Assembly: GCA_050950285.1 (NCBI GenBank)
Contig: JBMNHG010000003.1
Location: forward strand, 248,001-312,000
Length of the DNA: 64,000 bases
Source: Kiritimatiellia bacterium
GTDB taxonomy: Bacteria; Verrucomicrobiota; Kiritimatiellia; RFP12; JBMNHG01
Reading direction: 5' to 3'
Shown here: one piece after another, positions 1-64,000 of the stretch
How positions within the stretch are numbered: the stretch's first letter is position 1
How the letters are laid out: each line of letters starts with the position of its first letter
Program-made: the position numbers and the translations under genes
Notes under the pieces: generated by a model
Database searches by the model: none
The model's input: only the letters and a program-made list of their open reading frames with translations
What the model was told of the DNA's origin: nothing

Positions 1-743
1 GTCAGGCGCGTGCGGGACACGGAAAGCCCGTTGGTCCGGCCGTCGGCCGTCAGGAAGGAGGTCGCGACGCGCCACCAGACGTTGGAGCGCAGTTCGTAGG
101 TGGTGAGCGACATCGACGCCACGCCGTCGGCCACGCTTCCGATGGCGTCGCCGAGTTCGTCGTAGAGGGGCGTCGCGACGCTTCCGGAGCGGATTTCCGT
201 TTCCGACGCGATGCGGCGCGAACTGCCGTGGTAGGCGTATTCCGTTCGGGAGAGCGGCGTTTCGGAAGCGGCGATGCGCCCGAGGAAGTCGTATTCCACC
301 ACGCTGTTTGTGACCGTGGGAGCGTCGGACGTGGCGAGGGTGGCGATTTCGATTCGCCGCCCGTCCGGGGCGAACGTGGTGGTGGTGCTTGCTTCCGTCC
401 ATTCGCCGTCCCATTCCCGGCGGGTGGTGGAACCGCCGCCGCGCACGGTGCGCGAGGTGGTGCGCATCAGAAGCGCGGAGCCGTCGAAGGTGTCCGTCGT
501 CCGGATGGTTTCAGCGGGGGTTTGGGTGAACGCGGTTTGGGTGACGAGTCCCCGCGCGTCGGTGTGGACTTGGAAGTCGGATATGCCATGGGGATAGCTC
601 GTGGTTTCCGACGCTTCCCATCCGTAGCTGGTTTTGCGAAGCGTTGCGATGTCAATCGATCGCATGAAGTTTATTGCGAATTTTCGCACAACCAAAGCAA
701 CACGTGAAAGTGCTGAAAAAAGCTTAAAAAGTTTAATTTTCAT
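1..743 (-). CDS. Rhs-family fragment running off the left edge: low-GC 5' leader fused in frame to an internal Rhs segment
   Basis: Not in the ORF track. Manual translation from ATG 743 (SD AAGGAGG at 751-757): MKIKLFKLFSALSRVALVVRKFAINFMRSIDIATLRKTSYGWEASETTSYPHGISDFQVHTDARG...YDFLGR...LYDELG...WWRV. This aligns by eye with GFTASETTAYPDGIGDHAVHVDRRG...SDFLGR...LYDERG...WWRV of the 2460-aa Rhs. Confidence 0.8.
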   Translation of the reverse strand, partial: MKIKLFKLFSALSRVALVVRKFAINFMRSIDIATLRKTSYGWEASETTSYPHGISDFQVHTDARGLVTQTAFTQTPAETIRTTDTFDGSALLMRTTSRTVRGGGSTTRREWDGEWTEASTTTTFAPDGRRIEIATLATSDAPTVTNSVVEYDFLGRIAASETPLSRTEYAYHGSSRRIASETEIRSGSVATPLYDELGDAIGSVADGVASMSLTTYELRSNVWWRVATSFLTADGRTNGLSVSRTRL

Positions 744-1023
744 TTCTCAACCTCCTTAATCAGTCGCGAGCCTTTCCTGCTAATGGTTGAGACATTCTTC
801 AAGATGGTATTGCGGCGAAGCTTCACAATCGCAAACTCCCCATTTTTTCATATACAGCGAAACACGAACAATGTCTGAATGTCCGTCAAATGTCGCTTCT
901 GACTGATCGGGAAGTTTTACGCGCCGACGAACTCCCAATTCACCTATTACCCAGATAAGGCTATTGGTTGGGACGGCATCAACGGGCAGAATTATTCCAC
1001 GTCTGTCAACAAGAATGGGGGCG

Positions 1024-2834
1024 CCCTAAACTGCGGGAGATTTGGCGCGAGGGCGTTTCGAAGGGCCGGGAGCACGGTTTGACGGCTGTCGGGAGGGGGA
1101 TCGAAGGGTGCCGGCTCTCCGTCGACGCCCTGCTTGTTCCTTTTCCAGGCGTTTCCAGCCTTGGGGAGGGCGTCGGGCGCCCTTCCAGGCGAAATCCAGG
1201 CAGGCTCCGCCGCGGCCGGGCTGTCGCCCGTCCGTCCGGAGCCGTCCGGTTCCGGCTTTTGCCTCGCGCTACGTCGATTCGGTGGGCTGCACCCGGCAGG
1301 GGAACGCCTCGAGCAGCTCCAGGACGCGCTTCACCCACTCCTTCGGGGCGGCGAAGCGCAGGACGATCTTGCGGCTGAGCCGCGAAAGGCGCGCGCCGGC
1401 CGTCAGCACGTGGAAGCGCACGCCGCGCACGCGCCGCACGCGGTTCTCCGGCTCCGGGTCGGCCGCCCGGAGCGCGGCGGCCATGTTGTAGGCCACCGCG
1501 TTGAGCGCGAACCAGGCCGCGTTGGCCCCGAACTTCTGGCTCGGCGGGCGGGCCGCCGCCAGGTCGTTCTTCATTTCGTCGTGGACGTGCTCGACCGTGC
1601 CCGCCTTCCCGCGGTGCCATTCGACGACCTTTTCGCCCGACTCCGCCCGGTTGGTCGCCACGGCGAAGTGCTTGCGGTCGTTCCCGTCGTCGAAGAGCTC
1701 GCCCTGGGGCTTGAGGAAGCGGAGCCCGATGCAGCGCCGGGGGCGCGCATGCTTGTTCTCGGAGCGCAGGCCGGGGACGTAGTCGAGCTCGGCCCACTGC
1801 TTGAGCGTGCCGTCCGGTTCGCGGTCGAACGTCTTCCACGCATCTTCGGGGACGCGGCGCGCGGCGGCCGCCACTTCCGGGACCATCCGGACGCTGATCG
1901 CGTAGTCGATCCTGCCCCGCGGGCCGCCCTCGCGCTCCGGATCCTCGAGCCAGCCGTACAGGTCGTTGTTGTCGCAGGCGCTGTCGCCGCGAAAGCCGAA
2001 CACGCGCACGCTCGGGGGGAGTTCGGCGAACGCCAGGCGCGCGCAGCGGAGGGGGTCCTTGGAGGCGGGCACGTTGCCGTCGCGGAACTCGGTGGCCAGC
2101 ACCACGCCCGCCTCGGCCCAGACCGCGACCACCGGCTGGTAGCCCCGCTCCCCCGTGTAGGCGACCGTCGCCGAGCGCTTGTTGCTCTCCACGATCGTCG
2201 CGTCCAGGTCGACCGTCGCCACCGCGGGGCTCCCCCCGGGCTGGCGCGCCGCCGCGGCGCGCGCCGAAACCCCCACGACCGCCTGCAGGCCGCGAAGCCC
2301 CTCCGTGGGCTCGGGCACGCTCGACTTCAAGTCCAGCTCGAGCGCCCGCTCCCGCGCCCGCGCCACCGCCTCCGCGTCGTGGAAGCGCTCGAGCCAGTCG
2401 CGAAGGGCGCGGGAGCCCGGCGCCTGGAAGCCCAGCATCTTCGACACCGCCGGATCCCCGCGCAGCCGGTCCACGTCCTCCACGCATCCCGCGCCGAGCA
2501 TCAGCGCGCACGCCGCCGACTCGACGAACTCGCCCGCCGTGAAGCCGAGCCTGATGCGGCGCAGGGCGCCGAGGTTCGCGTCGCACGCCCCGGGAAGCCC
2601 CATGCCGCGGAAGACGCGGGAGGCCACCGCCATGCCGCCAAGGCCGGTCACGGTGCCGGGAACGGGGTCCGGGGAGATTTCGTAGGGGATTTTCCATTGG
2701 GTAGGGGTTTTCGGTCTCATGGGCGCATATTCTATCAAGACAGCCTTGATGAAACAAGCGGGAAATTATCGCCGTTTTCCCGCTCCATTCCAGCACTTCG
2801 GAGACCCTCGCAAAAAATCTCCCGCAAAACAGGG
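1024..2834 (-). mobile_element. IS1380-family insertion sequence, 1811 bp
   Basis: Imperfect terminal IRs CCCTAAACTGCGGGAGATTT / CCCTGTTTTGCGGGAGATTT (reverse complement); 5-bp target duplication GGGCG at 1019-1023 and 2835-2839; sharp GC shift at both ends. Confidence 0.9.
1269..2738 (-). CDS. IS1380-family DDE transposase
   Basis: Motifs VDLDAT, GYQP...EFRDGN, FRGDS, HRGKAGTVEHVHDEMK, PSQKFGANAAW. Confidence 0.88.
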   Translation of the reverse strand: MIEYAPMRPKTPTQWKIPYEISPDPVPGTVTGLGGMAVASRVFRGMGLPGACDANLGALRRIRLGFTAGEFVESAACALMLGAGCVEDVDRLRGDPAVSKMLGFQAPGSRALRDWLERFHDAEAVARARERALELDLKSSVPEPTEGLRGLQAVVGVSARAAAARQPGGSPAVATVDLDATIVESNKRSATVAYTGERGYQPVVAVWAEAGVVLATEFRDGNVPASKDPLRCARLAFAELPPSVRVFGFRGDSACDNNDLYGWLEDPEREGGPRGRIDYAISVRMVPEVAAAARRVPEDAWKTFDREPDGTLKQWAELDYVPGLRSENKHARPRRCIGLRFLKPQGELFDDGNDRKHFAVATNRAESGEKVVEWHRGKAGTVEHVHDEMKNDLAAARPPSQKFGANAAWFALNAVAYNMAAALRAADPEPENRVRRVRGVRFHVLTAGARLSRLSRKIVLRFAAPKEWVKRVLELLEAFPCRVQPTEST

Positions 2835-3191
2835 GGGCGTGATATCCCATGCCACTGTAAATCAATACAAACGAATCGTTAGAGTTGGCAGTAGCCATAT
2901 CAAGTGAATCGTCAACGAAGGTCAATTCAAGTGCGGGAACTTGATTTCCATCGCTACAAGGAAGTTTTCTTTCAGAAACATAACCGGTCCATTTGCCTGT
3001 TCGTTGCGGTGCCATTACACATCCCGAAACAAAAACGACACAAGCAAGATTCAACAAGATTCTTCTTGACACGCCGGTTTCTTCATTGCCAGTCACGGAT
3101 CACCTCGGGTGCTGATTGGACCATGTCGTTAATCAGCAACAGGCAGGACAGCATGAGTATGATAGCTCGATCTGTGGTCGATCTGTTTCCA

Positions 3192-3608
3192 TCAGTCTCC
3201 GTCCCTCTCTTTTTTGCTTCTGTCAATGGGATCAGATTCTAACTCTGATTCCTCGATCTCCGAACTTGAATTTGCCAGTTTCTTAAGGGTTGAACGAAAT
3301 TCAATGGGAGCATGGTCAGAACGCTTGTACTTGTCAAAGAGGCCTGACTCCAAATCAAGAACTACAAAAACTTGTTCTCTTCGGTCAAAGGTGCACAGAT
3401 GATCGGCAACAACCCTCCATTCATCAACATCATTGGCGAGTGTCCTTTGCCGCTGGAAATCATACAGGATTTTTGTGTTTTTTGGTGTGCGTAGAACTTG
3501 AAACCGCCCATCTCGAAAGCTTTTTACTGTATCACGGCCAGATCGGTAGTTCACATCAGAGCACCCTAAAAGAATCAAACTCAACAGAAGAAAAACCAAC
3601 TTTTGCAT
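3192..3608 (-). CDS. Lipoprotein, candidate immunity protein for the adjacent orphan Rhs CT
   Basis: MQKLVFLLLSLILLGC lipobox; starts 12 nt after the toxin stop; low GC. Confidence 0.75.
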   Translation of the reverse strand: MQKLVFLLLSLILLGCSDVNYRSGRDTVKSFRDGRFQVLRTPKNTKILYDFQRQRTLANDVDEWRVVADHLCTFDRREQVFVVLDLESGLFDKYKRSDHAPIEFRSTLKKLANSSSEIEESELESDPIDRSKKERDGD

Positions 3609-3619
3609 AACAGTGCTCC

Positions 3620-4470
3620 TTAACGTGATCGTTGCTCATGTATTGACGCATCCCAACTATAGTTGTTAATCACATCAAAGAACTGATCGGACCAAGCCAT
3701 ATTATTGGCGATAGTCCCTAGAATTTGTTCAAGATCCCACGTGAAATACTGTCTTGTAAGAAGGTGGAAATTGTAATCATCATGAATGGTAATGTGGAGA
3801 TCCATGTCGTATGAAGTATCTGATCGCTTGCAAACCCAACCAGTGTAATCAAAAGATGCGGCATGAATCGCTGCAAACAGATCTCCTGTAGTGAAAGCAA
3901 TAGAATCGGCTGTAACATAGCCTTGGTATCCCACCTGTTGATTTCCGACTATCTCCGAAAGTTTGTTTTCATACTCGGCAGAATCAACTATTGCCATGGA
4001 AACAAAATGATGTTGATCGAAATGTAGATCGGTAGGGCTGTCTTGCAAAGAGTGGTTCAAAAGGAATGCCGCTACATTCCATCCGCGTGGCTGCAGAACC
4101 CGCGACATCACTTCACGCCACAGTCTACGAGCTAAAGGCGTAAGTCCAGGGACACGAATTGCACCCAGCAAATCAATAGAATTAACAGGTTCATTCCCTA
4201 TGAACGCATAAAGATTTGCGCCGCCCCATTCCTCAATCGGATCACGATTGAGCCACCGCGTCAACTCCGGTGCGCAGGTGCGCGACCAGTGGAAACCTGA
4301 CGAGGCGGACATGCCCGAAATAAGATCCGAGTCGGTGAGATAAGAGTACGTGCCGGTAGCCGCAGATGTCGCAGATGACGCAAATGCAAGTGATTGGAAT
4401 CGGCGGGACATGTTGTAAGCATACGACATGGAGTAGCCTTCGTCGAGGGCATAACAGGACAGGGCATACC
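3620..4470 (-). pseudogene. Orphan Rhs module 4 (short core end plus C-terminal toxin domain)
   Basis: [37 protein letters not shown] followed by a ~180-aa low-GC CT. 5' boundary approximate. Confidence 0.8.
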
Positions 4471-4892
4471 CTGACGGATGACTGGATGAGACGCAGGTGC
4501 TATGGAACGGTTGTCTCATCTTGATCGCTACTAGCAGCGCTGGTAGCGTCTTCATCCTGTATTGTTCTGGCCAAGCTACCCGCATTATTGTCCAGCCCGG
4601 CAACGATCTGTTTTGCTCTTTCAACTTTTTTCGCAAACAAACCTTGGTTAAACGTGAATCCATTGCGGTTCAACTGCATAGCCTCCACTCTTTCGCCGTG
4701 TTTCTCCAGAAAAGCAAGCTTTGCATAGATCAACAGCCGTATTGATTGTTCCGAAGCAACACGTATATCGACATTAGTCGGGATGTTCGTTCGCATATCA
4801 TAAAGTTGGAGACAGATACCAAGATCAAACGGAAGCCTTTTACATTCGGCATCTATGTGTCCGCGTTTATATCCAACATTATAAACGCAAAT

Positions 4893-6466
4893 CACTAGCA
4901 TCCCATAGGCTTGCCGAAATCACTCCTGCCTTCCCCCATTGGAAGTCAGCGCACGCGCTCAAGACGGGAGCGTCGGGCCGGATTGAAAAAAAGGGCTGAC
5001 CTCCCGGCCGTCTGCCTGTAGCCTACAGGCATTATGAAAAAAAAAGCGACCAAGGCGCGTAAACGCGCAACCAAGAGGCCAGCGAGAACATCGTACACCA
5101 CCCTGCGCCAGATCGTCCAGTGGATTCCCGCGGGATTGCCGGACAAGATCGCGCGCGACATCGGGGCGGACATCCGCGGATTCTCCTGCGCCAGCCATGT
5201 GCTGGCGCTGCTCTACGGCCATATCGCCCGCGCGGGCAGCCTGAACGAGATCTGCGACGCGGCCCGGCTGCACGAGCCGGAGCTGAACCGCATCCGGGGC
5301 GCGACGGCCCCGAAGCGCAACACCTTCTCCAACGCCAACCGGAGGCGCGACCCGGAGATCGCGGAGCGGCTCTACTGGGAGGTGTTCGAGCACCTCCGGA
5401 CCATCTGCCCGTCCTTCACGCAGTACAAGAAGCACAAAGGCTTCATCTTCCGCCTGAAGCGCGGGATATTCGCCATCGACTCGACCACGCTGAAGCTCAC
5501 GCTCGACTCGATCGACTGGGCCAGGCACCGCCGGAAGAAGGCCGCCGCCAAAACCCACATGGCCCTCGACGTCGGCAGCAGGCTGCCGACGTTCGCGGTC
5601 GTGGAGGACGCCGCGCACCACGACTCGACGCGGGCGGACGCGCTGTGCGCGGGGCTGAAGGACGGCGACGTGCTGCTGGCGGACCGCGCCTACGTCGACT
5701 TCCTCTTCCTGCACGGACTCGCCGCGCGCGGCATCTTCTTCGTCCTGCGGGAGAAGGAGAACATGGACTTCGAGGTGCTGGAGGAGAGAGGGCATCCGGA
5801 CCGGCGCATACTCAAGGACCAGACCATACGCCTGCGGGGCAGGCTGACGGCGGGAAAGTACCCCGGGCCCCTGCGCCGCGTCGCCGCCGTCGTCGAGGTG
5901 GACGGGCAGGATCGGGAAATGACGTTCATCACCAACCATTTCGCGTGGAGCCCCCGCACCGTCTCCGAGCTCTACCGCGCCCGGTGGGTCATCGAGTCGT
6001 TCTTCAAGGAACTCAAGCAGACGCTCCAGCTCAAGGATTTCGTCGGGTACAACGAGAACGCGGTCAAGTGGCAGGTCTGGGTCGGGCTGCTGGCGCATCT
6101 GCTGCTGCGCTTCCTCAAGCACGTCTCGGAATGGGGACTGAGCTTTTCCCGGCTCGCCGGGGTCGTCAGGTCCGCCGTCTGGATGAAGATCGACCTGCTC
6201 GACGCCCTGCGGAAGTATGGGACAGCAGGCGGCCCAAAGCGCCCTGTAATTTCCGGGAAACAGCTCTATTTCCAAGGATTCGAGCCATTCGCGAGCCGGC
6301 CCGTGGGATAGCACATGCCCCAAAACCCCTGTTTTCGGGCATCCGGGCCGATCGCGCAGGCAAACACGTTTTCCGGGAACGCCTTTGAAATCGCGATAAA
6401 TCCCTGCAAATCAATGGGGGAAAGGGGGCAATATGCCCGTTTTCAGCCGCCTATGGGATGCTAGTG
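4893..6466 (+). mobile_element. IS4-family insertion sequence, 1574 bp
   Basis: Perfect 18-bp IRs CACTAGCATCCCATAGGC (4893-4910) / GCCTATGGGATGCTAGTG (6449-6466); 9-bp target duplication AACGCAAAT at 4884-4892 and 6467-6475. Confidence 0.93.
5034..6311 (+). CDS. IS4-family transposase
   Basis: AIDSTT, KTHMALD, LADRAYVDF and the YREK signature YRARWVIESFFKELKQ. Confidence 0.92.
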   Translation: MKKKATKARKRATKRPARTSYTTLRQIVQWIPAGLPDKIARDIGADIRGFSCASHVLALLYGHIARAGSLNEICDAARLHEPELNRIRGATAPKRNTFSNANRRRDPEIAERLYWEVFEHLRTICPSFTQYKKHKGFIFRLKRGIFAIDSTTLKLTLDSIDWARHRRKKAAAKTHMALDVGSRLPTFAVVEDAAHHDSTRADALCAGLKDGDVLLADRAYVDFLFLHGLAARGIFFVLREKENMDFEVLEERGHPDRRILKDQTIRLRGRLTAGKYPGPLRRVAAVVEVDGQDREMTFITNHFAWSPRTVSELYRARWVIESFFKELKQTLQLKDFVGYNENAVKWQVWVGLLAHLLLRFLKHVSEWGLSFSRLAGVVRSAVWMKIDLLDALRKYGTAGGPKRPVISGKQLYFQGFEPFASRPVG

Positions 6467-6592
6467 AACGCAAATCACGATAAGCATAGTAAATGTCGAA
6501 ATCGTAATGCATTTGTAAACAAGACGTCTGTCACGCATTTTTGCACCTCATAACCAAACGAAGCTCACCTTGAGTCTTCCTGCCCTTACAAC

Positions 6593-8052
6593 CTAGTTAC
6601 ACGGATCATCAGGCCATTCTCCATCGTCTTTTGACGACGGTCTGGTAGCATCAATTTCATCGGCCAGTATCAGCGCGTCTGACTTTGCGACAACGTACCC
6701 TAATGTATTTTTTAACAGCTCTTGTGCCGCCTCCGCCAAAATTTCACCAAGCGCTTCGCCAAGTGATATGGGATTCGGTAGTGAAAGCGGCAATTCCGCA
6801 GGCGAATAAACAAATATTACTGGTATCATGCGCGCGTGTTCCACTGTCTTGTAGACTGTTTTAGTCTTCTTCACCGTCCACAGCCCAAAACAATAAACAC
6901 AACAACACTCCACATTCCCTTTAAGGCCCCAAGTAACTTCTACGCCCTCGATCTGCGTAATGAAAGATGATCCGCCACCAGATTCAAAAGTTAGTCCAAT
7001 AACTTCCCATTTGGCATTCTCGCTTACGCTTGGTCCCGCTGCCAAAACACATTTATTCCCAACAGGATCGATCACGTTAACGAATACATTGCGTCCGGCC
7101 AGATATAAGTTGGCTCCACCCCTCTCTCCAATCGGATCACGATTGAGCCAGCGCATCAGTTCCGGCACGTAGAAACGATAACCGTAGTAGTAGAGACCGG
7201 TCTCGGTGTCGTAATACTTGGTGCTGAAACGGTGGCGGAAGGCGTCGGCCATGGAGCCGGCAGCCTCAATGGTGCGCCCGAAGGCGTCGTAGGTGTACTC
7301 GGCCACGATGGCGCCGGTCTCGTCAACATAGGCTGTGATGTTGCCGTTATTATCGTAGAACGGGAAGTACCATGTGCCGCCCATCTGTACCGCCAGGAGT
7401 CCGCCGACACCGCCCGCGCCCTGGAGCGTGCCGGATAGGTCCTTGCCCCAGACGTAGTGGTTGGTGGTCACGCCCGAGGCGGTGGCGACGATTTCGAGAA
7501 CCGGCAGCCAGCCGTCGTAGACAAATCCCCGTGTCTCCGCGCCTCCGCGTGAGATTTTCAACACGCGGCGGCTAAGATGATCGTAGGCGTTGAAGACTAC
7601 GCACAGGCCGTTGGAATAGGCGGCGACGAGGCGGTTTTCCGCATCATACGCATAGCTGAAACGCCCCGTCCCACGTCATATTGCCGTCTAAATCGTATAC
7701 GGGAGAAATTTGGACAGGATTGACATGATTGACATGATTGGAAATCAGGAAATACTGGTTCAGTTCGTTGGCGGTGTAGATGTTCGTGACGGAGTTAAGC
7801 GAGGCCCACAGCGCGTTGCCTATGTTGTCGAAGGCGTAGCGGTTGGTGTGGGCTCCAATGTCCGCCGCCGTGACTTCGCTTCTGGCGTTGTAATCGAAGG
7901 TGTCCGTGTTGCGTGAAGTGACACGGTTAAGCAGGTCGTAGGTGTAGACCAGCGGGTTGTACGGCACGCCGCTGACGCTGTTGGTGATGGTCGTGACAAG
8001 GGTACGACGGTAGGGATCGCGGGCGACAACGCGGGAGAGGAGCGTGCCGTTG
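6593..8052 (-). pseudogene. Orphan Rhs module 3 (long core segment plus CT), frameshifted
   Basis: ORFs 7644-8135 and 6593-7564 join if one C is removed from CCCC at 7664-7667; the intact Rhs has CCC at the equivalent site (WDGRFSYAY). Core ends [17 protein letters not shown]...IDPVG. Confidence 0.85.
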
Positions 8053-8100
8053 GCGAAGGAGTTAACAGCATTTCGACCAGCTTTCATCACGTTGAGAATA

Positions 8101-8745
8101 TCAGCGTTTCCGAAACTTGCCGGAATCGTACTCATCCCAAAAGTTCGTCACGTATGAATATGCATTGATGCACCTAAGGGTTTTCATGTCTCGCAATACC
8201 CTTATAAACTCTTCCGAATGGTCTACATCTGCCGAGAAAAATAGTGTGTCAAGTTGCATGTCTTTGATAGGCGTTAAATCGCGGACATCCGTCTTCACGA
8301 TGAACAGCGCTTGCAGAGGCATGTTCCGAAGCGGCTCAAGGTCGTTGACTTTGGTATTTGACATCCTAAGCTCATCGAGATGCAGACCTGCCAGAGGAGC
8401 GAGATTTGTCACTGCTGTGCTGGAGATGTCCAGTCTTCGCAGAAGACGCATTTGACTAAGTGGCTCAAGGTCGCTGACAGGGCACCGGGAGATGTCCAGA
8501 GATGCCAGCGGCATTCCGATCAAAATATAGAGATTGGTAATCCCCGAGCCTCTTAAGTTCAATTCAATTTCTCCAGAGTTGCCAATTACAATTTGTTTTG
8601 TGGCAACTCCTTGTGACGCTAGATAGCGAACGGTCTCGCGCTGGAGGATATCCTTCCAAATCAGCGACTCGGGACGACAGGCAGCGTGGCACACCAGAAA
8701 CACAAAGATGGCACCACAGCAAATAGTTATGAATACTTTTCGCAT
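8101..8745 (-). CDS. Leucine-rich-repeat protein with hydrophobic N-terminus, candidate immunity protein
   Basis: Repeats LDISRCPVSDLEPL / LDISSTAVTNLAPL / LRMSNTKVNDLEPL; starts 3 nt after the CT2 stop. Confidence 0.8.
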   Translation of the reverse strand: MRKVFITICCGAIFVFLVCHAACRPESLIWKDILQRETVRYLASQGVATKQIVIGNSGEIELNLRGSGITNLYILIGMPLASLDISRCPVSDLEPLSQMRLLRRLDISSTAVTNLAPLAGLHLDELRMSNTKVNDLEPLRNMPLQALFIVKTDVRDLTPIKDMQLDTLFFSADVDHSEEFIRVLRDMKTLRCINAYSYVTNFWDEYDSGKFRKR

Positions 8746-8747
8746 AA

Positions 8748-9690
8748 TCACTTGATCCGGAGAACCTGTTTCCACGCCAACTTTGACTCACCCTTGCATC
8801 CGACCTGAATGAAAAGTTTATCTCCAGATTGGACTTTAGCGACAATCCCGTTGATTTCTTGATAATTTGGTGAGTTGGAATACGTGTACCATGTGCGAAA
8901 CATTTCCGTGTGAGGGACTAAGGCCGGTTCCCATGCGCCAGAGCCAGATGTCTGAATATCGACAAAGCGACCAACATTGAATTGTGCGTTCTTGAACTCA
9001 TAAATTGGATAGGCGAACACTCCGCCTGGTCCTGCCATTTCTGCCCCTACCTTAACCGGATCGCCCCACAAATCATTTGGAGTAGTCCAGCCATCTGCTG
9101 GCTTAAAGAGATCGGGAATTTTACCCCATCCGCCCCCAAAGAAACTCTCTCCGGAATTATCAAGTGGAGACCGTATATTTGGCGGAACCCCGAAGCGTGG
9201 ATTGATGACAACATGAATAGCCCCTCCGTCGCAGCAGACGTCTGGATCAGACTGCTTAATAAATCGTTTTCCGACTAACACTCCCTTGGGCATGCAATAA
9301 ACCGAAACATTCAAAAAGTCTGTCACATTATATTTGGCCTTTTCACCCGAGAAAAATGAATTTAGCGTGGGGGTTAATCCCAGCGGGTCGGTGAGGCAAG
9401 TCGGCGAGTTTCGTGCATAGGTGTAAAGATTGTTGCCACCTCGTTCCCCAATCGGATCCCTGTTCAGCCAACGCATCAGTTCCGGCGCGTAGAAGCGGTA
9501 GCCGTAGTAGTAGAGGCCGGTTTCGGCATCGTAATACTTGGTGCTGAAACGGAAGGCGAAAATGTCAGCCAGGGGGTCGGCCGCCGTTGCGGTCATCATG
9601 CGCGCGCCGTGCATGTCGGTTGCCACCACACGGCTCCAGCAGGCAAGCGAGAGGCCGGTCAACTGCGCACGCGCGACGGAAGTTGTAACC
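8748..9690 (-). pseudogene. Orphan Rhs module 2 (core end plus CT)
   Basis: [44 protein letters not shown]...TDPLGL followed by a ~210-aa low-GC CT. 5' boundary approximate. Confidence 0.85.
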
Positions 9691-9720
9691 GCGCACCGAC
9701 CGGGGAGGTGATTACAACTG

Positions 9721-10248
9721 CTATAGCTCCGCTGGCTCATCGCGATCACAATTTCTTGCTGATTTCTGGGGTGATTGCGACGCCCCGCTGCATTCTGGAA
9801 CTCCAAATTCCCGCTGCCCGCTGTCTGCTTGAAGTGTTATTTCATGATACGGGACAATTGGCGATGGGCTACGTGCCCATTTTTCATACTGGACAGCAAA
9901 GCAATAATCTTTGCGGTCGAAATAGAACGTTCCGCGGTATGACCATATTCGCCCCTTCTGTTTAATTGTGATAGACGACCAATAGACGCGATTCGTTGCA
10001 TCCGATAGATAATACACGTTTCCTGGATAGCTTGGAATAGCCCGCCCCATGCTGCAGCGTTCTTTTTTCTCAATTATTGAACAAGGGAGTTGATGCATCA
10101 AACAATCAAAATGCACCCCTCGTTTTGCAAGGTAAATATATGGACGTATATCAGGATTGTCACACAATGAATGTCTGCTACATGCGAACATGCAACAAGC
10201 CCCCAGCAAACTTCCAAAGAGTGCCACATGAAAGTGTGTTCGCATCAT
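9721..10248 (-). CDS. Candidate cognate immunity protein of the full-length Rhs, with signal or lipoprotein-like N-terminus
   Basis: SD GGAG, then MMRTHFHVALFGSLLGACCMFACS; directly downstream of the Rhs stop; low GC. Confidence 0.7.
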   Translation of the reverse strand: MMRTHFHVALFGSLLGACCMFACSRHSLCDNPDIRPYIYLAKRGVHFDCLMHQLPCSIIEKKERCSMGRAIPSYPGNVYYLSDATNRVYWSSITIKQKGRIWSYRGTFYFDRKDYCFAVQYEKWARSPSPIVPYHEITLQADSGQREFGVPECSGASQSPQKSARNCDRDEPAEL

Positions 10249-10267
10249 GCATTCTCCGTAGCAAGGG

Positions 10268-13200
10268 TTAGTAAACAATAGTGAAGGATAAAGTTGAGCA
10301 GACCTCGCCATTTTCACTCACTTCAACGGTATAGTTCGAAGCGAATGGCGATTCGTACTGTTCAACAAACTGGGTAATCCAGTAGTCATATGCGGAACCA
10401 CCTCCGGCATTAAACACAACCTGCCATGCGTGTTCCTCTGTAACTCCCGCTTGGCTCTTTATTCTGACAAGGGGTGTGTATGGTAAATCATTAACAGTTC
10501 CTGCTCCACATTCGCAATGCTCAGGATCATACTTAACAATACCATCGAACCAATTCTTCGGGGTTACAGCCACAGAAACCCACATGATTCTATCAGTATG
10601 ATTGACACCAAATAATCCTTTGTGTCTTTCGGAGTACGGATATTGCATTCCGCCAGACACCCTGACATAGTTGTACTCCGCAGAAAGGACATTCTTCCAA
10701 TTGCATCGATACACCACATCTACCGTCCAGTTAAAGCAATGGCACAGATTCTCCAACCCGAGCCAATCAACAAATGAAAACGAGTTGTTATCGACGAAAG
10801 CATATATGTTACAACCGCCGTTCTCACCAATCGGATCCCTGCTAAGCCACCGCATCAATTCCGGTGCATAGAAGCGATAACCATAGTAGTAGAAACCGGT
10901 TTCGGCATCGTAGTACTTGGTGCTGAACCGGTGGCGGAAGGCGTCGGCAAGCAGACCCGTTGCCTCTATGGTGCGGCCGAAGGCGTCGTAGGTGTACTCG
11001 GCGACGATGGTGCCGGTCTCGTCGGCATAGGCCGTGATGTTGCCGTTGTTATCGTAGAACGGGAAGTACCATGTGCCGTTTAGCGAGACGGCCAGCAGTC
11101 CGCCGACGCCGCCCGCGCCCTGAAGCGTGCCGGATAGGTCTTTGCCCCAGACGTAATGATTTGTGGTTGCGGACTGCTGATTTTGAATCGTCTCCTGAAC
11201 CAGGTTCCAGCCGTCGTAGATGCAAGTGTACGTGGCGGTGGGGGTGTATTTCAACACGCGGCGGCTAAGATGATCGTAGGCGTTGAAGACTACGCACAGG
11301 CCGTTGGAGTAGGCGGCGATGAGGCGGTTTTCCGCATCATACGCATAGCTGAAACGCCCGTCCCACGTCATATTTCCGTCTAAATCGTACTCCGGCTCGA
11401 TGACTGTTCCATTGCTGATTCCGGTGTACTGGTTCAGTTCGTTGGCGGTGTAGATGTTCGTGACGGAGTTAAGCGAGGTCCACAGCGCGTTGCCTATGTT
11501 GTCGAAGGCGTAGCGGTTGGTGTGGGCGGGCTGGATGATGGCGGATGTGACCTCGGAGCGGGCATTGTAGTCGAAGGTGTCGGCGTTTCGTGACGTGACG
11601 CGGTCGAGGAGGTCGTAGGTGTAGGCCAGCGGGTTGTGCGGCACGCCGTTGACGCTGTTGGTGATGACCGTGACAAGGTGGCGGCGGTAGGGGTCGCGGA
11701 TGACGGTACGGGAGAGAACTATCCCGTTGGTCTGCGTGATGGTGTATCCGGCGTCCCAGGCGTCATCAGTATATGCGTAGCTTGCCGAAAAGGCATCATT
11801 CGAGACGGCGGAGTGCCGGTTCTCGGAGTCGTAGCCGTATTGAACGGGTGGCGCATCCTCGACGCGCAACGCCGCCAGGCGGTGGCGGTGGTCCAGGGTG
11901 CGGGCCAGGGTCGCGGTGTCGCCGCCAACCATGGCCGTCTCGTTGGTGGCGGTGCCGAGGTGGCTGTTCTGGTAGGCGTATCGCGCGACGGCGTTGGAGG
12001 CAAAGGCGGGGCGCTGGAAGGCATCGTACCCGAGCGCGGCGGCAGGCGTGGCGTCGGAGTACGAGACGCCTGTCAACAGCCCGTCGGGGTTGTAGGCGTT
12101 CTCCTTCCACGCTCCGCGAGCCCATGCCGTGCGGAGCGGCTTGCCGTCGGGGGTGTGCGTATAGGACACTGCGGAGCCGTCGGCGTAGACCTTGTTGGTG
12201 GCAAGTCCGGTGGCGTGGTCGTAGTTCCAGGCGGTGAGATCGAGGGACGCAGGGGACGCAAGGGATGCGAGGGACGCGCCTCCGGCAAGCTGGACGGCGA
12301 GGGCGGCGAAGCCGACGGCGTTGCCTCGGGTGGTGGCGAGGGCGGCCATGCGGCCGGCGGTGTCGTACCCGTAGGCCACGGGGTAGGCCGCGCCGGTGGC
12401 GGCAACCGGACGCCCGAGGGCGTCGTAGGTGTTGGTGACGGTGTTGCCGAGGGCGTCGGTGCGGGACGTTTCGCGGCCGAAGGCGTCGAAGGTTCTCGAT
12501 CCTGTGACGTGCAGATCGTCGTCGTAATAATAAATGCCGTAGTGGGTCTCGTTGTCGGACTCGTCGAGTCCCGACCAGCGGAAATGGGAATAGACGCCCG
12601 TTTCAGGGTCGCGCGTTTCCGAGTATGCAACGCGCCCGAGCGGATCGAAATAGTTGTAAACGGTTTCGCGCAGCGTCTCGCGGCGAATTGGACGCCCGAA
12701 CTTCGAGACGGTGGTGGATGGCGTCGCCGCATCGGTGGCGCGAACCATCGTCAGTTCGCAAGTCTGCGGGTTGTAGCTGCCCGATTCCGTCGTCGTCGAG
12801 CCGTTCGGGCCGGTGTTCACCGTGCGGCTCCGCAGGGCGTTGGAAAGCCCCGTCAACTGGCGGCGGGTCGTCGCGACGGCGTTGGTGACGCCCTCGCGCG
12901 ACGTGCTGCGGACGTCCACCCGCCACCATGCCCCGGCGATGTTCTCGTAGCGGGTCTCAGACGCGGTCTCGACGCCGCTTTGGACGGTCGCCGCCATCTC
13001 GCCGCGTTCGTCGTAGAGGTAGGTCGTGGCGGGCTGTCCGGTCGTTTCCGAGCGAACCAGGCGCGAGGTCGCGCCGTCGTAGGCGTTCGAGGTGACGAGC
13101 CAGGCGCCCGCAGTGCCGGGCCTCAGCGTCGCGACCGTGCGCCCGAGGAAATCGCTGTGCGAAATTTGATTCGTGACCGCGTTCGGTGAATCGGACGCCT

Positions 13201-16200
13201 CGGTGACGGAGAAGGATCGCCGTGTTCCGTCGGCGGCGTAATCGCTCCACGAGGTTTCGCGCGTCCAGCCGCCGTCCCAGCTTTGGATGGCGATGGAACG
13301 CCCGTTCCGGTAGGCGATGTTCGTGCTCGCCACGACGCAAACGTCGGGGTTCGCCGGCGAGAACGTCAGGCTGACGCTCTCCTCGCGGTCGGCGTGCGAC
13401 GTGCGCGTCGTGACCGTGCGAACCCCGCGCCGGTCGACGTGGACGGCGTGGTCGCCGATTCCGTCGGGGTATGCCGTCGTTTCGGAAGCCGTGAAGCCGA
13501 GCGTCCCGCAATCGGGGGTGGCGGCGCTTCCGGGCTCGCCGACCGCCGTCACGACGGTGTTGGTCTCCCTGCCGATGGCGTCCATGAAATGCATCGTCGT
13601 GCGATGACCGTATCCGTATCCGGGCAGATCGGCAAGCGATTCCTCTTCTATGGCGTAGTAGAGGTGGTCTTTGCCGGTTTCGGCGGAGCGGAGGGTCTTG
13701 AAGCCGTCGCGATCCTGCGTCCAGAGCAGGCGGCAGCAGGAGTGGGCGTTGGTGGAGATGGAGCCGTCGGCGTAGAGCGTGGAGCGGAGGCGGTTCTTGT
13801 CGTCGTAGAGGTGCGCCTGCCAGTCGAGCGTCTCACCGGTGGCGTGAAGGAGGGTGGCGGAGTAGAGCGTCGTGCCGTGCGCGGCGTCCTGGATGGTCAG
13901 GTCGGACGTATCGGACGGATTGGACTGATACCAGCGTTGGGCGATCGTGCGGAGCGCGGTTCCAGAACCGCCGGGGGCGAAGGTGCGGGTGGCGGGGTCG
14001 TAGTCGCCGAGGGCGTAGTCGTAGGCGGTGGTCACGCCGTCTTCGTCGGTGGATTCGAGCGGGCGGCCGCGCAGGAGCAGCGGGATGCCGGGGGCGTCGG
14101 CGTCGAAGCGGGTGGATGTCGAGACGGCGTTGCCGGGGTCGCCGAAAGCGGCGTCCGGGGAACAGGCGCGGACCGTCTTCACGGTCGCGAAGGCGCGGCC
14201 CACCGTGTCCGTGCCGACGGTATGGACGTGCCACGTGCGCCCGATGCACGCCGCCGCGCCGTCGCGGACGAGGTGGCGCGACTCGGTGCGGACGGAATCG
14301 AGGGCGGCGAGCGGATTGTCGTCGCCGGGCAGCGGCGCGTAGTCGGAGACGGTGGCGATGGCGGTGATAGCGGGGAAATCGGACAGATCGGACAGATCGG
14401 TCGGATCAGACTGATCGGCGAAAGCCAAGGGAGCCTCCGAGCCGTCGAATTGGTCGAGGCGCAATATCTCGCGGCCTTCGTCGTCCCAGGCCTGGTAGCT
14501 CCAGGGTCGCGACTCGCCCCAAACGAGGCGGGGGCGTCCGTTGCGGCGGGGGTGGGCGTCGTCCGTCCAGCAGGTGGCGTGGTCTTCGACCAGGCCGGGT
14601 TCGCCGCCGGGCTCGAGGCCGAGCGTCGCGTGGTAGGTCTGGCGGAGCGTCGCGTCCTGCCCGCAGCCGAAGCGCCGGGACTCGGCGATGTCCCGCGAGA
14701 GGATCGCGCCGGCGGCGTCGCGCACGATGCGTTCCTCGCGGAGGACGCCGTGGGGGCCGTCGTCGAGCGTGTCGGTGCGAAGCACCTGTTCGGAAAGTTG
14801 GGAGATGTTGTCGAAGCACGCCCACTCCCCATCCCCACGATATGAGTAGACGACGTCGCGCATGACGTTGTCCCGGCGGCTGATCTTCTTGAACGCGACT
14901 TGGCGCGGGCTCCCGCCGACGTTGGCGATCTCCCAGACGTGCTCCAGTTCGTCGCCGGCGGTCTTGCGGACGGTGATCCGGACGCCGTGGGCGATCGGTT
15001 CGACGACGACGGTGCGGCCTCGGGCGTCGGAGCAGGCGATGGTGCGGGTTCCGCCGGCGGCGCTTTCGGCGACGGCGGCGTCGTCGCGGGCGAGCAGGTT
15101 GAAGGTGGAGGGCGCGACGAGCAGCGGCTCCGTCGCCCGGAACCAGAGGAAGCCGGAGACCTGGCCGTCGCGGGGGATCCCGAGGGGGATGCGGAAGGCG
15201 AGCGAGCCGAGGCCGTCGCCTTCGAGGCCGTCGCAGTCGCCGTCGGCGCATCCGGACGCGCAGTCGCCGCATTCGTCGTAGAAGGGGTCGTGGCATCTTT
15301 CGCCGACGCGGTGGATGGCCTCCCCGCTCCAGACCGGCCTGCCGTCGAAGAAGATGGTGCCGGTGGCGCGAAGGCCGTCGTCTTCGACGGTTTCGTCGAA
15401 GTACGCGGCCAGCGCCGGGTCGCCGTAGCCGATTTCGGCCCTGCAGTCGCACGGGTGGCCGCCCGTGGCATCCTGCCGCCAGCCCTCCCGGAGGCACCGG
15501 CTGTCGAGGGGGTAGTCGGAAGCGGGCTCGTAGTCGCCCGTCGCGGCGTCGAAGAAGAGCGTGGTCCCGCATCCGCCGTGGCGGCCGTCGCCGTAGGCGA
15601 TGCGGGGTTCGAAGAAGAGGAGGCGTTCGACCGGGCCTTCCCCGGGGTCGTCCCTGCCGCCCGCGCCCCGGGCGCCCCGCCGCGCCGGGGGCGGCGCGGG
15701 GGCGATCGTGCATCCGGGCACGTCGTAGATGCCGGGCGCCTTCGCCGCGAGCGAGCCGCCCGTGAAGCCGCCGTCCGGCGTGAAGGCGAGGCGGGCTTCG
15801 CCGGGGAACGGGTCGAGGAGCGCGGCCTGTTCCATCTCGGAGGGCGCGGCGCGGCAGGGGCGGTTGGAGAAGTCGTACCGGACGCCGACCGACGTCCCGC
15901 CGCCCGTCCATTCGACGGCCTGGCAGCGCGCGCCGTTGATTTCCGCCGCCGCCCCGGCGCCGCCCACGAGGACGCCCGGCGCCCAGGCCAGCAGGTACAG
16001 CGGCTGTGGGCAGGTCGAATTCGTCGAGGTGGCGCGGAGCGCGAGGGTCAGTTGCAGCGCGTTCGTCGAGACGGGGAGCCAGAGGCTGTCGTCGGGCGGC
16101 GAGGCGGTCGCGGTGCCGCAGCCGCCTTCGGAGTCGGCCCACTCGAGCGCCATGCCGTCGAGCGACCAGCCTGCGGGCGCATTCGAGGAGGCGGAGAGGA

Positions 16201-17650
16201 AGTACTGCTGCCAGCCGCCTTTGCGGTCGATCGTGAAGGTGCGCTCGTACACCCGGTTCGTGCCGTCGGCGGGGAGGTCGCACCGGAAGGCGTCGAAGAG
16301 CTTGAGGGAGGCGAGGTTCCAGGCGAGGTTCGTCGGAGCGGAAGCCTCCGCGAAGGGGTCCATGCCCGCCGCGATCTTCGTCGAGAGCGGGAAGCCGGTC
16401 CCGCCGGGGTCGAAGGCGAGGCTGTCCACCGCGTTGGTGCCGCCGAACTTCGCCGTTTCGCAGGCGTCGGGGATGCCGTCGCCGTCGAGGTCGTCGGGCG
16501 GCGTCGGGGACAGCGGGTCGGGGTCGGAGCCGTCGACGAGCCCGTCGCCGTCGGTGTCGCGGAGCAGCGGACTCGTTCCGGCGGCGACTTCGGCGCCGTC
16601 CAAAACGCCGTCGAGGTCGGTGTCGGGCAGGCGGGGGTCGGTGCCGTGGACCATCACCTCGTCGCAGGTGGAGAGCCCGTCGCCGTCGTGGTCGGCGACG
16701 TCCGGGTCGAGCATGCCGAAGGCGCGCCAGTGGAGCTCGAGGCCGTGGACGAGGACGCCCGTGCCGCCGAAGGCGAAGGTCTCGCCGCCGCCGCCGTGCT
16801 GGGCGCCGACGACCCAGTTGGTGGCCGGCAGCGCGTTGGTGGCGGACAGCCGGGACAGGTCGTAGCGGTAGACGAAGTCGCCGGAGGGGAAGAGTTCGGC
16901 CTGGAAGGTGACGGGGAGGCCGGCGTCGCGTCCGGCGAAGACGTCCTGCCAGGCGAGGAGCAGGCTGTTGGAGGCGGTCGGGGCGTGCCAGAAGCGTCCG
17001 GCCGGCGGGACGATGCCGAGGGAGGTCTGCAGGGGGGCGAGGAAGTCGAGGCCCGAGCCGTCGGGCATCCGGCGGGCGCGGGGCGAGCCCTTGGGCCAAC
17101 CGAAGGAGAGCGTGCCGCTGCTGGAGACGTGCAGCCCCCCGACGCGGTTGGTGCCGAGGGTGAAGGACCAGTTGGTGGCGGGGAGCCAGAAGGTGTCCTC
17201 GGCCACCCCGTAGCGGGTCCAGGGGGCGTGGACGACGGCGTTCGACGGGACGGAGGCCAGGGCGGGAGACGGGTTGGTGGCGACGCGCGCGAGCGCGAAG
17301 CCGGCCCGGTACTGGCCGGCGGTCAGGCGGGGGCCGGAGGAGGGGCCGCGCGCGGGCCGCGCCGGGAGGCCGCCGGAGACCATGCCCGCCGGGGGAGGGC
17401 CGTGAAACAGGGCGTTGCCGCCGGGCGGAACCTTCGGGACGCCGTGCAGGGTGGCGACCACCAGGAGGGCGGAGAGCGCCGCCCTGACGGAGGGCGCAAG
17501 CGAGCGGAACCGGTCGCCGAGAGCGCGGAAGAGGCGGCGCAGGCCGGGCGACGTCCCGGCCCAGGCGCCGAGGCAGAAGAGCAGCGGCACGCCGGCCAGC
17601 AGGCAGGCGCCCGCGAACATCCAATGGCGTATCGACTGCAGGAGTCCCAT
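10268..17650 (-). CDS. Full-length Rhs/YD-repeat polymorphic toxin, 2460 aa
   Basis: Two hydrophobic N-terminal segments; DxDGDG (TSP3-like) repeats; many YD repeats; Rhs core end RWLSRDPIGENGGCNIY...VDWLGL; low-GC Cys-rich CT. Confidence 0.93.
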   Translation of the reverse strand: MGLLQSIRHWMFAGACLLAGVPLLFCLGAWAGTSPGLRRLFRALGDRFRSLAPSVRAALSALLVVATLHGVPKVPPGGNALFHGPPPAGMVSGGLPARPARGPSSGPRLTAGQYRAGFALARVATNPSPALASVPSNAVVHAPWTRYGVAEDTFWLPATNWSFTLGTNRVGGLHVSSSGTLSFGWPKGSPRARRMPDGSGLDFLAPLQTSLGIVPPAGRFWHAPTASNSLLLAWQDVFAGRDAGLPVTFQAELFPSGDFVYRYDLSRLSATNALPATNWVVGAQHGGGGETFAFGGTGVLVHGLELHWRAFGMLDPDVADHDGDGLSTCDEVMVHGTDPRLPDTDLDGVLDGAEVAAGTSPLLRDTDGDGLVDGSDPDPLSPTPPDDLDGDGIPDACETAKFGGTNAVDSLAFDPGGTGFPLSTKIAAGMDPFAEASAPTNLAWNLASLKLFDAFRCDLPADGTNRVYERTFTIDRKGGWQQYFLSASSNAPAGWSLDGMALEWADSEGGCGTATASPPDDSLWLPVSTNALQLTLALRATSTNSTCPQPLYLLAWAPGVLVGGAGAAAEINGARCQAVEWTGGGTSVGVRYDFSNRPCRAAPSEMEQAALLDPFPGEARLAFTPDGGFTGGSLAAKAPGIYDVPGCTIAPAPPPARRGARGAGGRDDPGEGPVERLLFFEPRIAYGDGRHGGCGTTLFFDAATGDYEPASDYPLDSRCLREGWRQDATGGHPCDCRAEIGYGDPALAAYFDETVEDDGLRATGTIFFDGRPVWSGEAIHRVGERCHDPFYDECGDCASGCADGDCDGLEGDGLGSLAFRIPLGIPRDGQVSGFLWFRATEPLLVAPSTFNLLARDDAAVAESAAGGTRTIACSDARGRTVVVEPIAHGVRITVRKTAGDELEHVWEIANVGGSPRQVAFKKISRRDNVMRDVVYSYRGDGEWACFDNISQLSEQVLRTDTLDDGPHGVLREERIVRDAAGAILSRDIAESRRFGCGQDATLRQTYHATLGLEPGGEPGLVEDHATCWTDDAHPRRNGRPRLVWGESRPWSYQAWDDEGREILRLDQFDGSEAPLAFADQSDPTDLSDLSDFPAITAIATVSDYAPLPGDDNPLAALDSVRTESRHLVRDGAAACIGRTWHVHTVGTDTVGRAFATVKTVRACSPDAAFGDPGNAVSTSTRFDADAPGIPLLLRGRPLESTDEDGVTTAYDYALGDYDPATRTFAPGGSGTALRTIAQRWYQSNPSDTSDLTIQDAAHGTTLYSATLLHATGETLDWQAHLYDDKNRLRSTLYADGSISTNAHSCCRLLWTQDRDGFKTLRSAETGKDHLYYAIEEESLADLPGYGYGHRTTMHFMDAIGRETNTVVTAVGEPGSAATPDCGTLGFTASETTAYPDGIGDHAVHVDRRGVRTVTTRTSHADREESVSLTFSPANPDVCVVASTNIAYRNGRSIAIQSWDGGWTRETSWSDYAADGTRRSFSVTEASDSPNAVTNQISHSDFLGRTVATLRPGTAGAWLVTSNAYDGATSRLVRSETTGQPATTYLYDERGEMAATVQSGVETASETRYENIAGAWWRVDVRSTSREGVTNAVATTRRQLTGLSNALRSRTVNTGPNGSTTTESGSYNPQTCELTMVRATDAATPSTTVSKFGRPIRRETLRETVYNYFDPLGRVAYSETRDPETGVYSHFRWSGLDESDNETHYGIYYYDDDLHVTGSRTFDAFGRETSRTDALGNTVTNTYDALGRPVAATGAAYPVAYGYDTAGRMAALATTRGNAVGFAALAVQLAGGASLASLASPASLDLTAWNYDHATGLATNKVYADGSAVSYTHTPDGKPLRTAWARGAWKENAYNPDGLLTGVSYSDATPAAALGYDAFQRPAFASNAVARYAYQNSHLGTATNETAMVGGDTATLARTLDHRHRLAALRVEDAPPVQYGYDSENRHSAVSNDAFSASYAYTDDAWDAGYTITQTNGIVLSRTVIRDPYRRHLVTVITNSVNGVPHNPLAYTYDLLDRVTSRNADTFDYNARSEVTSAIIQPAHTNRYAFDNIGNALWTSLNSVTNIYTANELNQYTGISNGTVIEPEYDLDGNMTWDGRFSYAYDAENRLIAAYSNGLCVVFNAYDHLSRRVLKYTPTATYTCIYDGWNLVQETIQNQQSATTNHYVWGKDLSGTLQGAGGVGGLLAVSLNGTWYFPFYDNNGNITAYADETGTIVAEYTYDAFGRTIEATGLLADAFRHRFSTKYYDAETGFYYYGYRFYAPELMRWLSRDPIGENGGCNIYAFVDNNSFSFVDWLGLENLCHCFNWTVDVVYRCNWKNVLSAEYNYVRVSGGMQYPYSERHKGLFGVNHTDRIMWVSVAVTPKNWFDGIVKYDPEHCECGAGTVNDLPYTPLVRIKSQAGVTEEHAWQVVFNAGGGSAYDYWITQFVEQYESPFASNYTVEVSENGEVCSTLSFTIVY

Positions 17651-17816
17651 GGCTCTACCGCAGAAGGATCACGGCGCCGCGGCGGCACAGGCGGCGACGG
17701 CCCGGAGAAAAACGGCGCGCCGCCGGAACCGCGGCCCAAGGGAAATACAACCTGTATCCATGGTGGGGAGCGTAGCACGGGGCAACGCCGGCGGCAAGCC
17801 TTGTTTTCATTTCCCG

Positions 17817-17935
17817 AGGCTCTTGCGAAACCGAGCCGGACGACACGGAGGTCGTCCCTCCAGCCGGCCCGCCGGGGACGGCGGTCCCCAGGCAGCCCGC
17901 CCATCCATCCGGCCCGCCGGGACGGCGGTCCCCAG
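17817..17935. repeat. REP-like composite palindromic repeat
   Basis: GGACGACACGGAGGTCGTCC hairpin plus two CCCGCCGGG(G)ACGGCGGTCCCCA units; near-identical inverted copy at 48768-48845. Confidence 0.75.
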
Positions 17936-18262
17936 CCCGCCCGCCACGTCGTTGCCCGAGGCAAGCCGGTCGGCGAAATGTCCGGCAAGGGCCGCGCGCC
18001 GCCCTGGGCGCGGAGTCTGGAGACGGGGGGTTGCGCCGATACCGCCAGCGGGATGATGGACGACGCGAAGACCAGGAGACCAAGCGAACGGGGGTTTCCA
18101 ACCATCCCTCTCTCCTCTTTGCCATGTCGCGGACGGCCCGCGCGGGAAGGGGGCCCGCAGCCAGGACGGGGACGGCGAAGCGACCGACGCCATCGCACTG
18201 CCCCACGATGGGGAAACCGTATCAGGCGACCCCCCCGGATGCGCAAGGGGAAATCCGCGGGG

Positions 18263-18280
18263 CCCTAAACTGCGGGAGAT
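18263..18280 (+). repeat. Solo copy of the IS1380 terminal repeat
   Basis: CCCTAAACTGCGGGAGAT is identical to 1024-1041. Confidence 0.7.
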
Positions 18281-18316
18281 CGGCCGGGGGGACCGGGGAA
18301 GAATGGCGGCGTGCCG

Positions 18317-18805
18317 TTATTCCGGGTCGCATGGGCGTCCGGCGTCGCGGCCGAGCGCGAAGGCCTCGAGGTTCATGGCGAGGAGTTTCGCGGGGAGGAT
18401 GGCGGCGATGGCGTCGGTCCACGTCTCTTCGGGGAGGTCGAGGCGCCGGCTCAAGGCGCCGAGCATCGCCACGGCGGCCGTCTTCGGCGAGGGGAGCGAG
18501 ACGCCTTCGAGCACGGCGGGGGTGAGGAGCGTGCCGCCCGGGCGCAGCAGCGGTCCGGCGGCGGCGTCTTGGCTCGCATCCATCGAGAGGACGACGTCGG
18601 CGGAGGCCGCGGGGGTGATGGGGCTGAGGACGGTGGAGCCGAAGCGGACGTCGGTGCGGACCGATCCGCCGCGCTGGCTCATGCCGTGGACCTCGGCCTT
18701 CTTCACGTCGCGGCCGGCGCGGAAGGCGGCGTTTGCAAGGATGTCGGAGGCGGTGACGGTTCCCTGGCCGCCGATGCCGACGAGGACGATGCTGACGGTA
18801 TCCAT
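18317..18805 (-). CDS. iorB: Indolepyruvate:ferredoxin oxidoreductase beta subunit
   Basis: VGIGGQG...KKAEVHGMSQRGGSV; adjacent to iorA. Confidence 0.9.
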   Translation of the reverse strand: MDTVSIVLVGIGGQGTVTASDILANAAFRAGRDVKKAEVHGMSQRGGSVRTDVRFGSTVLSPITPAASADVVLSMDASQDAAAGPLLRPGGTLLTPAVLEGVSLPSPKTAAVAMLGALSRRLDLPEETWTDAIAAILPAKLLAMNLEAFALGRDAGRPCDPE

Positions 18806-18806
18806 G

Positions 18807-20438
18807 TTAGGCGTTCTCCTTTTCGGCGGCGGCGCGATTTGCGGCTTCGCGTTTGGCCTTCCTGGCGAGCGCGATGAGGCAGGGGCTGCGCCATACGAAG
18901 ACCCAGAGTCCGCCGGAGGCGAGGGCTCCGGCGAGGGCTTCTTCGGCCTCGGCGGGGTTTTTCACGTGGTTGATCACGCGCACGTTGGGGATGCCGAGCG
19001 CCTTCGCGGCGTCTTCGAGCACCAGCTTGTGGGTGGGGGTGTGGTCGAGGCGGAGCCCGGTGGAGGGGTTCTCCTGCATGCCGGTCATGGCGGTGATGGA
19101 ATTGTCGAGGAGGATGACGACATGGCCGGAGGCGGGGGGATTGTAGGCCATTTCGACGAGGCCGGTGAGGCCGGAGTGGACGAAGGTGCTGTCTCCCAGC
19201 ACGCTCACCACGCGCTTCGCGTCTTCGGGGGGGAGGGCGTGGCGCAGGCCGAGGCCGGCGGTGATGCTCGCGCCCATGCACACGCAGCTGTCCACGGCCT
19301 GGAAGGGGGGCATCACGCCGAGGGTGTAGCATCCGATGTCGCCGCTCACGATGCAGTCCAGCCTTTTGAGGATCTCGTAGGCGATGCGGTGGGGGCATCC
19401 CGTGCAGAGCTGGGGCGGCTTGCCGGGGGGGGGCGGCGGTTCGGGGGAGATGTCCCGTGCCAGGGCGCGCCGGACGCGGTCCACGTCGAGTTCGCCATAG
19501 CGGAAGGGTTCGGGCTTGCGTTCGACGTCCACGCCGGCGGCGAGCAGGGCGTCGGCCAGGTAGAAGTCGCCTTCGTCCACGACCATCGCACGGCGTCCGG
19601 CGAGCGCGGCGCGCACGGCTTCGGCGGGGAGGGGGTGGGCCATCGCCACTTGGATGACGTCGGCCTCCGGGGCGGCTTCGCGCACGTGGTGCACGGAGAT
19701 GCCGCTTGCAATCACGGCGGGGGGGGTGCCGCCGGCGGCGGGAGGGGCGGAGGCGGGGATCACGCGCACGGTGTTCCCTTCCCCGGCGGCCCAGGCGCGG
19801 ATCTCCTCCAGCTTGGCGCGGAGGCGGTGGTGGGCGGGGCGGGCGAATCCGGGCACCATCACGCGCTGTTTCGGGTCGCGGCGGAAAAGGGGCTTGCGCG
19901 GCGCGTCCATGCCGCCATGGAGGGAGACGATCGACTTCGAATGGCTCACGCGCGTGGTGAGGCGCAGGATCACGGGAAGGCTCCAGCGTTCGGAGATTTC
20001 CACGGCCTGCAGGAAGAAGTCGTAGGCCTGCTGCGAATCGGACGGCTCGAGGATGGGAAGGGCGGCGGCCCGGGCGTACCAGCGCGAATCCTGCTCGTTC
20101 TGGCTCGACGCCATGCCGGGGTCGTCGGCGACGGCCACCACGAGAGCCCCGTCCACGCCGGTGTAGGCGCCGGTGAAGAGCGGGTCCGCTGCCACGTTGA
20201 GGCCCACGTGCTTCATCGTGGCGAGCACGCGGGCGCGAGCGAAGGCGGCACCGATGGCGACCTCCAGGGCGACCTTCTCGTTCGGGGCCCATTCGGCGTT
20301 GCCGCCGAGGCTGCTGAAGGCCTCGAGGATTTCGGTGGAGGGGGTGCCGGGATAGCCGGTGCCGAGGAAGACGCCGGCGTCTTTCGCGGCATGGGCGACG
20401 GCTTCGTCGCCGTTCAAGAGAAGTCGTGGGGTGTCCAT
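18807..20438 (-). CDS. iorA: Indolepyruvate:ferredoxin oxidoreductase alpha subunit
   Basis: GYPGTPSTEI, NEKVALE, MKHVGLNVAADP, CTGCPHR, GDIGCY, GDSTFVHSG...DNSITAMTG. Confidence 0.93.
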   Translation of the reverse strand: MDTPRLLLNGDEAVAHAAKDAGVFLGTGYPGTPSTEILEAFSSLGGNAEWAPNEKVALEVAIGAAFARARVLATMKHVGLNVAADPLFTGAYTGVDGALVVAVADDPGMASSQNEQDSRWYARAAALPILEPSDSQQAYDFFLQAVEISERWSLPVILRLTTRVSHSKSIVSLHGGMDAPRKPLFRRDPKQRVMVPGFARPAHHRLRAKLEEIRAWAAGEGNTVRVIPASAPPAAGGTPPAVIASGISVHHVREAAPEADVIQVAMAHPLPAEAVRAALAGRRAMVVDEGDFYLADALLAAGVDVERKPEPFRYGELDVDRVRRALARDISPEPPPPPGKPPQLCTGCPHRIAYEILKRLDCIVSGDIGCYTLGVMPPFQAVDSCVCMGASITAGLGLRHALPPEDAKRVVSVLGDSTFVHSGLTGLVEMAYNPPASGHVVILLDNSITAMTGMQENPSTGLRLDHTPTHKLVLEDAAKALGIPNVRVINHVKNPAEAEEALAGALASGGLWVFVWRSPCLIALARKAKREAANRAAAEKENA

Positions 20439-20446
20439 GGGCTGGA

Positions 20447-20530
20447 AAGGTATCCCACACGCCCCCGCGTTTCAAGAAACAATTCACCGTCCGCGAACAA
20501 TTGCACCCTGCAACGGTTCCATGGTATCCT
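20447..20530. promoter_or_regulatory. Divergent sigma70-like promoters for iorA and rfbC
   Basis: Minus strand: TTGAAA-17-TACCTT, 8 nt before the iorA ATG. Plus strand: TTGCAC-18-TATCCT with upstream TG, 6 nt before the rfbC ATG. Confidence 0.5.
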
Positions 20531-20536
20531 GCCCCC

Positions 20537-21100
20537 ATGAAATTCGAGACCGCCCCCCTGGCAGGCGTCGTGATCTGCCATTCCACTGTCCATGGCGACG
20601 TCCGCGGGCATTTCCGCGAAGTCAGCCGCCGCAACGAATGCGCGGCGGCGGGGATGGACATGGACATCGTGCAGGTGAACACCAGCACGTCCCGGCCCGG
20701 CGTGTTGCGCGGGATGCACTACCAGATGAAGCATCCGCAGTCGAAGCTGGTCGTCTGCCTGTCCGGCGCCATTTTCGACGTGATGGTCGACTGCCGCCCC
20801 GCCTCGCCCACCTTCGGGAAGTGGTTCGGCCTCGAACTCTCCGCCGAAAACGGCCTGGGGGTGTTCGTGCCGGAGGGGTTCGCCCATGGCCTGCAGGTGC
20901 TGGGGGACGTCCCCGCGACCATTGTCTACCAATGCAACGACTACTACCGTCCGGGCGACGAGGGCGGCTTCCACTGGGCGTCCCCGGCGGTCGGCATCGC
21001 CTGGCCGGCCCCGGTTTCCATTGTCTCCGCCCGCGACGACGCGCTTCCCGCCTTCTCCCCCTCGCTTCCCTTCCCCGAACTCGGGAAGGGCGGTTCGTAG
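20537..21100 (+). CDS. rfbC: dTDP-4-dehydrorhamnose 3,5-epimerase
   Basis: DVRGHFRE, GVLRGMHYQ, QSKLV, SPTFGKW, VPEGFAHG. Confidence 0.92.
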   Translation: MKFETAPLAGVVICHSTVHGDVRGHFREVSRRNECAAAGMDMDIVQVNTSTSRPGVLRGMHYQMKHPQSKLVVCLSGAIFDVMVDCRPASPTFGKWFGLELSAENGLGVFVPEGFAHGLQVLGDVPATIVYQCNDYYRPGDEGGFHWASPAVGIAWPAPVSIVSARDDALPAFSPSLPFPELGKGGS

Positions 21101-21189
21101 CCGCGGACGCCGCGTCCCGCCGTCTTCCGCGCCCGTCCTCCGTCCCCCTTGAGTCACCGGATTTCCATTTCCCCCCGACAGGAGCCGTC

Positions 21190-24100
21190 ATGAGCCTTCG
21201 CACAATCCGCAAGCTTCTCCTCGCGCTTTCGGCCGTCGCCGCGGTTGCGGCCCCCCTCTCCGCGCAATCGTTCTTCGAGCCTGTCGGCATGGACGACCTC
21301 GAGGAGGGCGCCTGCCGCATGGTGACGGAGAAGGGCGAGTCCGTCGCCGAATCCGCCTTCGTGGTCCAGCTCTTCCACCGCGGGACACAGTGGCGTTCGC
21401 CCGACACGCAGGGCATCGCCCGCCACGTGATCGCCTTCGCGGAGCCGCGCGCGATCGGCACGGTCTTCGCCTCCGCCGCAAGCCAGATCGACGTGCTGAA
21501 GCCCGGCGCCGCGTGGCCGCCGGACGGCTCCGACGACTCCGCGTGGGAGCCGCTTCCCATCCTTGGACGCGCCGGCCAACAGCGCATGGCCGTCGCGAAG
21601 GAGCCGGGGCTCGAAGCCCGCGCCATCCGCGTCTCGCGCGACGCCCGCATCTGGGCCGGCCTCTCGTTCCTGCGCATCTCCCCGAAACGCCTCGACAACC
21701 TCGCGCTCCGCGGCTTCGGACACGCGGAAGGCGAGTACACCCTGCGCCCGGACATGGGCCCGCCCCACACCTACACCATGGCGAACATGCTCAAAGGGCG
21801 GGACCGCTGGCAGAACACGGGCCCCGACAAGGGCCGCGACAACGTCGTGCCGCGACCGCCCGTCAGCGACATCAACCCCGCCTGGTTCATCCTCTCGTGG
21901 CCCGAACCGCAGACGCTCCTCGGCCTCATGATCGACGGAAACGGCACGCAGCTGCGCATCAGCGAATACCGCGGCCCCGAAAACGTCCATCCGCTCGCCG
22001 GCGTCGATTCGGAGTGGAAGAGGATCCGCGATTTCACGCAGGACGGCGGCTTCGTCTTCTTCCCCGGTTCCGTCACCGCCCGCGCCCTCAAGGTCGAGGC
22101 CCTGCGCGTGAACCCCGTGGGCATCCCCGACAAGGGCAACACCGACCGCATCGCGCAGGTCTTCGGGCTCTTCGCCTTCGCCGACCTGGCCGACGGCGCC
22201 CTCCCCGAAGCCGTCGCGGCCGAAGCGGAGGAGCCGCCCGTGGCCTTTTCCGTCCCCGTGGCGGAGGACGGCACCGTGTCGGTCGTGATCGACACGCCCG
22301 ACGGCCGCCGCATCCGCAACCTCGTGGCCCGCCAGCCCGTGGAGTCCGGTACCGCCGAAATCGCCTGGGACCTCAACGACGAAGACGGCATGCTCCAGGG
22401 CGTCGGCACCTACCGCTGGACCGCGCTTACCGTGCCGAAGCTGGACATCGCATACCAGATGACCCCCTACCCGAACATCGAGGCCAACTCCTCCAACTCC
22501 CCCTGGCTGAACGGCGCCGGCGGCCCCGGCGGCTGGCAGGCCGACCACTCCGCCCCGCGGTGCGTCACCGCCACCGGCGACTGGGTCTTCTTCGGCTCGC
22601 CATGCGCGGAATCCGGCGTCGCCATGATCGGATGCGACCTCGACGGCGTGAAGAAGTGGGGCCATCACAACTTCATGGCATGGACGGGGCCGGGCTTCCT
22701 CGCAAGCGACGGCAGGCGCGTCTTCGCCGGCGCCGCCACCGGCACCGACAGGGTCTGGACGACGCCCGTCGCGGGGGGCGGCGGCACGGCCTTCATCCAG
22801 GCCGGCGCGACCGCCGACCGGCTGCGCGGCATGGCCGGCCTCGCGGCGGACGGAAAGAACCTCTTCATGTCGGTGTCCGCGCCGGGCGTGTCCGTCTTCG
22901 CCCGCGCCTGCACGCCCGCCGACATCGACTTCGACCACACCATCCCCTTCCTCAAGCGCGACCCCAAGCCCGACCGGGGCCACTGGGACAAACGCCTCGA
23001 CCTCGCCCGCATCTTCCGCCTCACCGGCACCCCGCCGGGACAGAACGACGGCCTCACCTACATCGAATCCACCGACATGCCCGCCTCCCGGCAGCACATG
23101 GTCCTCGCCTTCCACCGCGACGTCCCGCTCGGCGCGCTCGCCTTCCCCCTCCCCGGCGGCGACCTCTTCCTGCGCATCGCCTACCTCAAGGCCGATTCCC
23201 CCTGGCCCCTCGAGGGCAACGCCTACAAGGACGACGCCCACTGGCAGGAAATCTACCGCGGCCGCGACGCCGGATGGACCGTGATGCCCCTCCCCGCCGA
23301 CGTCCGCACGCGCGCCCTCCGCATCACCTGGGACCGCGACGAGGACGACCTCGGCGACTTCTTCGACCTCGACGGCGAGGGCGGCGGCGAAACACCCTGG
23401 GTCGGCCGCATCGACGGCATGTGCCTCCTCAAGAACCGCCTCTCCGCCTGCGGCCGGCCCTCCGAAATCCTCGTCAGCTCCGGAACCGTCGGCGACCTCG
23501 GCGATTGGGACGCCCTGCGCGACGAACCCATCACCGAGGACAATCCCGCCGTCTATGCCATGGTCTGGGACGAACCGCAGGACGTCCGCGGCCTCGCCGT
23601 GATGGAAATCGACGGCAAGCGCACCGAAATCGACGTCTACGAAGGCCCCGACACCGGCGCCATCGACCCTGCCGACGATTCGCTCTGGCGCAATGTCGGC
23701 ACCTACCACCAGCGGCTCCGCTACTACTACCAGCCCGACCAGGAGCGCAACTCCGACGCCCGCTACATGGACGGCTACGTCGACTTCGGCTCCACCCTCC
23801 GCACGCGCGCCATCCGCCTGCGCGTCTGCGAACAGTGGCTCACCCGCGGCGAAGGCCGGGAAGGGTGCTACGGCGTCCGTGCCGACCGCGGCGCCCAGGA
23901 CATCGATGCCGCCCGTTGCCGCATCTACGGCGTCGCCGCCGTGAAACTCCTCGGCTCCGAGGACGAGAGCGACCTCGTCCGCACCGACCGCATCGAGGTC
24001 TACGAACTCGAAAAGGGCGAACGCGTCGCCGAATGGCCGCTCAAGCGCCCCGGCGACCTCGCCCTCTCCCCGGACGGCGCGACCCTCTACGCCATTTCGG

Positions 24101-26445
24101 CCACGAACGTCGTCGCCATCGATCGCGAAAGCGGCACGCCGCGCCTCTTGTCGCTTGACGGCCTCCTCCGCCCCTTCTCCATCACGACCGATGCCGAGGG
24201 CGAACTCTACGTGTACGACATCTCCCCCGACCGCCTGAACGTGCGCGTCTACAACCCCGCCTCCGGCGAACTCCTCCGCACCATCGGCACGCCCGGCGGC
24301 CGCAAGGTGGGCCCCTGGGATCCGACCGCGTTCACCACCGGCCCCTACGTGGCCGTGGATCTCGCGGTGGACAAGAACCGCAAACTCTGGGTCACCGAGT
24401 GCGAATTCGCCACCAAGCGCGCCAGCCGCTGGGATGCGGCCACCTGCACCTTCGAGAAGGAATACCTCGGCAACACCCGCTACGGCGGCGGCGGCGACGG
24501 CTGCATCGACCCATGGGACAAGACGAAGGCCTACTACGCCGATGGCGGCGCGACCGTCCAGTACACGCTCGACTGGGAGTCGGGACGCACCGGGATCGCC
24601 GGCATCGTCGGCTTCGGACAGAACGCCGGAGGGAACCAGCCCGTCCGCGTCGGCGGGCACGACTACCTCGTGACGCGCCCGCTCTTCTGGCGCCAGTCCC
24701 ACGGCCGCGTGTACCTCCTCGAGAACGGCGTGTCGCGCCTCGTCGCCGCCGTCGGCGCCGCCGACGCCTTCGAACTGCTCCGCAACCGCGAGATTCTCGG
24801 CAAGCTCGGACGCACCCCCCTCGCGGCGTTCCACTTCACCTGGAGCGACCTCAATGCGGACGGTGCCGCGCAGGCGGACGAGGTGCATCTGGTGGAGCTG
24901 CCCGGGCGCACCGGCGAACTCGTCGCCTTCGACCGCGAACTCGGCATCTCGTGCGACCGCTGGCGCTTCGCCGTGAAGGAGTTCCTCGCCGACGGCACCC
25001 CCGTCTACGAGGTCGTCCCCCACGCCGGCGCGCTCGCCGGCCGCAACGGCCTCTTCCGCCTGCCCGACGGCAAGACCATCCAGATGTCGATGGAGGGCCA
25101 CGCCGGCTTCGGCCCGGACGGCGCGCCGCGCTGGTCGTGGAAGACCGAAGGACTCGGCGTCCACGCCTACTACTCCGCCGGGCCCTACGTCCCGCGGCAG
25201 GTCGTGGCCGAGTTCGACATCGTCGGCGCGGAAACCATCGGGGAAGGCGGCCTCGGCTCGTTCTACGCCACGTCCTCGAACACCGGCACCTGGCACCTCT
25301 GGTCCGGCGACGGCATCCTCTTCGGACGCCTCTTCCAGGACCAGCGCGAACACGGCCGCGCCGGCTGGGCCATGCCCGAGCACGATCGCGGCATGTCGCT
25401 CCACGACGTGACCCTCGGCCAGGAGCACTTCTCCGGCTACCTCTGCCGCGAGCAGGGCACCGACAACATCCTCCTCTGCGCCGGCCACAACCACATCTCC
25501 GTGTGCGAGGTCAAGGGTCTCGACCGCGTCCGGCGCCATACGGGCGAAATCGAGATCGATGCGGAAACCCTCCAGAAGGCGGCGGACTGGCTCGCCGCCC
25601 GCTCGCGCGATTCGCTCTATTCCCGCGCCCCCGTCCTCCGCGCCTATCGCGCGCCGAGGGTCGTCATCCCCGATGGCGACCTCTCCGACTGGGGCGAGGA
25701 GGTCTCGTCGTTCGGCGACGGCGATTCCCCGCGCGCCAGCCTGCGCATGTCGTACGACGCCCGGAACCTCTACGTCGCCTGGCACGTCCGCGGCTACGGG
25801 CCCTTCAAGAACGCGGGCAACGACTGGCGCCGCCTCTTCAAGACCGGCGCATGCGTCGATATCCAGATCGGCCTCGACCCCGGAGCCGACCCCGGACGCG
25901 AGGAGACCGTCGAAGGCGACGTCCGCATCCTCGTCGCGCCGATGGACGGCAAGCCCGTCGTGGTCCTCTACCGCCAGGTTGACCCGACCGCATCCGAAGC
26001 CGACGGATGGGAATCCCACACGATGGTCTTCCGTACACGCTTCGACCGCGTCGAGATCCTCGAGGCCGCCGAAGCCGGATTCGCCGATCTCTCCTCCAAG
26101 GAGGGCGGCGGATACGCCGTCGAACTCGTCGTGCCGCTCGAGGCCATCGGCGCCGCCATCCAGCCCGACACCCGCCTCCGCTTCGACTGGGGCGTACAGG
26201 AGGTCGGCGCCGACGGATCGGTCGTGATGCAGCGCCTCTACTGGGCCAACCAGTCCACGCGCATCGTCTCCGACGAGGCCGCCGAGGCGCGCCTCTACCC
26301 CGGTCTCTGGGGCGACGCGCTCTTCCTGGGCGAGAAGCCCGCGGAAGGCGGCATCGCGGCCCCCGACGAACTCGATCTGGGCGGCGGACTCTCCGGCGGC
26401 GCCGAAGAACTCTTCCGGGACATCCTCGAGGACGACGACTTCTAA
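21190..26445 (+). CDS. Large secreted protein (1751 aa) with FlgD-Ig-like, beta-propeller/NHL-like and C-terminal sugar-binding (CBM9-like) regions
   Basis: SD AGGAG; signal peptide MSLRTIRKLLLALSAVAAVAAPLSA; SVVIDTPDGRRIRNL...WDLNDEDG...GTYRW; PDGDLSDW...YDARNLYVAW. Confidence 0.7.
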   Translation: MSLRTIRKLLLALSAVAAVAAPLSAQSFFEPVGMDDLEEGACRMVTEKGESVAESAFVVQLFHRGTQWRSPDTQGIARHVIAFAEPRAIGTVFASAASQIDVLKPGAAWPPDGSDDSAWEPLPILGRAGQQRMAVAKEPGLEARAIRVSRDARIWAGLSFLRISPKRLDNLALRGFGHAEGEYTLRPDMGPPHTYTMANMLKGRDRWQNTGPDKGRDNVVPRPPVSDINPAWFILSWPEPQTLLGLMIDGNGTQLRISEYRGPENVHPLAGVDSEWKRIRDFTQDGGFVFFPGSVTARALKVEALRVNPVGIPDKGNTDRIAQVFGLFAFADLADGALPEAVAAEAEEPPVAFSVPVAEDGTVSVVIDTPDGRRIRNLVARQPVESGTAEIAWDLNDEDGMLQGVGTYRWTALTVPKLDIAYQMTPYPNIEANSSNSPWLNGAGGPGGWQADHSAPRCVTATGDWVFFGSPCAESGVAMIGCDLDGVKKWGHHNFMAWTGPGFLASDGRRVFAGAATGTDRVWTTPVAGGGGTAFIQAGATADRLRGMAGLAADGKNLFMSVSAPGVSVFARACTPADIDFDHTIPFLKRDPKPDRGHWDKRLDLARIFRLTGTPPGQNDGLTYIESTDMPASRQHMVLAFHRDVPLGALAFPLPGGDLFLRIAYLKADSPWPLEGNAYKDDAHWQEIYRGRDAGWTVMPLPADVRTRALRITWDRDEDDLGDFFDLDGEGGGETPWVGRIDGMCLLKNRLSACGRPSEILVSSGTVGDLGDWDALRDEPITEDNPAVYAMVWDEPQDVRGLAVMEIDGKRTEIDVYEGPDTGAIDPADDSLWRNVGTYHQRLRYYYQPDQERNSDARYMDGYVDFGSTLRTRAIRLRVCEQWLTRGEGREGCYGVRADRGAQDIDAARCRIYGVAAVKLLGSEDESDLVRTDRIEVYELEKGERVAEWPLKRPGDLALSPDGATLYAISATNVVAIDRESGTPRLLSLDGLLRPFSITTDAEGELYVYDISPDRLNVRVYNPASGELLRTIGTPGGRKVGPWDPTAFTTGPYVAVDLAVDKNRKLWVTECEFATKRASRWDAATCTFEKEYLGNTRYGGGGDGCIDPWDKTKAYYADGGATVQYTLDWESGRTGIAGIVGFGQNAGGNQPVRVGGHDYLVTRPLFWRQSHGRVYLLENGVSRLVAAVGAADAFELLRNREILGKLGRTPLAAFHFTWSDLNADGAAQADEVHLVELPGRTGELVAFDRELGISCDRWRFAVKEFLADGTPVYEVVPHAGALAGRNGLFRLPDGKTIQMSMEGHAGFGPDGAPRWSWKTEGLGVHAYYSAGPYVPRQVVAEFDIVGAETIGEGGLGSFYATSSNTGTWHLWSGDGILFGRLFQDQREHGRAGWAMPEHDRGMSLHDVTLGQEHFSGYLCREQGTDNILLCAGHNHISVCEVKGLDRVRRHTGEIEIDAETLQKAADWLAARSRDSLYSRAPVLRAYRAPRVVIPDGDLSDWGEEVSSFGDGDSPRASLRMSYDARNLYVAWHVRGYGPFKNAGNDWRRLFKTGACVDIQIGLDPGADPGREETVEGDVRILVAPMDGKPVVVLYRQVDPTASEADGWESHTMVFRTRFDRVEILEAAEAGFADLSSKEGGGYAVELVVPLEAIGAAIQPDTRLRFDWGVQEVGADGSVVMQRLYWANQSTRIVSDEAAEARLYPGLWGDALFLGEKPAEGGIAAPDELDLGGGLSGGAEELFRDILEDDDF

Positions 26446-26476
26446 CCCCGTTCCAATCCCCCAAGCCCCTCCCGCC

Positions 26477-28549
26477 ATGATCTCCACGCCGCTTCTCTCG
26501 ATCGCCGTCGACGGTTCCGCCGAGGCGCTCTGGACCCTCGCCACCGCCGACGGCGCGCTGCGCATTCCCGTCGCCGCGCCGGTCTTTGAAATCGACGGGC
26601 AGGACGTTGTCGCCGCCCTTTCGGATGTCGCCGCCGTCCCCGCGCGCGGCGCGCCGCTCCCCGACGGCGTCCGGGAAGCCGCCTTCCGCGGCACCCTCCG
26701 CGACTGCCCCGACCTCGCCCTCACCCTCGTCCTGCGCGTGGCCGACGATTCCCCCGTGGTGCGATTCCGCTATTCGCTCGCCCCCGCCGAAGGCTCCACC
26801 ACCCTCCACCGCCTCACCAAACGCCACGACCGCGACGCCATCGCCTACGCCGCGGCCGACCTCTCCGCACTGCCCGAATGCACCGAAGTGCGCTTCGGCG
26901 AGTTCGATGCCCGTTGCCATGCCTTCCGCCTTTCCGAGACCCGCGTGGGCGCAAAGGAATTCGACAATTCGCTCCGGTTGATGGGCCCCATCCTCGCCGC
27001 CTGCGGCCCTGCACACTCCGCCTTCCTCGCCTACGAACACGGCTCCCAGGCCCCCGACCTCTTCGTGGGCTTCGACCTCGCCCCCTCCCGCCGCGTGACG
27101 CTTCGCGCGGTCAAGGGCAACTACTACCGCGGCCGGCCCCTCTCCGCGACCGACCCCTTCGAGACGCTCTGGTTCGACCTCGCCGCCCTTTCCGGCGGCC
27201 TCGACGACCTCGCCGCGGCATGCCGCCATTTCTTCCTGCTGCGATGCTCCCCAAACGCCGCGTCGCGCCGCCCCTGGATCTTCTACAACACCTGGGGATG
27301 CCAGGAGCGCGACAAGTGGTGGAACCACCACGCATACCTCGACACGATGAACGAGGAACGCATCCTCGCCGACATCGACATCGCCCACGCCATGGGCATC
27401 GATGTCTTCGTGATCGACACCGGATGGTACGAGAAGACCGGCGACTGGCGCGTCAGCTCCAAACGCTTCCCCCGCGGCCTCGGCCCCATCCGCGACAAAC
27501 TCGATCGTTACGGCATGAAGCTCGGCCTCTGGTTCAGCCCCACCGAGGCGGCCGTCACCAGCGACATCCTCGCCCGGAACCGCGGGAACATCGTCTCGTT
27601 CCGCGGCGTCGAGAGCACCCCCCACCGCGTCTGGGAAACCGAGGAGAGCCAGAACCTCTGCCTCGTCTCCCCCTATGCATCCGATTTCGCCGACGAGCTC
27701 ATCCGCCTTTCGCGCGACCTCGGCGTGACCTATTTCAAATGGGATGCCATCGGCCAGTACGGGTGCGACTCCGACCGCCACGCCCATGGCGGCCCCTCCG
27801 TGCCCGCCGACGAACGCGCCGACTGCTACGCCTTCGAACAGGTCCGCTACATGGCCCGCGTGGTGGACAGGCTCTGCGCCGCCTGCCCCGAGGCCATCGT
27901 CGATTTCGACATCACCGAACGCGGCCGTTCCGTGGGCCTCGCCTTCCTCGCCGCCGGAAAGTACTTCGCCGTGAACAACGGCCCCTACTACCCCTGCTTC
28001 GATGTGCCGTACGACTGGGCCGCGGAGGCATTCTGGAGCAACGTCTTCGTGTACCCGGGGCCCGCGCGCGGATGGTTCGTGCGCGCCCCGCTCGACGCCG
28101 ACCGCTGGATCCCGTCCGTCCTCTTCCTCGCTCACTACTTCGCCGACGCCCCCGCCACTTCGCAACGCATCAATTTTGCCTCGGCCATCCTCGGACAGAA
28201 CGGAATCTGGGGCGACTTGCAAGCCGTCCCCCCCGAAGGCGTCGCCTTCTTCGCCGACGCCTTTGCCGCATACAAGCGCGTCCGCGACGCCATTACCTCC
28301 GCTTCGCCCGTCCGCACGGGCCGCATCGGGGGAAGCCCCGAAATCCACGAGAAGCTCGATGCCCAGGGCCGCGGCGCGGTCTGTCTCTTCGCAAACGAAC
28401 GCGGCGGGCAGACCTACGTTACCGAACACGCCACCGCCCCGCTCCTGTGGACCAGCGAAAACTGCACCGTGACCCGCGATGCGAAGGGCCGCGCCATCCT
28501 CCACGCGCGCTTCGACAGCCCGGACGCCGCCATCGCCCTTTTCAGTTGA
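26477..28549 (+). CDS. Alpha-galactosidase-like glycoside hydrolase (GH36-like)
   Basis: FYNTWG, FVIDTGW, RFPRGL, GLWFSP, YFKWD. Confidence 0.8.
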   Translation: MISTPLLSIAVDGSAEALWTLATADGALRIPVAAPVFEIDGQDVVAALSDVAAVPARGAPLPDGVREAAFRGTLRDCPDLALTLVLRVADDSPVVRFRYSLAPAEGSTTLHRLTKRHDRDAIAYAAADLSALPECTEVRFGEFDARCHAFRLSETRVGAKEFDNSLRLMGPILAACGPAHSAFLAYEHGSQAPDLFVGFDLAPSRRVTLRAVKGNYYRGRPLSATDPFETLWFDLAALSGGLDDLAAACRHFFLLRCSPNAASRRPWIFYNTWGCQERDKWWNHHAYLDTMNEERILADIDIAHAMGIDVFVIDTGWYEKTGDWRVSSKRFPRGLGPIRDKLDRYGMKLGLWFSPTEAAVTSDILARNRGNIVSFRGVESTPHRVWETEESQNLCLVSPYASDFADELIRLSRDLGVTYFKWDAIGQYGCDSDRHAHGGPSVPADERADCYAFEQVRYMARVVDRLCAACPEAIVDFDITERGRSVGLAFLAAGKYFAVNNGPYYPCFDVPYDWAAEAFWSNVFVYPGPARGWFVRAPLDADRWIPSVLFLAHYFADAPATSQRINFASAILGQNGIWGDLQAVPPEGVAFFADAFAAYKRVRDAITSASPVRTGRIGGSPEIHEKLDAQGRGAVCLFANERGGQTYVTEHATAPLLWTSENCTVTRDAKGRAILHARFDSPDAAIALFS

Positions 28550-28585
28550 CCCATCCCACGCCCCACGACCGAAAGGATCCCCATC

Positions 28586-29671
28586 ATGTCCTGCTCCTGC
28601 TCTTGCTCTGATTCCCGCCCCTCTCTGGCGATGGTCGGCCTGAACTTCGGACGCCACATCGTCGCCCAGCTCGTCGAAGGCGAAGGCGCAAGCCATGTGC
28701 GGCTCGCCGGCCTCTGCGACCTCGATCGCGCCAAGGCCGAGGCCCTCGCCGCGAAATACGCCGGGAAAACCACCCTCAAACTCTACGACTCGCTGGACGA
28801 CGTCCTCGCCGACCCCGCCGTCCAGACCGTCGGGCTCTTCACCGGCCCCGTGCACCGCGCCGACCTCCTCCGGAAGATCATCCGCGCCGGCAAGGACGTG
28901 ATGACCACCAAGCCCTTCGAGCTCGACGCCGACGCCGCCACCGCCATCCTGGAGGAGGCCGAGTCTCTCGGCCGGGTCATCCACCTGAATTCGCCCAACC
29001 CCGGCATCTCGCCCGACCTCGCGCAAATCGAATCGTGGCGCGAGACGCTGCAGCTGGGCCGCCCCGTCGCCGCCCGCATCGAAACCTTCGTCCGCTACGA
29101 CGAAAAACCCGACGGCTCCTGGTATGACGACCCCGATCTCTGCCCCGCGCCCCCCATCTTCCGCCTGGGCATCTACCTGATCAACGATCTCGTGCGGCTC
29201 ATGGGCCGCGTGAAGCGCGTGAGCCTCTTCAGCACGCGCCTCTTCACCCGGCGCCCCACGAGCGACAACGCACAGCTCGCGCTCGAATTCGAAAACGGCG
29301 CCCTCGGCAACGTCTTCTCCAGCTTCTGCGTCCGCGACGGCGACCACTATCGCAACAGCCTCGAACTCAACTTCGAGAACGGCACCGTCTACCGGAACGT
29401 CGGCCCGGTCCGCACCCCCGGCGCCCAGTGCGAGCTCACCGTGGTCCAAGCCCGGCAGCGCGAGGATGGCGAACTCGAACGCACCATCACCGCCACCGCA
29501 CAGACGTCATCGCGAAGCGGCGGCTACGACTGGGAAGGATTCGTCAAGGCCATCCGCCACGAACCCGGCGCCCCGCGCTACGACATCGAGCATGTGGTGG
29601 AACCGCTCCGCGTCATCCGCGCCATGGCCGAGGCCGAACGGTCCGGCCAGGTCGTGACCCTCCCGCGCTAG
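28586..29671 (+). CDS. Gfo/Idh/MocA-family oxidoreductase
   Basis: Rossmann VGLNFG, LDDVLADP, AGKDVMTTKPF, LGIYLIND. Confidence 0.85.
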   Translation: MSCSCSCSDSRPSLAMVGLNFGRHIVAQLVEGEGASHVRLAGLCDLDRAKAEALAAKYAGKTTLKLYDSLDDVLADPAVQTVGLFTGPVHRADLLRKIIRAGKDVMTTKPFELDADAATAILEEAESLGRVIHLNSPNPGISPDLAQIESWRETLQLGRPVAARIETFVRYDEKPDGSWYDDPDLCPAPPIFRLGIYLINDLVRLMGRVKRVSLFSTRLFTRRPTSDNAQLALEFENGALGNVFSSFCVRDGDHYRNSLELNFENGTVYRNVGPVRTPGAQCELTVVQARQREDGELERTITATAQTSSRSGGYDWEGFVKAIRHEPGAPRYDIEHVVEPLRVIRAMAEAERSGQVVTLPR

Positions 29672-29694
29672 TCCTTCAGGAACAGGAGAACGAC

Positions 29695-32600
29695 ATGAAG
29701 CGTTTGCTGGTTGCTCCGGGAAAAGTGTTTTTCTGGGCCGCTACGATGATAATGGCAGGTTCGGCTTTTGCCGAACCGAAGAACGCCGACGATCTCGAGG
29801 TCTGGAAGCTCGCGCCGCGCACGCCGTGGGTGACGGAGGCGCGCGAGATCATCAACCTCGGCGGGCCGGGCTCGGACTGGAAGGGCACCTTCACGGCGGC
29901 CGTGCAGGGCGATTTCATCAAGATGGCGGGCTCGGCCAAGGTCTATCTCTGGACGAACACGCCGGTCGACGAGGCCACGGCCAAGTGGGCGCCGGTCGAC
30001 CTGCCGATCTCCCGCTTCGTGGCGAGCGACTGGCGGCTCCCGATCGGCTACTACGAACGGACGCTGACGCTGACCGAGGCGCAGGCGGCGCGGAATGTCC
30101 GCATCGCGTTCGAGTCGATCGGCGTCCACTACAAGGTGTGGGTGAACGGCCAGCTTGCGGCCGACGTTCCGCTCACCTCCACTTTTCTCGAGCAGCACGA
30201 CATCAGCGCCCTCGTGAAGCCGGGCGAGAACACGCTCCGCATCATGGTCGGCAAGACCAAGGGGCAGGACGACAGTTGGATCGACTGGCCGCTCAATGGC
30301 GCGAAGCACGGCATCGTGCGTCCGTTCTACCTCGAGCTGCGCGACCCGGTGGCGATCGAGTCGGTAGCGGTACGCACCGCACTCGAGCCGGAGAAGCGCA
30401 TGACAGTGGTCGTGACTGTAACGAACACGACGGACCGCGCGGTGACGCGCGAGCTGAAGGGAGTGGTCGCGGACACGGCCTGGTCCGCTGCCGCGTCCGT
30501 GACGCTGAAGCCCGGCGAGGGGAAGCGGGTGAAACTGGCGAAGGAGTGGCCGGACGCGCGCCTGTGGTCGCCGGCCGATCCCTATCTCCACTTCCTCGAC
30601 CTGACCTTCGCGGGTGACGGGGGTGCGGACGCCTACCGCCAGCGCTTCGGCTTCCGCGAGATCCGCTGGCAGGGGACGGACCGCAAGGCGCTTCTCAACG
30701 GCAAGCCGTTCACGATGCTCCGCAACTCGACGGCTCCGTTCGGACTCGACCGCGGGCAGAACCTCGAGATGATCAATCTCCTCCGCTCGCGCGGTATCGT
30801 CGGCTTCCGCTATTTCACCCAGAACCCCGATCTCGCCCGCTTCTGCGATCTCTGCGACGAGTGCGGCTTCCTGGTCTCGCCGGCGGCGTGCAGCGGCTGG
30901 GGCGCGGGCTTCAAGACGGATCTCTTCTGGCCGCGCTGGAAACGCATGCTTGGCAAGATGCTGGATCAGTGCATGAACAATCCCTCCATCATCTGCTGGG
31001 GGCTCTCGAACGAGTTCGGCACGGTCTATGGCGGCAAGGACAACATGGAGAACGCCATCAGGCAGGGCGAGGTCGGCGAGTGGGTGCAGGCGCAGGATCC
31101 GACGCGCCCGTGGACGATGTACGGCGAGATCGAGCTGCGGTGGCACGGCGTGGAGGGCCCGATGCCGATCCGCAGCTACCACTATCCCTACGGCGTGGCG
31201 GGGACGGTGCTCCCGCAGGGCGGACGCTGGTTCGCCGACGGGCGGAACGGCTGGCAGGGCGCCTTCACGAACGACAAGCCGGTCTCCGTCTCCGAGGATC
31301 TCTTCCACGGCTTCCAGGATGCCCATGCAACGATGGCCAAGGCCCTCGTCGGCGACCGTGTCTACACGCTCGACGGCTACGCCGAGGCGATGTGGTACAC
31401 GCTGCGCAAGTACTGCGAGGGCTACTACCTCGGCGACGTGGCGGGATGGGATCCGTGGTGCTTCTTCGTGGAGAAGCCGGAGTGCCTGGTCTACAGGGAT
31501 CTGCGCGGCACCCCCCACCCGAACCGCCTCCTGATGATGAAGGAGTACAACCGCAACGTGACCTCCGGCACGCGGACGCCGTTTACGCTCATCGCGGCCA
31601 ACCGCGCCTTCGCGCCCGTGAAGGGCACGCTAGTGCGCGAGATACGCATGGGCGGCAAGAGCGTCTCGGTCTCCGGGCCGCAGCGGGCGGACGTCGACAA
31701 CGGCTTCAACGTGGCGTTTCCGTTCGAGGTCGAGGCGCCGTCCGTCAAGACGATCACCCCGTTCGAGCTCGTGGCCACCTGGACGGGCGACGACAACGAG
31801 GTCATCGCCTGCGAGACGTTCGAGTTCGTGTCGGTTCCGGCCAAGGCCGCGGCGGAGATCCGCGTGCCCGGCGCGGTCGCGGCGATCATGACGCGCGAGA
31901 ACGCGACGCTGGCGGGATTCACCTTCGCGAAGGGCATCCACCAGACCGTCGCCGCGGCCCTCGAGGCGAAGCCCGAGGCGATTGTCCTCTACGGCACGCT
32001 TCCGACGCTGGATGCGCAGATCCTCGACGACTGGACGAAGACCGGCGGGCGCGTGCTCCAGCTCGAGCCCGCGCCGGACGACTGGTCGGTCGCCAAGATC
32101 GCGCAGGAGCATCCCAGGCGCTACTCGTTCGCCTTCCGCCGCGACGACGAGCACATGACGGAGATACCCGACGCGGCGATGCGTCTCTGGGCGCCGGAAG
32201 GCTACGTGGGCGACCACGTCTTCCAGAAGCCGGTGGAAGACGCGCGGGTGCTCTGGGAGTCGGTACACGAGGGCGGCATGCGCTGGGCCGAGGTAGCCTG
32301 GTTCTGGCGCGGCAAGGGCGGCTGGCTGGTCTCGACCCTGCCGGCGCTGGCGCGGCTTGGTGTCGAGCCGGTGGCCGGCCATGTGCTGCAGTCGCTCTTC
32401 AACGAGCTTGTCGCGGCCAATGCCGCCGCCCCGTCGCGGCAGGCGCTGCTGGTGGACTTCAACGGGCCGGGTGCGGTTGATGCGCTTTTCAAGAAACATG
32501 ATGCGTACTACAGGACCGTCAGCGTCTCCAACGCGCTGGCGGAGACCGCCCCCGCGCAGGCGGTCTGGATCGTGGATGCGAAGGGGCAGGCGCTGCCGTC

Positions 32601-33789
32601 CGGGGTGAAGGCGTTTGTGACGAACGTCGTGATCCAGGGCGGCACTGCCGTGGTTCTCGACATGGCGCGGGAGACGGATGCGGAGTGGCTCGGCTTCCTC
32701 GGCATCACCTGGGAGCCGCCGCTGCCGACGGTGATGGCACCGATTCCGTGGCAGCCGTCCAAGACCAACGAGGTCGACACCTCGCGCCACTTCTTCACGC
32801 ACGTCGGCAACGCCGGGCCGATTGCCGGCATCAACAACGAGGATCTCTTCTGGTGGCTGCCGGAGCAGATGTGGGTGTACTACCGCTTCCCGCTCGCGAA
32901 TGGTCATCCCACGTTCCTCTGGAACAAGCGCGCCGGCGAGCCGGTGAGCGCCTACTTCGAGAGCGCGGACGCCGCGACGCGCATCCTGACCGCCCCCGGC
33001 GCGATCGGATGCCGCACGATAGGCCAGGGCAAGGTACTCTTTGCCACCTTCGGCATCGACAAGAAGGGGTACGGCGGCGACCATCCCGAGAAGGTCTATA
33101 TGACGGTCAAGACACTGGTCAACAACGCCGGAGCGCCGTTGTCGAAGGTTCTGACGCCGGCGGCGTTCGAGTTCGTCGACCTCGCGCCCGTCGCGACGGC
33201 CGCCTCGTGGCGCAAGCCCGGCGCGGAGAAGCTCGCGTTCGTGCCGAGCGGTGTCGACTTCCGCTACTTCCCGGTCAACCGCTGCGGCTGGTCGTTCACG
33301 GCGCAGAACTTCTGTCCCGTCGAGCCCCTACCGGCCGTTCCTCTCAGCTTCAACGGCGTCTACTTCCGCTTCATCGATCCGGATCAGAACGACGGCAAGG
33401 ATCTCCTCTACATGGAGAAGGGGCTCGACCGCGTGACGCTCAAGCTGCCGCGGAAGATGAAGGTCTCCAGGGTCCACTTCCTGGGCTTCAGCAAGTGGGC
33501 GAATGGCGGCGAAGTCTTCTTCGGCGACCAGGAGAAGCCGGTTCCCATCGTGATCCGCGACCATGTCGCCAACTGGGCGGACAACTGGGACGCCGTAAAG
33601 TCAGGCGTAAAGGTTTACGACGGCATCTGGGATATTCCGACTGCCGACCGCGCGGAGGGCTACAAGCCCGGCAAGGCCTTTGTGTACCACTGGTTCCTCG
33701 ATAACCCCGAGCCCGGCGTGCCGATCGACCACATTGATCTCGGCAACGCCACGCATATCGGCCTCTTTGCCGTGACGCTCGAGGAGTAG
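29695..33789 (+). CDS. Secreted GH2-like glycoside hydrolase with long C-terminal extension (1364 aa)
   Basis: SD AGGAG; signal peptide; LWSPADPYLH, RFGFREI, LLNGKP, NNPSIICWGLSNE, DPTRP. Confidence 0.78.
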   Translation: MKRLLVAPGKVFFWAATMIMAGSAFAEPKNADDLEVWKLAPRTPWVTEAREIINLGGPGSDWKGTFTAAVQGDFIKMAGSAKVYLWTNTPVDEATAKWAPVDLPISRFVASDWRLPIGYYERTLTLTEAQAARNVRIAFESIGVHYKVWVNGQLAADVPLTSTFLEQHDISALVKPGENTLRIMVGKTKGQDDSWIDWPLNGAKHGIVRPFYLELRDPVAIESVAVRTALEPEKRMTVVVTVTNTTDRAVTRELKGVVADTAWSAAASVTLKPGEGKRVKLAKEWPDARLWSPADPYLHFLDLTFAGDGGADAYRQRFGFREIRWQGTDRKALLNGKPFTMLRNSTAPFGLDRGQNLEMINLLRSRGIVGFRYFTQNPDLARFCDLCDECGFLVSPAACSGWGAGFKTDLFWPRWKRMLGKMLDQCMNNPSIICWGLSNEFGTVYGGKDNMENAIRQGEVGEWVQAQDPTRPWTMYGEIELRWHGVEGPMPIRSYHYPYGVAGTVLPQGGRWFADGRNGWQGAFTNDKPVSVSEDLFHGFQDAHATMAKALVGDRVYTLDGYAEAMWYTLRKYCEGYYLGDVAGWDPWCFFVEKPECLVYRDLRGTPHPNRLLMMKEYNRNVTSGTRTPFTLIAANRAFAPVKGTLVREIRMGGKSVSVSGPQRADVDNGFNVAFPFEVEAPSVKTITPFELVATWTGDDNEVIACETFEFVSVPAKAAAEIRVPGAVAAIMTRENATLAGFTFAKGIHQTVAAALEAKPEAIVLYGTLPTLDAQILDDWTKTGGRVLQLEPAPDDWSVAKIAQEHPRRYSFAFRRDDEHMTEIPDAAMRLWAPEGYVGDHVFQKPVEDARVLWESVHEGGMRWAEVAWFWRGKGGWLVSTLPALARLGVEPVAGHVLQSLFNELVAANAAAPSRQALLVDFNGPGAVDALFKKHDAYYRTVSVSNALAETAPAQAVWIVDAKGQALPSGVKAFVTNVVIQGGTAVVLDMARETDAEWLGFLGITWEPPLPTVMAPIPWQPSKTNEVDTSRHFFTHVGNAGPIAGINNEDLFWWLPEQMWVYYRFPLANGHPTFLWNKRAGEPVSAYFESADAATRILTAPGAIGCRTIGQGKVLFATFGIDKKGYGGDHPEKVYMTVKTLVNNAGAPLSKVLTPAAFEFVDLAPVATAASWRKPGAEKLAFVPSGVDFRYFPVNRCGWSFTAQNFCPVEPLPAVPLSFNGVYFRFIDPDQNDGKDLLYMEKGLDRVTLKLPRKMKVSRVHFLGFSKWANGGEVFFGDQEKPVPIVIRDHVANWADNWDAVKSGVKVYDGIWDIPTADRAEGYKPGKAFVYHWFLDNPEPGVPIDHIDLGNATHIGLFAVTLEE

Positions 33790-33816
33790 CAGTAGGCAGT
33801 GGCAGTAGGCACGAAC

Positions 33817-33898
33817 GGGCGGCACGCATGCCGCCCTTAGGGAGCGCGCGGAGGCGTGGGGCGGGTAGGCTCAATATGCGCACGGCATGCCGTGCGCA
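33817..33898. repeat. Two intergenic palindromes (REP-like)
   Basis: GGGCGGCA-cgca-TGCCGCCC (33817-33836) and a perfect 22-bp TGCGCACGGCATGCCGTGCGCA (33877-33898). Confidence 0.6.
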
Positions 33899-33953
33899 CA
33901 AACAGTAGAATTATGATTCATCACCCCTGTGGCTAATCACCTGACCGCAACCC

Positions 33954-35453
33954 ATGAACGACACCCTGCTCACGCCCCCCGCACCCGCCACCCCCCGCAT
34001 CAACGGTGCCCGCATCGTCGGCGCCCGCCCCGGATCCCCCTTCCTCTTCAGGATTCCCACGACGGGCGAACGCCCCATGCGCTTCGCGGCCGCCGGCCTT
34101 CCCGACGGCCTTGAGCTCGATGCCGCCGCCGGCATCATCCGCGGCGCGACCACATGCGCGGGCGAGCACCGCGTAACCCTCTCCGCGCGCAACCACCTCG
34201 GCGAAGCCACCAGCGAGCTCCGCATCCGGATCGGCGACGCCATCTGCCTGACCCCGCCCATGGGCTGGAACAGTTGGTACTGCCACAGCGAGCTCGTCAG
34301 CGAGCAGGCCATCCGCGACACGGCCCGCGCCCTCGTCGGGACGGGGCTCGCCGACCACGGCTGGACCTACGTCAACATAGACGACTGCTGGCAGGGCGTC
34401 CGCGGCGGCCCCGATCTCGCCATCCAGCCCAACGAGCGCTTCACCGACATGAAGGGGCTTTGCGACGACCTCCACGCGCTCGGCCTCAAGGCCGGCATCT
34501 ACTCGACCCCCTGGATGGGTACCTACGCCGGCTTCATCGGCGGCTCCGCGCCCGACGAGACGGGCGACAGCTCGGCGTTCCACCTGCCCGAGACCGAGCG
34601 CCTCCAGCCGCACCAGTTCTTCGGCCGCTACCCCGGCTCGATCGAGCGCGGACTCGACCGCGTCGGCACCTGGTTCTTTGATCGCGACGCCCGGCAGTGG
34701 GCGGAGTGGGGCTTCGACTACGTCAAGGTGGACTGGAACCCCAACGACGTTCCCACCACCCGGCGCATCCACGACGACCTCCGCCGCTGTCCGCGCGACA
34801 TCGTGCTCAGCCTCTCCAACCGCGCCCCGTTCGAAAACGCCGAGGGCCTCGCCCGCTACGCCAACTGCTGGCGCACCACCGGCGACATCAACGACTCGTG
34901 GGAATCGATCTCGAAGATCGGTTTTGCGCAGCTACCCTGGCAGCGCTTCCAGCGCCCCGGCCACTGGAACGACCCCGACATGCTCCAGGTGGGCCGGATC
35001 GGCACGCCGAACCGCAAGAACACCCAATTCAACCCCACGCGCCTTACGCGGGACGAGCAAGTCACGCAAATGAGCCTCTGGTGCCTGCTCTCGGCACCCC
35101 TGCTGCTCAGTTGCGACATCGCCTCGCTCGACGCCTTCACCCTCAGCCTGCTGACGAACGACGAGGTCATCGCCATCAACCAGGATCCCGCCGCGCAACC
35201 CGCCCGCCAGTTCGTGCCTGACGACACCGCACAGATCTGGACCAAGCGCCTTGAAGACGGCGCCACGGCCCTTGGCCTGTTCAACCTCGGCGACGCCCCC
35301 CGGGACGTCACGGCGGAATGGGCGGCCCTCGGCCTCGACGCCCCCCGCGCCGTCCGCGACCTCTGGCGCCAGCAGGACCTCGGCGCCTTCCCCGACGCCT
35401 TCACCGCCCGGGTTCCCGCGCATGGGGTCGTGCTTGTCAAAACGAAGGGGTAG
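33954..35453 (+). CDS. GH27 alpha-galactosidase with N-terminal Ig-like domain
   Basis: LTPPMGWNSW, YVNIDDCW, WGFDYVKVDW, WRTTGDI, WNDPDML. Confidence 0.9.
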   Translation: MNDTLLTPPAPATPRINGARIVGARPGSPFLFRIPTTGERPMRFAAAGLPDGLELDAAAGIIRGATTCAGEHRVTLSARNHLGEATSELRIRIGDAICLTPPMGWNSWYCHSELVSEQAIRDTARALVGTGLADHGWTYVNIDDCWQGVRGGPDLAIQPNERFTDMKGLCDDLHALGLKAGIYSTPWMGTYAGFIGGSAPDETGDSSAFHLPETERLQPHQFFGRYPGSIERGLDRVGTWFFDRDARQWAEWGFDYVKVDWNPNDVPTTRRIHDDLRRCPRDIVLSLSNRAPFENAEGLARYANCWRTTGDINDSWESISKIGFAQLPWQRFQRPGHWNDPDMLQVGRIGTPNRKNTQFNPTRLTRDEQVTQMSLWCLLSAPLLLSCDIASLDAFTLSLLTNDEVIAINQDPAAQPARQFVPDDTAQIWTKRLEDGATALGLFNLGDAPRDVTAEWAALGLDAPRAVRDLWRQQDLGAFPDAFTARVPAHGVVLVKTKG

Positions 35454-35479
35454 GCGGCTGGGGTTTGAAGGTGTCGCTG

Positions 35480-35595
35480 GGGACTGGGGACCGCGGTCTC
35501 CGCGGGCAGATCGTGGTGGTGGTGGAGACCGCAGTCTCCGCAGGCAGATGGGAACGCCTGCACCTGCACCAGCCCGCCGAGGACGGCGGTTCCCA
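35480..35595 (+). repeat. Composite intergenic repeat, copy 1
   Basis: GGGGACCGCGGTCTCCGCGGGCA...TCGTGGTGGT...CCCGCCGAGGACGGCGGT; similar copies at ~37151 and ~39239. Confidence 0.75.
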
Positions 35596-35642
35596 ACATT
35601 CCGACATTTCGTCCGCCCGTTTCGAGTCTAAACCAAAACCAC

Positions 35643-36347
35643 ATGAACATGACGAAGCCCATGCGCAACGCGCGACCGAAAGACAAACGACGCCTGTCCA
35701 TTCATTTCTTCGGAACGGCCTGCTCCTGCCTGTGCGTCCTGGCCTCCGGCTGCGCCTCCACGAAAGGCTACTGGATTGATCGCGGGCGCGATGCGGCGGA
35801 CATCGTCACGGTCACCGGGGGGATCGTCAACGGCGCGAAAGTGCAAGCGGGGCCGGTCGCCGCGGGTTTGATCATGCAATCGGACGTCGTCGGGCTTCGG
35901 GGGGGCGAGATCTTCGCCGTCCAGCCGGGGCAGGCGCAGCAAGGCGCAGGAGCGGATTTCTGGACGCCGATCCCCATCTACATTGCCTATGACGACACCT
36001 TGGTCCTCGGGTGGCGTTCAGGGTTTTCGACCTGGAGCCTGGGGGAGGAGCGGAATAAGACATTCTACTACGAATCGAAATATCCGTTTTGGATCGGCGG
36101 CCAAACAGGCAGCATCGGCGAGTGGCGCCGGATTCAAGACGGCCCTTCCATCCAGACGAACGCCGCGGCAAAATGCGAAACCAGGAAAAGCGGATGGTCG
36201 ACGCCGTTGCCCTATCAGCTTGAGGTCAGCGGCGGCCTCGTCTTCGGCCTCCGGCTCGGCTTCAACGTCGGGGAACTCGTCGACTTTGTCGTCGGTTGGT
36301 TCGGTTTCGACATCTTCGACGATGATCTGGAGGCAAATCCCTTTTAG
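35643..36347 (+). CDS. Hypothetical lipoprotein
   Basis: LCVLASGC lipobox; C-terminal GLRLGFNVGELVDFVVGWFGFDIFDDD. Start codon uncertain. Confidence 0.7.
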   Translation: MNMTKPMRNARPKDKRRLSIHFFGTACSCLCVLASGCASTKGYWIDRGRDAADIVTVTGGIVNGAKVQAGPVAAGLIMQSDVVGLRGGEIFAVQPGQAQQGAGADFWTPIPIYIAYDDTLVLGWRSGFSTWSLGEERNKTFYYESKYPFWIGGQTGSIGEWRRIQDGPSIQTNAAAKCETRKSGWSTPLPYQLEVSGGLVFGLRLGFNVGELVDFVVGWFGFDIFDDDLEANPF

Positions 36348-36742
36348 CGTCTCATGCAATCCCAGAACTGCCGCGGGGTCACGATTTTTGTTTTTTTGTA
36401 GGATTCCAGTACGAGCAGATCCTGGTCGCCTGTCACGAGGCAGGCCGCACCGCCGGCATCGGCGAGGCCAAGCAAATGGAGATCGTCCGGATCGCGACAG
36501 GCGTCGAGCGGGACAGGAGCGGGTTCGACGAAACGGCTGTTCTCTTGAAGCATGTCGCAGTAGTCCTGGACGACAGGACGCGGCACGTTGATTTTGCCCA
36601 GCAATTTGTCGCGGACATCTTGAATGAGGAGCGACGAGCAGATGATTTCATGCTCCTCCAGGCAATGCTCCAGCACGGCCTCGCAAAGCCCCCGCCCGGC
36701 AACGGCCGCAATCAGCACATTCGCGTCAAGAACGACAATCAT
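36344..36742 (-). CDS. PIN-domain toxin of a type II TA pair
   Basis: MIVVLDANVLIAA...CRDPDDLHLL...LVTGDQDLL; ATGA overlap with the antitoxin stop. Confidence 0.9.
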   Translation of the reverse strand: MIVVLDANVLIAAVAGRGLCEAVLEHCLEEHEIICSSLLIQDVRDKLLGKINVPRPVVQDYCDMLQENSRFVEPAPVPLDACRDPDDLHLLGLADAGGAACLVTGDQDLLVLESYKKTKIVTPRQFWDCMRR

Positions 36743-36954
36743 GACAATGCCCGGAAAACGTCCTCGTCGGTGACAAGGCCCTGCGCCTCGGCATACGGCA
36801 AGATTTGACTGCGCGCAGAGCGGAAGCGCTTGACCGCCAGATACCGTCGAAGCGATTCCCGGACGATGTCGCTCGCGGTCTTGTGCTCGATGCGCCCCAG
36901 TCGCTGGATGTCGTTCCGAAGTTCTTTGGGCAGTCGAATGGTGAGCGTGGTCAT
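36739..36954 (-). CDS. Ribbon-helix-helix antitoxin
   Basis: SD AAGGAGG; MTTLTIRLP...SDIVRESLRRYL. Confidence 0.85.
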   Translation of the reverse strand: MTTLTIRLPKELRNDIQRLGRIEHKTASDIVRESLRRYLAVKRFRSARSQILPYAEAQGLVTDEDVFRALS

Positions 36955-36977
36955 GGTGCCTCCTTTCTCTGTAAGAC

Positions 36978-37007
36978 AATGTAACACGACGTGCGGCCGG
37001 TTGTCAA
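36978..37007 (-). promoter_or_regulatory. Sigma70-like promoter of the TA operon
   Basis: TTGACA-18-TACATT with extended TG; repeated TTACA units overlapping the -10 may be the RHH operator. Confidence 0.6.
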
Positions 37008-37150
37008 GAGGCGTCGAAAAATGAGAAACGAACGCTGGCATTTGGAGCTACATACGGAACAACCCGGTTCGCGCGGGACTTGTCGCCGCCAGCGAAGAAT
37101 GGCCGTTTCAAGGGAAGGCGCATGATGTTCCCCGCTGGTGAAAATGTTGG

Positions 37151-37246
37151 TCGTGGTGGTGGGGACTGGGGACCGCGGTCTCCGCGGGCAAACGGGAACA
37201 GCCCGCGCCACACCCACACCCGCCCGCCGAGGACGGCGGTCCCCAG
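37151..37246 (+). repeat. Composite intergenic repeat, copy 2
   Basis: TCGTGGTGGTGGGGACTGGGGACCGCGGTCTCCGCGGGCAAACGGGAACAGCCCGCGCCACACCCACACC...GGACGGCGGTCCCCAG. Confidence 0.75.
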
Positions 37247-37310
37247 CGCATCCGAAGCGAACGGGAGGCCACTGCCAAATCACCAATCACAAATCAAACC
37301 CCGCTGCAGC

Positions 37311-38678
37311 CTATTGCATTTCCCCGACCCAGTAGCCATAGCCCTCCAGCGCGATGCGCGGACCAATCTTGGAACACCCGGATTCCACAAGTGCCGTTCC
37401 GGGAATGCCCTCAATGTTCAGTCTGGATTCCACGCGGTGATCGGACAAGTTGATGGCCACGAGTATGCGCGTATCGCCAAGCGTGCGGATAAAGGTGGCC
37501 AGTTCGTCCGGCATATCGTTGTCCACCCATTCCAGTGTACCGTGGGTCAGCGCCTTCGTGTCCCGGCGCATGCGGCAGAGACGGCGGCACAACTCCGTGC
37601 GTGCCTTGCCGCGGGGAGTCCCGCCTGCGGCCCAGTCCACGGGGAGCCTGCCGAAGATGCTGTGGCGCGCGGTGTCGGCCACTTCCTGGCCGTTGTAGAG
37701 GAATGGCGCGCCGTCGAGTGTGAACGCCAGGATGAGCGCGGCGCGCACATGCGCGTCCGACCAGCGCTTGTCCACGCGGTTCTCGTAGTCGTCATTGGCG
37801 ATGTCGTGGTTGTCGAAGAACCAGATGAACTTGGAGCCGCCGACCGGACGCTCCGCGCGCCGCTCCTCCCACAGCTTCCTGAGCGCGGAGGCGGAACTCC
37901 AGATCTGGTGGGCGTTTCCGAAGCCTAGGTAGTTTATATCGAATGCGCGAAGCTGGTCTTCCTTGCGGGTGCCTTCCGACAACATGGCCACATCGGGCTT
38001 GAGCACCTCGATGCGCCGGCGCGCCTCTTCCCAGAACTCGAGCGGGATGGCATCCGAGACGTCGGTCCTGAAGCCGTCCACGTCGAACTCCCTCACGAAC
38101 CACTCCATGTTGGCCCAGAGATATTCGCGCAGTTCAGGGTTGTCGAAATTGAGCGCGGGGAACTTCCATGCGGCGTTGCGGATGGAGCCGTCCGCCTCGC
38201 GCTGCACGAAGTCGGGATGCTTTTCGATGAACACGGCACCGGGGCCGCAGTGCAGGTAGACCACATCCTGCATGACCCGCATGCCAAGCGCGTGCGCCTC
38301 GTCCACGAAGCGACGGTAATCTTCCGCCGTACCGTACTCGGGGTCGATGTCGTAGTAGTCCTTGATGCGGTACGGATTGCGCGGGTTGTCCATGCCGGAC
38401 TTGATCTGCCGCGGGCTCCAGAAGTTGCGGTCGGGGTGGTCGTCGGAGACCGACACGGGGCACAGGTAGAGGATGGTGACACCCAGTTCCGCGAGCCTTG
38501 GCAGGTGCGCCAGCGCCGCCTTGAGCGTCCCCTCCGGCGTGAAGGCGCGCAGATTGATCTGGTAGAAGACGCCCCCCAGCAGCCATTCCGGCGAGGTGCG
38601 GGCCTGTTTCTGGTTCAGCGGTAGAGTTTCGTTTGCATTCACGGCATCAATTCCTTGTGCGCTTATTGTATATGACAA
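37311..38678 (-). CDS. GH13 alpha-amylase-family hydrolase
   Basis: DYYDIDPEYG, QDVVYLH, DVDGFRTDV, MLSEG, FFDNHD, PFLYNGQE. Confidence 0.9.
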   Translation of the reverse strand: MSYTISAQGIDAVNANETLPLNQKQARTSPEWLLGGVFYQINLRAFTPEGTLKAALAHLPRLAELGVTILYLCPVSVSDDHPDRNFWSPRQIKSGMDNPRNPYRIKDYYDIDPEYGTAEDYRRFVDEAHALGMRVMQDVVYLHCGPGAVFIEKHPDFVQREADGSIRNAAWKFPALNFDNPELREYLWANMEWFVREFDVDGFRTDVSDAIPLEFWEEARRRIEVLKPDVAMLSEGTRKEDQLRAFDINYLGFGNAHQIWSSASALRKLWEERRAERPVGGSKFIWFFDNHDIANDDYENRVDKRWSDAHVRAALILAFTLDGAPFLYNGQEVADTARHSIFGRLPVDWAAGGTPRGKARTELCRRLCRMRRDTKALTHGTLEWVDNDMPDELATFIRTLGDTRILVAINLSDHRVESRLNIEGIPGTALVESGCSKIGPRIALEGYGYWVGEMQ

Positions 38679-38772
38679 GGCGGGAGAGGGTCAATCACAC
38701 GAAATGCCGGCTGCGTAATCGGTTGGCGACAGAGGGGCGCGGGGATTGTCCAAGTGTAAAGCGGCAGGTCGT

Positions 38773-39033
38773 TCATCCCAACAGGCGAATGGCCGGGACA
38801 GACCAGATATCGGGCTCGCAAAGGGGTTCCAGGCGCGTGCCGCCATGAACCACGAGACCTCCGAGCCATCTTTCGCCCGCGCCCTCCGCCACGCGCCGCA
38901 GACCGGCGGCGTCGGAATGCCCGGCCTTCTCGCGCATCTTGATTTCAACCCCGATCAACCCGTTGACAGTCTCGATGATAACGTCAACCTCAAGCCCCGA
39001 GCGTGTGCGGTAATAGAAGAGGCGCATATCCAC
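38773..39033 (-). pseudogene. C-terminal fragment of an AAA-ATPase/DUF4143 gene
   Basis: YYRTRSGLEVDVII...GVEIK motif; no ATPase N-terminus upstream. Confidence 0.7.
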
Positions 39034-39165
39034 CCCGCTGGTACGGCATCCCGCCCCGCGAAATTGGATCAGGCCGACTACCGCGCGATTGAATCCGTGG
39101 CTGGAAGGATCGCCGGACTTGGGGATCCCGTTGTCGTCGCTGGCGTTTTCCCCGCATGGCAGGAC

Positions 39166-39235
39166 GTGAAGGTTGCCTGTACGGTTCGGAGGGAGGGGCG
39201 GCGCAACTCAATGCGTCGTCCCTACCTACCCCTAT
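39166..39235 (+). ncRNA. Group II intron 3' remnant (3' half of domain V plus domain VI)
   Basis: GTGAAGGTTGCCTGTACGGTTCGGAGGGAGGGGCGGCGCA-actcaa-TGCGTCGTCCCTACCTACCCCTAT. The catalytic AGC arm and RT ORF are absent. Confidence 0.7.
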
Positions 39236-39238
39236 GAG

Positions 39239-39368
39239 GCAGATCGTGGTGGTGGTGGGGACTGCGGTCTCCGCAGGCAAATGGGAACAGCCCGCGCCAC
39301 ACCCACACCCACACCAGCCCGCCGGGGACGGCGGTCCCCAGAGGCAGATGCCATCACGGCGGTCCCCA
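39239..39368 (+). repeat. Composite intergenic repeat, copy 3
   Basis: GCAGATCGTGGTGGTGGTGGGGACTGCGGTCTCCGCAGGCAAATGGGAACAGCCCGCGCCACACCC...CCCGCCGGGGACGGCGGTCCCCAG. Confidence 0.75.
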
Positions 39369-39394
39369 GAGGGGGTTCAACCCTGCGACGGGCG

Positions 39395-40495
39395 CTACTT
39401 CGTGTAGCGCGTGCGGATGCCGACGGCGCGGAAGATTTCGGGGCGGAGGTCGTAGGGCTTCCCGCAGGCGGTGGCGGAAACGGAGCATGTGTAGCCGATG
39501 ACGATGCGGTTCTCGAGATCGGCCAAACCCTCCGAGCCGCCCAGGCCGCCCTGTCCGAAGATGCGCCCGAGTTCGTCGCGCCCGCCCCAGAGCCCGTAGC
39601 CCAGCCCCCAGACCATCTGCCACGTCTTGTCGAGCTCTGCGGCCTCGGGAACGGGTTCGCCCTCCCAGCGGCAGGGCTTGAGCGCGTTGGCCAGCGTTTC
39701 CGGGCGGATCAGCGGCGGCAGGCCGTCCATGCCCGTCAGGCGCAGGTAGAACTTCGCGATGCCGCGGGCGCTGGCGGCGGCATAGGCCGAAGGGATGCAG
39801 GCGCGGCGGTAGCACTCCTTGTTCATCTGCGTGAAGCCGTAGTCCTCCACGCCGTCATAGACGGTGACGCACCGCGCGATGGCTTCGTCGTCGAGGGCGA
39901 AATAGAACTCGCGCCCGATGCCGGCAGGGACCAGCACCAGCTCGCGCAGCACGTCGTGGATGGGCTTGCCCATGGCGCGGGCGAGCGGCTCGCCCAGAAT
40001 CCAGGCGTAGGTGATGCCGAGATACTCCGCGCGCGTGCCCGGCTCCAGGTGCGGCTTCATGTCCGCGCACTGCGCAACCATGAAGGCCCAGTCGCAGACG
40101 GATTCGTCCGGCGTGCCCGGCAACGGGCTGCCCGGCAGTCCCGTGCGGTGGCCGAGCACCTCGCGCACGGTGAGCTTCTCCATGCCATGGGCGGCAAATT
40201 CGGGCCAGTAGGAGGCAATCCTGTCATCGTAGTCCATTTTGCCGAGTTCCACGGCGCGATGCACCGCCGTGACGAACACCGGCTTCTCCGTGGAGAAGAT
40301 GGGGAAGAGCGAGTCGCCGTCGATCCGCCGCGTGCCGCCCTTCTCGTAGGTGCCGGCCCAGGCGTCGACCACGGGCTTGCCGTCGAGGTACACGCAGCAC
40401 TGCACGGCGCTTTGCGCCTGGGAGGCGACGGCGTCATCCAGGATCTCCTGGACGGCGCGCTGCATTGCGGAGGTCGGGCAGGCGGGTTTGCTCAT
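39395..40495 (-). CDS. Serine hydrolase, beta-lactamase/EstA family
   Basis: IFSTEK (SxxK), YWPEFA, VLGHRTGL, EPGTRAEY, FGQGGLGGS. Confidence 0.88.
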   Translation of the reverse strand: MSKPACPTSAMQRAVQEILDDAVASQAQSAVQCCVYLDGKPVVDAWAGTYEKGGTRRIDGDSLFPIFSTEKPVFVTAVHRAVELGKMDYDDRIASYWPEFAAHGMEKLTVREVLGHRTGLPGSPLPGTPDESVCDWAFMVAQCADMKPHLEPGTRAEYLGITYAWILGEPLARAMGKPIHDVLRELVLVPAGIGREFYFALDDEAIARCVTVYDGVEDYGFTQMNKECYRRACIPSAYAAASARGIAKFYLRLTGMDGLPPLIRPETLANALKPCRWEGEPVPEAAELDKTWQMVWGLGYGLWGGRDELGRIFGQGGLGGSEGLADLENRIVIGYTCSVSATACGKPYDLRPEIFRAVGIRTRYTK

Positions 40496-40596
40496 TGGAA
40501 CGTGCTCCTTCTCTCTGGACCTGGTCTTCAGGCGGGCGTGGCGGCCCGCACCTTGTTGCGACGCTTCGTCCTGATTCGCCTTCCTGCATCGGAGGG

Positions 40597-41646
40597 CTAG
40601 GCTTCGACGCCGGCCAGGCGGCACGGCACCTTGACGGGGTCCTGCCGGATCTCCGGCCGCCGGATCTTCCGGAGGAGCATCGCGACGGCCTCCATGCCGA
40701 GTTCGTGTTCCGGCAGCACCATGGTGGGTATCGGGCGGCGGTTGTAGAGCACCTCCTGCTCGTGCACGACGCCCAGCCGAAGCGCCTGGCCGACCGGGAG
40801 GCCGAGTTCCTCGCAGACGAGACACACGAGGTCCACCTCTTCCTGCCGGTAGCAGACGACCGCCGACGGCAGCTTCGGGCCGCGCAGGAACTCGCGCAGG
40901 CAGGCGAGGCGCTCGGGCTCCGGGTCCACCTTCAGGTCCAGCATCCGCGGCCGCAGCCCCTTGCCCTGGACCGCATCGAGGTACCCGTCGCGGCGGAGTT
41001 TCGAGCTGTAGTGCCAGGTTCCCTTGCCCACGTAGGCGACGTCCGCGCTGCCGGTTTCGATGAAATGCAGCGTCAACCGCCGCATCGCATCGAAATCGTC
41101 GGGGTAGACGCAATCGAACGCCTGCTTGGAGTTGATCCAGACGGAAGGCAGCCGGTACTCGTCGACGAAATCGATGAGTTTCCGGGGGATTTTGGCGTTG
41201 TAGTTGATGAGCAGGCCGTCGGCATAGAGATCGGCGAGCAGGTTCGGGACCACGCCGTCCTGCACCAGCTTGGCGTCCGGCAGCTTGGCGACGGTCATGT
41301 GCATGGCGTGCCTGGCGAGCCCGTCGAGCAGGCCGTAGAACAGCGCGACCGGCAACAGGCTGGTGGCCCGTTGCGCCCCGAGCAGCAGCGCGGCACAGTT
41401 GAACCGCCCGGTGCGCATCGCCCGCGCCGCCGAGTTGGAGCGGTAGCCGAGTTCGCGGGCCACGCGGACGATCTTCTCCCGGACGGCGGCGCTGACGCAG
41501 ATGTTGCTGGCGCCGCCGTTGAGCACCTTGCTGACGACCGGTTGCGAGACGCCCACGACTTTGGAAATGTCGGTGGTTGTAACGCGGCCTTGGAACGCGC
41601 GCCGGGGGGAATCGGCCCTGGCCGGAGGCCTCCCGTCAGATTTCAT
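40597..41646 (-). CDS. LacI-family transcriptional regulator
   Basis: TTTDISKVVGVSQPVVSKVLN HTH; ARELGYRSNSAARAM. Confidence 0.9.
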   Translation of the reverse strand: MKSDGRPPARADSPRRAFQGRVTTTDISKVVGVSQPVVSKVLNGGASNICVSAAVREKIVRVARELGYRSNSAARAMRTGRFNCAALLLGAQRATSLLPVALFYGLLDGLARHAMHMTVAKLPDAKLVQDGVVPNLLADLYADGLLINYNAKIPRKLIDFVDEYRLPSVWINSKQAFDCVYPDDFDAMRRLTLHFIETGSADVAYVGKGTWHYSSKLRRDGYLDAVQGKGLRPRMLDLKVDPEPERLACLREFLRGPKLPSAVVCYRQEEVDLVCLVCEELGLPVGQALRLGVVHEQEVLYNRRPIPTMVLPEHELGMEAVAMLLRKIRRPEIRQDPVKVPCRLAGVEA

Positions 41647-44600
41647 GATCGGCCTCCGCGGTGATCGCGATCACGGCGATCGAGTCCTTCGGCGCGGTGT
41701 TTCGAAGCACGATCGTCTGGATCGGCCGCTCCGGCGCCGGATTCTCGCCCGGCCAGCGGTAGAGCGAGGCCTGCGGGTCCTTGATGGTCTCCCCCGTCCA
41801 CGCCACCCGCCCGGTCTTGACCGGGTCGCTCCAGCGGTAGATGCCGAAATGGTCGCCGCCGGAGAAGACGACGGGGGCGCGGTCGTCGCCGAAGGACATC
41901 TCCAGCATGGGGCCGCTGTCGAAGCCGCTTTTCGCGCCCAGGAACTGCAGGCGGCCGGCCTTCACCGGCGTCGGCAGGGAGATCGTCACGGACTCGCCGG
42001 GGCCGACCACGATGCAGCCGCGCCCGCCGTTTTTCTCCGGATCCTGCAGCCGGAAGGGCACGCATCCCAGGGTCAGCGGCGTTTCGGGGAAGGGCTCCTT
42101 CGGGCAGTGGTTGCGCGCCTCCATGCTCCAGCCGCAGAGGTTGACGGGGAAGTAGCGCATGTCGTTGTCGTCCCCGAACCAGCCGGCCGGCTCGAACGTG
42201 CCGTCCGCCTTCTTGCGCAGCGGGTCGTTCCAGAGGTTGCGGTTCATGGACGCGGCGATGTCCAGGGGCTCCCAGGAGACGAGCGGGGGGTCGCGGGCGA
42301 CATCCACGCCCGCGTTGTGGAGCATCGTGCGCAGCGTGCGGCCCACGCGCTCGGGGGATGCGGTGGCGTTCTCGACCATCTTCAGGGTCGAGACGACGAG
42401 CGTCCCTTTCCCGACGGCGACTTCGGCGAAGGCGGCCGGCTCCGTGCGGAAGACGGGCTTCCGGGAAGCTCCTTCCGTCGCCTCCAGGATGGCGCTGGCG
42501 GCGTGCATCTCCTGCCGCGGCCCGTTGAACTTCATCGGCGGATGCAGCCCTGTCCCCGCGTAGCGGAAGCGATTCCACATCTCGCCGGGCTTCCACCAGA
42601 ACAAGTCGTCGTTCGAAACGCCATGCAGCAGGCCCGGCTCGGCGACGCGCGTGACGTGCTTGACCCCGTTGTCCACCTGGGCGATGGAGGCCGGGTTCCA
42701 CGGCACGGGGCATTCCACCACGGGCGGCTGCGCCAGGCGCAGGCCATGCCGGGCCAGCAGGTTCGCATCGGTGTTCGTGGCGAGATTCATCCAGAACACC
42801 GTGCACCCCCGGGCGAGCGCCGCCTCGCTGCGCTTCGCCTGCTCGTCCGTGAGTCCTGCCGTGCCGTCGACCACCAGGCAGCCGGCCTGGTCCGGATCGG
42901 CGTCCACCGGAATCCGCAGCGCGTCGAACATCGCCGCCACCGGCGCGTTGGTCGCGGCGCCGGAGTCGATGGCGACACGGAGCGCGGGGCGCGCCGGATC
43001 GCGCGCGAACTCCTGCAGGGCCGATTGCAGCACGTACGGCGCCACGGGCTCCACGTCATACCGCCCGGAGACCGGGAGCTGGCAGACGAGCCACGCGCCC
43101 TTGCCGCGGAAGACGCGGAAGATCTGCGCGGAGGTGAGCCCCTCCTTGCGGCCGGCGTCCCAGAAGATCTGCGCGTTCTCCGCCGGCTTCGGGCATCCGG
43201 AATGCCCGACGTAGCCGTCCGGCATCCACGAGCGCATGGACTCCTCGGCGATGTCGGGCATCGCCGTCAGGCTCCGGCGCCAGACGAACGTCTGCCGGCG
43301 GCGGTACTCGACGGCCACGGGCGACCACGATCCTTCCGGCGCCTCCAGGATCATGGCCTGGCCGCCCCGGCGGACCCACTGCTCGAGGGCCACTCCCTCG
43401 GCGTCGGAGAGGGGTTTGTCCACGACGATGCGCCGGGGGGCCGAGGCGATCGCCGCCGCCGCGGTGTCGTACATGCCGCCGCGGAAGCTGGAGCGGCGCA
43501 GCGGGCTGTCCGGCGTGGCCAGCAGGGCCGTGCCCCGGGGGACCCGCAGCTTCTTCAGCGGCGGATAGACCCGGAACACGTAGGTGCGTTCCGCCAGCAC
43601 CCGCCCGTCCGTGGTGCGCAACGCGAAGGCCACTTCATACCGGCTGCCCGCCGGAGCCCTCGCCGGCGGCTCGATCGCGATCCTCTGCTCGTAGCGCCCG
43701 CCCTGCCCGAGGCGGAACGGATCGGAAACGGAAGCGGATACGGTCTTGCCCCGGAAACGGTCCTCGCGCGCCAGCACGCAGTCGTAGTCCTCGAACCACT
43801 GGTTGTAGGCGAAGACCTGCCGTTCCGCCTTCTCGCCGGCGCGCAGGTTCGGGAAGAACTCGCGCATCGCGATCAGATAGTCCGGCTGGAGCTGGCCGTA
43901 GTCGTAGTAGCGGCTCTTCTTCTCGCCGGGGTAGACGCACCACGGCTCCCAGGTGGCCAGGCCGGAGTAGTAATAGCCTTCGGCACAGGTGCGGACGGCC
44001 TTCGAAAAGGCCTTGAAGTAGCCCTCTTCGGTGTAGTGCGAATCGCCGGCGAACTTGGCCATGCCCAGGTGTTGGTCCGTCATGCCGTGGTAGAAGTCTT
44101 CGGAGATGCAGAGCGGCTTGTCCTTGGTGGAGATGCGCTGCCACGAGAGCTTCCCGTCGGCGTACCAGTAGGCGATGTCCGGCAGCTCCGAGCCGTCGGC
44201 GCACAGGCCGATGGGATAGTGGAAGTTGCGCAGCGGGGCCGGGCCCACGCTCCCCTTGACGGGGTAGCCGAGGTCGACCTCGCCGCAGGCGGTCCAGGGG
44301 CGCGTGGGATCGGCCTCCTCGACCAGACGGGCCGAGGCGACCTGCTTCTCGGTTGTCGGCTCCTCCCTGGGCCCACCCTCGTCCCCGCCATAGATGGTGC
44401 CGAATTCGTTGGAGACACACCAGTAGATGATGGACGGATGGTTCCGGTGGGCCTCGACCATCTGCACCAGGTGGTGCCGATAGAGAGGCCAGAATTTTTC
44501 CGAGCGCCAGGCCGCACCCGTGCCGGCGTGCGCCACGGGCTGGAGCAGCGCGCCGAACTCGTCGGCGGCGTCGGCCAGGCGGTAGGTGTCCGCGCCGAAG

Positions 44601-45658
44601 ACGCGGAACCCGTTCACGCCGCGCTCGCGGTTGCGCTGGAACCACTCGAAGAGCACCGCCTTGTCCGTCCGCTGTTCCGGCAGGAAGGTGCAGCGGCGGT
44701 TGAGGAAGGGCTTGCCGTTGAGCAGGAGCCTGTTGCCCCGGATGGAAATCTGCCGGAAGCCGAAGCGCTGGCGATAGGCGTCCCAGACGCGCCCGTCGGC
44801 GGCGGATGCGAGCCGGAAGTCGCAGAAGAAGAGCTTCGGATGGGCCGGCGACCACAGCTCGGCGGACGGCCAGTCCCGCCGGACCTCCACCCGGGCGGTG
44901 CCGCGGGCCGGAAGCTTCACGCGCACGGGGGCGTTCGTCCAGGCGCCGGCGACGGCGGCGGCAAGGTCGGCCTCGACCTCCCGGTCCGTATGGTTCGCCA
45001 CCGTGACACGCGCCAGGAAGACGCGCCGGGGGACGACCTGCGTCTCGACCGCGACATCCTGGATGTACACCGGGCCGGACACCTCCACGTGCACGGGGCG
45101 GGTGATGCCGACCGTATCGGAACCCTCCCAGACGGGGGTGTCGACCCACGGCCGCCGCACGCCGTCCTTGCGCAGCGCCACGGTCAGCGTGTTGGTCCCG
45201 GGCCGGGCGTCGGCCGAAACATCCAGCCGCTGCGGCACGTCGAACGTGGCGGGGCGCTCCTGCGGCATGCCGCCGTTGAGCGAGACCGAGAACGATTCGC
45301 CGATGCGCTCGAAGAACACCGTGACCATGGCCCCCTCGGGGAGGTCCGGCGGCAGGACAAAGTCGCGGCGCAGGTAGACGTTTGCCGCGTCGCCGACTCG
45401 CAGCGCCGAAGGCACCGGGGAGTCCTTCCACACGGCCGTGGCCTCGTCGAGCGGCACCTCCTCCAGCGCATAGGTCTTTTTCCCCTTCTCGTCGACCCGG
45501 TCGTGCCGGATGCACGCCACGTCGGCGCGCCTCCACGCGCCGGCGAGGTCGATCGCGCGGCGCGGCGAGGCGATGTGGTGGAGGATCGGCTCCAGCGGTG
45601 CGGCCTGCAGCAGGGTGGCGGAGGCGAGGAGAAGGGCGGCAAGGGCGTTTCGTTTCAT
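41636..45658 (-). CDS. Secreted GH2-like glycoside hydrolase (1340 aa), paralog of 29695-33789
   Basis: Signal MKRNALAALLLASATLLQA; LWSPAHP, RFGFRQI, LLNGKP, RNHPSIIYWCVSNE, DPTRP. Confidence 0.78.
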   Translation of the reverse strand: MKRNALAALLLASATLLQAAPLEPILHHIASPRRAIDLAGAWRRADVACIRHDRVDEKGKKTYALEEVPLDEATAVWKDSPVPSALRVGDAANVYLRRDFVLPPDLPEGAMVTVFFERIGESFSVSLNGGMPQERPATFDVPQRLDVSADARPGTNTLTVALRKDGVRRPWVDTPVWEGSDTVGITRPVHVEVSGPVYIQDVAVETQVVPRRVFLARVTVANHTDREVEADLAAAVAGAWTNAPVRVKLPARGTARVEVRRDWPSAELWSPAHPKLFFCDFRLASAADGRVWDAYRQRFGFRQISIRGNRLLLNGKPFLNRRCTFLPEQRTDKAVLFEWFQRNRERGVNGFRVFGADTYRLADAADEFGALLQPVAHAGTGAAWRSEKFWPLYRHHLVQMVEAHRNHPSIIYWCVSNEFGTIYGGDEGGPREEPTTEKQVASARLVEEADPTRPWTACGEVDLGYPVKGSVGPAPLRNFHYPIGLCADGSELPDIAYWYADGKLSWQRISTKDKPLCISEDFYHGMTDQHLGMAKFAGDSHYTEEGYFKAFSKAVRTCAEGYYYSGLATWEPWCVYPGEKKSRYYDYGQLQPDYLIAMREFFPNLRAGEKAERQVFAYNQWFEDYDCVLAREDRFRGKTVSASVSDPFRLGQGGRYEQRIAIEPPARAPAGSRYEVAFALRTTDGRVLAERTYVFRVYPPLKKLRVPRGTALLATPDSPLRRSSFRGGMYDTAAAAIASAPRRIVVDKPLSDAEGVALEQWVRRGGQAMILEAPEGSWSPVAVEYRRRQTFVWRRSLTAMPDIAEESMRSWMPDGYVGHSGCPKPAENAQIFWDAGRKEGLTSAQIFRVFRGKGAWLVCQLPVSGRYDVEPVAPYVLQSALQEFARDPARPALRVAIDSGAATNAPVAAMFDALRIPVDADPDQAGCLVVDGTAGLTDEQAKRSEAALARGCTVFWMNLATNTDANLLARHGLRLAQPPVVECPVPWNPASIAQVDNGVKHVTRVAEPGLLHGVSNDDLFWWKPGEMWNRFRYAGTGLHPPMKFNGPRQEMHAASAILEATEGASRKPVFRTEPAAFAEVAVGKGTLVVSTLKMVENATASPERVGRTLRTMLHNAGVDVARDPPLVSWEPLDIAASMNRNLWNDPLRKKADGTFEPAGWFGDDNDMRYFPVNLCGWSMEARNHCPKEPFPETPLTLGCVPFRLQDPEKNGGRGCIVVGPGESVTISLPTPVKAGRLQFLGAKSGFDSGPMLEMSFGDDRAPVVFSGGDHFGIYRWSDPVKTGRVAWTGETIKDPQASLYRWPGENPAPERPIQTIVLRNTAPKDSIAVIAITAEADHEI

Positions 45659-45787
45659 GCGGAGGGCTTTGTCGGGCAAGTCGGTTTTTACGACGGCAGT
45701 ACCCCGGCGGGCCCGCTCGATGCCAAGCCCGTGCCCGTCCTGGCCTGCAACTCGCGAGGACGCCCGCGTTCCCGGTTCACGGGTCGA

Positions 45788-48304
45788 TCAGCGGAGCAGG
45801 AAGATCGTCCCCCTGGCCTTTTGGATCTCGTAGCAGCCCATGTCCACCACGTCGTGGACAATGCGGGGGTTGCCGGCAAGATCCAGGGTGTAGTCCATCC
45901 ACCAGGTGCGGTTTTCCCCGCGATCCTTGACCACGGCGTCGTAGGCCAGCCGGTAGTCGCCGGAAGCCCGGTCCTTGAACAGCGGATCGGTCGTTTTCAG
46001 GAGAATGCAGCCATCGACGCCATCAGTCCAAAACGTGTCTTCGGTGCCGATGCAGGAGGTGTGGACGTTGATCGTTTTGCTATTGTAAACGTCGTCCTCA
46101 TGTCCGACGACGATGCAGTTGCGCAACGTGGCATCACAAGAGCCGTTGGCGATGTTGTAAACGCCGGACGAGGTCGTTGATTCCGCATTCACGTTATCCG
46201 CCACCGTGCAGTTCTCCATGACCAGGAAGGAGAAGCTGCCGTTGTCGCTATTGAACACGCCGTCCCCGACCCCCGTGCGCTGCCATTCAGGGGCATACGT
46301 GTTGTTGGAAACGATCAGGCTGTCATAGATCCACGTGGTGCCGCCTTTGTTGTACACGCCGGCGCCTCGCCCCCCTCCATTTTTAGCGACGGCGGACGTG
46401 CGGTTCCCGACGATGGTGCAGTTGACGAGGTTTGCGAGGCCGCCGACGACCGCCACGCCGCCGCCGCGACCGCCATTGCCGTAGCTTATATGCGTTCGAT
46501 TCAACAGGTCGTTGTTTTGAATGGTGCAGCGTTCGAGCAGGAGCGAGGTGCCGCAGGAGGCAATCCCGCCGCCATACGCTTCGATGTTGTACGCTTTAAT
46601 TTTCTTGTTCTGAGCGACGCTGTCGCGAATCGTGCAATCGGTGAACCGGATGCCGCCGCCGTGGACGATAAGCACGGCGCCGCCGTAGATCGACTTGCTT
46701 TCTTCCTCTGTTGCATACCCCCCCGTCAAGACGAGCCCGGAGAAGGCTATGTTGAGACAGTTGTTGATCTCCAGGATGCGGCGGCCTTCGGTCTTCTCGT
46801 TGTCGAGCGTCGCGCCGTTCCCGATGAAGGAAAGGCCGATCCGGTTGTCGAGGACGCAGGGGAACACCTCGCCGGATGATGCCGTGTAGGTGCCGGGGCC
46901 GATGTGGAGCGTGCCCCAGTCGGGCAGGACCGTGAGCGCCTTCGTGATGCTCCGGTACGGTTTTGCGGCGCTGCCGTCGCCGGTGGCGTCGCTGCCCGTC
47001 GTCGCGACATGGAGGGTGACCACGGGGGGGGCGGTCGTCCCGGCGGCCGCATGGTAGCCGAGATCCACCGTGCCGGCATCGGCGGCGCCGTTCGCCTGGG
47101 TGGTGCGGGCGTCCAGGCCGGCTTCGGCGGCGGTCGTGCTGCCGGCGTCCACGCACGGGCTGCCCGGCTTCAGGTAGAAGCCGCGGTCGAACTGCGGATC
47201 GTCGTAAATCAGCGCCGTCCCCTCGTCGCCGTCGAAGCGACCGACGTTGCAATGGGCCAGTGTCACATTGGCGGAAGAGCCGGCGATGTCGTCGCCGTTC
47301 CCCCACACGATGCAGTCGGTGAAGGTGGATGTCCCGCCGCTTTGGTACAGTCCTTCGCCCATGTTGAAGGCCAGGGTGCTGTTCCGGACGGTGAACGCAG
47401 TTCCGTAGAGGCCGTCGCCGCGTCCCGAGTATTTTGTGTTTTGGCCCCAGGAGTTTTCGTCGCTGGCGTTGTTCCCATAAATGAGGCAGTTCTCGATCTG
47501 GAACGTCCCTTCGGCGCTGAAAATGCCGCCTCCGCAGGGCCAGCCTCCGGCGCTGGATCGAATGGCTCCGTTGCCGCGAACCACGCTGTTGCTGAGGATG
47601 ACCGTGCTTGTTGAACCAAGTGCGGCGATGCCGCCTCCACGAGCGTCGCTCCAGCTCTCCGCTTCCATGACTGCCGCCATGTTTTCGGCGACCAGGCTGT
47701 CCGCGAGGGTCACGGCGCTCGCCTCGATGCAGACGCCCCCGCCATAATTGTGGCAAAAACCGCCCGTGCCGTATTTTTCGACTGTGTTGTTCGTGATCGT
47801 GCAAGCGGAGAGCGTCACGTCGGTGGAGTTCAGGATGTAGAGGCCGCCGCCGTAGGCGTGGGCGCTGGCGACCGTGTTCGAGGCGAGCCCGCCGGTCACG
47901 GTGACGCCGGAGAGCGTGGCGTTGACGGCGCCGTCCATGTGCAGGATGCGGCAGATGCTGCCGTCCGCGCGGCCCAGGATCGTCGGCCATCGGGCGGGGT
48001 CGGACGCCCCCGGCGCGCCCGTGCCTTCGTAGCCGCCCTTCACGGTGAGGTTGGTCTTGTTGGCCCAGAGGATTTGCGTGGTCAGGGAATAAGTGTCCCC
48101 CTTCACGTGGATCACGTCGCCTTCTGCGGACGCGTTGATCGCGTCTTGGAGGCTCGTGTAGGCTGTGTCCCAGCTCGTGCCGCCGGTGTTGTCGCCCGAC
48201 AAGGCGACATACCGGTCGGCGGCGGAAAGCCGCGCGGCGGCACCGACGCTGCAGAACACCAGCGCCGAAAACAGGATCACACGTGGGATGCGAACGATTT
48301 TCAT
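45788..48304 (-). CDS. Secreted right-handed beta-helix repeat protein (838 aa)
   Basis: Signal peptide; GTSWDTAYTSLQDAI; GDGSAAKPYRSITKAL; GGG(I/V) repeats; DLAGNPRI...VDMGCYE; ends KARGTIFLLR. Confidence 0.8.
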   Translation of the reverse strand: MKIVRIPRVILFSALVFCSVGAAARLSAADRYVALSGDNTGGTSWDTAYTSLQDAINASAEGDVIHVKGDTYSLTTQILWANKTNLTVKGGYEGTGAPGASDPARWPTILGRADGSICRILHMDGAVNATLSGVTVTGGLASNTVASAHAYGGGLYILNSTDVTLSACTITNNTVEKYGTGGFCHNYGGGVCIEASAVTLADSLVAENMAAVMEAESWSDARGGGIAALGSTSTVILSNSVVRGNGAIRSSAGGWPCGGGIFSAEGTFQIENCLIYGNNASDENSWGQNTKYSGRGDGLYGTAFTVRNSTLAFNMGEGLYQSGGTSTFTDCIVWGNGDDIAGSSANVTLAHCNVGRFDGDEGTALIYDDPQFDRGFYLKPGSPCVDAGSTTAAEAGLDARTTQANGAADAGTVDLGYHAAAGTTAPPVVTLHVATTGSDATGDGSAAKPYRSITKALTVLPDWGTLHIGPGTYTASSGEVFPCVLDNRIGLSFIGNGATLDNEKTEGRRILEINNCLNIAFSGLVLTGGYATEEESKSIYGGAVLIVHGGGIRFTDCTIRDSVAQNKKIKAYNIEAYGGGIASCGTSLLLERCTIQNNDLLNRTHISYGNGGRGGGVAVVGGLANLVNCTIVGNRTSAVAKNGGGRGAGVYNKGGTTWIYDSLIVSNNTYAPEWQRTGVGDGVFNSDNGSFSFLVMENCTVADNVNAESTTSSGVYNIANGSCDATLRNCIVVGHEDDVYNSKTINVHTSCIGTEDTFWTDGVDGCILLKTTDPLFKDRASGDYRLAYDAVVKDRGENRTWWMDYTLDLAGNPRIVHDVVDMGCYEIQKARGTIFLLR

Positions 48305-48519
48305 TGGGTTCTCCTTTTTGTCTTCCCGCATTCGCGGGGGGTCGGCTGTCGCCCCGATCCGGGCTGTCGCCCCGATCCGGGCCGATGGGTGGAGTATTAC
48401 GTATAATGGCCGGAATGTCAATTTGTTTTTCGTTTGTTTTTCGTTTGTTGCGCGGAGGGCGCAGAGGAGGGGGCGATCAGGGGATTGCGGCGCCACTTCA
48501 CGGTCGGCCGCCGCCGGAA

Positions 48520-48845
48520 GGCTCCGGTCGCACCTGATCTCGGCGCTGCTCCTGCCGGACCGGGCGACGCTCTCGAAACCGGGAGGTTTTTGGGATCGCG
48601 AGCCATCCCGCAACGCCATCGGGATCGGACGGATCGGGGGAGAGGACGCTCGACCTGCGACTCGCGACACACGGCACGCCCGCTCCCGCAGGGTTGGCCG
48701 CTTTGGGAAGCCGTGCCGAGCGTCGCAGGTCGAGCGTCGGGTGTCGCCGTGGAGGGACGACCTGCCCGGGGACCGCCGTCCCCGGCGGGCCGGGTGGCTG
48801 GAGGGGACGACCTCCGTGTCGTCCGTCTGGGTCTTGCAAGAGCCT
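48520..48845. repeat. Composite repeat, a rearranged copy of 50051-50186, plus REP-like hairpins
   Basis: GGCTCCGGTCGC(A/G)CCTGATCTCGGCGCTGCTCCTGCCGGACCGGGCG and CGAGCGTCGCAGGTCGAGCGTCGGGTGTCGCCGTGGAGGGACGACCTGCC are shared; the middle block is inverted. Confidence 0.75.
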
Positions 48846-48878
48846 TTTGCAGTATGAATCGTGGCCGAGTTGGCAAGA

Positions 48879-48954
48879 TGGAGCGGGCAACGGGACTCGA
48901 ACCCGTAACAGCCAGCTTGGAAGGCTGGAATTCTACCCATTGAACTATGCCCGC
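48879..48954 (-). tRNA. tRNA-Gly (TCC)
   Basis: GCGGGCA/TGCCCGC acceptor stem, CCAGC-ctTCCaa-GCTGG, GGTTCGA T-loop, encoded CCA. Confidence 0.95.
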
Positions 48955-49102
48955 GATGGACGAACGTGCCGACAACCATAGCACATCCTCCGGCTCTGGT
49001 TCAACTGAATTCGCCTGTCGATGTGCCGCCCCTGGACGGTGAAAAAATCCTCTTGCGCCACATCGGGGGGATGTGCTACGGTGTCGGCGTTTTCACCACC
49101 GA

Positions 49103-49178
49103 GCGAGCTTAACTCAGTTGGTAGAGTCCTACCTTGCCAAGGTAGTGGTCGAGGGTTCGAGTCCCTTAGCTCGCTCCA
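49103..49178 (+). tRNA. tRNA-Gly (GCC)
   Basis: GCGAGCT/AGCTCGC acceptor stem, CTACC-ttGCCaa-GGTAG, GGTTCGA, CCA. Confidence 0.95.
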
Positions 49179-49197
49179 TTTTTATGCCCTTTCGAAT

Positions 49198-49274
<77 letters not shown>

Positions 49275-49308
49275 TTCCGGAAACACGAAAAGGCCGTCCC
49301 CCAAGGGA

Positions 49309-49896
49309 ATGCGCAGGCGCCTCCAAAGCATCGTGGTTTGCCTGGTCCTTGCAGGCCTTTCGTGGTGTGTCGTCCTGGGGACCATCGTGTGGCGATATGG
49401 AGCGCACGACCGGGCGGCCAAGGCGGATTGCATCATCGTCCTTGGAGCGGCGGTCCGGGGAGCCGGGGCATCGCCCGTATTGGAAGAGCGCATTCGGCAC
49501 GGCATCCATCTCTACGATGCCGACTATGCTCCCAAGCTTCTGTTCACCGGTGGCATCGGCGACGGGCAGACTCGTTCGGAGGCCGGCGTTGGAAGGTCGA
49601 TGGCCATGCGGCATGGGATTCCTGCCGGGGATATCCTCGTGGAAGAGGAGTCGCGGACGACCCGGCAGAACCTGTCGGGAGCATTGGCCGTGATGAAGCG
49701 GCACCGGCTTGGCTCCGCGATACTTGTCAGCGACCCGTTGCACATGAGGCGAGCGATGATGATGGCGGATGATTTGGGCATGGCCGCCGTCTCGTCCCCG
49801 ACCCCGACATCCCAGTACCGGTCGCCCGGGACGAAGATGGGCTTCCTGCTTCGCGAGCTGTACTTCATCCACCACTACATCGTCACCGGACACTGA
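49309..49896 (+). CDS. YdcF/DUF218-family membrane protein
   Basis: N-terminal TM; DCIIVLGA, LFTGG, SEA, EEESRTTRQN, VSDPLHMRRA. Confidence 0.88.
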   Translation: MRRRLQSIVVCLVLAGLSWCVVLGTIVWRYGAHDRAAKADCIIVLGAAVRGAGASPVLEERIRHGIHLYDADYAPKLLFTGGIGDGQTRSEAGVGRSMAMRHGIPAGDILVEEESRTTRQNLSGALAVMKRHRLGSAILVSDPLHMRRAMMMADDLGMAAVSSPTPTSQYRSPGTKMGFLLRELYFIHHYIVTGH

Positions 49897-50050
49897 ACCT
49901 GCCAGCCCGGCCACAAATAGCGCGGCGCACGGAGATTCGGGCATGGGGAGCTGGAATTTGGAGCCGGGAAAGGAGCGCGGACATTCCTGTCCGTGTCGCG
50001 GGGTGGAAAACCCGTGCCTGGAGCTTGGCCTTCTCCCATGATTTTCCATA

Positions 50051-50186
50051 GGCTCCGGTCGCGCCTGATCTCGGCGCTGCTCCTGCCGGACCGGGCGTGC
50101 CGTGTGTCGCGAGTCGAAGGTCGAGCGTCGCAGGTCGAGCGTCGGGTGTCGCCGTGGAGGGACGACCTGCCTGGGGACCGCCGTCC
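50051..50186. repeat. Composite repeat, second copy
   Basis: Shares long blocks with 48520-48780. Confidence 0.75.
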
Positions 50187-50238
50187 TGGCCCCCCGCCCC
50201 CAAAAAAAATCCCTTCTTGCAAATCCGGCATTCCGCAT

Positions 50239-50267
50239 TTGACAGCGCCCACTCGATTTTTTATATT
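50239..50267 (+). promoter_or_regulatory. Sigma70-like promoter
   Basis: TTGACA-17-TATATT, about 50 nt upstream of the ATG at 50320. Confidence 0.65.
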
Positions 50268-50319
50268 CGTAAAAAGCGATGGGAAACACATCCACATCAT
50301 AACGGAAGCGAGGTCGGAA

Positions 50320-53300
50320 ATGATGGCAATCATGCGCATGCGGAAGGCGAAGATGAATCGGATCGCGGCGGCGGCGCTTGCGGCGATGTCCGTTCTCACG
50401 GCACAAGCGGCGGACTATTACGTGGACGTGTCGTGGACCGGCACGGAGTCGGGGGCCACGACCGCGCCCTACAAGACCATCAAAGCGGCGGTTGACGCGG
50501 CGAATGCGGTTGCCGGCGCCCATACGATCTACATCGCAGGCGGCTGGTACGGCGATGTCGACAATGGCGGAACCGAGGATTACAGCGCGGGCGGCGGCGC
50601 CGACAGCGGAATCCTCATCACCAGGCAGATGAACCTCTATGGCGGCTACGCCGGCTGGGATGGCGAGGGCGAGGAGCCCGGGGATTTCGACTGGAGCGAG
50701 GGGGCACGGACGCCGCGGGCTACGGTCATCGACCTGGAAAACGCCCTTTCGCGGGCGTTTCTGAACCAATGTCCGGAATATGTGGGAACCTTGTTCGACG
50801 GTTTGTCTTTCTTGAACGCAAGCAACGCCGTGCCGGGTGGAGCCCTGTACTCCCCCTATGGCTTCGCCCGGACCCTCTACGTCAACAACTGTGTGTTCAG
50901 CAACAATTTCACGACTTCCCGCGGAGGGGCCATCGACGCAAACCTGCTCTATTCCGCCGGCGGCCGGATCCGCAACTCGGACTTTGTGGACAACCGGGCC
51001 GACGCCAATGGCGGCGCCATTGCGCTGATGATGCAGAACCATGCCGTTCTGGTGGAGGACTGCACCTTCCTGCGCAACATCGCAGGCGGCACCTCCGCGA
51101 CCGGCCGCGGCGGCGCCATCTTCTGGGACGGCTTCAACGGCCCGGTGCAGTACCTGCGGCGCTGCCGCCTCGAGGGCAACCAGGCCGTCGCGTATGGCGG
51201 GGCCGTTTTCAGCACCGACCCCCGCATCGTCATGGAGCATTGCACGTTCACGCTCAACAGCGCCTCTTCCGGCGCGGCCATCGGCGGCAACACCTACTGG
51301 TGCGGCTCCTACTACCTCGAGAACTGCCTGGTCGCCAACAACAGCGGCGATTACGCGGTGTACGCCGAGGGGGCGCGCATGTTCGACGCCTACACCCTCG
51401 ACATCCTCCACTGCACGATCGTCGGCAACTCTGGCGGCGGCCTGCGCTTCTTCCGCATAGACGGCCCGACTCCGGCGCGCGTCCGCAACAGCATCATCGC
51501 CAACAATGGCGGGTACGGGATCTACCGGGCCGGGAACGACTGCACGTTCAACAACAACAACGTCTACGGCAACGCCGCCGGAGACTACTGCAACTGCACC
51601 GCCGACGCGGCGTCCATCTCCGCCGATCCGCTTTTCGCGGACGAAACAGGCGGAGACTACCGCCTGGCCAAGGGCAGTCCCTGCATCGACGCCGGCATCG
51701 ACGCCGGCGCCACAAGCGACCTGGACAACGTGGGCCGCCCGACACGTTTGGGCTATGACATCGGCTGCTACGAGGAGTGGCAGATCCCGGTCATCGCCAA
51801 CCGCGCCGCAGTCGCCCTTCCGACCGCGGCCGAGGTCCGCGCCGAGTTCACCTACGAGAGCGCCGCCCTTGACACCTACGCCTACTTCGCGTTCGGCACG
51901 AGCGACGCCGGCACCGGCGGCCTGGCTGGCTGGGACCAGTGGGCCGCCAGCGGCGAGCCGACCCAGGGCGTGATCTTCGGCAGCACCTTTGCCGGGCTCT
52001 CGCCCGACACCACCTACTGGTACCGCTGCATGGCCAGCAACAGCTACGACGTCTTGTGGGGGCCGGCGACCTCGTTCAAGACTCCGGCCGCGGGAGGCGC
52101 CATGCGCATCTGGACCGGACTCGGCGGCGACGCCCTGGCCAGCAACACCAACAACTGGCTGGACGGGCTGGCGCCCGCCGCCGAAGACTACGTGCTGCTC
52201 GACTCCTCGCCGAGCAACATGATCTGGGATGCGGCCGCGGCGAAGTCCGTGGCCGGATGGACCCAGACCGAGAACTACACGGGCACCGTGACCTTCCCGG
52301 TCACCTACTCCGAGTACAGTCCCGCGTTCACGAACTTCGCCATCACCGGCAACGTCCTCCTGAACGGCGGATGCTGGACGCACACGGCCAACCCCGCCGG
52401 CGATACGGCGGTCTATCGTCTCGCCGTGACCGTGGACGGCGACTTCTCCCTCGGCCCGCAAGGCCAGATCAACGCGGACTCTCGCGGCTTCTGGGCCTAC
52501 GGCGCCGGCGCCGGCCCCGGTGCCGGCACGGGCGATGCATGCGGCCCGAGCCATGGCGGACAGGGCGGCTTCACGCAGGAGTCCACGCCGGCCGCCACCT
52601 ACGGTTCCGCGTTCCAGCCCGTGACGCTCGGCAGCGGCGGCAACACGGGGGGCGGCTGGGGCGTCGGCGGCGGGGCCGTGCAGCTTGCCGTTGCGGGCGA
52701 GGCGCGGATCGACGGCTCCATCCGGGCGCGCGGCGGCATCGGCAACCCCAACAGGCCCGGCGCCGGCGGCTCCATCCTCATCACCGCCGGAACCGTGGCC
52801 GGCGCCGGCACCTTGGACGTGCGGGGGCAGGACATCAACAATTGGTGCGGCGGCGGCGGCGGGCGCATCGCCGTCATCCTCGCCGAAGGCACCACCTTCG
52901 GCTCGCTCGCGACGAGAGCCAACGGCGGCACCGGCGCAAGCCACTCCGGGTGCCGTTTCTCCCATGGCGCGGCCGGCACGATCTATCGCCAGGCCGCAGG
53001 CCAGGCCCTCGGCCAGGGGACGCTGGCCATCGACAACAACGGCTATTCGCTTGCGCTCTACGCGGTGACCGAGCCCGCCGAAGCCATGGACCTGAACGCG
53101 CTCCAGGAGCTGGTCGTGACCAACGGCGGCACGTTCGCCGTGACCGAAAGCACGACGCTCGACTTCGCCAGCGCCAACATCCGGGGCGGCGGCGAGTTGA
53201 AACTCCGCAGCACGGACGGCGTGTCGTTCCCGGCCCCGTTTGTCGTGACCAACGCCTACCGCCTCTGCCTCGACACCCCTGTCGCCGCCACGGGGGACTG

Positions 53301-54288
53301 GACGGTCATGGCCAACGCCGTCGTCACCCACAGCCCGAACTTCTACCTGGGGCCGAACCCGGAGCGGCGCGTCAGCCTCACCCTCAACGGGAACCTCAGG
53401 ATCGAGCAGGGCGGCGCCTTCGATGTGACCGACCGCGGCTATGCGGGCGGGGCGGGCCCCGGCGCCGGCATCTGGGACAGCGTGAACGCCAGCCACGGCG
53501 GACAGGGCTTCAGTGGCAGTGGAGCGCCCAGGCCGACGTACGGCTCGGTGCTGCAGCCGACATCGCAAGGGAGCGGCAACGCCACCGGCGGCGGCAGCTT
53601 CCCGGGCGCCGGGGCGGTGGAGCTTTCCGTTACGGGTGCGACCACGATCGACGGCGCCATCCGGGCCAACGCCACCGCCGGCTGGCGGAGAAGCGCCGGC
53701 GGCTCGGTCCGCATCACGACCGGGACGCTGGCGGGCGGCGGCACCGTGGACGCCTCGGCAGGCGGCACGGACCAGGCCGGCGCCGGCGGAGGCCGCATCG
53801 CCGTCCGCCTGACCGAAGGCGCCTCCTTCGGTTCGGTCGTGCTGAAGGCCTATGGCGGCGACGGTGGCGGCACCGCGCAGGAGGGCGCGGCCGGAACGGT
53901 CTACAAGCAGACGGCGGCCGACATGGCCGACGGCGGGATCGTCCTGGTCGACAATGCGGACCTGGCGCCGAACGAAGCCGCCTTCACGCCGCTGCCGGCC
54001 TTTGCCGCCTCCACCGAGGATCTGGGCAGGACGCAGTGGGAGGCGCGGAACAAGGGCAAGATCGGACTGGTCGCCGATGTGGCCGTGGAGAGCCTGGCCC
54101 TCGGTCCAGACGCCTGTCTGGAACTGGCCGGCCACACCGTCATGGTCTACGCGCTTCGCATCGACGGCCGCTCGTACGGCGCGGGCGTGTACACCGCCGC
54201 CGACTTGGCGCCGTTCGTTACCGATCGCTCGGGCGGCAGCGGCCAGGTGGTTGTCAAGGCCAGCGGCACGATCATCCTGCTGCGCTGA
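50320..54288 (+). CDS. Large secreted surface protein with an N-terminal beta-helix and Gly-rich repeats (~1320 aa)
   Basis: Signal RIAAAALAAMSVLTAQA; TAPYKTIKAAV; GGAI...F.xN repeats; SPCIDAG...DIGCYE; two SHGGQG...YGS...GSG...GGGRIAV modules; ends KASGTIILLR. Start may be 50353. Confidence 0.8.
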   Translation: MMAIMRMRKAKMNRIAAAALAAMSVLTAQAADYYVDVSWTGTESGATTAPYKTIKAAVDAANAVAGAHTIYIAGGWYGDVDNGGTEDYSAGGGADSGILITRQMNLYGGYAGWDGEGEEPGDFDWSEGARTPRATVIDLENALSRAFLNQCPEYVGTLFDGLSFLNASNAVPGGALYSPYGFARTLYVNNCVFSNNFTTSRGGAIDANLLYSAGGRIRNSDFVDNRADANGGAIALMMQNHAVLVEDCTFLRNIAGGTSATGRGGAIFWDGFNGPVQYLRRCRLEGNQAVAYGGAVFSTDPRIVMEHCTFTLNSASSGAAIGGNTYWCGSYYLENCLVANNSGDYAVYAEGARMFDAYTLDILHCTIVGNSGGGLRFFRIDGPTPARVRNSIIANNGGYGIYRAGNDCTFNNNNVYGNAAGDYCNCTADAASISADPLFADETGGDYRLAKGSPCIDAGIDAGATSDLDNVGRPTRLGYDIGCYEEWQIPVIANRAAVALPTAAEVRAEFTYESAALDTYAYFAFGTSDAGTGGLAGWDQWAASGEPTQGVIFGSTFAGLSPDTTYWYRCMASNSYDVLWGPATSFKTPAAGGAMRIWTGLGGDALASNTNNWLDGLAPAAEDYVLLDSSPSNMIWDAAAAKSVAGWTQTENYTGTVTFPVTYSEYSPAFTNFAITGNVLLNGGCWTHTANPAGDTAVYRLAVTVDGDFSLGPQGQINADSRGFWAYGAGAGPGAGTGDACGPSHGGQGGFTQESTPAATYGSAFQPVTLGSGGNTGGGWGVGGGAVQLAVAGEARIDGSIRARGGIGNPNRPGAGGSILITAGTVAGAGTLDVRGQDINNWCGGGGGRIAVILAEGTTFGSLATRANGGTGASHSGCRFSHGAAGTIYRQAAGQALGQGTLAIDNNGYSLALYAVTEPAEAMDLNALQELVVTNGGTFAVTESTTLDFASANIRGGGELKLRSTDGVSFPAPFVVTNAYRLCLDTPVAATGDWTVMANAVVTHSPNFYLGPNPERRVSLTLNGNLRIEQGGAFDVTDRGYAGGAGPGAGIWDSVNASHGGQGFSGSGAPRPTYGSVLQPTSQGSGNATGGGSFPGAGAVELSVTGATTIDGAIRANATAGWRRSAGGSVRITTGTLAGGGTVDASAGGTDQAGAGGGRIAVRLTEGASFGSVVLKAYGGDGGGTAQEGAAGTVYKQTAADMADGGIVLVDNADLAPNEAAFTPLPAFAASTEDLGRTQWEARNKGKIGLVADVAVESLALGPDACLELAGHTVMVYALRIDGRSYGAGVYTAADLAPFVTDRSGGSGQVVVKASGTIILLR

Positions 54289-54329
54289 CGCGCCCCCTCA
54301 ATCCCCACTCGAAAGCGGATGGTATCCGG

Positions 54330-55796
54330 ATGACAAAAGCAGCGACGGGGTGCGTCCCCCTGGAGGCCGCGACGGCGTGCGGCTGCACGGAGATGCGGCT
54401 GGAGCGCGATCCGTCGGGCGGGCGGCGGCCGCTCGACGGGTTCGGGGTCCAATGCGACAGCTACCTCTACGACGCGGTCAACGCCGCCGCCGGGGTGGGC
54501 GCCGACGACTATGCGCTCGTGGAGCGGCGGCTGCGCGCCCTCCGCCCTTCGCTGTCGCGCATGTTCTGCCATGTCGACTGGTTCAACCCCGCGCGAGACG
54601 CCAAGACCTACCGCTGGGATCTGCCGGGTTACGCCAACCTGCTGCGCATGCTGCGGCTGCTGCAGGAGGTCGGCGCCCGCGTGAACCTGGTGCTGTTCCA
54701 GCCTTTCGGCGGGCTCTCGCGGGAGCAGCACGGCGCCTCGGTGCGCGCCATGGCCGACCTGCTGGCCCGCCTGCGCGATGCCGAGGGGATCGCCGCGGTC
54801 CGCTGGCTGACCCTCTACAACGAGCCGGAGACGGTCTTCACCCACGACTCGCCGCTGATGCGCCGGATCTTCGGCGACGCATGCGTCGAGGCCCCGCCCG
54901 ACTGGGAGATGCTGGTCGGGCTGTGGCGCCTGGCGCAGGCGCGCCTGGAGGCGCTGGGGCTGTATCCGCACGTCAAGCTGGCGGTGCCCGACTGCGTCTA
55001 CGGCTCGCCGGTCCGCTACGAGCGGATGCGGCTCGCCGCCGAGGCGTTCGCCGCGGCCGACGCGGATTTCTCGGTGCACGTCTACAGCCCCGAGGACCCG
55101 TCGGGCCAGCCGCAGACCGAGGCGCATCGGCGCGACTGGGGCTATCCGGGGATGGCCTGCGAGGCGGCCGATTTCCGCGCGCTCGCCGGGCCGGCGCGCC
55201 GCCTGATCCTCTGGGAGTACAACCTCGAGGGGCTGGGCGGGCGCACCTCCCTCTTCCCCGGCGTCAACCGCCAGGGCCTCGGCATACTGGAGACCCCGGA
55301 CGCGGGCCCGGAGATTCTGGAGAAGACCCTGCTCGCCGCCCTTCACGGCTACGATGGCGCCTGCCTCTGGTGCCTCTCCGACATGCTCTACTGCGAAGAC
55401 CCCGGCTGCGCCATGGCCTATGGCCTGTGGCGGTTCAAGAACGCCCGCTGGTATCCGCGGCCGCACTACTACTATTACGCGCCGCTCTGCCAGCTCTTCC
55501 GCGCCGGCATGTCCCTCGTCCCGGTCGCGGGCGGCGCGCCGCCATTGCTGGCCATGGCGGCCCGGAACAGCGCCGGGACCGCGGCCGTGATCCTCAACCG
55601 CGGCGAAGCCCGGCAGTCCGTCCGCCTCGCGGGCTTGCCCGCCAAGCCGGTGCGGCGCCTGCGCATCCACCCCGGCGTCCTCCCCGCCACGGGCGGCGAC
55701 CTCCCCCTCGACACATGGGAGGCGGCGGCCGCGGACGCCGACGGCGCGCTCAGGCTCGACCTGCTGCCGCGCGAAGCGACCTATTTGAGTGTCTAG
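54330..55796 (+). CDS. Putative clan GH-A glycoside hydrolase (GH30/GH39-like)
   Basis: DGFGVQ, LTLYNEPE (acid/base-like), SVHVY, LILWEYN (nucleophile-like). Confidence 0.6.
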   Translation: MTKAATGCVPLEAATACGCTEMRLERDPSGGRRPLDGFGVQCDSYLYDAVNAAAGVGADDYALVERRLRALRPSLSRMFCHVDWFNPARDAKTYRWDLPGYANLLRMLRLLQEVGARVNLVLFQPFGGLSREQHGASVRAMADLLARLRDAEGIAAVRWLTLYNEPETVFTHDSPLMRRIFGDACVEAPPDWEMLVGLWRLAQARLEALGLYPHVKLAVPDCVYGSPVRYERMRLAAEAFAAADADFSVHVYSPEDPSGQPQTEAHRRDWGYPGMACEAADFRALAGPARRLILWEYNLEGLGGRTSLFPGVNRQGLGILETPDAGPEILEKTLLAALHGYDGACLWCLSDMLYCEDPGCAMAYGLWRFKNARWYPRPHYYYYAPLCQLFRAGMSLVPVAGGAPPLLAMAARNSAGTAAVILNRGEARQSVRLAGLPAKPVRRLRIHPGVLPATGGDLPLDTWEAAAADADGALRLDLLPREATYLSV

Positions 55797-55830
55797 CCTG
55801 GAAACGTGCAACCCGAACATGAGAAATACG

Positions 55831-58488
55831 ATGCAATTCAAGAGCGACAAGCGAATGCGCCGGCTCGCGGCCCTGGCCGCGGCCGCGGCGCTGGTTGCGG
55901 GCGGCGTGCCCGCGCAAACGGCAGCTTCAACGGCAGCAGGCCCGCCCGGGCGGCTGGTGCTCTGCTGGTACATGGTCTGCTTCGGCAACTCCGTGGAGCG
56001 CTACATGCAGGAGATCGAACTCGCCCAGCGCCACGGGATCGACGGATTCCTGCTCGACGTGGGAGCCTGGAACGCGGACAAGAACTACATCGCCTCCTCC
56101 GAACGGATCTACGAGGCGGCGCGGCGGCTCGACAGCGGCTTCAAGCTGGCCATGGCGCCCGAATACAGCGTCCAGCCCTTCGGCGACGATGTCGCCGACA
56201 TGGTGAAGAAGTTCAAAGACCACCCCAACCAGCTCTACCACGACGGCAAGGTGGTCCTCTCCGGCTACGGCGCCGCATCGCTCTTCCCTGCGGCGCTCGA
56301 CAAGCTCGAGGCCGAAGGGATCGAAGTCTTCCTGGCGCCCTACGTTTTCCTCCCCCGCTTCCAGTACAACCCCGGCGTGGGGTCGTTCCACGACGAGCTC
56401 GCCGCACACCCGTACCTCGACGGCCTGATGATGTTCAACACCGGCACGCTCGGCAACAACATCGGCGACAACGCCGCCAGCCTGCAGGCCGCCCGGCGCT
56501 CGGGCAAGCTCCACGCCGCAGGCGTCACCCCCGCCTACAACAGCGCCAACCTGCAGGACTACCGCGGCCTCGGCGGCTACCTCGCCATGTGGCAGGCCGC
56601 CATCGACGACGGTTCCGACTGGATCAGCCTGGTCATCTGGAATGACTTCAACGAGGATTCGGCGCTGATGCCCATGCGCTGGCCGCCGGGATCCGAGCGC
56701 TACCAGTACAGCCGCGACGAGAGCTTCCTGCACGCCACCGCCTATGCCAGCGCCTGGTTCAAGAGCGGCCGCCGGCCCGCCATCGCCCAGGACCGCCTCT
56801 TCGTCACCTATCGCAACCGCTCCAAGTGGGAGCGGCGCGCCTGGAACGGCCACGAGTGGGTCGACGTCTCCCTGATGTCCCCCGGCCGCTTCGACCAGAT
56901 CCATGACGACGTGGAGGACCTGGTCTACGTGGACAGCTTCCTGACCGCGCCGGCGACGGTGGCGGTGCGCCTGGGCGGCAGGGAACAGCGCTTCGACCTG
57001 CCGGCCGGCGTGGGCCACGCCGAGATGCCCATGGCGCCCGGCGTGCCGCGGCTCACGCTGGAGCGCGGCGGCAAGGTGCTGGCCGAGGTGCTCGGACGCC
57101 GCCAGATCCTCTCGCCGGAGCAGATCAACGAGCGCAACAGCCAGGTGGGCTACCACCACCTCAACCGCACCTGGGCCAGCGGCACCGCCATCGGGCCGGT
57201 CGCGAAGCGCCTGGAGGCCGAAGACGGCGCGCTCGGGCCGGAGACGACGGTGGTCGAGGCGCACGGCGTCAAGGCCGTGCAGACGGCCGAGGTCAAGGAC
57301 AGCGGCGTCACCCTGCCGGTCGACGGGCTGGAGACCGCCACCTACAACATCCGCATCTCCTACAGCAACCCCTCCGCCGAAGAAGCGCGGCTGACGCTCT
57401 TCGCCGACGGCCTGCCGCTCGCCGGGGGCGATTTCCCCTACTTCATCCCGGCCCACCTGCCGCCCACGGAGGAGGGCAAGTTCGAGACCGTCTCCTTCCT
57501 CTGGTCGCTCTACTCCGGGACGCGCACGCTGAAGCTGCTCTTCCAGCCCGGCCAGATCTGGGGCCAGCCCGATCCCGCCGACGACGACTACGGCGCCGTG
57601 CGGATCGACGCCATCGAACTGGTCAAGGTCGAGCCGGTGGCCATGCCCGAGGCCGCCGACGCGCGCTTCCCCGAACTGGTCGCCATCCCGGGCGGGGCGT
57701 TTGCCATGGGCTCCACCGCCGGCGAGCCGGACGAGCTGCCTCTCCGCGAGGTGGCGATCTCGCCCTTCGCCATCGGCAGGTACGAGGTCACCAACGCGGA
57801 GTACGAGCGCTTCGACCCCGGGCACCGCGCCTTCCGCAACAACAACTCCTGGCGCGACCGCGAACCGGTCGTCCACCTCTCCTGGACCGACGCCGTCCAA
57901 TACTGCAACTGGCTCTCCGGGCAGGCCGGGCTGACGCCGGTCTACGCCGAACGCGCCCCGGATCCGGACAAGCCCCACGAGAAGGCCTGGATGGCGGATC
58001 TGGAGGCCGACGGCTTCCGCCTGCCGACCGAAGCCGAATGGGAATACGTCGCCACCGGCCGCGGCGAAGGGCGGATCTATCCGTGGGGCGATGACGCCCC
58101 GGTGCCGGGCCTGCACGGCCGCTTCCAGCTGAAGGCCGCCCTGGGCGCGCGCCTGCCGCGACCCGCCACCGAGGACAACGGCGCGGTCGTCGTCGGCTCC
58201 TACCCGGCCGGCGCCAGCCGCGACGGCGTCATGGACCTGGCCGGCAACGTGGCCGAGTGGTGCACCGACTGGTATGCCTACCCGTATCCGGGCGGGGCCC
58301 AGCGCGACCCCTGCCTCCAGACGCCGGGGAACTACCGCGTCATCCGCGGCGGCTCCTGGAGCTGGTACGGCTACAGCCAGCGCGCCGCCGACCGCGAGTT
58401 CAACAGCCCGAACTACCCCGGCCACGCCTACTACGGCTTCCGCGTCGCGATCTCGGAGGCGGGCTGGAAGAAACTGTCGTCCAAGTAA
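55831..58488 (+). CDS. Secreted GH71-like alpha-1,3-glucanase + CBM-like + FGE-sulfatase domain fusion
   Basis: EIELAQRHGIDGFLLD, LVIWNDFNE, DRLFVTYR; LEAEDG...YNIRISYSN; IPGGAFAMG, YEVTNAEY, RLPTEAEWEY, DLAGNVAEW, RVIRGGSW, GFR. Start uncertain (55819/55831/55855). Confidence 0.75.
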   Translation: MQFKSDKRMRRLAALAAAAALVAGGVPAQTAASTAAGPPGRLVLCWYMVCFGNSVERYMQEIELAQRHGIDGFLLDVGAWNADKNYIASSERIYEAARRLDSGFKLAMAPEYSVQPFGDDVADMVKKFKDHPNQLYHDGKVVLSGYGAASLFPAALDKLEAEGIEVFLAPYVFLPRFQYNPGVGSFHDELAAHPYLDGLMMFNTGTLGNNIGDNAASLQAARRSGKLHAAGVTPAYNSANLQDYRGLGGYLAMWQAAIDDGSDWISLVIWNDFNEDSALMPMRWPPGSERYQYSRDESFLHATAYASAWFKSGRRPAIAQDRLFVTYRNRSKWERRAWNGHEWVDVSLMSPGRFDQIHDDVEDLVYVDSFLTAPATVAVRLGGREQRFDLPAGVGHAEMPMAPGVPRLTLERGGKVLAEVLGRRQILSPEQINERNSQVGYHHLNRTWASGTAIGPVAKRLEAEDGALGPETTVVEAHGVKAVQTAEVKDSGVTLPVDGLETATYNIRISYSNPSAEEARLTLFADGLPLAGGDFPYFIPAHLPPTEEGKFETVSFLWSLYSGTRTLKLLFQPGQIWGQPDPADDDYGAVRIDAIELVKVEPVAMPEAADARFPELVAIPGGAFAMGSTAGEPDELPLREVAISPFAIGRYEVTNAEYERFDPGHRAFRNNNSWRDREPVVHLSWTDAVQYCNWLSGQAGLTPVYAERAPDPDKPHEKAWMADLEADGFRLPTEAEWEYVATGRGEGRIYPWGDDAPVPGLHGRFQLKAALGARLPRPATEDNGAVVVGSYPAGASRDGVMDLAGNVAEWCTDWYAYPYPGGAQRDPCLQTPGNYRVIRGGSWSWYGYSQRAADREFNSPNYPGHAYYGFRVAISEAGWKKLSSK

Positions 58489-58498
58489 TCCGGAAGGG

Positions 58499-58534
58499 CG
58501 GATCGCGGCGGGCCGCGCGGCGCGCCGCGATCCG
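58499..58534. other. Intergenic GC-rich hairpin
   Basis: CGGATCGCGGCG...CGCCGCGATCCG 12-bp stem with no U-tract. Confidence 0.5.
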
Positions 58535-58614
58535 GACGCCTGCCCGGCCACCCGGCGGCCGGCCTCCACGAGGCGCGACGGCGCCGATCCCCCCCCAACC
58601 CGCAACCCTCCGCC

Positions 58615-60633
58615 ATGACCACCACCACACTGACCGCCGCCGGCTCGACCCTCACGCTGGAGGCCGACGGCCGGCTCGCCTTCCGCCTCGCCGGCCGACG
58701 CCTCTGGCAGGCCGACGCCCTGTGCGTCCTGCACTACTACGACCGCCAGCACCCGCGGGCGCAACAGGTGCTCGTCCCGTGGGACGATTCGCGGGCCTTC
58801 GGCACCATGGGAACGCTCTCCCTGAGCACCCGCAGCACCCTCGACATCCGCCAGGAAGACGCCCGCACCGCGCGCGTGGAGATCGCCTGCGACACCATCC
58901 ACATGCGCCTCGCGCTGCGCATCGCGCTCGACGCGGCGGGCGAGGGGTTCGATGTCTCGGTCGACGCCGGCGGCGCGCGCGAGGAGCTCCCCCGGCTCTA
59001 CCGCCTGCTCGGGCTGGAGGTGCTGCCCCAGTTCGGCGCCGCCCGCACGGGCGAGCAGGGCTACCTCACGCTGCCCAACTGGTACGGTTGCCAGACCTTC
59101 TTCGACAAGGCGTACCCGCGCGAAACGTGGCAAACCATCTACAGCTCGAACGACCAGTGGGAGCACGTCTGCAACGCGCCGGTGTTCGGCATCACCCGCG
59201 CCCAGGGGACGCTCTGCGGGCTTGTGGCGGAAGGCGACGAGGACGCGCAGCTCGTATGCCGCCGCCACTGGGAGGCCGCGCAGGCCAACAGCGTCCACCC
59301 GTACCTGGTGTGGCGCTGGCAGCAGCAGGACGACCTCGTCGCCGGCCCCCGCCGCGTGCGCTACCGCTTCGCGCACCCCGACTGCGCCGAGGGCGAGGGC
59401 TACGCCTTCGTCGGGGTGCAGTACCGCCGCTTCCTGCGCTCCGCGCGCGGGGTGAAGCCCTGGGCCGAGAAGGGGCGCGAACGCCCCGAAGCGCTCGCCT
59501 ACGCGGGCAACTTCTTCCTCAAGATCTTCATGGCCTACAAGGAGCCGCATCCGGAGGGCAAGGGGCAGTACCACTGCACCTGCACCTGCGACGAGGCGCG
59601 CGAGATCCTGGGCCAGTGCCTGCAACGCGGCATGGAGAAGCTCACCGTTGTCCTCGTGGGCTGGGGCCAGGACGGGCACGACGGCAAGTGCCCCACCTAT
59701 CTGCCGGTGGACGAGCGGGTGGGCGGCGAAGCGAAGATGAAGGAACTCGTCGCCTGGTGCCGGGAGAACGGCATCCAGCTGGGCGTGCACACCAGCCATG
59801 GCGCCGCCTACCCGTGCAGCGACGAATTCGACGTGGACGACCTGATCCGGCACCGCAGCGGCGAGTACTGGGAGAGCATCGTCTGGAGCGGAGGCCAGGC
59901 ACACCGCATCTGCCCGACGGTCTCCCTGGACAAGCACGTGAAGCGCGACCTGCCGGCCCTGGCCCGCCTGGGCCTGCACGGGCACCACCACTATGACGCG
60001 ATCGGCGGCTTCGAATGCTGCTACGCGCCGCAACATCCCGTGACGCGGCGGGCCGATTACATGGCCCTGATCCGCCAGGAGTGCCGGGTGGCCCTCGACA
60101 CCATGGGCAGCCTGTCGACCGAGATGCCCTACGGCCAGTACTTCGGCGTCATGGACGGCTTCTTCCACTCCTTCAGCAATCCCGGCGACTACCTGCGCCG
60201 CTGTCCCGTGGGGGCGTACTTTCTCGACCGCAGCGTGCCGATGCTGGGCATCGCGCTGCACGGCAGCCACAACTGCGGCGAATCGGTGGGACCGGCCAAG
60301 GGTTCCACGCTCCGGGAGCGCCTGATCGAGATGCTCGATCTGGGCCTGACGCCGCAGTACGAGGTCTGCACGCGGCCGAGCCCCTCCTTCGGCATCCCGC
60401 CCTACTCCGACTGGGCCGGGATGTTGGAGGAGGCCTACCGCTTCACCGTCGGCCCGGAGGGCTACCTGACGCGCCTGGGCGGGCTGGACATCGCCGGGCG
60501 CTGGGAACCGGCCCCGGGCGTCAGCCGCACGCGCTACAGCGACGGCACCGAGGTGTGGGTGAACCGCGGCGGCCGCGCGTTCGACGGCCTTGCGCCGCAG
60601 AGCTTCCGAATCGAGAAAGGAACCGAGACATGA
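58615..60633 (+). CDS. DUF5696/GH129-like putative glycoside hydrolase
   Basis: FGAA...GYLTLP, PVFGI, LVGWGQDGHDGKCP...GG, HHYDAIG, STE. Confidence 0.6.
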   Translation: MTTTTLTAAGSTLTLEADGRLAFRLAGRRLWQADALCVLHYYDRQHPRAQQVLVPWDDSRAFGTMGTLSLSTRSTLDIRQEDARTARVEIACDTIHMRLALRIALDAAGEGFDVSVDAGGAREELPRLYRLLGLEVLPQFGAARTGEQGYLTLPNWYGCQTFFDKAYPRETWQTIYSSNDQWEHVCNAPVFGITRAQGTLCGLVAEGDEDAQLVCRRHWEAAQANSVHPYLVWRWQQQDDLVAGPRRVRYRFAHPDCAEGEGYAFVGVQYRRFLRSARGVKPWAEKGRERPEALAYAGNFFLKIFMAYKEPHPEGKGQYHCTCTCDEAREILGQCLQRGMEKLTVVLVGWGQDGHDGKCPTYLPVDERVGGEAKMKELVAWCRENGIQLGVHTSHGAAYPCSDEFDVDDLIRHRSGEYWESIVWSGGQAHRICPTVSLDKHVKRDLPALARLGLHGHHHYDAIGGFECCYAPQHPVTRRADYMALIRQECRVALDTMGSLSTEMPYGQYFGVMDGFFHSFSNPGDYLRRCPVGAYFLDRSVPMLGIALHGSHNCGESVGPAKGSTLRERLIEMLDLGLTPQYEVCTRPSPSFGIPPYSDWAGMLEEAYRFTVGPEGYLTRLGGLDIAGRWEPAPGVSRTRYSDGTEVWVNRGGRAFDGLAPQSFRIEKGTET

Positions 60634-62384
60634 ACCGACATACCGCAACCGCGGCCCTCGCGGCCCTCGCGGCCCTCGTCTGCCTGAACCTGGCGGCCTT
60701 CGCCGGCGACGCGCGGCCGCCGCGCGAAAAGAAGATCTACGCGCACTACATGGGATGCTATCCCGCCGGGGCCGCATCCACGGCGTACCACCGCATGAAC
60801 GACGCCCACACCGTGCGGCACGACGGCAGCGGCATGCACGACGCCTATGGCGACCGCTGGCGCAACTGGCCGCTCGTCCCCGACGGCATGAATGTTTCGC
60901 TGGAGGAGTCGGCCGACCTGGAGATCCGGCGCGCCCTGCGGGGCGGCATCGACGGCTTCGCCATCGACGCCTGGGCCGGCGGCGACGGCGCCAAGGCGGT
61001 CCTGGACGCCCTCTTCAAGGTCGCCGAAGAGAAGGACTACCCCTTCGAGATCACGATCTGCCTCGATGCGGGCATCCAGGCCAACTGGGGCCTGGCCGAC
61101 TCGATCCGCTACGTGGTCGAGAAGCACGGCGACAGCCCCAAGCTCGCCCGGCGCGACGGCAGGCCGCTGATCTTCGGCTATCTGTCCTCCTTCGTCGGCT
61201 TCCGCCACGGGGCCGAAGTGCTCAAACAGAAGCCGGAGTTCGAAAACACCGCCGAAAACGAGCTGCACAACGAGCGCGGGCTGCGCACGACCGAAGAGGG
61301 CTGGCAGCTCATGGCCGACGGGTTGCTGGACATGCGGAAACAGGTCGGAACGGACCTCTTCCTGCACTGGTGCATGAGCGCCTTCTTCCACAACGTTCCG
61401 GGCGCCACGCAGGACGACCTGGTGCGGGCCGCGGGCTTCATGGGCGCGCGCTTCGGCGCGGTGGGCGAGTTCCTCGGCGGCGGCGCGACGCACGACCGCA
61501 TGGCCGCCGCGGTGAAGGCCGCGGGCGCCGAGTGGTCCGAGCCGCTCTACTTCCAGTATGAGAACATCGGCTGGGGCGGCAACCGCATCTCCAATGGCAT
61601 GGAGATCCTGCGCGACCGCTGGCAGCACGCCCGCGACAACGACTCGACCCTGATCCAGTTCATCACCTGGAACGACTACACCGAGAACACCTGCCTCGCA
61701 CCGGCCTATGAGACGCGTTACGCCGTTCTCGACCTGAACGCCCATTATGTGGAGTGGTGGAAGACCGGGACCGAGCCGACGCCCGACCACGACAAGGTCT
61801 ACCTGAGCTACCGCAAGTACCCGAAGGGCGCAACGCTCTTCCCCTTCCAGGCCAAGCAGGGCGATGCCGGCGGCGTCATCGAGGTGGTCACCCTCCTCAC
61901 CAAGCCCGCCACGATGCGCCTGGTCGGCCGCGACGCCGAGTGGCAGGCCCCGGCGGGCCTGGGCTGGAAGCAGTTCCCGCTGACCCCGGGCCCGGTGGTC
62001 GCGGAGGTCGTGCGCCGCAACTGGCTGGGCCTGCCCCGGGTCGTGTGCCGCCTCGAAAGCCCCGAGCCGGTGACCGACCGCCCCTTCCGCGAACAGAACG
62101 GCATGACCTGCTTCTCGACCGAGTTCATGCGGCACTGGCAAGCCGACTTCGGCGACGCCGAGCCGCCGCTGCTCCGCGGCGAATACGCCGACGATGACGC
62201 CGACGGCTTGCCCAACTGGTTCGAGATGTACTGGTTCGGGAAGTTCCTCGACTGGTCCACCGCCACCGTCGCCGACCCCGATGCCGACCCGAACCAGGAC
62301 GGCAAGACGAACCTCGAGCACTACCTCGACCAGACCGACCCCACGCAACCGGCCGAAGCCGCGGCGCGCCAAGGCGAGGATTGA
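60630..62384 (+). CDS. Secreted GH71-like hydrolase with C-terminal TSP3-like repeats
   Basis: Signal peptide; IYAHYM, EIRRALRGGIDGFAID, QFITWNDYTE, DKVYLSYR; DDDADGLPNWFE, DPNQDGKTNLEHY; ATGA overlap with the upstream gene. Confidence 0.75.
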   Translation: MNRHTATAALAALAALVCLNLAAFAGDARPPREKKIYAHYMGCYPAGAASTAYHRMNDAHTVRHDGSGMHDAYGDRWRNWPLVPDGMNVSLEESADLEIRRALRGGIDGFAIDAWAGGDGAKAVLDALFKVAEEKDYPFEITICLDAGIQANWGLADSIRYVVEKHGDSPKLARRDGRPLIFGYLSSFVGFRHGAEVLKQKPEFENTAENELHNERGLRTTEEGWQLMADGLLDMRKQVGTDLFLHWCMSAFFHNVPGATQDDLVRAAGFMGARFGAVGEFLGGGATHDRMAAAVKAAGAEWSEPLYFQYENIGWGGNRISNGMEILRDRWQHARDNDSTLIQFITWNDYTENTCLAPAYETRYAVLDLNAHYVEWWKTGTEPTPDHDKVYLSYRKYPKGATLFPFQAKQGDAGGVIEVVTLLTKPATMRLVGRDAEWQAPAGLGWKQFPLTPGPVVAEVVRRNWLGLPRVVCRLESPEPVTDRPFREQNGMTCFSTEFMRHWQADFGDAEPPLLRGEYADDDADGLPNWFEMYWFGKFLDWSTATVADPDADPNQDGKTNLEHYLDQTDPTQPAEAAARQGED

Positions 62385-62409
62385 CCCGTCCGGCTCCTTG
62401 TGAGATACT
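62381..62409 (+). promoter_or_regulatory. Sigma70-like promoter for pgk
   Basis: TTGACC-17-GATACT with extended TG. Confidence 0.5.
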
Positions 62410-62459
62410 CCTTTTTTCTTTTCCAACCACTCCAACGGGGCCCCAAGGGCTGAGGAATC

Positions 62460-63752
62460 ATGAGCAAGAAGACGCTTCGCGACATCGATCTCAAGGGCAA
62501 GCGCGTATTGATGCGCGTGGACTTCAACGTGCCGATGGCCAAGGATGGCTCCGGCCGGATCACGGACGACACCCGCGTGCAGGCGGCGCTTCCCTCGATC
62601 CGGTACGTGCTCGGGCAGGGTGGCAGCCTCGTGCTCATGAGCCATCTCGGCCGCCCGAAGGGGAAGGGCTACGAAGCCGAGTTCAGCCTGAAGCCCGTGG
62701 CCGTGCACCTGGCCGAAGTCCTGGGGCAGGAGGTCAAGTTCGCTCCCGACTGCCTGGCGGCCGACGATGTCGTGTCCTCCCTCCAGCCCGGCGAAATCGT
62801 CCTTCTCGAGAACACCCGCTTCTACAAGGCCGAAGACGGCACGGTGAAGAAGGACGACGAGAAGAAGGGCATCCACCTCACCGAGGAGGAGTTCCAGGCG
62901 AAGACGGCCGAGCTCGAGGCCGGCCGCGAGGAGATGGCCCGCAAGCTCGCCTCCTACGGCGACGTCTACTGCAACGACGCCTTTGGCGCCGCCCACCGCG
63001 CCCACGCCTCCACCTCGGTCGTCGCCCGATACCTCGACACCGCCGTCTCCGGCTTCCTCATGGAAAAGGAGCTCCGGTACCTCGGCTCCGCCGTGGAGAA
63101 TCCCGTCCGCCCGTTCGTCGCCATCCTCGGCGGCGCGAAGGTCTCCGACAAACTCGCCGTGGTGAAGAACCTCCTCGCGAAGGTCGACACCCTCATCATC
63201 GGAGGCGGCATGGCCTACACCTTCAAGAAGGCGCTGGGCTTCCAGGTCGGCGCGTCGCTCTGCGAGGACGGCCAGGTCCCCTACGCCAGGGAGATGCTCG
63301 AAACCGCCAAGGCCAAGGGCGTGAAGCTGCTTCTCCCGGTGGACAACGTGATCGCGGACAAGTTCCCCGAGACGGAGGATGCCTCCGACATCCGGATGGA
63401 GCTCGCCGACGGCGACATTCCCGAAGGCTGGATGGGCCTCGACATCGGCCCGAAGTCGGTCGCCCTCTTCGCGGAAGCCATCCGGGGCGCGAAGACGGTG
63501 GTGTGGAACGGCCCCATGGGCTGCTTCGAGTTCGCTCCGCTCGCGAAGGGCACCTATGGCGTGTGCGACGCCGTCGCCACCGTGAAGGCCAACGGCGGCA
63601 CCTCGATCATCGGCGGCGGCGACAGCGTGAGCGCCGTCAAGCAGTCGGGCAAGGATTCCGAGATGAGCCACGTCTCCACCGGCGGCGGCGCGTCCCTTGA
63701 ATTCCTCGAAGGCAAGGTGCTCCCCGGCGTGGCCGCCCTCGACGACCTCTAG
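62460..63752 (+). CDS. pgk: Phosphoglycerate kinase
   Basis: [54 protein letters not shown]. Confidence 0.98.
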
Positions 63753-63827
63753 TCCGCCCCCTGAAAACGGCGTGCCGCGATTCGTTCCCGTCCATCCCGA
63801 AATCCGCCCCCCGCCCGCGAGCTGCCC

Positions 63828-64000
63828 ATGACCCAGATCCATCCGACCGCCATCGTCTCACCCGGCGCCCAAATCGGCGAAGGCGTCGAAATCGGCCCGT
63901 ACTGCACCATCGGCGAGAACGTCGTCATCGGCGACGGCACCCGGCTGATTTCCCATGTGGTGATCGACGGCCACACGACCCTCGGCAAGAACTGCAACAT
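63828..64000 (+). CDS. lpxA: Acyl-ACP--UDP-GlcNAc O-acyltransferase (5' part, runs off the edge)
   Basis: Manual translation [57 protein letters not shown]. Confidence 0.88.

Follow-up and report, generated by a model that had tools for sequence, protein, structure and literature searches.

An Rhs polymorphic toxin locus of a Kiritimatiellia bacterium with a Sec-type N-terminus and probable envelope targets

Background

WapA of Bacillus subtilis is a Sec-dependent, wall-associated Rhs/YD toxin of monoderms with wall-binding repeats, and its known C-terminal toxins (CTs) are tRNases, which act in the cytoplasm. The reference for WapA is said to be Koskiniemi 2013, and a WapA of Streptococcus suis is reportedly also on record. 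Among the effectors of the T6SS, Tle1, Tae4 and Tlde1 are classic periplasmic families, and the prePAAR effectors have TM segments that work in the target. Thrombospondin type-3 (TSP3) repeats and beta-sandwiches are typical of extracellular proteins.

In their passages on 'T2SS/Sec-dependent' polymorphic toxins, Zhang et al. 2012 (PMC3482391) described proteins that carry RHS repeats and whose constant N-terminal domains are specific to a lineage, with MafB/MAFB-N, Microscilla-N and APD1/2 as examples of the class; in the collection as presented there, Imm65 is the sole immunity protein with a lipobox. Raoelijaona et al. 2026 (PMC13018210) reported bacterial teneurin-like proteins (TLPs), which are Sec-exported YD-shell toxins of unknown delivery, and the CTs named in the cited sections include cytoplasm-acting types, namely nucleases and ARTs. 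The locus presented here lies in a window of 64,000 nucleotides (the whole stretch of DNA that was analysed), and its putatively T6SS-independent, Sec-type Rhs family is a variant of the described types, apparently one of Kiritimatiellia.

Results

The main gene (10268..17650, minus strand) encodes a protein of 2460 aa in a frame without interruption, as the earlier note had said of the one intact Rhs in the window. By its sequence it is a member of the Rhs family: matches to RHS_repeat (Pfam, 51 bits), YD_repeat_2x and TIGR01643 (NCBIfam) were found, and Rhs_assc_core (TIGR03696; aa 2221-2299, 78.3 bits against a cut-off of 32.5) stops precisely at DWLGL (aa 2295-2299). The YD/Rhs shell (10754..15223, minus strand; aa ~810-2299) ends in this core with DPIG...DWLGL. 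The PDB sequence matches of the core end are Rhs/TccC core ends, both of T6SS Rhs structures (7q97, 8cp6 and 7pq5; RhsA, Tse5 and Tre23 type) and of Tc TcB-TcC cocoons (4o9x, 6h6e and 4igl), and the fold matches (VIA) of aa 810-1010 are the Rhs cores 8qjc (Z 6.8) and 8qjb (Z 5.6) and the TLP 9ifo (Z 5.8). Pfam found no PAAR, SpvB, TcdB or TPS domain in the protein.

The protein begins with a hairpin (17426..17650, minus strand; aa 1-75), defined from the alignment and hydropathy of nine sequences, which consists of a hydrophobic H1 (aa ~9-31), a basic loop with five K/R and a hydrophobic H2 (aa ~50-69), and which ends with HG-VPKVPPGG in the main Rhs and with G[ST]KP in homologues. All nine aligned members have H1, a net-positive loop, H2, a small residue with G[ST]KP or VPK, and a low-complexity linker, and their N-tail before H1 has zero or one K/R. 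The AF2 model places helices at 2-31, 35-49 and 53-68. Hydropathy and the positive-inside rule, on which the topology is based, support a predicted location of the Rhs body outside the cytoplasm, the confidence of the hairpin model being low (pLDDT 39-73). The following P/G/S/A-rich linker (17324..17425, minus strand; aa ~76-109) varies in length across homologues and has pLDDT below 50 (aa 68-109). Next comes a conserved beta-sandwich domain (16715..17323, minus strand; aa ~110-312), with invariant and near-invariant alignment columns, AF2 strands at 118-310 and, as weak VIA matches (Z 5.7-6.1), N-terminal beta-sandwiches of the GH65 type; it matches no Pfam family even at E<=10. The bacterial TSP3 Asp-rich repeats (16451..16708, minus strand; aa ~315-400) score under the cut-off in the main Rhs (TSP3_bac, 17.6 bits), and PF18884 is precomputed on many homologues, with invariant D/G columns at 320-395. 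In the AF2 model the middle region (15251..16333, minus strand; aa ~440-800) is beta-rich; it has a Cys-rich stretch ahead of GSLxFRIPLG, its aa 440-560 have VIA matches to GOLD/CUB-like sandwiches (Z ~5.5), and a Pfam search of aa 450-1000, relaxed to E<=10, detected neither NHL nor any other family. A fold search with the whole 1010-aa model, which is weak for single domains, gave no propeller. The N-terminal module is 94-100% identical across 12 Rhs loci of the genome.

CT1, the tip of the main Rhs (10271..10753, minus strand; 161 aa, 6 Cys, GC 0.45), is modelled as an all-beta Ig-like sandwich (AF2 pLDDT 88.5; best VIA Z 7.1), which gave no enzyme match and no Foldseek match at E<=0.001. 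It has only nine relatives among 1.84 billion representatives. The C-terminal half has matches in 58 stretches of one 5647-aa protein, so that CT1 could be a binding module just as well as a toxin. Its conserved Cys (CxC, HCxC) could bind metal instead of forming disulfides.

Downstream on the same strand lie three orphan modules, as had been noted, with qualifications. Orphan 1 (8748..9629, the start being approximate) consists of a core end of ~70 aa, DPLGL and CT2 (8751-9374; 208 aa, 4 Cys), which has no family match. Orphan 2 (6593..8135) has a core of ~480 aa in two frames (7644-8135 and 6593-7564), DPVGN and CT3 (6596-7054; 153 aa, 6 Cys); its core is ~82% identical in DNA to that of the main gene, loses its frame near 7564-7664 and differs by one base, at position 7664, from most contigs that cover the site. 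Orphan 3 (3620..~4306) has a core end of ~50 aa, DLLGA and CT4 (3623-4159; 179 aa, 1 Cys), and all four CT4 homologues found sit on Rhs proteins. A further orphan core fragment (1..1023, minus strand), which the earlier count had left out, crosses the window start and continues for another ~2.2 kb of the contig before reaching a DFLGL junction; thus the array runs past the window. The four CTs do differ past their DWLG, DPLG, DPVG and DLLG junctions, being mutually unrelated and each a singleton among the 29 CT families of the genome, and three of the four are indeed rich in Cys. None of them matches a known family; their sequences found no relative in the PDB, and the fold comparisons gave nothing convincing.

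Each CT is followed, as proposed, by a low-GC gene: the GC of the CTs and downstream genes is 0.43-0.48, against 0.67 for the main Rhs gene. The first candidate immunity gene, Imm1 (9721..10248, minus strand), encodes 175 aa from the second Met, with a lipobox pattern (Cys at 18) and 10 Cys, and has no Pfam or NCBIfam family. The Imm2 candidate (8101..8745, minus strand; 214 aa) has a signal-like N-terminus, no lipobox, and leucine-rich repeats (LRR_4 of Pfam, 31 bits, and internalin-type LRR matches). One RNA-library contig of 239 nt, a weak observation, covers 8231-8467 within it. The Imm3 candidate is split by an insertion sequence (IS), with its 3' part at 4500..4895 (minus strand) and its first ~20 codons on the far side, at ~6479-6538; it is intact only on contig C12, where ORF 7118-7573 encodes a 151-aa form whose N-terminus bears a TM anchor. 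The Imm4 candidate (3192..3608, minus strand; 138 aa) has the lipobox LLGC, and a fifth ORF with the lipobox VSGC (5' part, 2879..3096, minus strand) is cut by a second IS. All five candidates thus start with a hydrophobic or lipobox segment as claimed, if Imm3 is read from C12, and two of them are disrupted.

The first of these elements is of the IS4 type (4884..6466, plus strand; transposase 5034-6311, DDE_Tnp_1 96 bits and DUF4372) and lies in the 5' part of the Imm3 candidate. It is missing from the variant copy of the array on contig C12, and contigs from two other metagenomes bridge the empty site, skipping 4884-6466. The second, of the IS1380 type (1024..2877, minus strand; transposase 1269-2738, DDE_Tnp_1_4 99 bits), has its boundaries set by the comparison with C12.

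In the genome, which comprises 12 contigs and is 99.35% complete, there are 58 core-end matches and 46 CTs of at least 60 aa. The reading frame is intact in only four of the 12 Rhs loci; of the others, one contains an internal stop in frame, six shift frame and one reaches the end of its contig, and these loci could be pseudogenes or assembly errors. Only 4 of the 29 CT families reach the Pfam cut-off (Tle1-like phospholipase, GDSL lipase, Tlde1 and AMOP), the first three bearing an enzyme family name, and Pfam recognised no nuclease, deaminase or ADP-ribosyltransferase among the 29. Of the 120 top core homologues, the few with a recorded CT family carry Tae4 (three), Colicin_M (two) or Tox-WTIP (one). 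These matches support the view, drawn from family assignments, that the recognisable CT families of the genome and the homologues act on the envelope; since a recorded CT family is lacking for 25 of the 29 and for 114 of the 120, targeting of the envelope only rests on few cases. Among the first downstream ORFs genome-wide, 25 of 38 have an uncharged hydrophobic N-terminal stretch, 10 have a lipobox, and 13 were negative in the strict test, whereas the same classifier was positive for 321 of 1370 background ORFs (23%; binomial p 3.5e-8); the test is crude, the clusters are not independent and the background is a home-made gene call. A predicted enrichment of export signals in the downstream genes is supported by this comparison.

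Five contractile-system markers (PAAR, VipB/TssC, Phage_GPD of the VgrG type, Hcp and Phage_sheath_1) had no match in the genome, with control genomes positive for each, and WXG100 was absent from it as well. The earlier note had recognised no PAAR, VgrG, WXG or TpsB gene in the window, and Pfam found none of these domains in its 17 other large ORFs. The Rhs N-terminus contains no prePAAR pattern. In a class sample of 201 genomes, the N-terminal domain was found in eight and TssC in three, with zero overlap. Upstream of 15 paralogues only ~30-600 bp are in common, and thus there is no conserved accessory gene on that side. The host is a diderm with six secretins, and a single ShlB/TpsB-type gene (72 bits) lies on contig C11; a route across the outer membrane was not identified.

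Discussion

The locus is best explained, with a probability of about 0.6, as an Rhs polymorphic toxin of a T6SS-independent, Sec-type family with envelope-acting CTs. The shared membrane-export N-terminus, the swappable tips, the mostly exported protector genes and the failure to find a T6SS make the cell envelope the probable target of the toxins. The hydrophobic helix pair would insert in the cytoplasmic membrane with the basic loop inside; with this orientation, the part after H2 (linker, beta-sandwich, Ca-binding TSP3 repeats, and YD shell with the enclosed CT) would cross by Sec. The protein may then stay anchored via helix 2 or be cleaved past the conserved small residue, the constant N-terminal module displaying the shell at the envelope or outside it. 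The outer membrane might be crossed through one of the six secretin systems, but this is no more than a guess. The DPxGL aspartyl autoprotease of the shell would free the CT, which would hit the membrane lipids, peptidoglycan or lipid II of a neighbouring cell, and the cognate lipoprotein, periplasmic or membrane protein from the adjacent downstream gene would protect the producer. The downstream array is a store of displaced or alternative cassettes of core end and CT, each with a small low-GC gene, and such cassettes might swap into the expressed CT position through recombination within the core end that they share. The many core ends and CTs of the genome, the variant array on C12 and the IS-free junction in other metagenomes speak for such a turnover.

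It is also conceivable that the CTs are as much binders as toxins, the protein serving as an adhesion or kin-recognition device of the teneurin or social-motility Rhs type, or that its targets are non-bacterial. The Ig-like sandwich of CT1, which lacks an enzyme match and is kin to the repeat of a giant protein, would fit, as would the AMOP domain of one CT family, the adhesin-like N-terminal part and the LRR protein encoded by the Imm2 candidate. However, antibacterial families (Tle1, Tlde1, GDSL lipase, Tae4 and colicin M) occupy the same position in paralogues and homologues, and a small gene is paired with every cassette, as in toxin-immunity systems, and we regard this explanation as unlikely. 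A slightly poorer prospect is that the Rhs stays cytoplasmic, or faces inward at the inner membrane, exits by lysis or holin-endolysin-type release like Tc toxins, and inserts its helices into the target membrane later. Such helices would resemble the target-acting TM segments of T6SS prePAAR effectors; the hairpin, with an H1 of ~22 residues, is unlike a canonical short signal peptide, and no path through the outer membrane came to light. The TLP paper (PMC13018210) mentions a type 10 release for Tc toxins. Yet the charge distribution places the loop inside, not the Rhs body; this body is made of TSP3 repeats and beta-sandwiches; and the other Rhs families of the same genome begin with ordinary signal-peptide-like N-termini.

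Membership of the main Rhs in the TLP family is improbable. The two share a logic, as laid out in the cited sections of PMC13018210, of a Sec-type N-terminus, N-terminal adhesion domains, a YD shell around a polymorphic CT, a downstream immunity gene and no delivery machine, and 9ifo aligns to aa 812-985; but TLPs are defined there by FN-plug, NHL and YD-shell profiles, the six phyla from which they are reported do not include the present one, aa 450-1000 gave no NHL match, and 9ifo matches the generic shell, with a Z score below that of the T6SS Rhs core 8qjc. Delivery by a missed contractile or two-partner system (T6SS, eCIS or a single TpsB) could be suggested by the ShlB/TpsB-type gene and by the division of the genome over 12 contigs. 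This is very improbable, however, because the five independent contractile markers are absent at such completeness, the TpsB gene is away from all Rhs loci on a separate contig, the Rhs N-terminus has no TPS or Haemagg_act match and is modelled as a beta-sandwich, not a beta-helix, and the N-terminal domain and TssC occur together in no genome of the class sample.

Relation to known systems

The Sec-exported, envelope-acting class proposed in the earlier note, with putative surface tethering, is supported in part by the lack of T6SS genes, the charge pattern of the N-terminus, the envelope-type CT families and the exported downstream ORFs. Its novelty is lower than was implied, because Sec-type Rhs proteins (PMC3482391) and teneurin-like shell toxins (PMC13018210) had been described, as the cited sections of both papers attest. 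As in the class of Zhang et al., so far as it is characterised in the cited sections (PMC3482391), there are a signal-type N-terminus, RHS repeats, polymorphic CT cassettes and a constant N-terminal domain that is confined to a lineage, has expanded within a single genome and is proposed to anchor the protein; here, however, a two-helix hairpin replaces the plain signal peptide as leader, the constant module spans ~380-800 aa and includes TSP3 repeats, and the immunity candidates are mostly exported. The likeness to TLPs in targeting, adhesion-type domains, enclosed CT, adjacent immunity gene and absence of recognisable delivery machinery was set out above; unlike in TLPs as reported in PMC13018210, in the sections cited, NHL, FN-plug and TIP were not detected, the phylum differs, cytoplasm-acting CT types were not recognised, and there are about a dozen paralogues and dozens of orphan cassettes per genome where TLPs mostly have one gene.

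The comparison with the longer-known systems gives a similar picture. The Tc (ABC) TcB-TcC cocoons likewise have a YD shell with an autoproteolytic core end and an enclosed variable CT; however, the SpvB and TcdB-mid domains are absent from the present protein, and the small immunity genes of the arrays suggest that bacteria are the targets. WapA is also an Rhs shell toxin with Sec export without a T6SS, and its contact-dependent competition with a cognate immunity gene follows a logic shared with the present family, whereas the host here is a diderm and the CTs that could be recognised are envelope-acting. The T6SS PAAR/prePAAR-Rhs effectors have a comparable core with the DPxGL junction, orphan CT-immunity arrays and, in the prePAAR type, N-terminal hydrophobic helices; they differ in that the present family has no PAAR, prePAAR motif, T6SS genes, VgrG or Eag-type neighbour, and a long N-terminal region of extracellular type takes the place of these.

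Results

An Rhs polymorphic toxin locus and its downstream array

The open reading frame at window positions 10268-17650 (minus strand) is uninterrupted by ORF calling and encodes an Rhs protein of 2460 aa. The protein contains RHS repeats (PF05593, 51 bits, Pfam) and YD repeats (TIGR01643, 48 bits, NCBIfam), and its Rhs-associated core, TIGR03696, occupies aa 2221-2299 with 78.3 bits against a cut-off of 32.5; the end of this domain coincides exactly with the motif DWLGL at aa 2295-2299. The core end is similar in sequence to solved Rhs and TccC shells, e.g. 7q97, 8uy4 and 4o9x, and the predicted fold of aa 810-1010 aligns weakly (VIA) to the Rhs cores 8qjc (Z 6.8) and 8qjb (Z 5.6) and to the structure 9ifo of a bacterial teneurin-like protein (TLP; Z 5.8). 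With the core end as query, 58 places were found in the genome (G000; 4.05 Mb in 12 contigs, ~66% GC, 99.35% complete), and in these matches the variable C-terminal tip (CT) diverges straight after the junction. Because shell repeats, core, junction and CT were all found, the locus is an Rhs polymorphic toxin.

ORF and core-end searches agree with the earlier note that the intact gene is accompanied on the same strand by three orphan modules of core and CT. Orphan 1 (~8748-9629, minus strand) has the junction DPLGL and carries CT2, orphan 2 (7644-8135 and 6593-7564, minus strand) has DPVGN and CT3, and orphan 3 (3620 to ~4306, minus strand) has DLLGA and CT4. The anatomy described in that note stands overall, with the corrections that two of the five small genes are disrupted by IS elements, that orphan 2 lies in two frames and that the array continues beyond the window: a fourth, larger core fragment (1-1023, minus strand) runs off the window start and reaches a DFLGL junction ~2.2 kb further in the contig. 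At position 7664 in orphan 2, most aligned contigs are 1 base off the window, the depth there being mostly that of paralogous cores; contig junctions with a side of <30, e.g. 7156>9490, were excluded. CT1 to CT4 are mutually unrelated, as had been noticed, with Cys counts of 6/161, 4/208, 6/153 and 1/179, respectively. Each is followed by a small low-GC ORF (CT and small-gene DNA 0.43-0.48, versus 0.67 for the Rhs gene), a putative cognate immunity gene.

All five immunity candidates do start with a hydrophobic or lipobox segment. A lipobox pattern is found at the N-terminus of Imm1 (9721-10248, minus strand), in Imm4 (3192-3608, minus strand) and in the fifth ORF (start 3096, minus strand), which is cut by an IS1380-type element (1024-2877). 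Imm2 (8101-8745, minus strand), with leucine-rich repeats, has a signal-like hydrophobic N-terminus without a lipobox. Imm3 (minus strand) is split in the window by an IS4-type element (4884-6466; DDE_Tnp_1, 96 bits); its intact form, of 151 aa with an N-terminal TM anchor, was found on contig C12 only. The IS-free site (4883 joined to 6467) is bridged in two other metagenome runs, X11 (shorter side 232 letters) and X3 (18 letters), and therefore the IS4-type insertion is polymorphic in nature. Contig C12 (18.3 kb) is a variant copy, 97-100% identical, of window -8234..11928 in which the IS positions differ: there is no IS at window 4884-6466, CT3 is interrupted by another element at window 6860, and the place of the IS1380-type element is taken by a different one. 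C12 may be either a strain variant or a second locus, e.g. the continuation of the Rhs gene running off contig C4.

Window 8101-11100, from CT1 and Imm1 to CT2 and Imm2, was represented by 0.6-0.97 of the sampled words in 14 sequencing runs, each from a different study, of bioreactor, anaerobic digester, biogas and landfill metagenomes, 2 of which may be the source of this DNA. Such near-identical copies in the metagenomes of many studies indicate that the system is in use in real communities. The RNA run X20 gave a single 239-nt contig within Imm2, which is not enough to show transcription. The remaining window genes encode 2-oxoacid:ferredoxin oxidoreductase subunits, glycoside hydrolases, a LacI-type regulator and a phosphoglycerate kinase; Pfam on the other large ORFs found no secretion gene elsewhere in the window, in line with the earlier note. 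An ORF of 2028 aa (20359-26445, plus strand) has coding-type GC3 (0.87) and no Pfam family at E<=1e-4. Just beyond the window, locus L024 (1-507, plus strand; G000 C3:239420-241429) holds an orphan CT with AMOP (31.1 bits against a cut-off of 25), which is an extracellular domain best known from animal proteins.

A family with a constant N-terminal module

A tblastn search of the genome with the first 330 aa found 15 loci at 94-100% identity; two further matches are a fragment lying where a contig begins and a distant paralogue of 41% identity. Twelve of the 15 continue into an Rhs core, and three share the first 381 aa only. The frame is uninterrupted in 4 of the 12 Rhs loci (2460, 2541, 2529 and 2495 aa); of the others, one has an in-frame stop, six have at least one frame change and one runs off a contig end. 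The broken frames may be pseudogenes or assembly errors, which are not distinguishable here. Identity among the paralogues is mosaic, 94-98% in the N-terminal third (the first ~380-1170 aa) and down to 50-69% in the shells of several; this pattern suggests gene conversion of, or strong constraint on, the N-terminal module. Upstream of the start codons the paralogues share only ~30-600 bp; the family is thus not accompanied by an accessory gene, and no conserved upstream gene was found.

The same module heads three non-Rhs ORFs, at C2:801552, C2:806453 and C8:550681 (L041-L043; 1266, 1192 and 830 aa), whose bodies beyond the shared 381 aa have no Pfam family. Non-Rhs metagenomic proteins, e.g. 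P0008 and P0010, match 86-89% of the first 460 aa at 56-59% identity. Its occurrence on non-Rhs proteins fits a general export or presentation module. Other Rhs families of the genome, e.g. C2:944576 (2065 aa) and C3:373271 (1845 aa), begin with a segment like an ordinary signal peptide. Of 201 genomes sampled evenly across the class, 8 contain the N-terminal domain, 3 contain TssC and none contains both. The named sources among the 120 best core-end homologues are Kiritimatiellia.

Predicted topology of the N-terminus

We compared the window protein by alignment with eight metagenomic family members and with the distant paralogue. One plan is common to all nine (9/9), in which an N-tail with 0-1 basic residue is followed by hydrophobic helix 1 (~20 residues), a positive loop, hydrophobic helix 2 (~18 residues), a small residue, G[ST]KP (VPKVPPGG in the window protein) and a P/S/A/G-rich linker of variable length. 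The loop of the window protein has 5 K/R versus 1 D/E; by the positive-inside rule, it would be cytoplasmic and everything beyond helix 2 would lie outside the cytoplasm. This n-h-n-h-c layout may resemble the extended type of signal peptide found on very large T5SS passengers.

An AlphaFold2 model of aa 1-1010 (30-row alignment, mean pLDDT 74.6) has low-confidence helices at aa 2-68, a disordered stretch at aa 68-109, a beta domain at aa 118-310, an Asp-rich TSP3 region modelled as coil at aa ~315-430, further beta-sandwiches at aa 440-800 and the shell from aa ~810. In VIA, aa 135-335 weakly resemble GH65-type beta-sandwiches (Z ~6), and aa 440-560 weakly resemble GOLD/CUB-like sandwiches (Z ~5.5). 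For the whole 1010-aa model, Foldseek found only weak multi-domain ectodomain matches (TM <=0.16), with VIA Z <=7.2. An NHL propeller had no Pfam match and was not among the fold matches of this model, where single domains can be missed. A suspected likeness of the N-terminal domain to NIDO was dropped, as Pfam did not support it. Judged by its predicted features, namely an N-terminal hydrophobic segment and a constant module with no other trafficking domain, the protein belongs to the Sec/T2SS class.

Delivery systems of the genome

PAAR (PF05488), VipB/TssC, Phage_GPD (VgrG-type), Hcp and Phage_sheath_1 gave 0 matches in the genome, and each was matched in control genomes. WXG100 also gave 0 matches in the genome. 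The 2460-aa protein itself has no WXG100 or LXG domain and, in Pfam, no PAAR, SpvB/TcdB or TPS domain. The prePAAR motif, AARxxDxxxH, stands ahead of TM helices; a search with this pattern found none in aa 1-200. The TPS/CDI features are likewise missing: there is no Haemagg_act match, the N-terminal domain models as a beta-sandwich, and the single ShlB/TpsB-type gene of the genome lies on contig C11, adjacent to none of the Rhs loci and distant from every one. The defining features having been looked for and not found, the protein is not a T6SS PAAR or prePAAR effector, a Tc toxin, a TpsA protein or a T7SS toxin. The earlier note had held that a match of the N-terminus to a T6SS prePAAR/TMD module would count against its reading; that objection fails because neither PAAR nor prePAAR is found in the protein, the genome has no T6SS genes, and no genome in the class sample has both the N-terminal domain and TssC.

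With six secretin genes, the organism is a diderm that has several systems of the T2SS or pilus type. The T9SS tail profile Por_Secre_tail matched nowhere, control included, and is uninformative on T9SS. The distant paralogue (1438 aa, with TSP3 and the same two-helix leader) lies ~2.8 kb downstream of a GspD-type secretin gene and a PilN-like gene (L040, C6:46001-66000; 5701-10017 and 12795-15944, both minus strand). We set this secretin aside as a delivery link: the two genes are merely neighbours, and a pseudouridine synthase gene separates them.

Activities of the C-terminal tips

CT1 to CT4 have no match at E<=10 in Pfam, none in NCBIfam and none below E 0.08 among PDB sequences. CT1 has 9 relatives among 1.84 billion representative proteins, 4 of them Rhs C-termini. 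Its residues 85-151 match 58 stretches of the 5647-aa metagenomic protein P0122; therefore, part of CT1 is a repeat unit of a giant protein. The model of CT1 is confident (pLDDT 88.5, pTM 0.82) and all-beta; Foldseek gave no match for it at E<=0.001, and the top VIA matches were to Ig-like sandwiches (Z <=7.1). CT1 may therefore not be an enzyme. A complex prediction of CT1 with mature Imm1 scored 0.15 against a mark of 0.32, which speaks neither for nor against binding, and the ESM Atlas gave no usable match for CT1. For CT4, the nearest ESM Atlas cluster is 'Colicin M domain-containing' (0.95), but with a recognition of only 1475; BLASTP found no match in the CT of the Colicin_M-bearing protein P0137 and Pfam none at E<=10, and this assignment was rejected. 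CT4 has no similarity to the CT of protein P0117, and a longer search found four Rhs proteins only, with no functional clue.

Apart from C12, the genome holds 46 CTs of at least 60 aa, in 38 clusters and 29 families. Four of the 29 families reach a Pfam cut-off: a Tle1-like phospholipase (131 bits), a GDSL lipase (48.8), Tlde1 (38.3) and AMOP (31.1). Among the 120 best core-end homologues, the recorded CT families are Tae4 (3), Colicin_M (2) and Tox-WTIP (1) only. In both sets, the enzymes target membrane lipids, peptidoglycan or lipid II. Nuclease, deaminase and ADP-ribosyltransferase families are absent from the recognised CTs of the genome and of the 120 homologues; this envelope bias has limited weight, since 25 of the 29 families and 114 of the 120 homologues are without assignment.

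Export signals of the downstream ORFs

The first same-strand ORF of at least 60 aa beside each of the 38 CT clusters was scored as positive when any start in the first 50 codons gave, within the first ~40 residues, a 12-residue uncharged stretch with mean hydropathy >=2.2. Positives numbered 25 of 38, 10 of them with a lipobox, and two of the 38 clusters had no ORF at all; the background, a crude collection of genomic ORFs with high GC3, had 321 positives in 1370 (23%; binomial p 3.5e-8). This comparison is rough: there is relatedness among the clusters, the background genes were called by a home-made procedure, Imm1 was missed and the wrong ORF was chosen in a few cases. Among the negatives are three cassettes belonging to another Rhs family and two sites that IS elements have disrupted. 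Exported immunity is the rule for periplasm-acting T6SS effectors. Measured against Zhang et al. 2012 (PMC3482391), whose whole collection holds a single lipobox immunity family, Imm65, the bias seen here is unusual.

Discussion

The earlier note had proposed a Sec-exported, envelope-targeting Rhs class. The lack of T6SS genes, the N-terminal plan and the bias of the recognisable cargo support this in part, and on the other side the four CTs of the window match no known family. We give the whole package, Sec-type, T6SS-independent and envelope-directed Rhs delivery, a probability of about 0.6. In such a mechanism, the Rhs body would be translocated in a Sec-dependent manner via the hairpin, and the shell would be presented by the constant N-terminal module. 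The CT, released by the DPxGL autoprotease, would act on the envelope of a neighbour while an exported downstream protein protects the producer, and CTs would be replaced through recombination at the shared core end.

Several less likely explanations compete with Sec-type delivery. A T6SS or TpsB route may have been missed; the ShlB/TpsB-type gene on C11 would be the one candidate of the latter kind, and the contractile-system profiles that stayed empty here worked in the controls. The Rhs protein might instead be cytoplasmic and set free by a lysis-type release, an explanation to be weighed together with the predicted outside location of everything beyond helix 2. The family could also have a mainly adhesive or recognition role, on which bear the Ig-like matches of CT1 and the ectodomain matches of the N-terminal model on one side, and the lipases and peptidoglycan-directed enzymes among the CTs on the other. 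Finally, the proteins could be members of the TLPs, with which they have in common a YD shell with an enclosed polymorphic CT and, on our reading of the leader, a Sec-type N-terminus; for the FN-plug and TIP of TLPs, the beta-sandwiches of aa 440-800 here give weak generic matches only.

A stronger form of Sec-type delivery is that the module (two-helix leader, G[ST]KP, linker, beta-sandwich and TSP3) represents an undescribed export-and-presentation pathway of diderm PVC-group bacteria, which would take whole Rhs shells across the envelope with no contractile apparatus, the toxins reaching the periplasm of the neighbour only. We regard this as speculative and rather unlikely. If true, such a pathway would amount to a novel type of contact-dependent antagonism and account for both the envelope-only recognisable cargo and the mostly exported immunity candidates. 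The genome is in any case an unusually rich data set, with one constant module on a dozen shells, 29 CT families and mostly exported paired genes, and there is no contractile system in it to confuse the delivery question. If the envelope-only cargo holds, the cargo spectrum could serve as a read-out of delivery depth, and the many unassigned CT/immunity pairs may be a source of new envelope-targeting activities. How Rhs toxins are delivered independently of a T6SS can be approached well in this genome.

WapA, from monoderms, is the closest experimentally studied analogue. An excerpt of Zhang et al. 2012 (PMC3482391) lists RHS repeats in the 'T2SS/Sec-dependent' class and describes lineage-specific constant N-terminal domains, e.g. 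MAFB-N and Microscilla-N, as likely anchors. The present family would work the same way, here with a hairpin leader and a constant module that is 94-100% identical at 15 loci. TLPs, according to Raoelijaona et al. 2026 (PMC13018210), are YD shells that are targeted to Sec, carry adhesin-type heads and have genes followed by an immunity gene; no delivery machine is known for them, and how Rhs and TLP shell toxins leave a diderm cell and reach the target without a T6SS is posed there as an open question. In the literature we found no description of this N-terminal-module Rhs family in Kiritimatiellia or other PVC bacteria; the one paper found to mention Kiritimatiellia together with Rhs deals with a different protein. 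The general idea of Sec-type shell toxins is already in print, and the functional role proposed for the present family is read from sequence. What sets this family apart is that a two-helix leader and a large constant module are combined, in a diderm lacking a T6SS, with a dozen paralogues, 29 CT families, and cargo and immunity candidates that point to the envelope.
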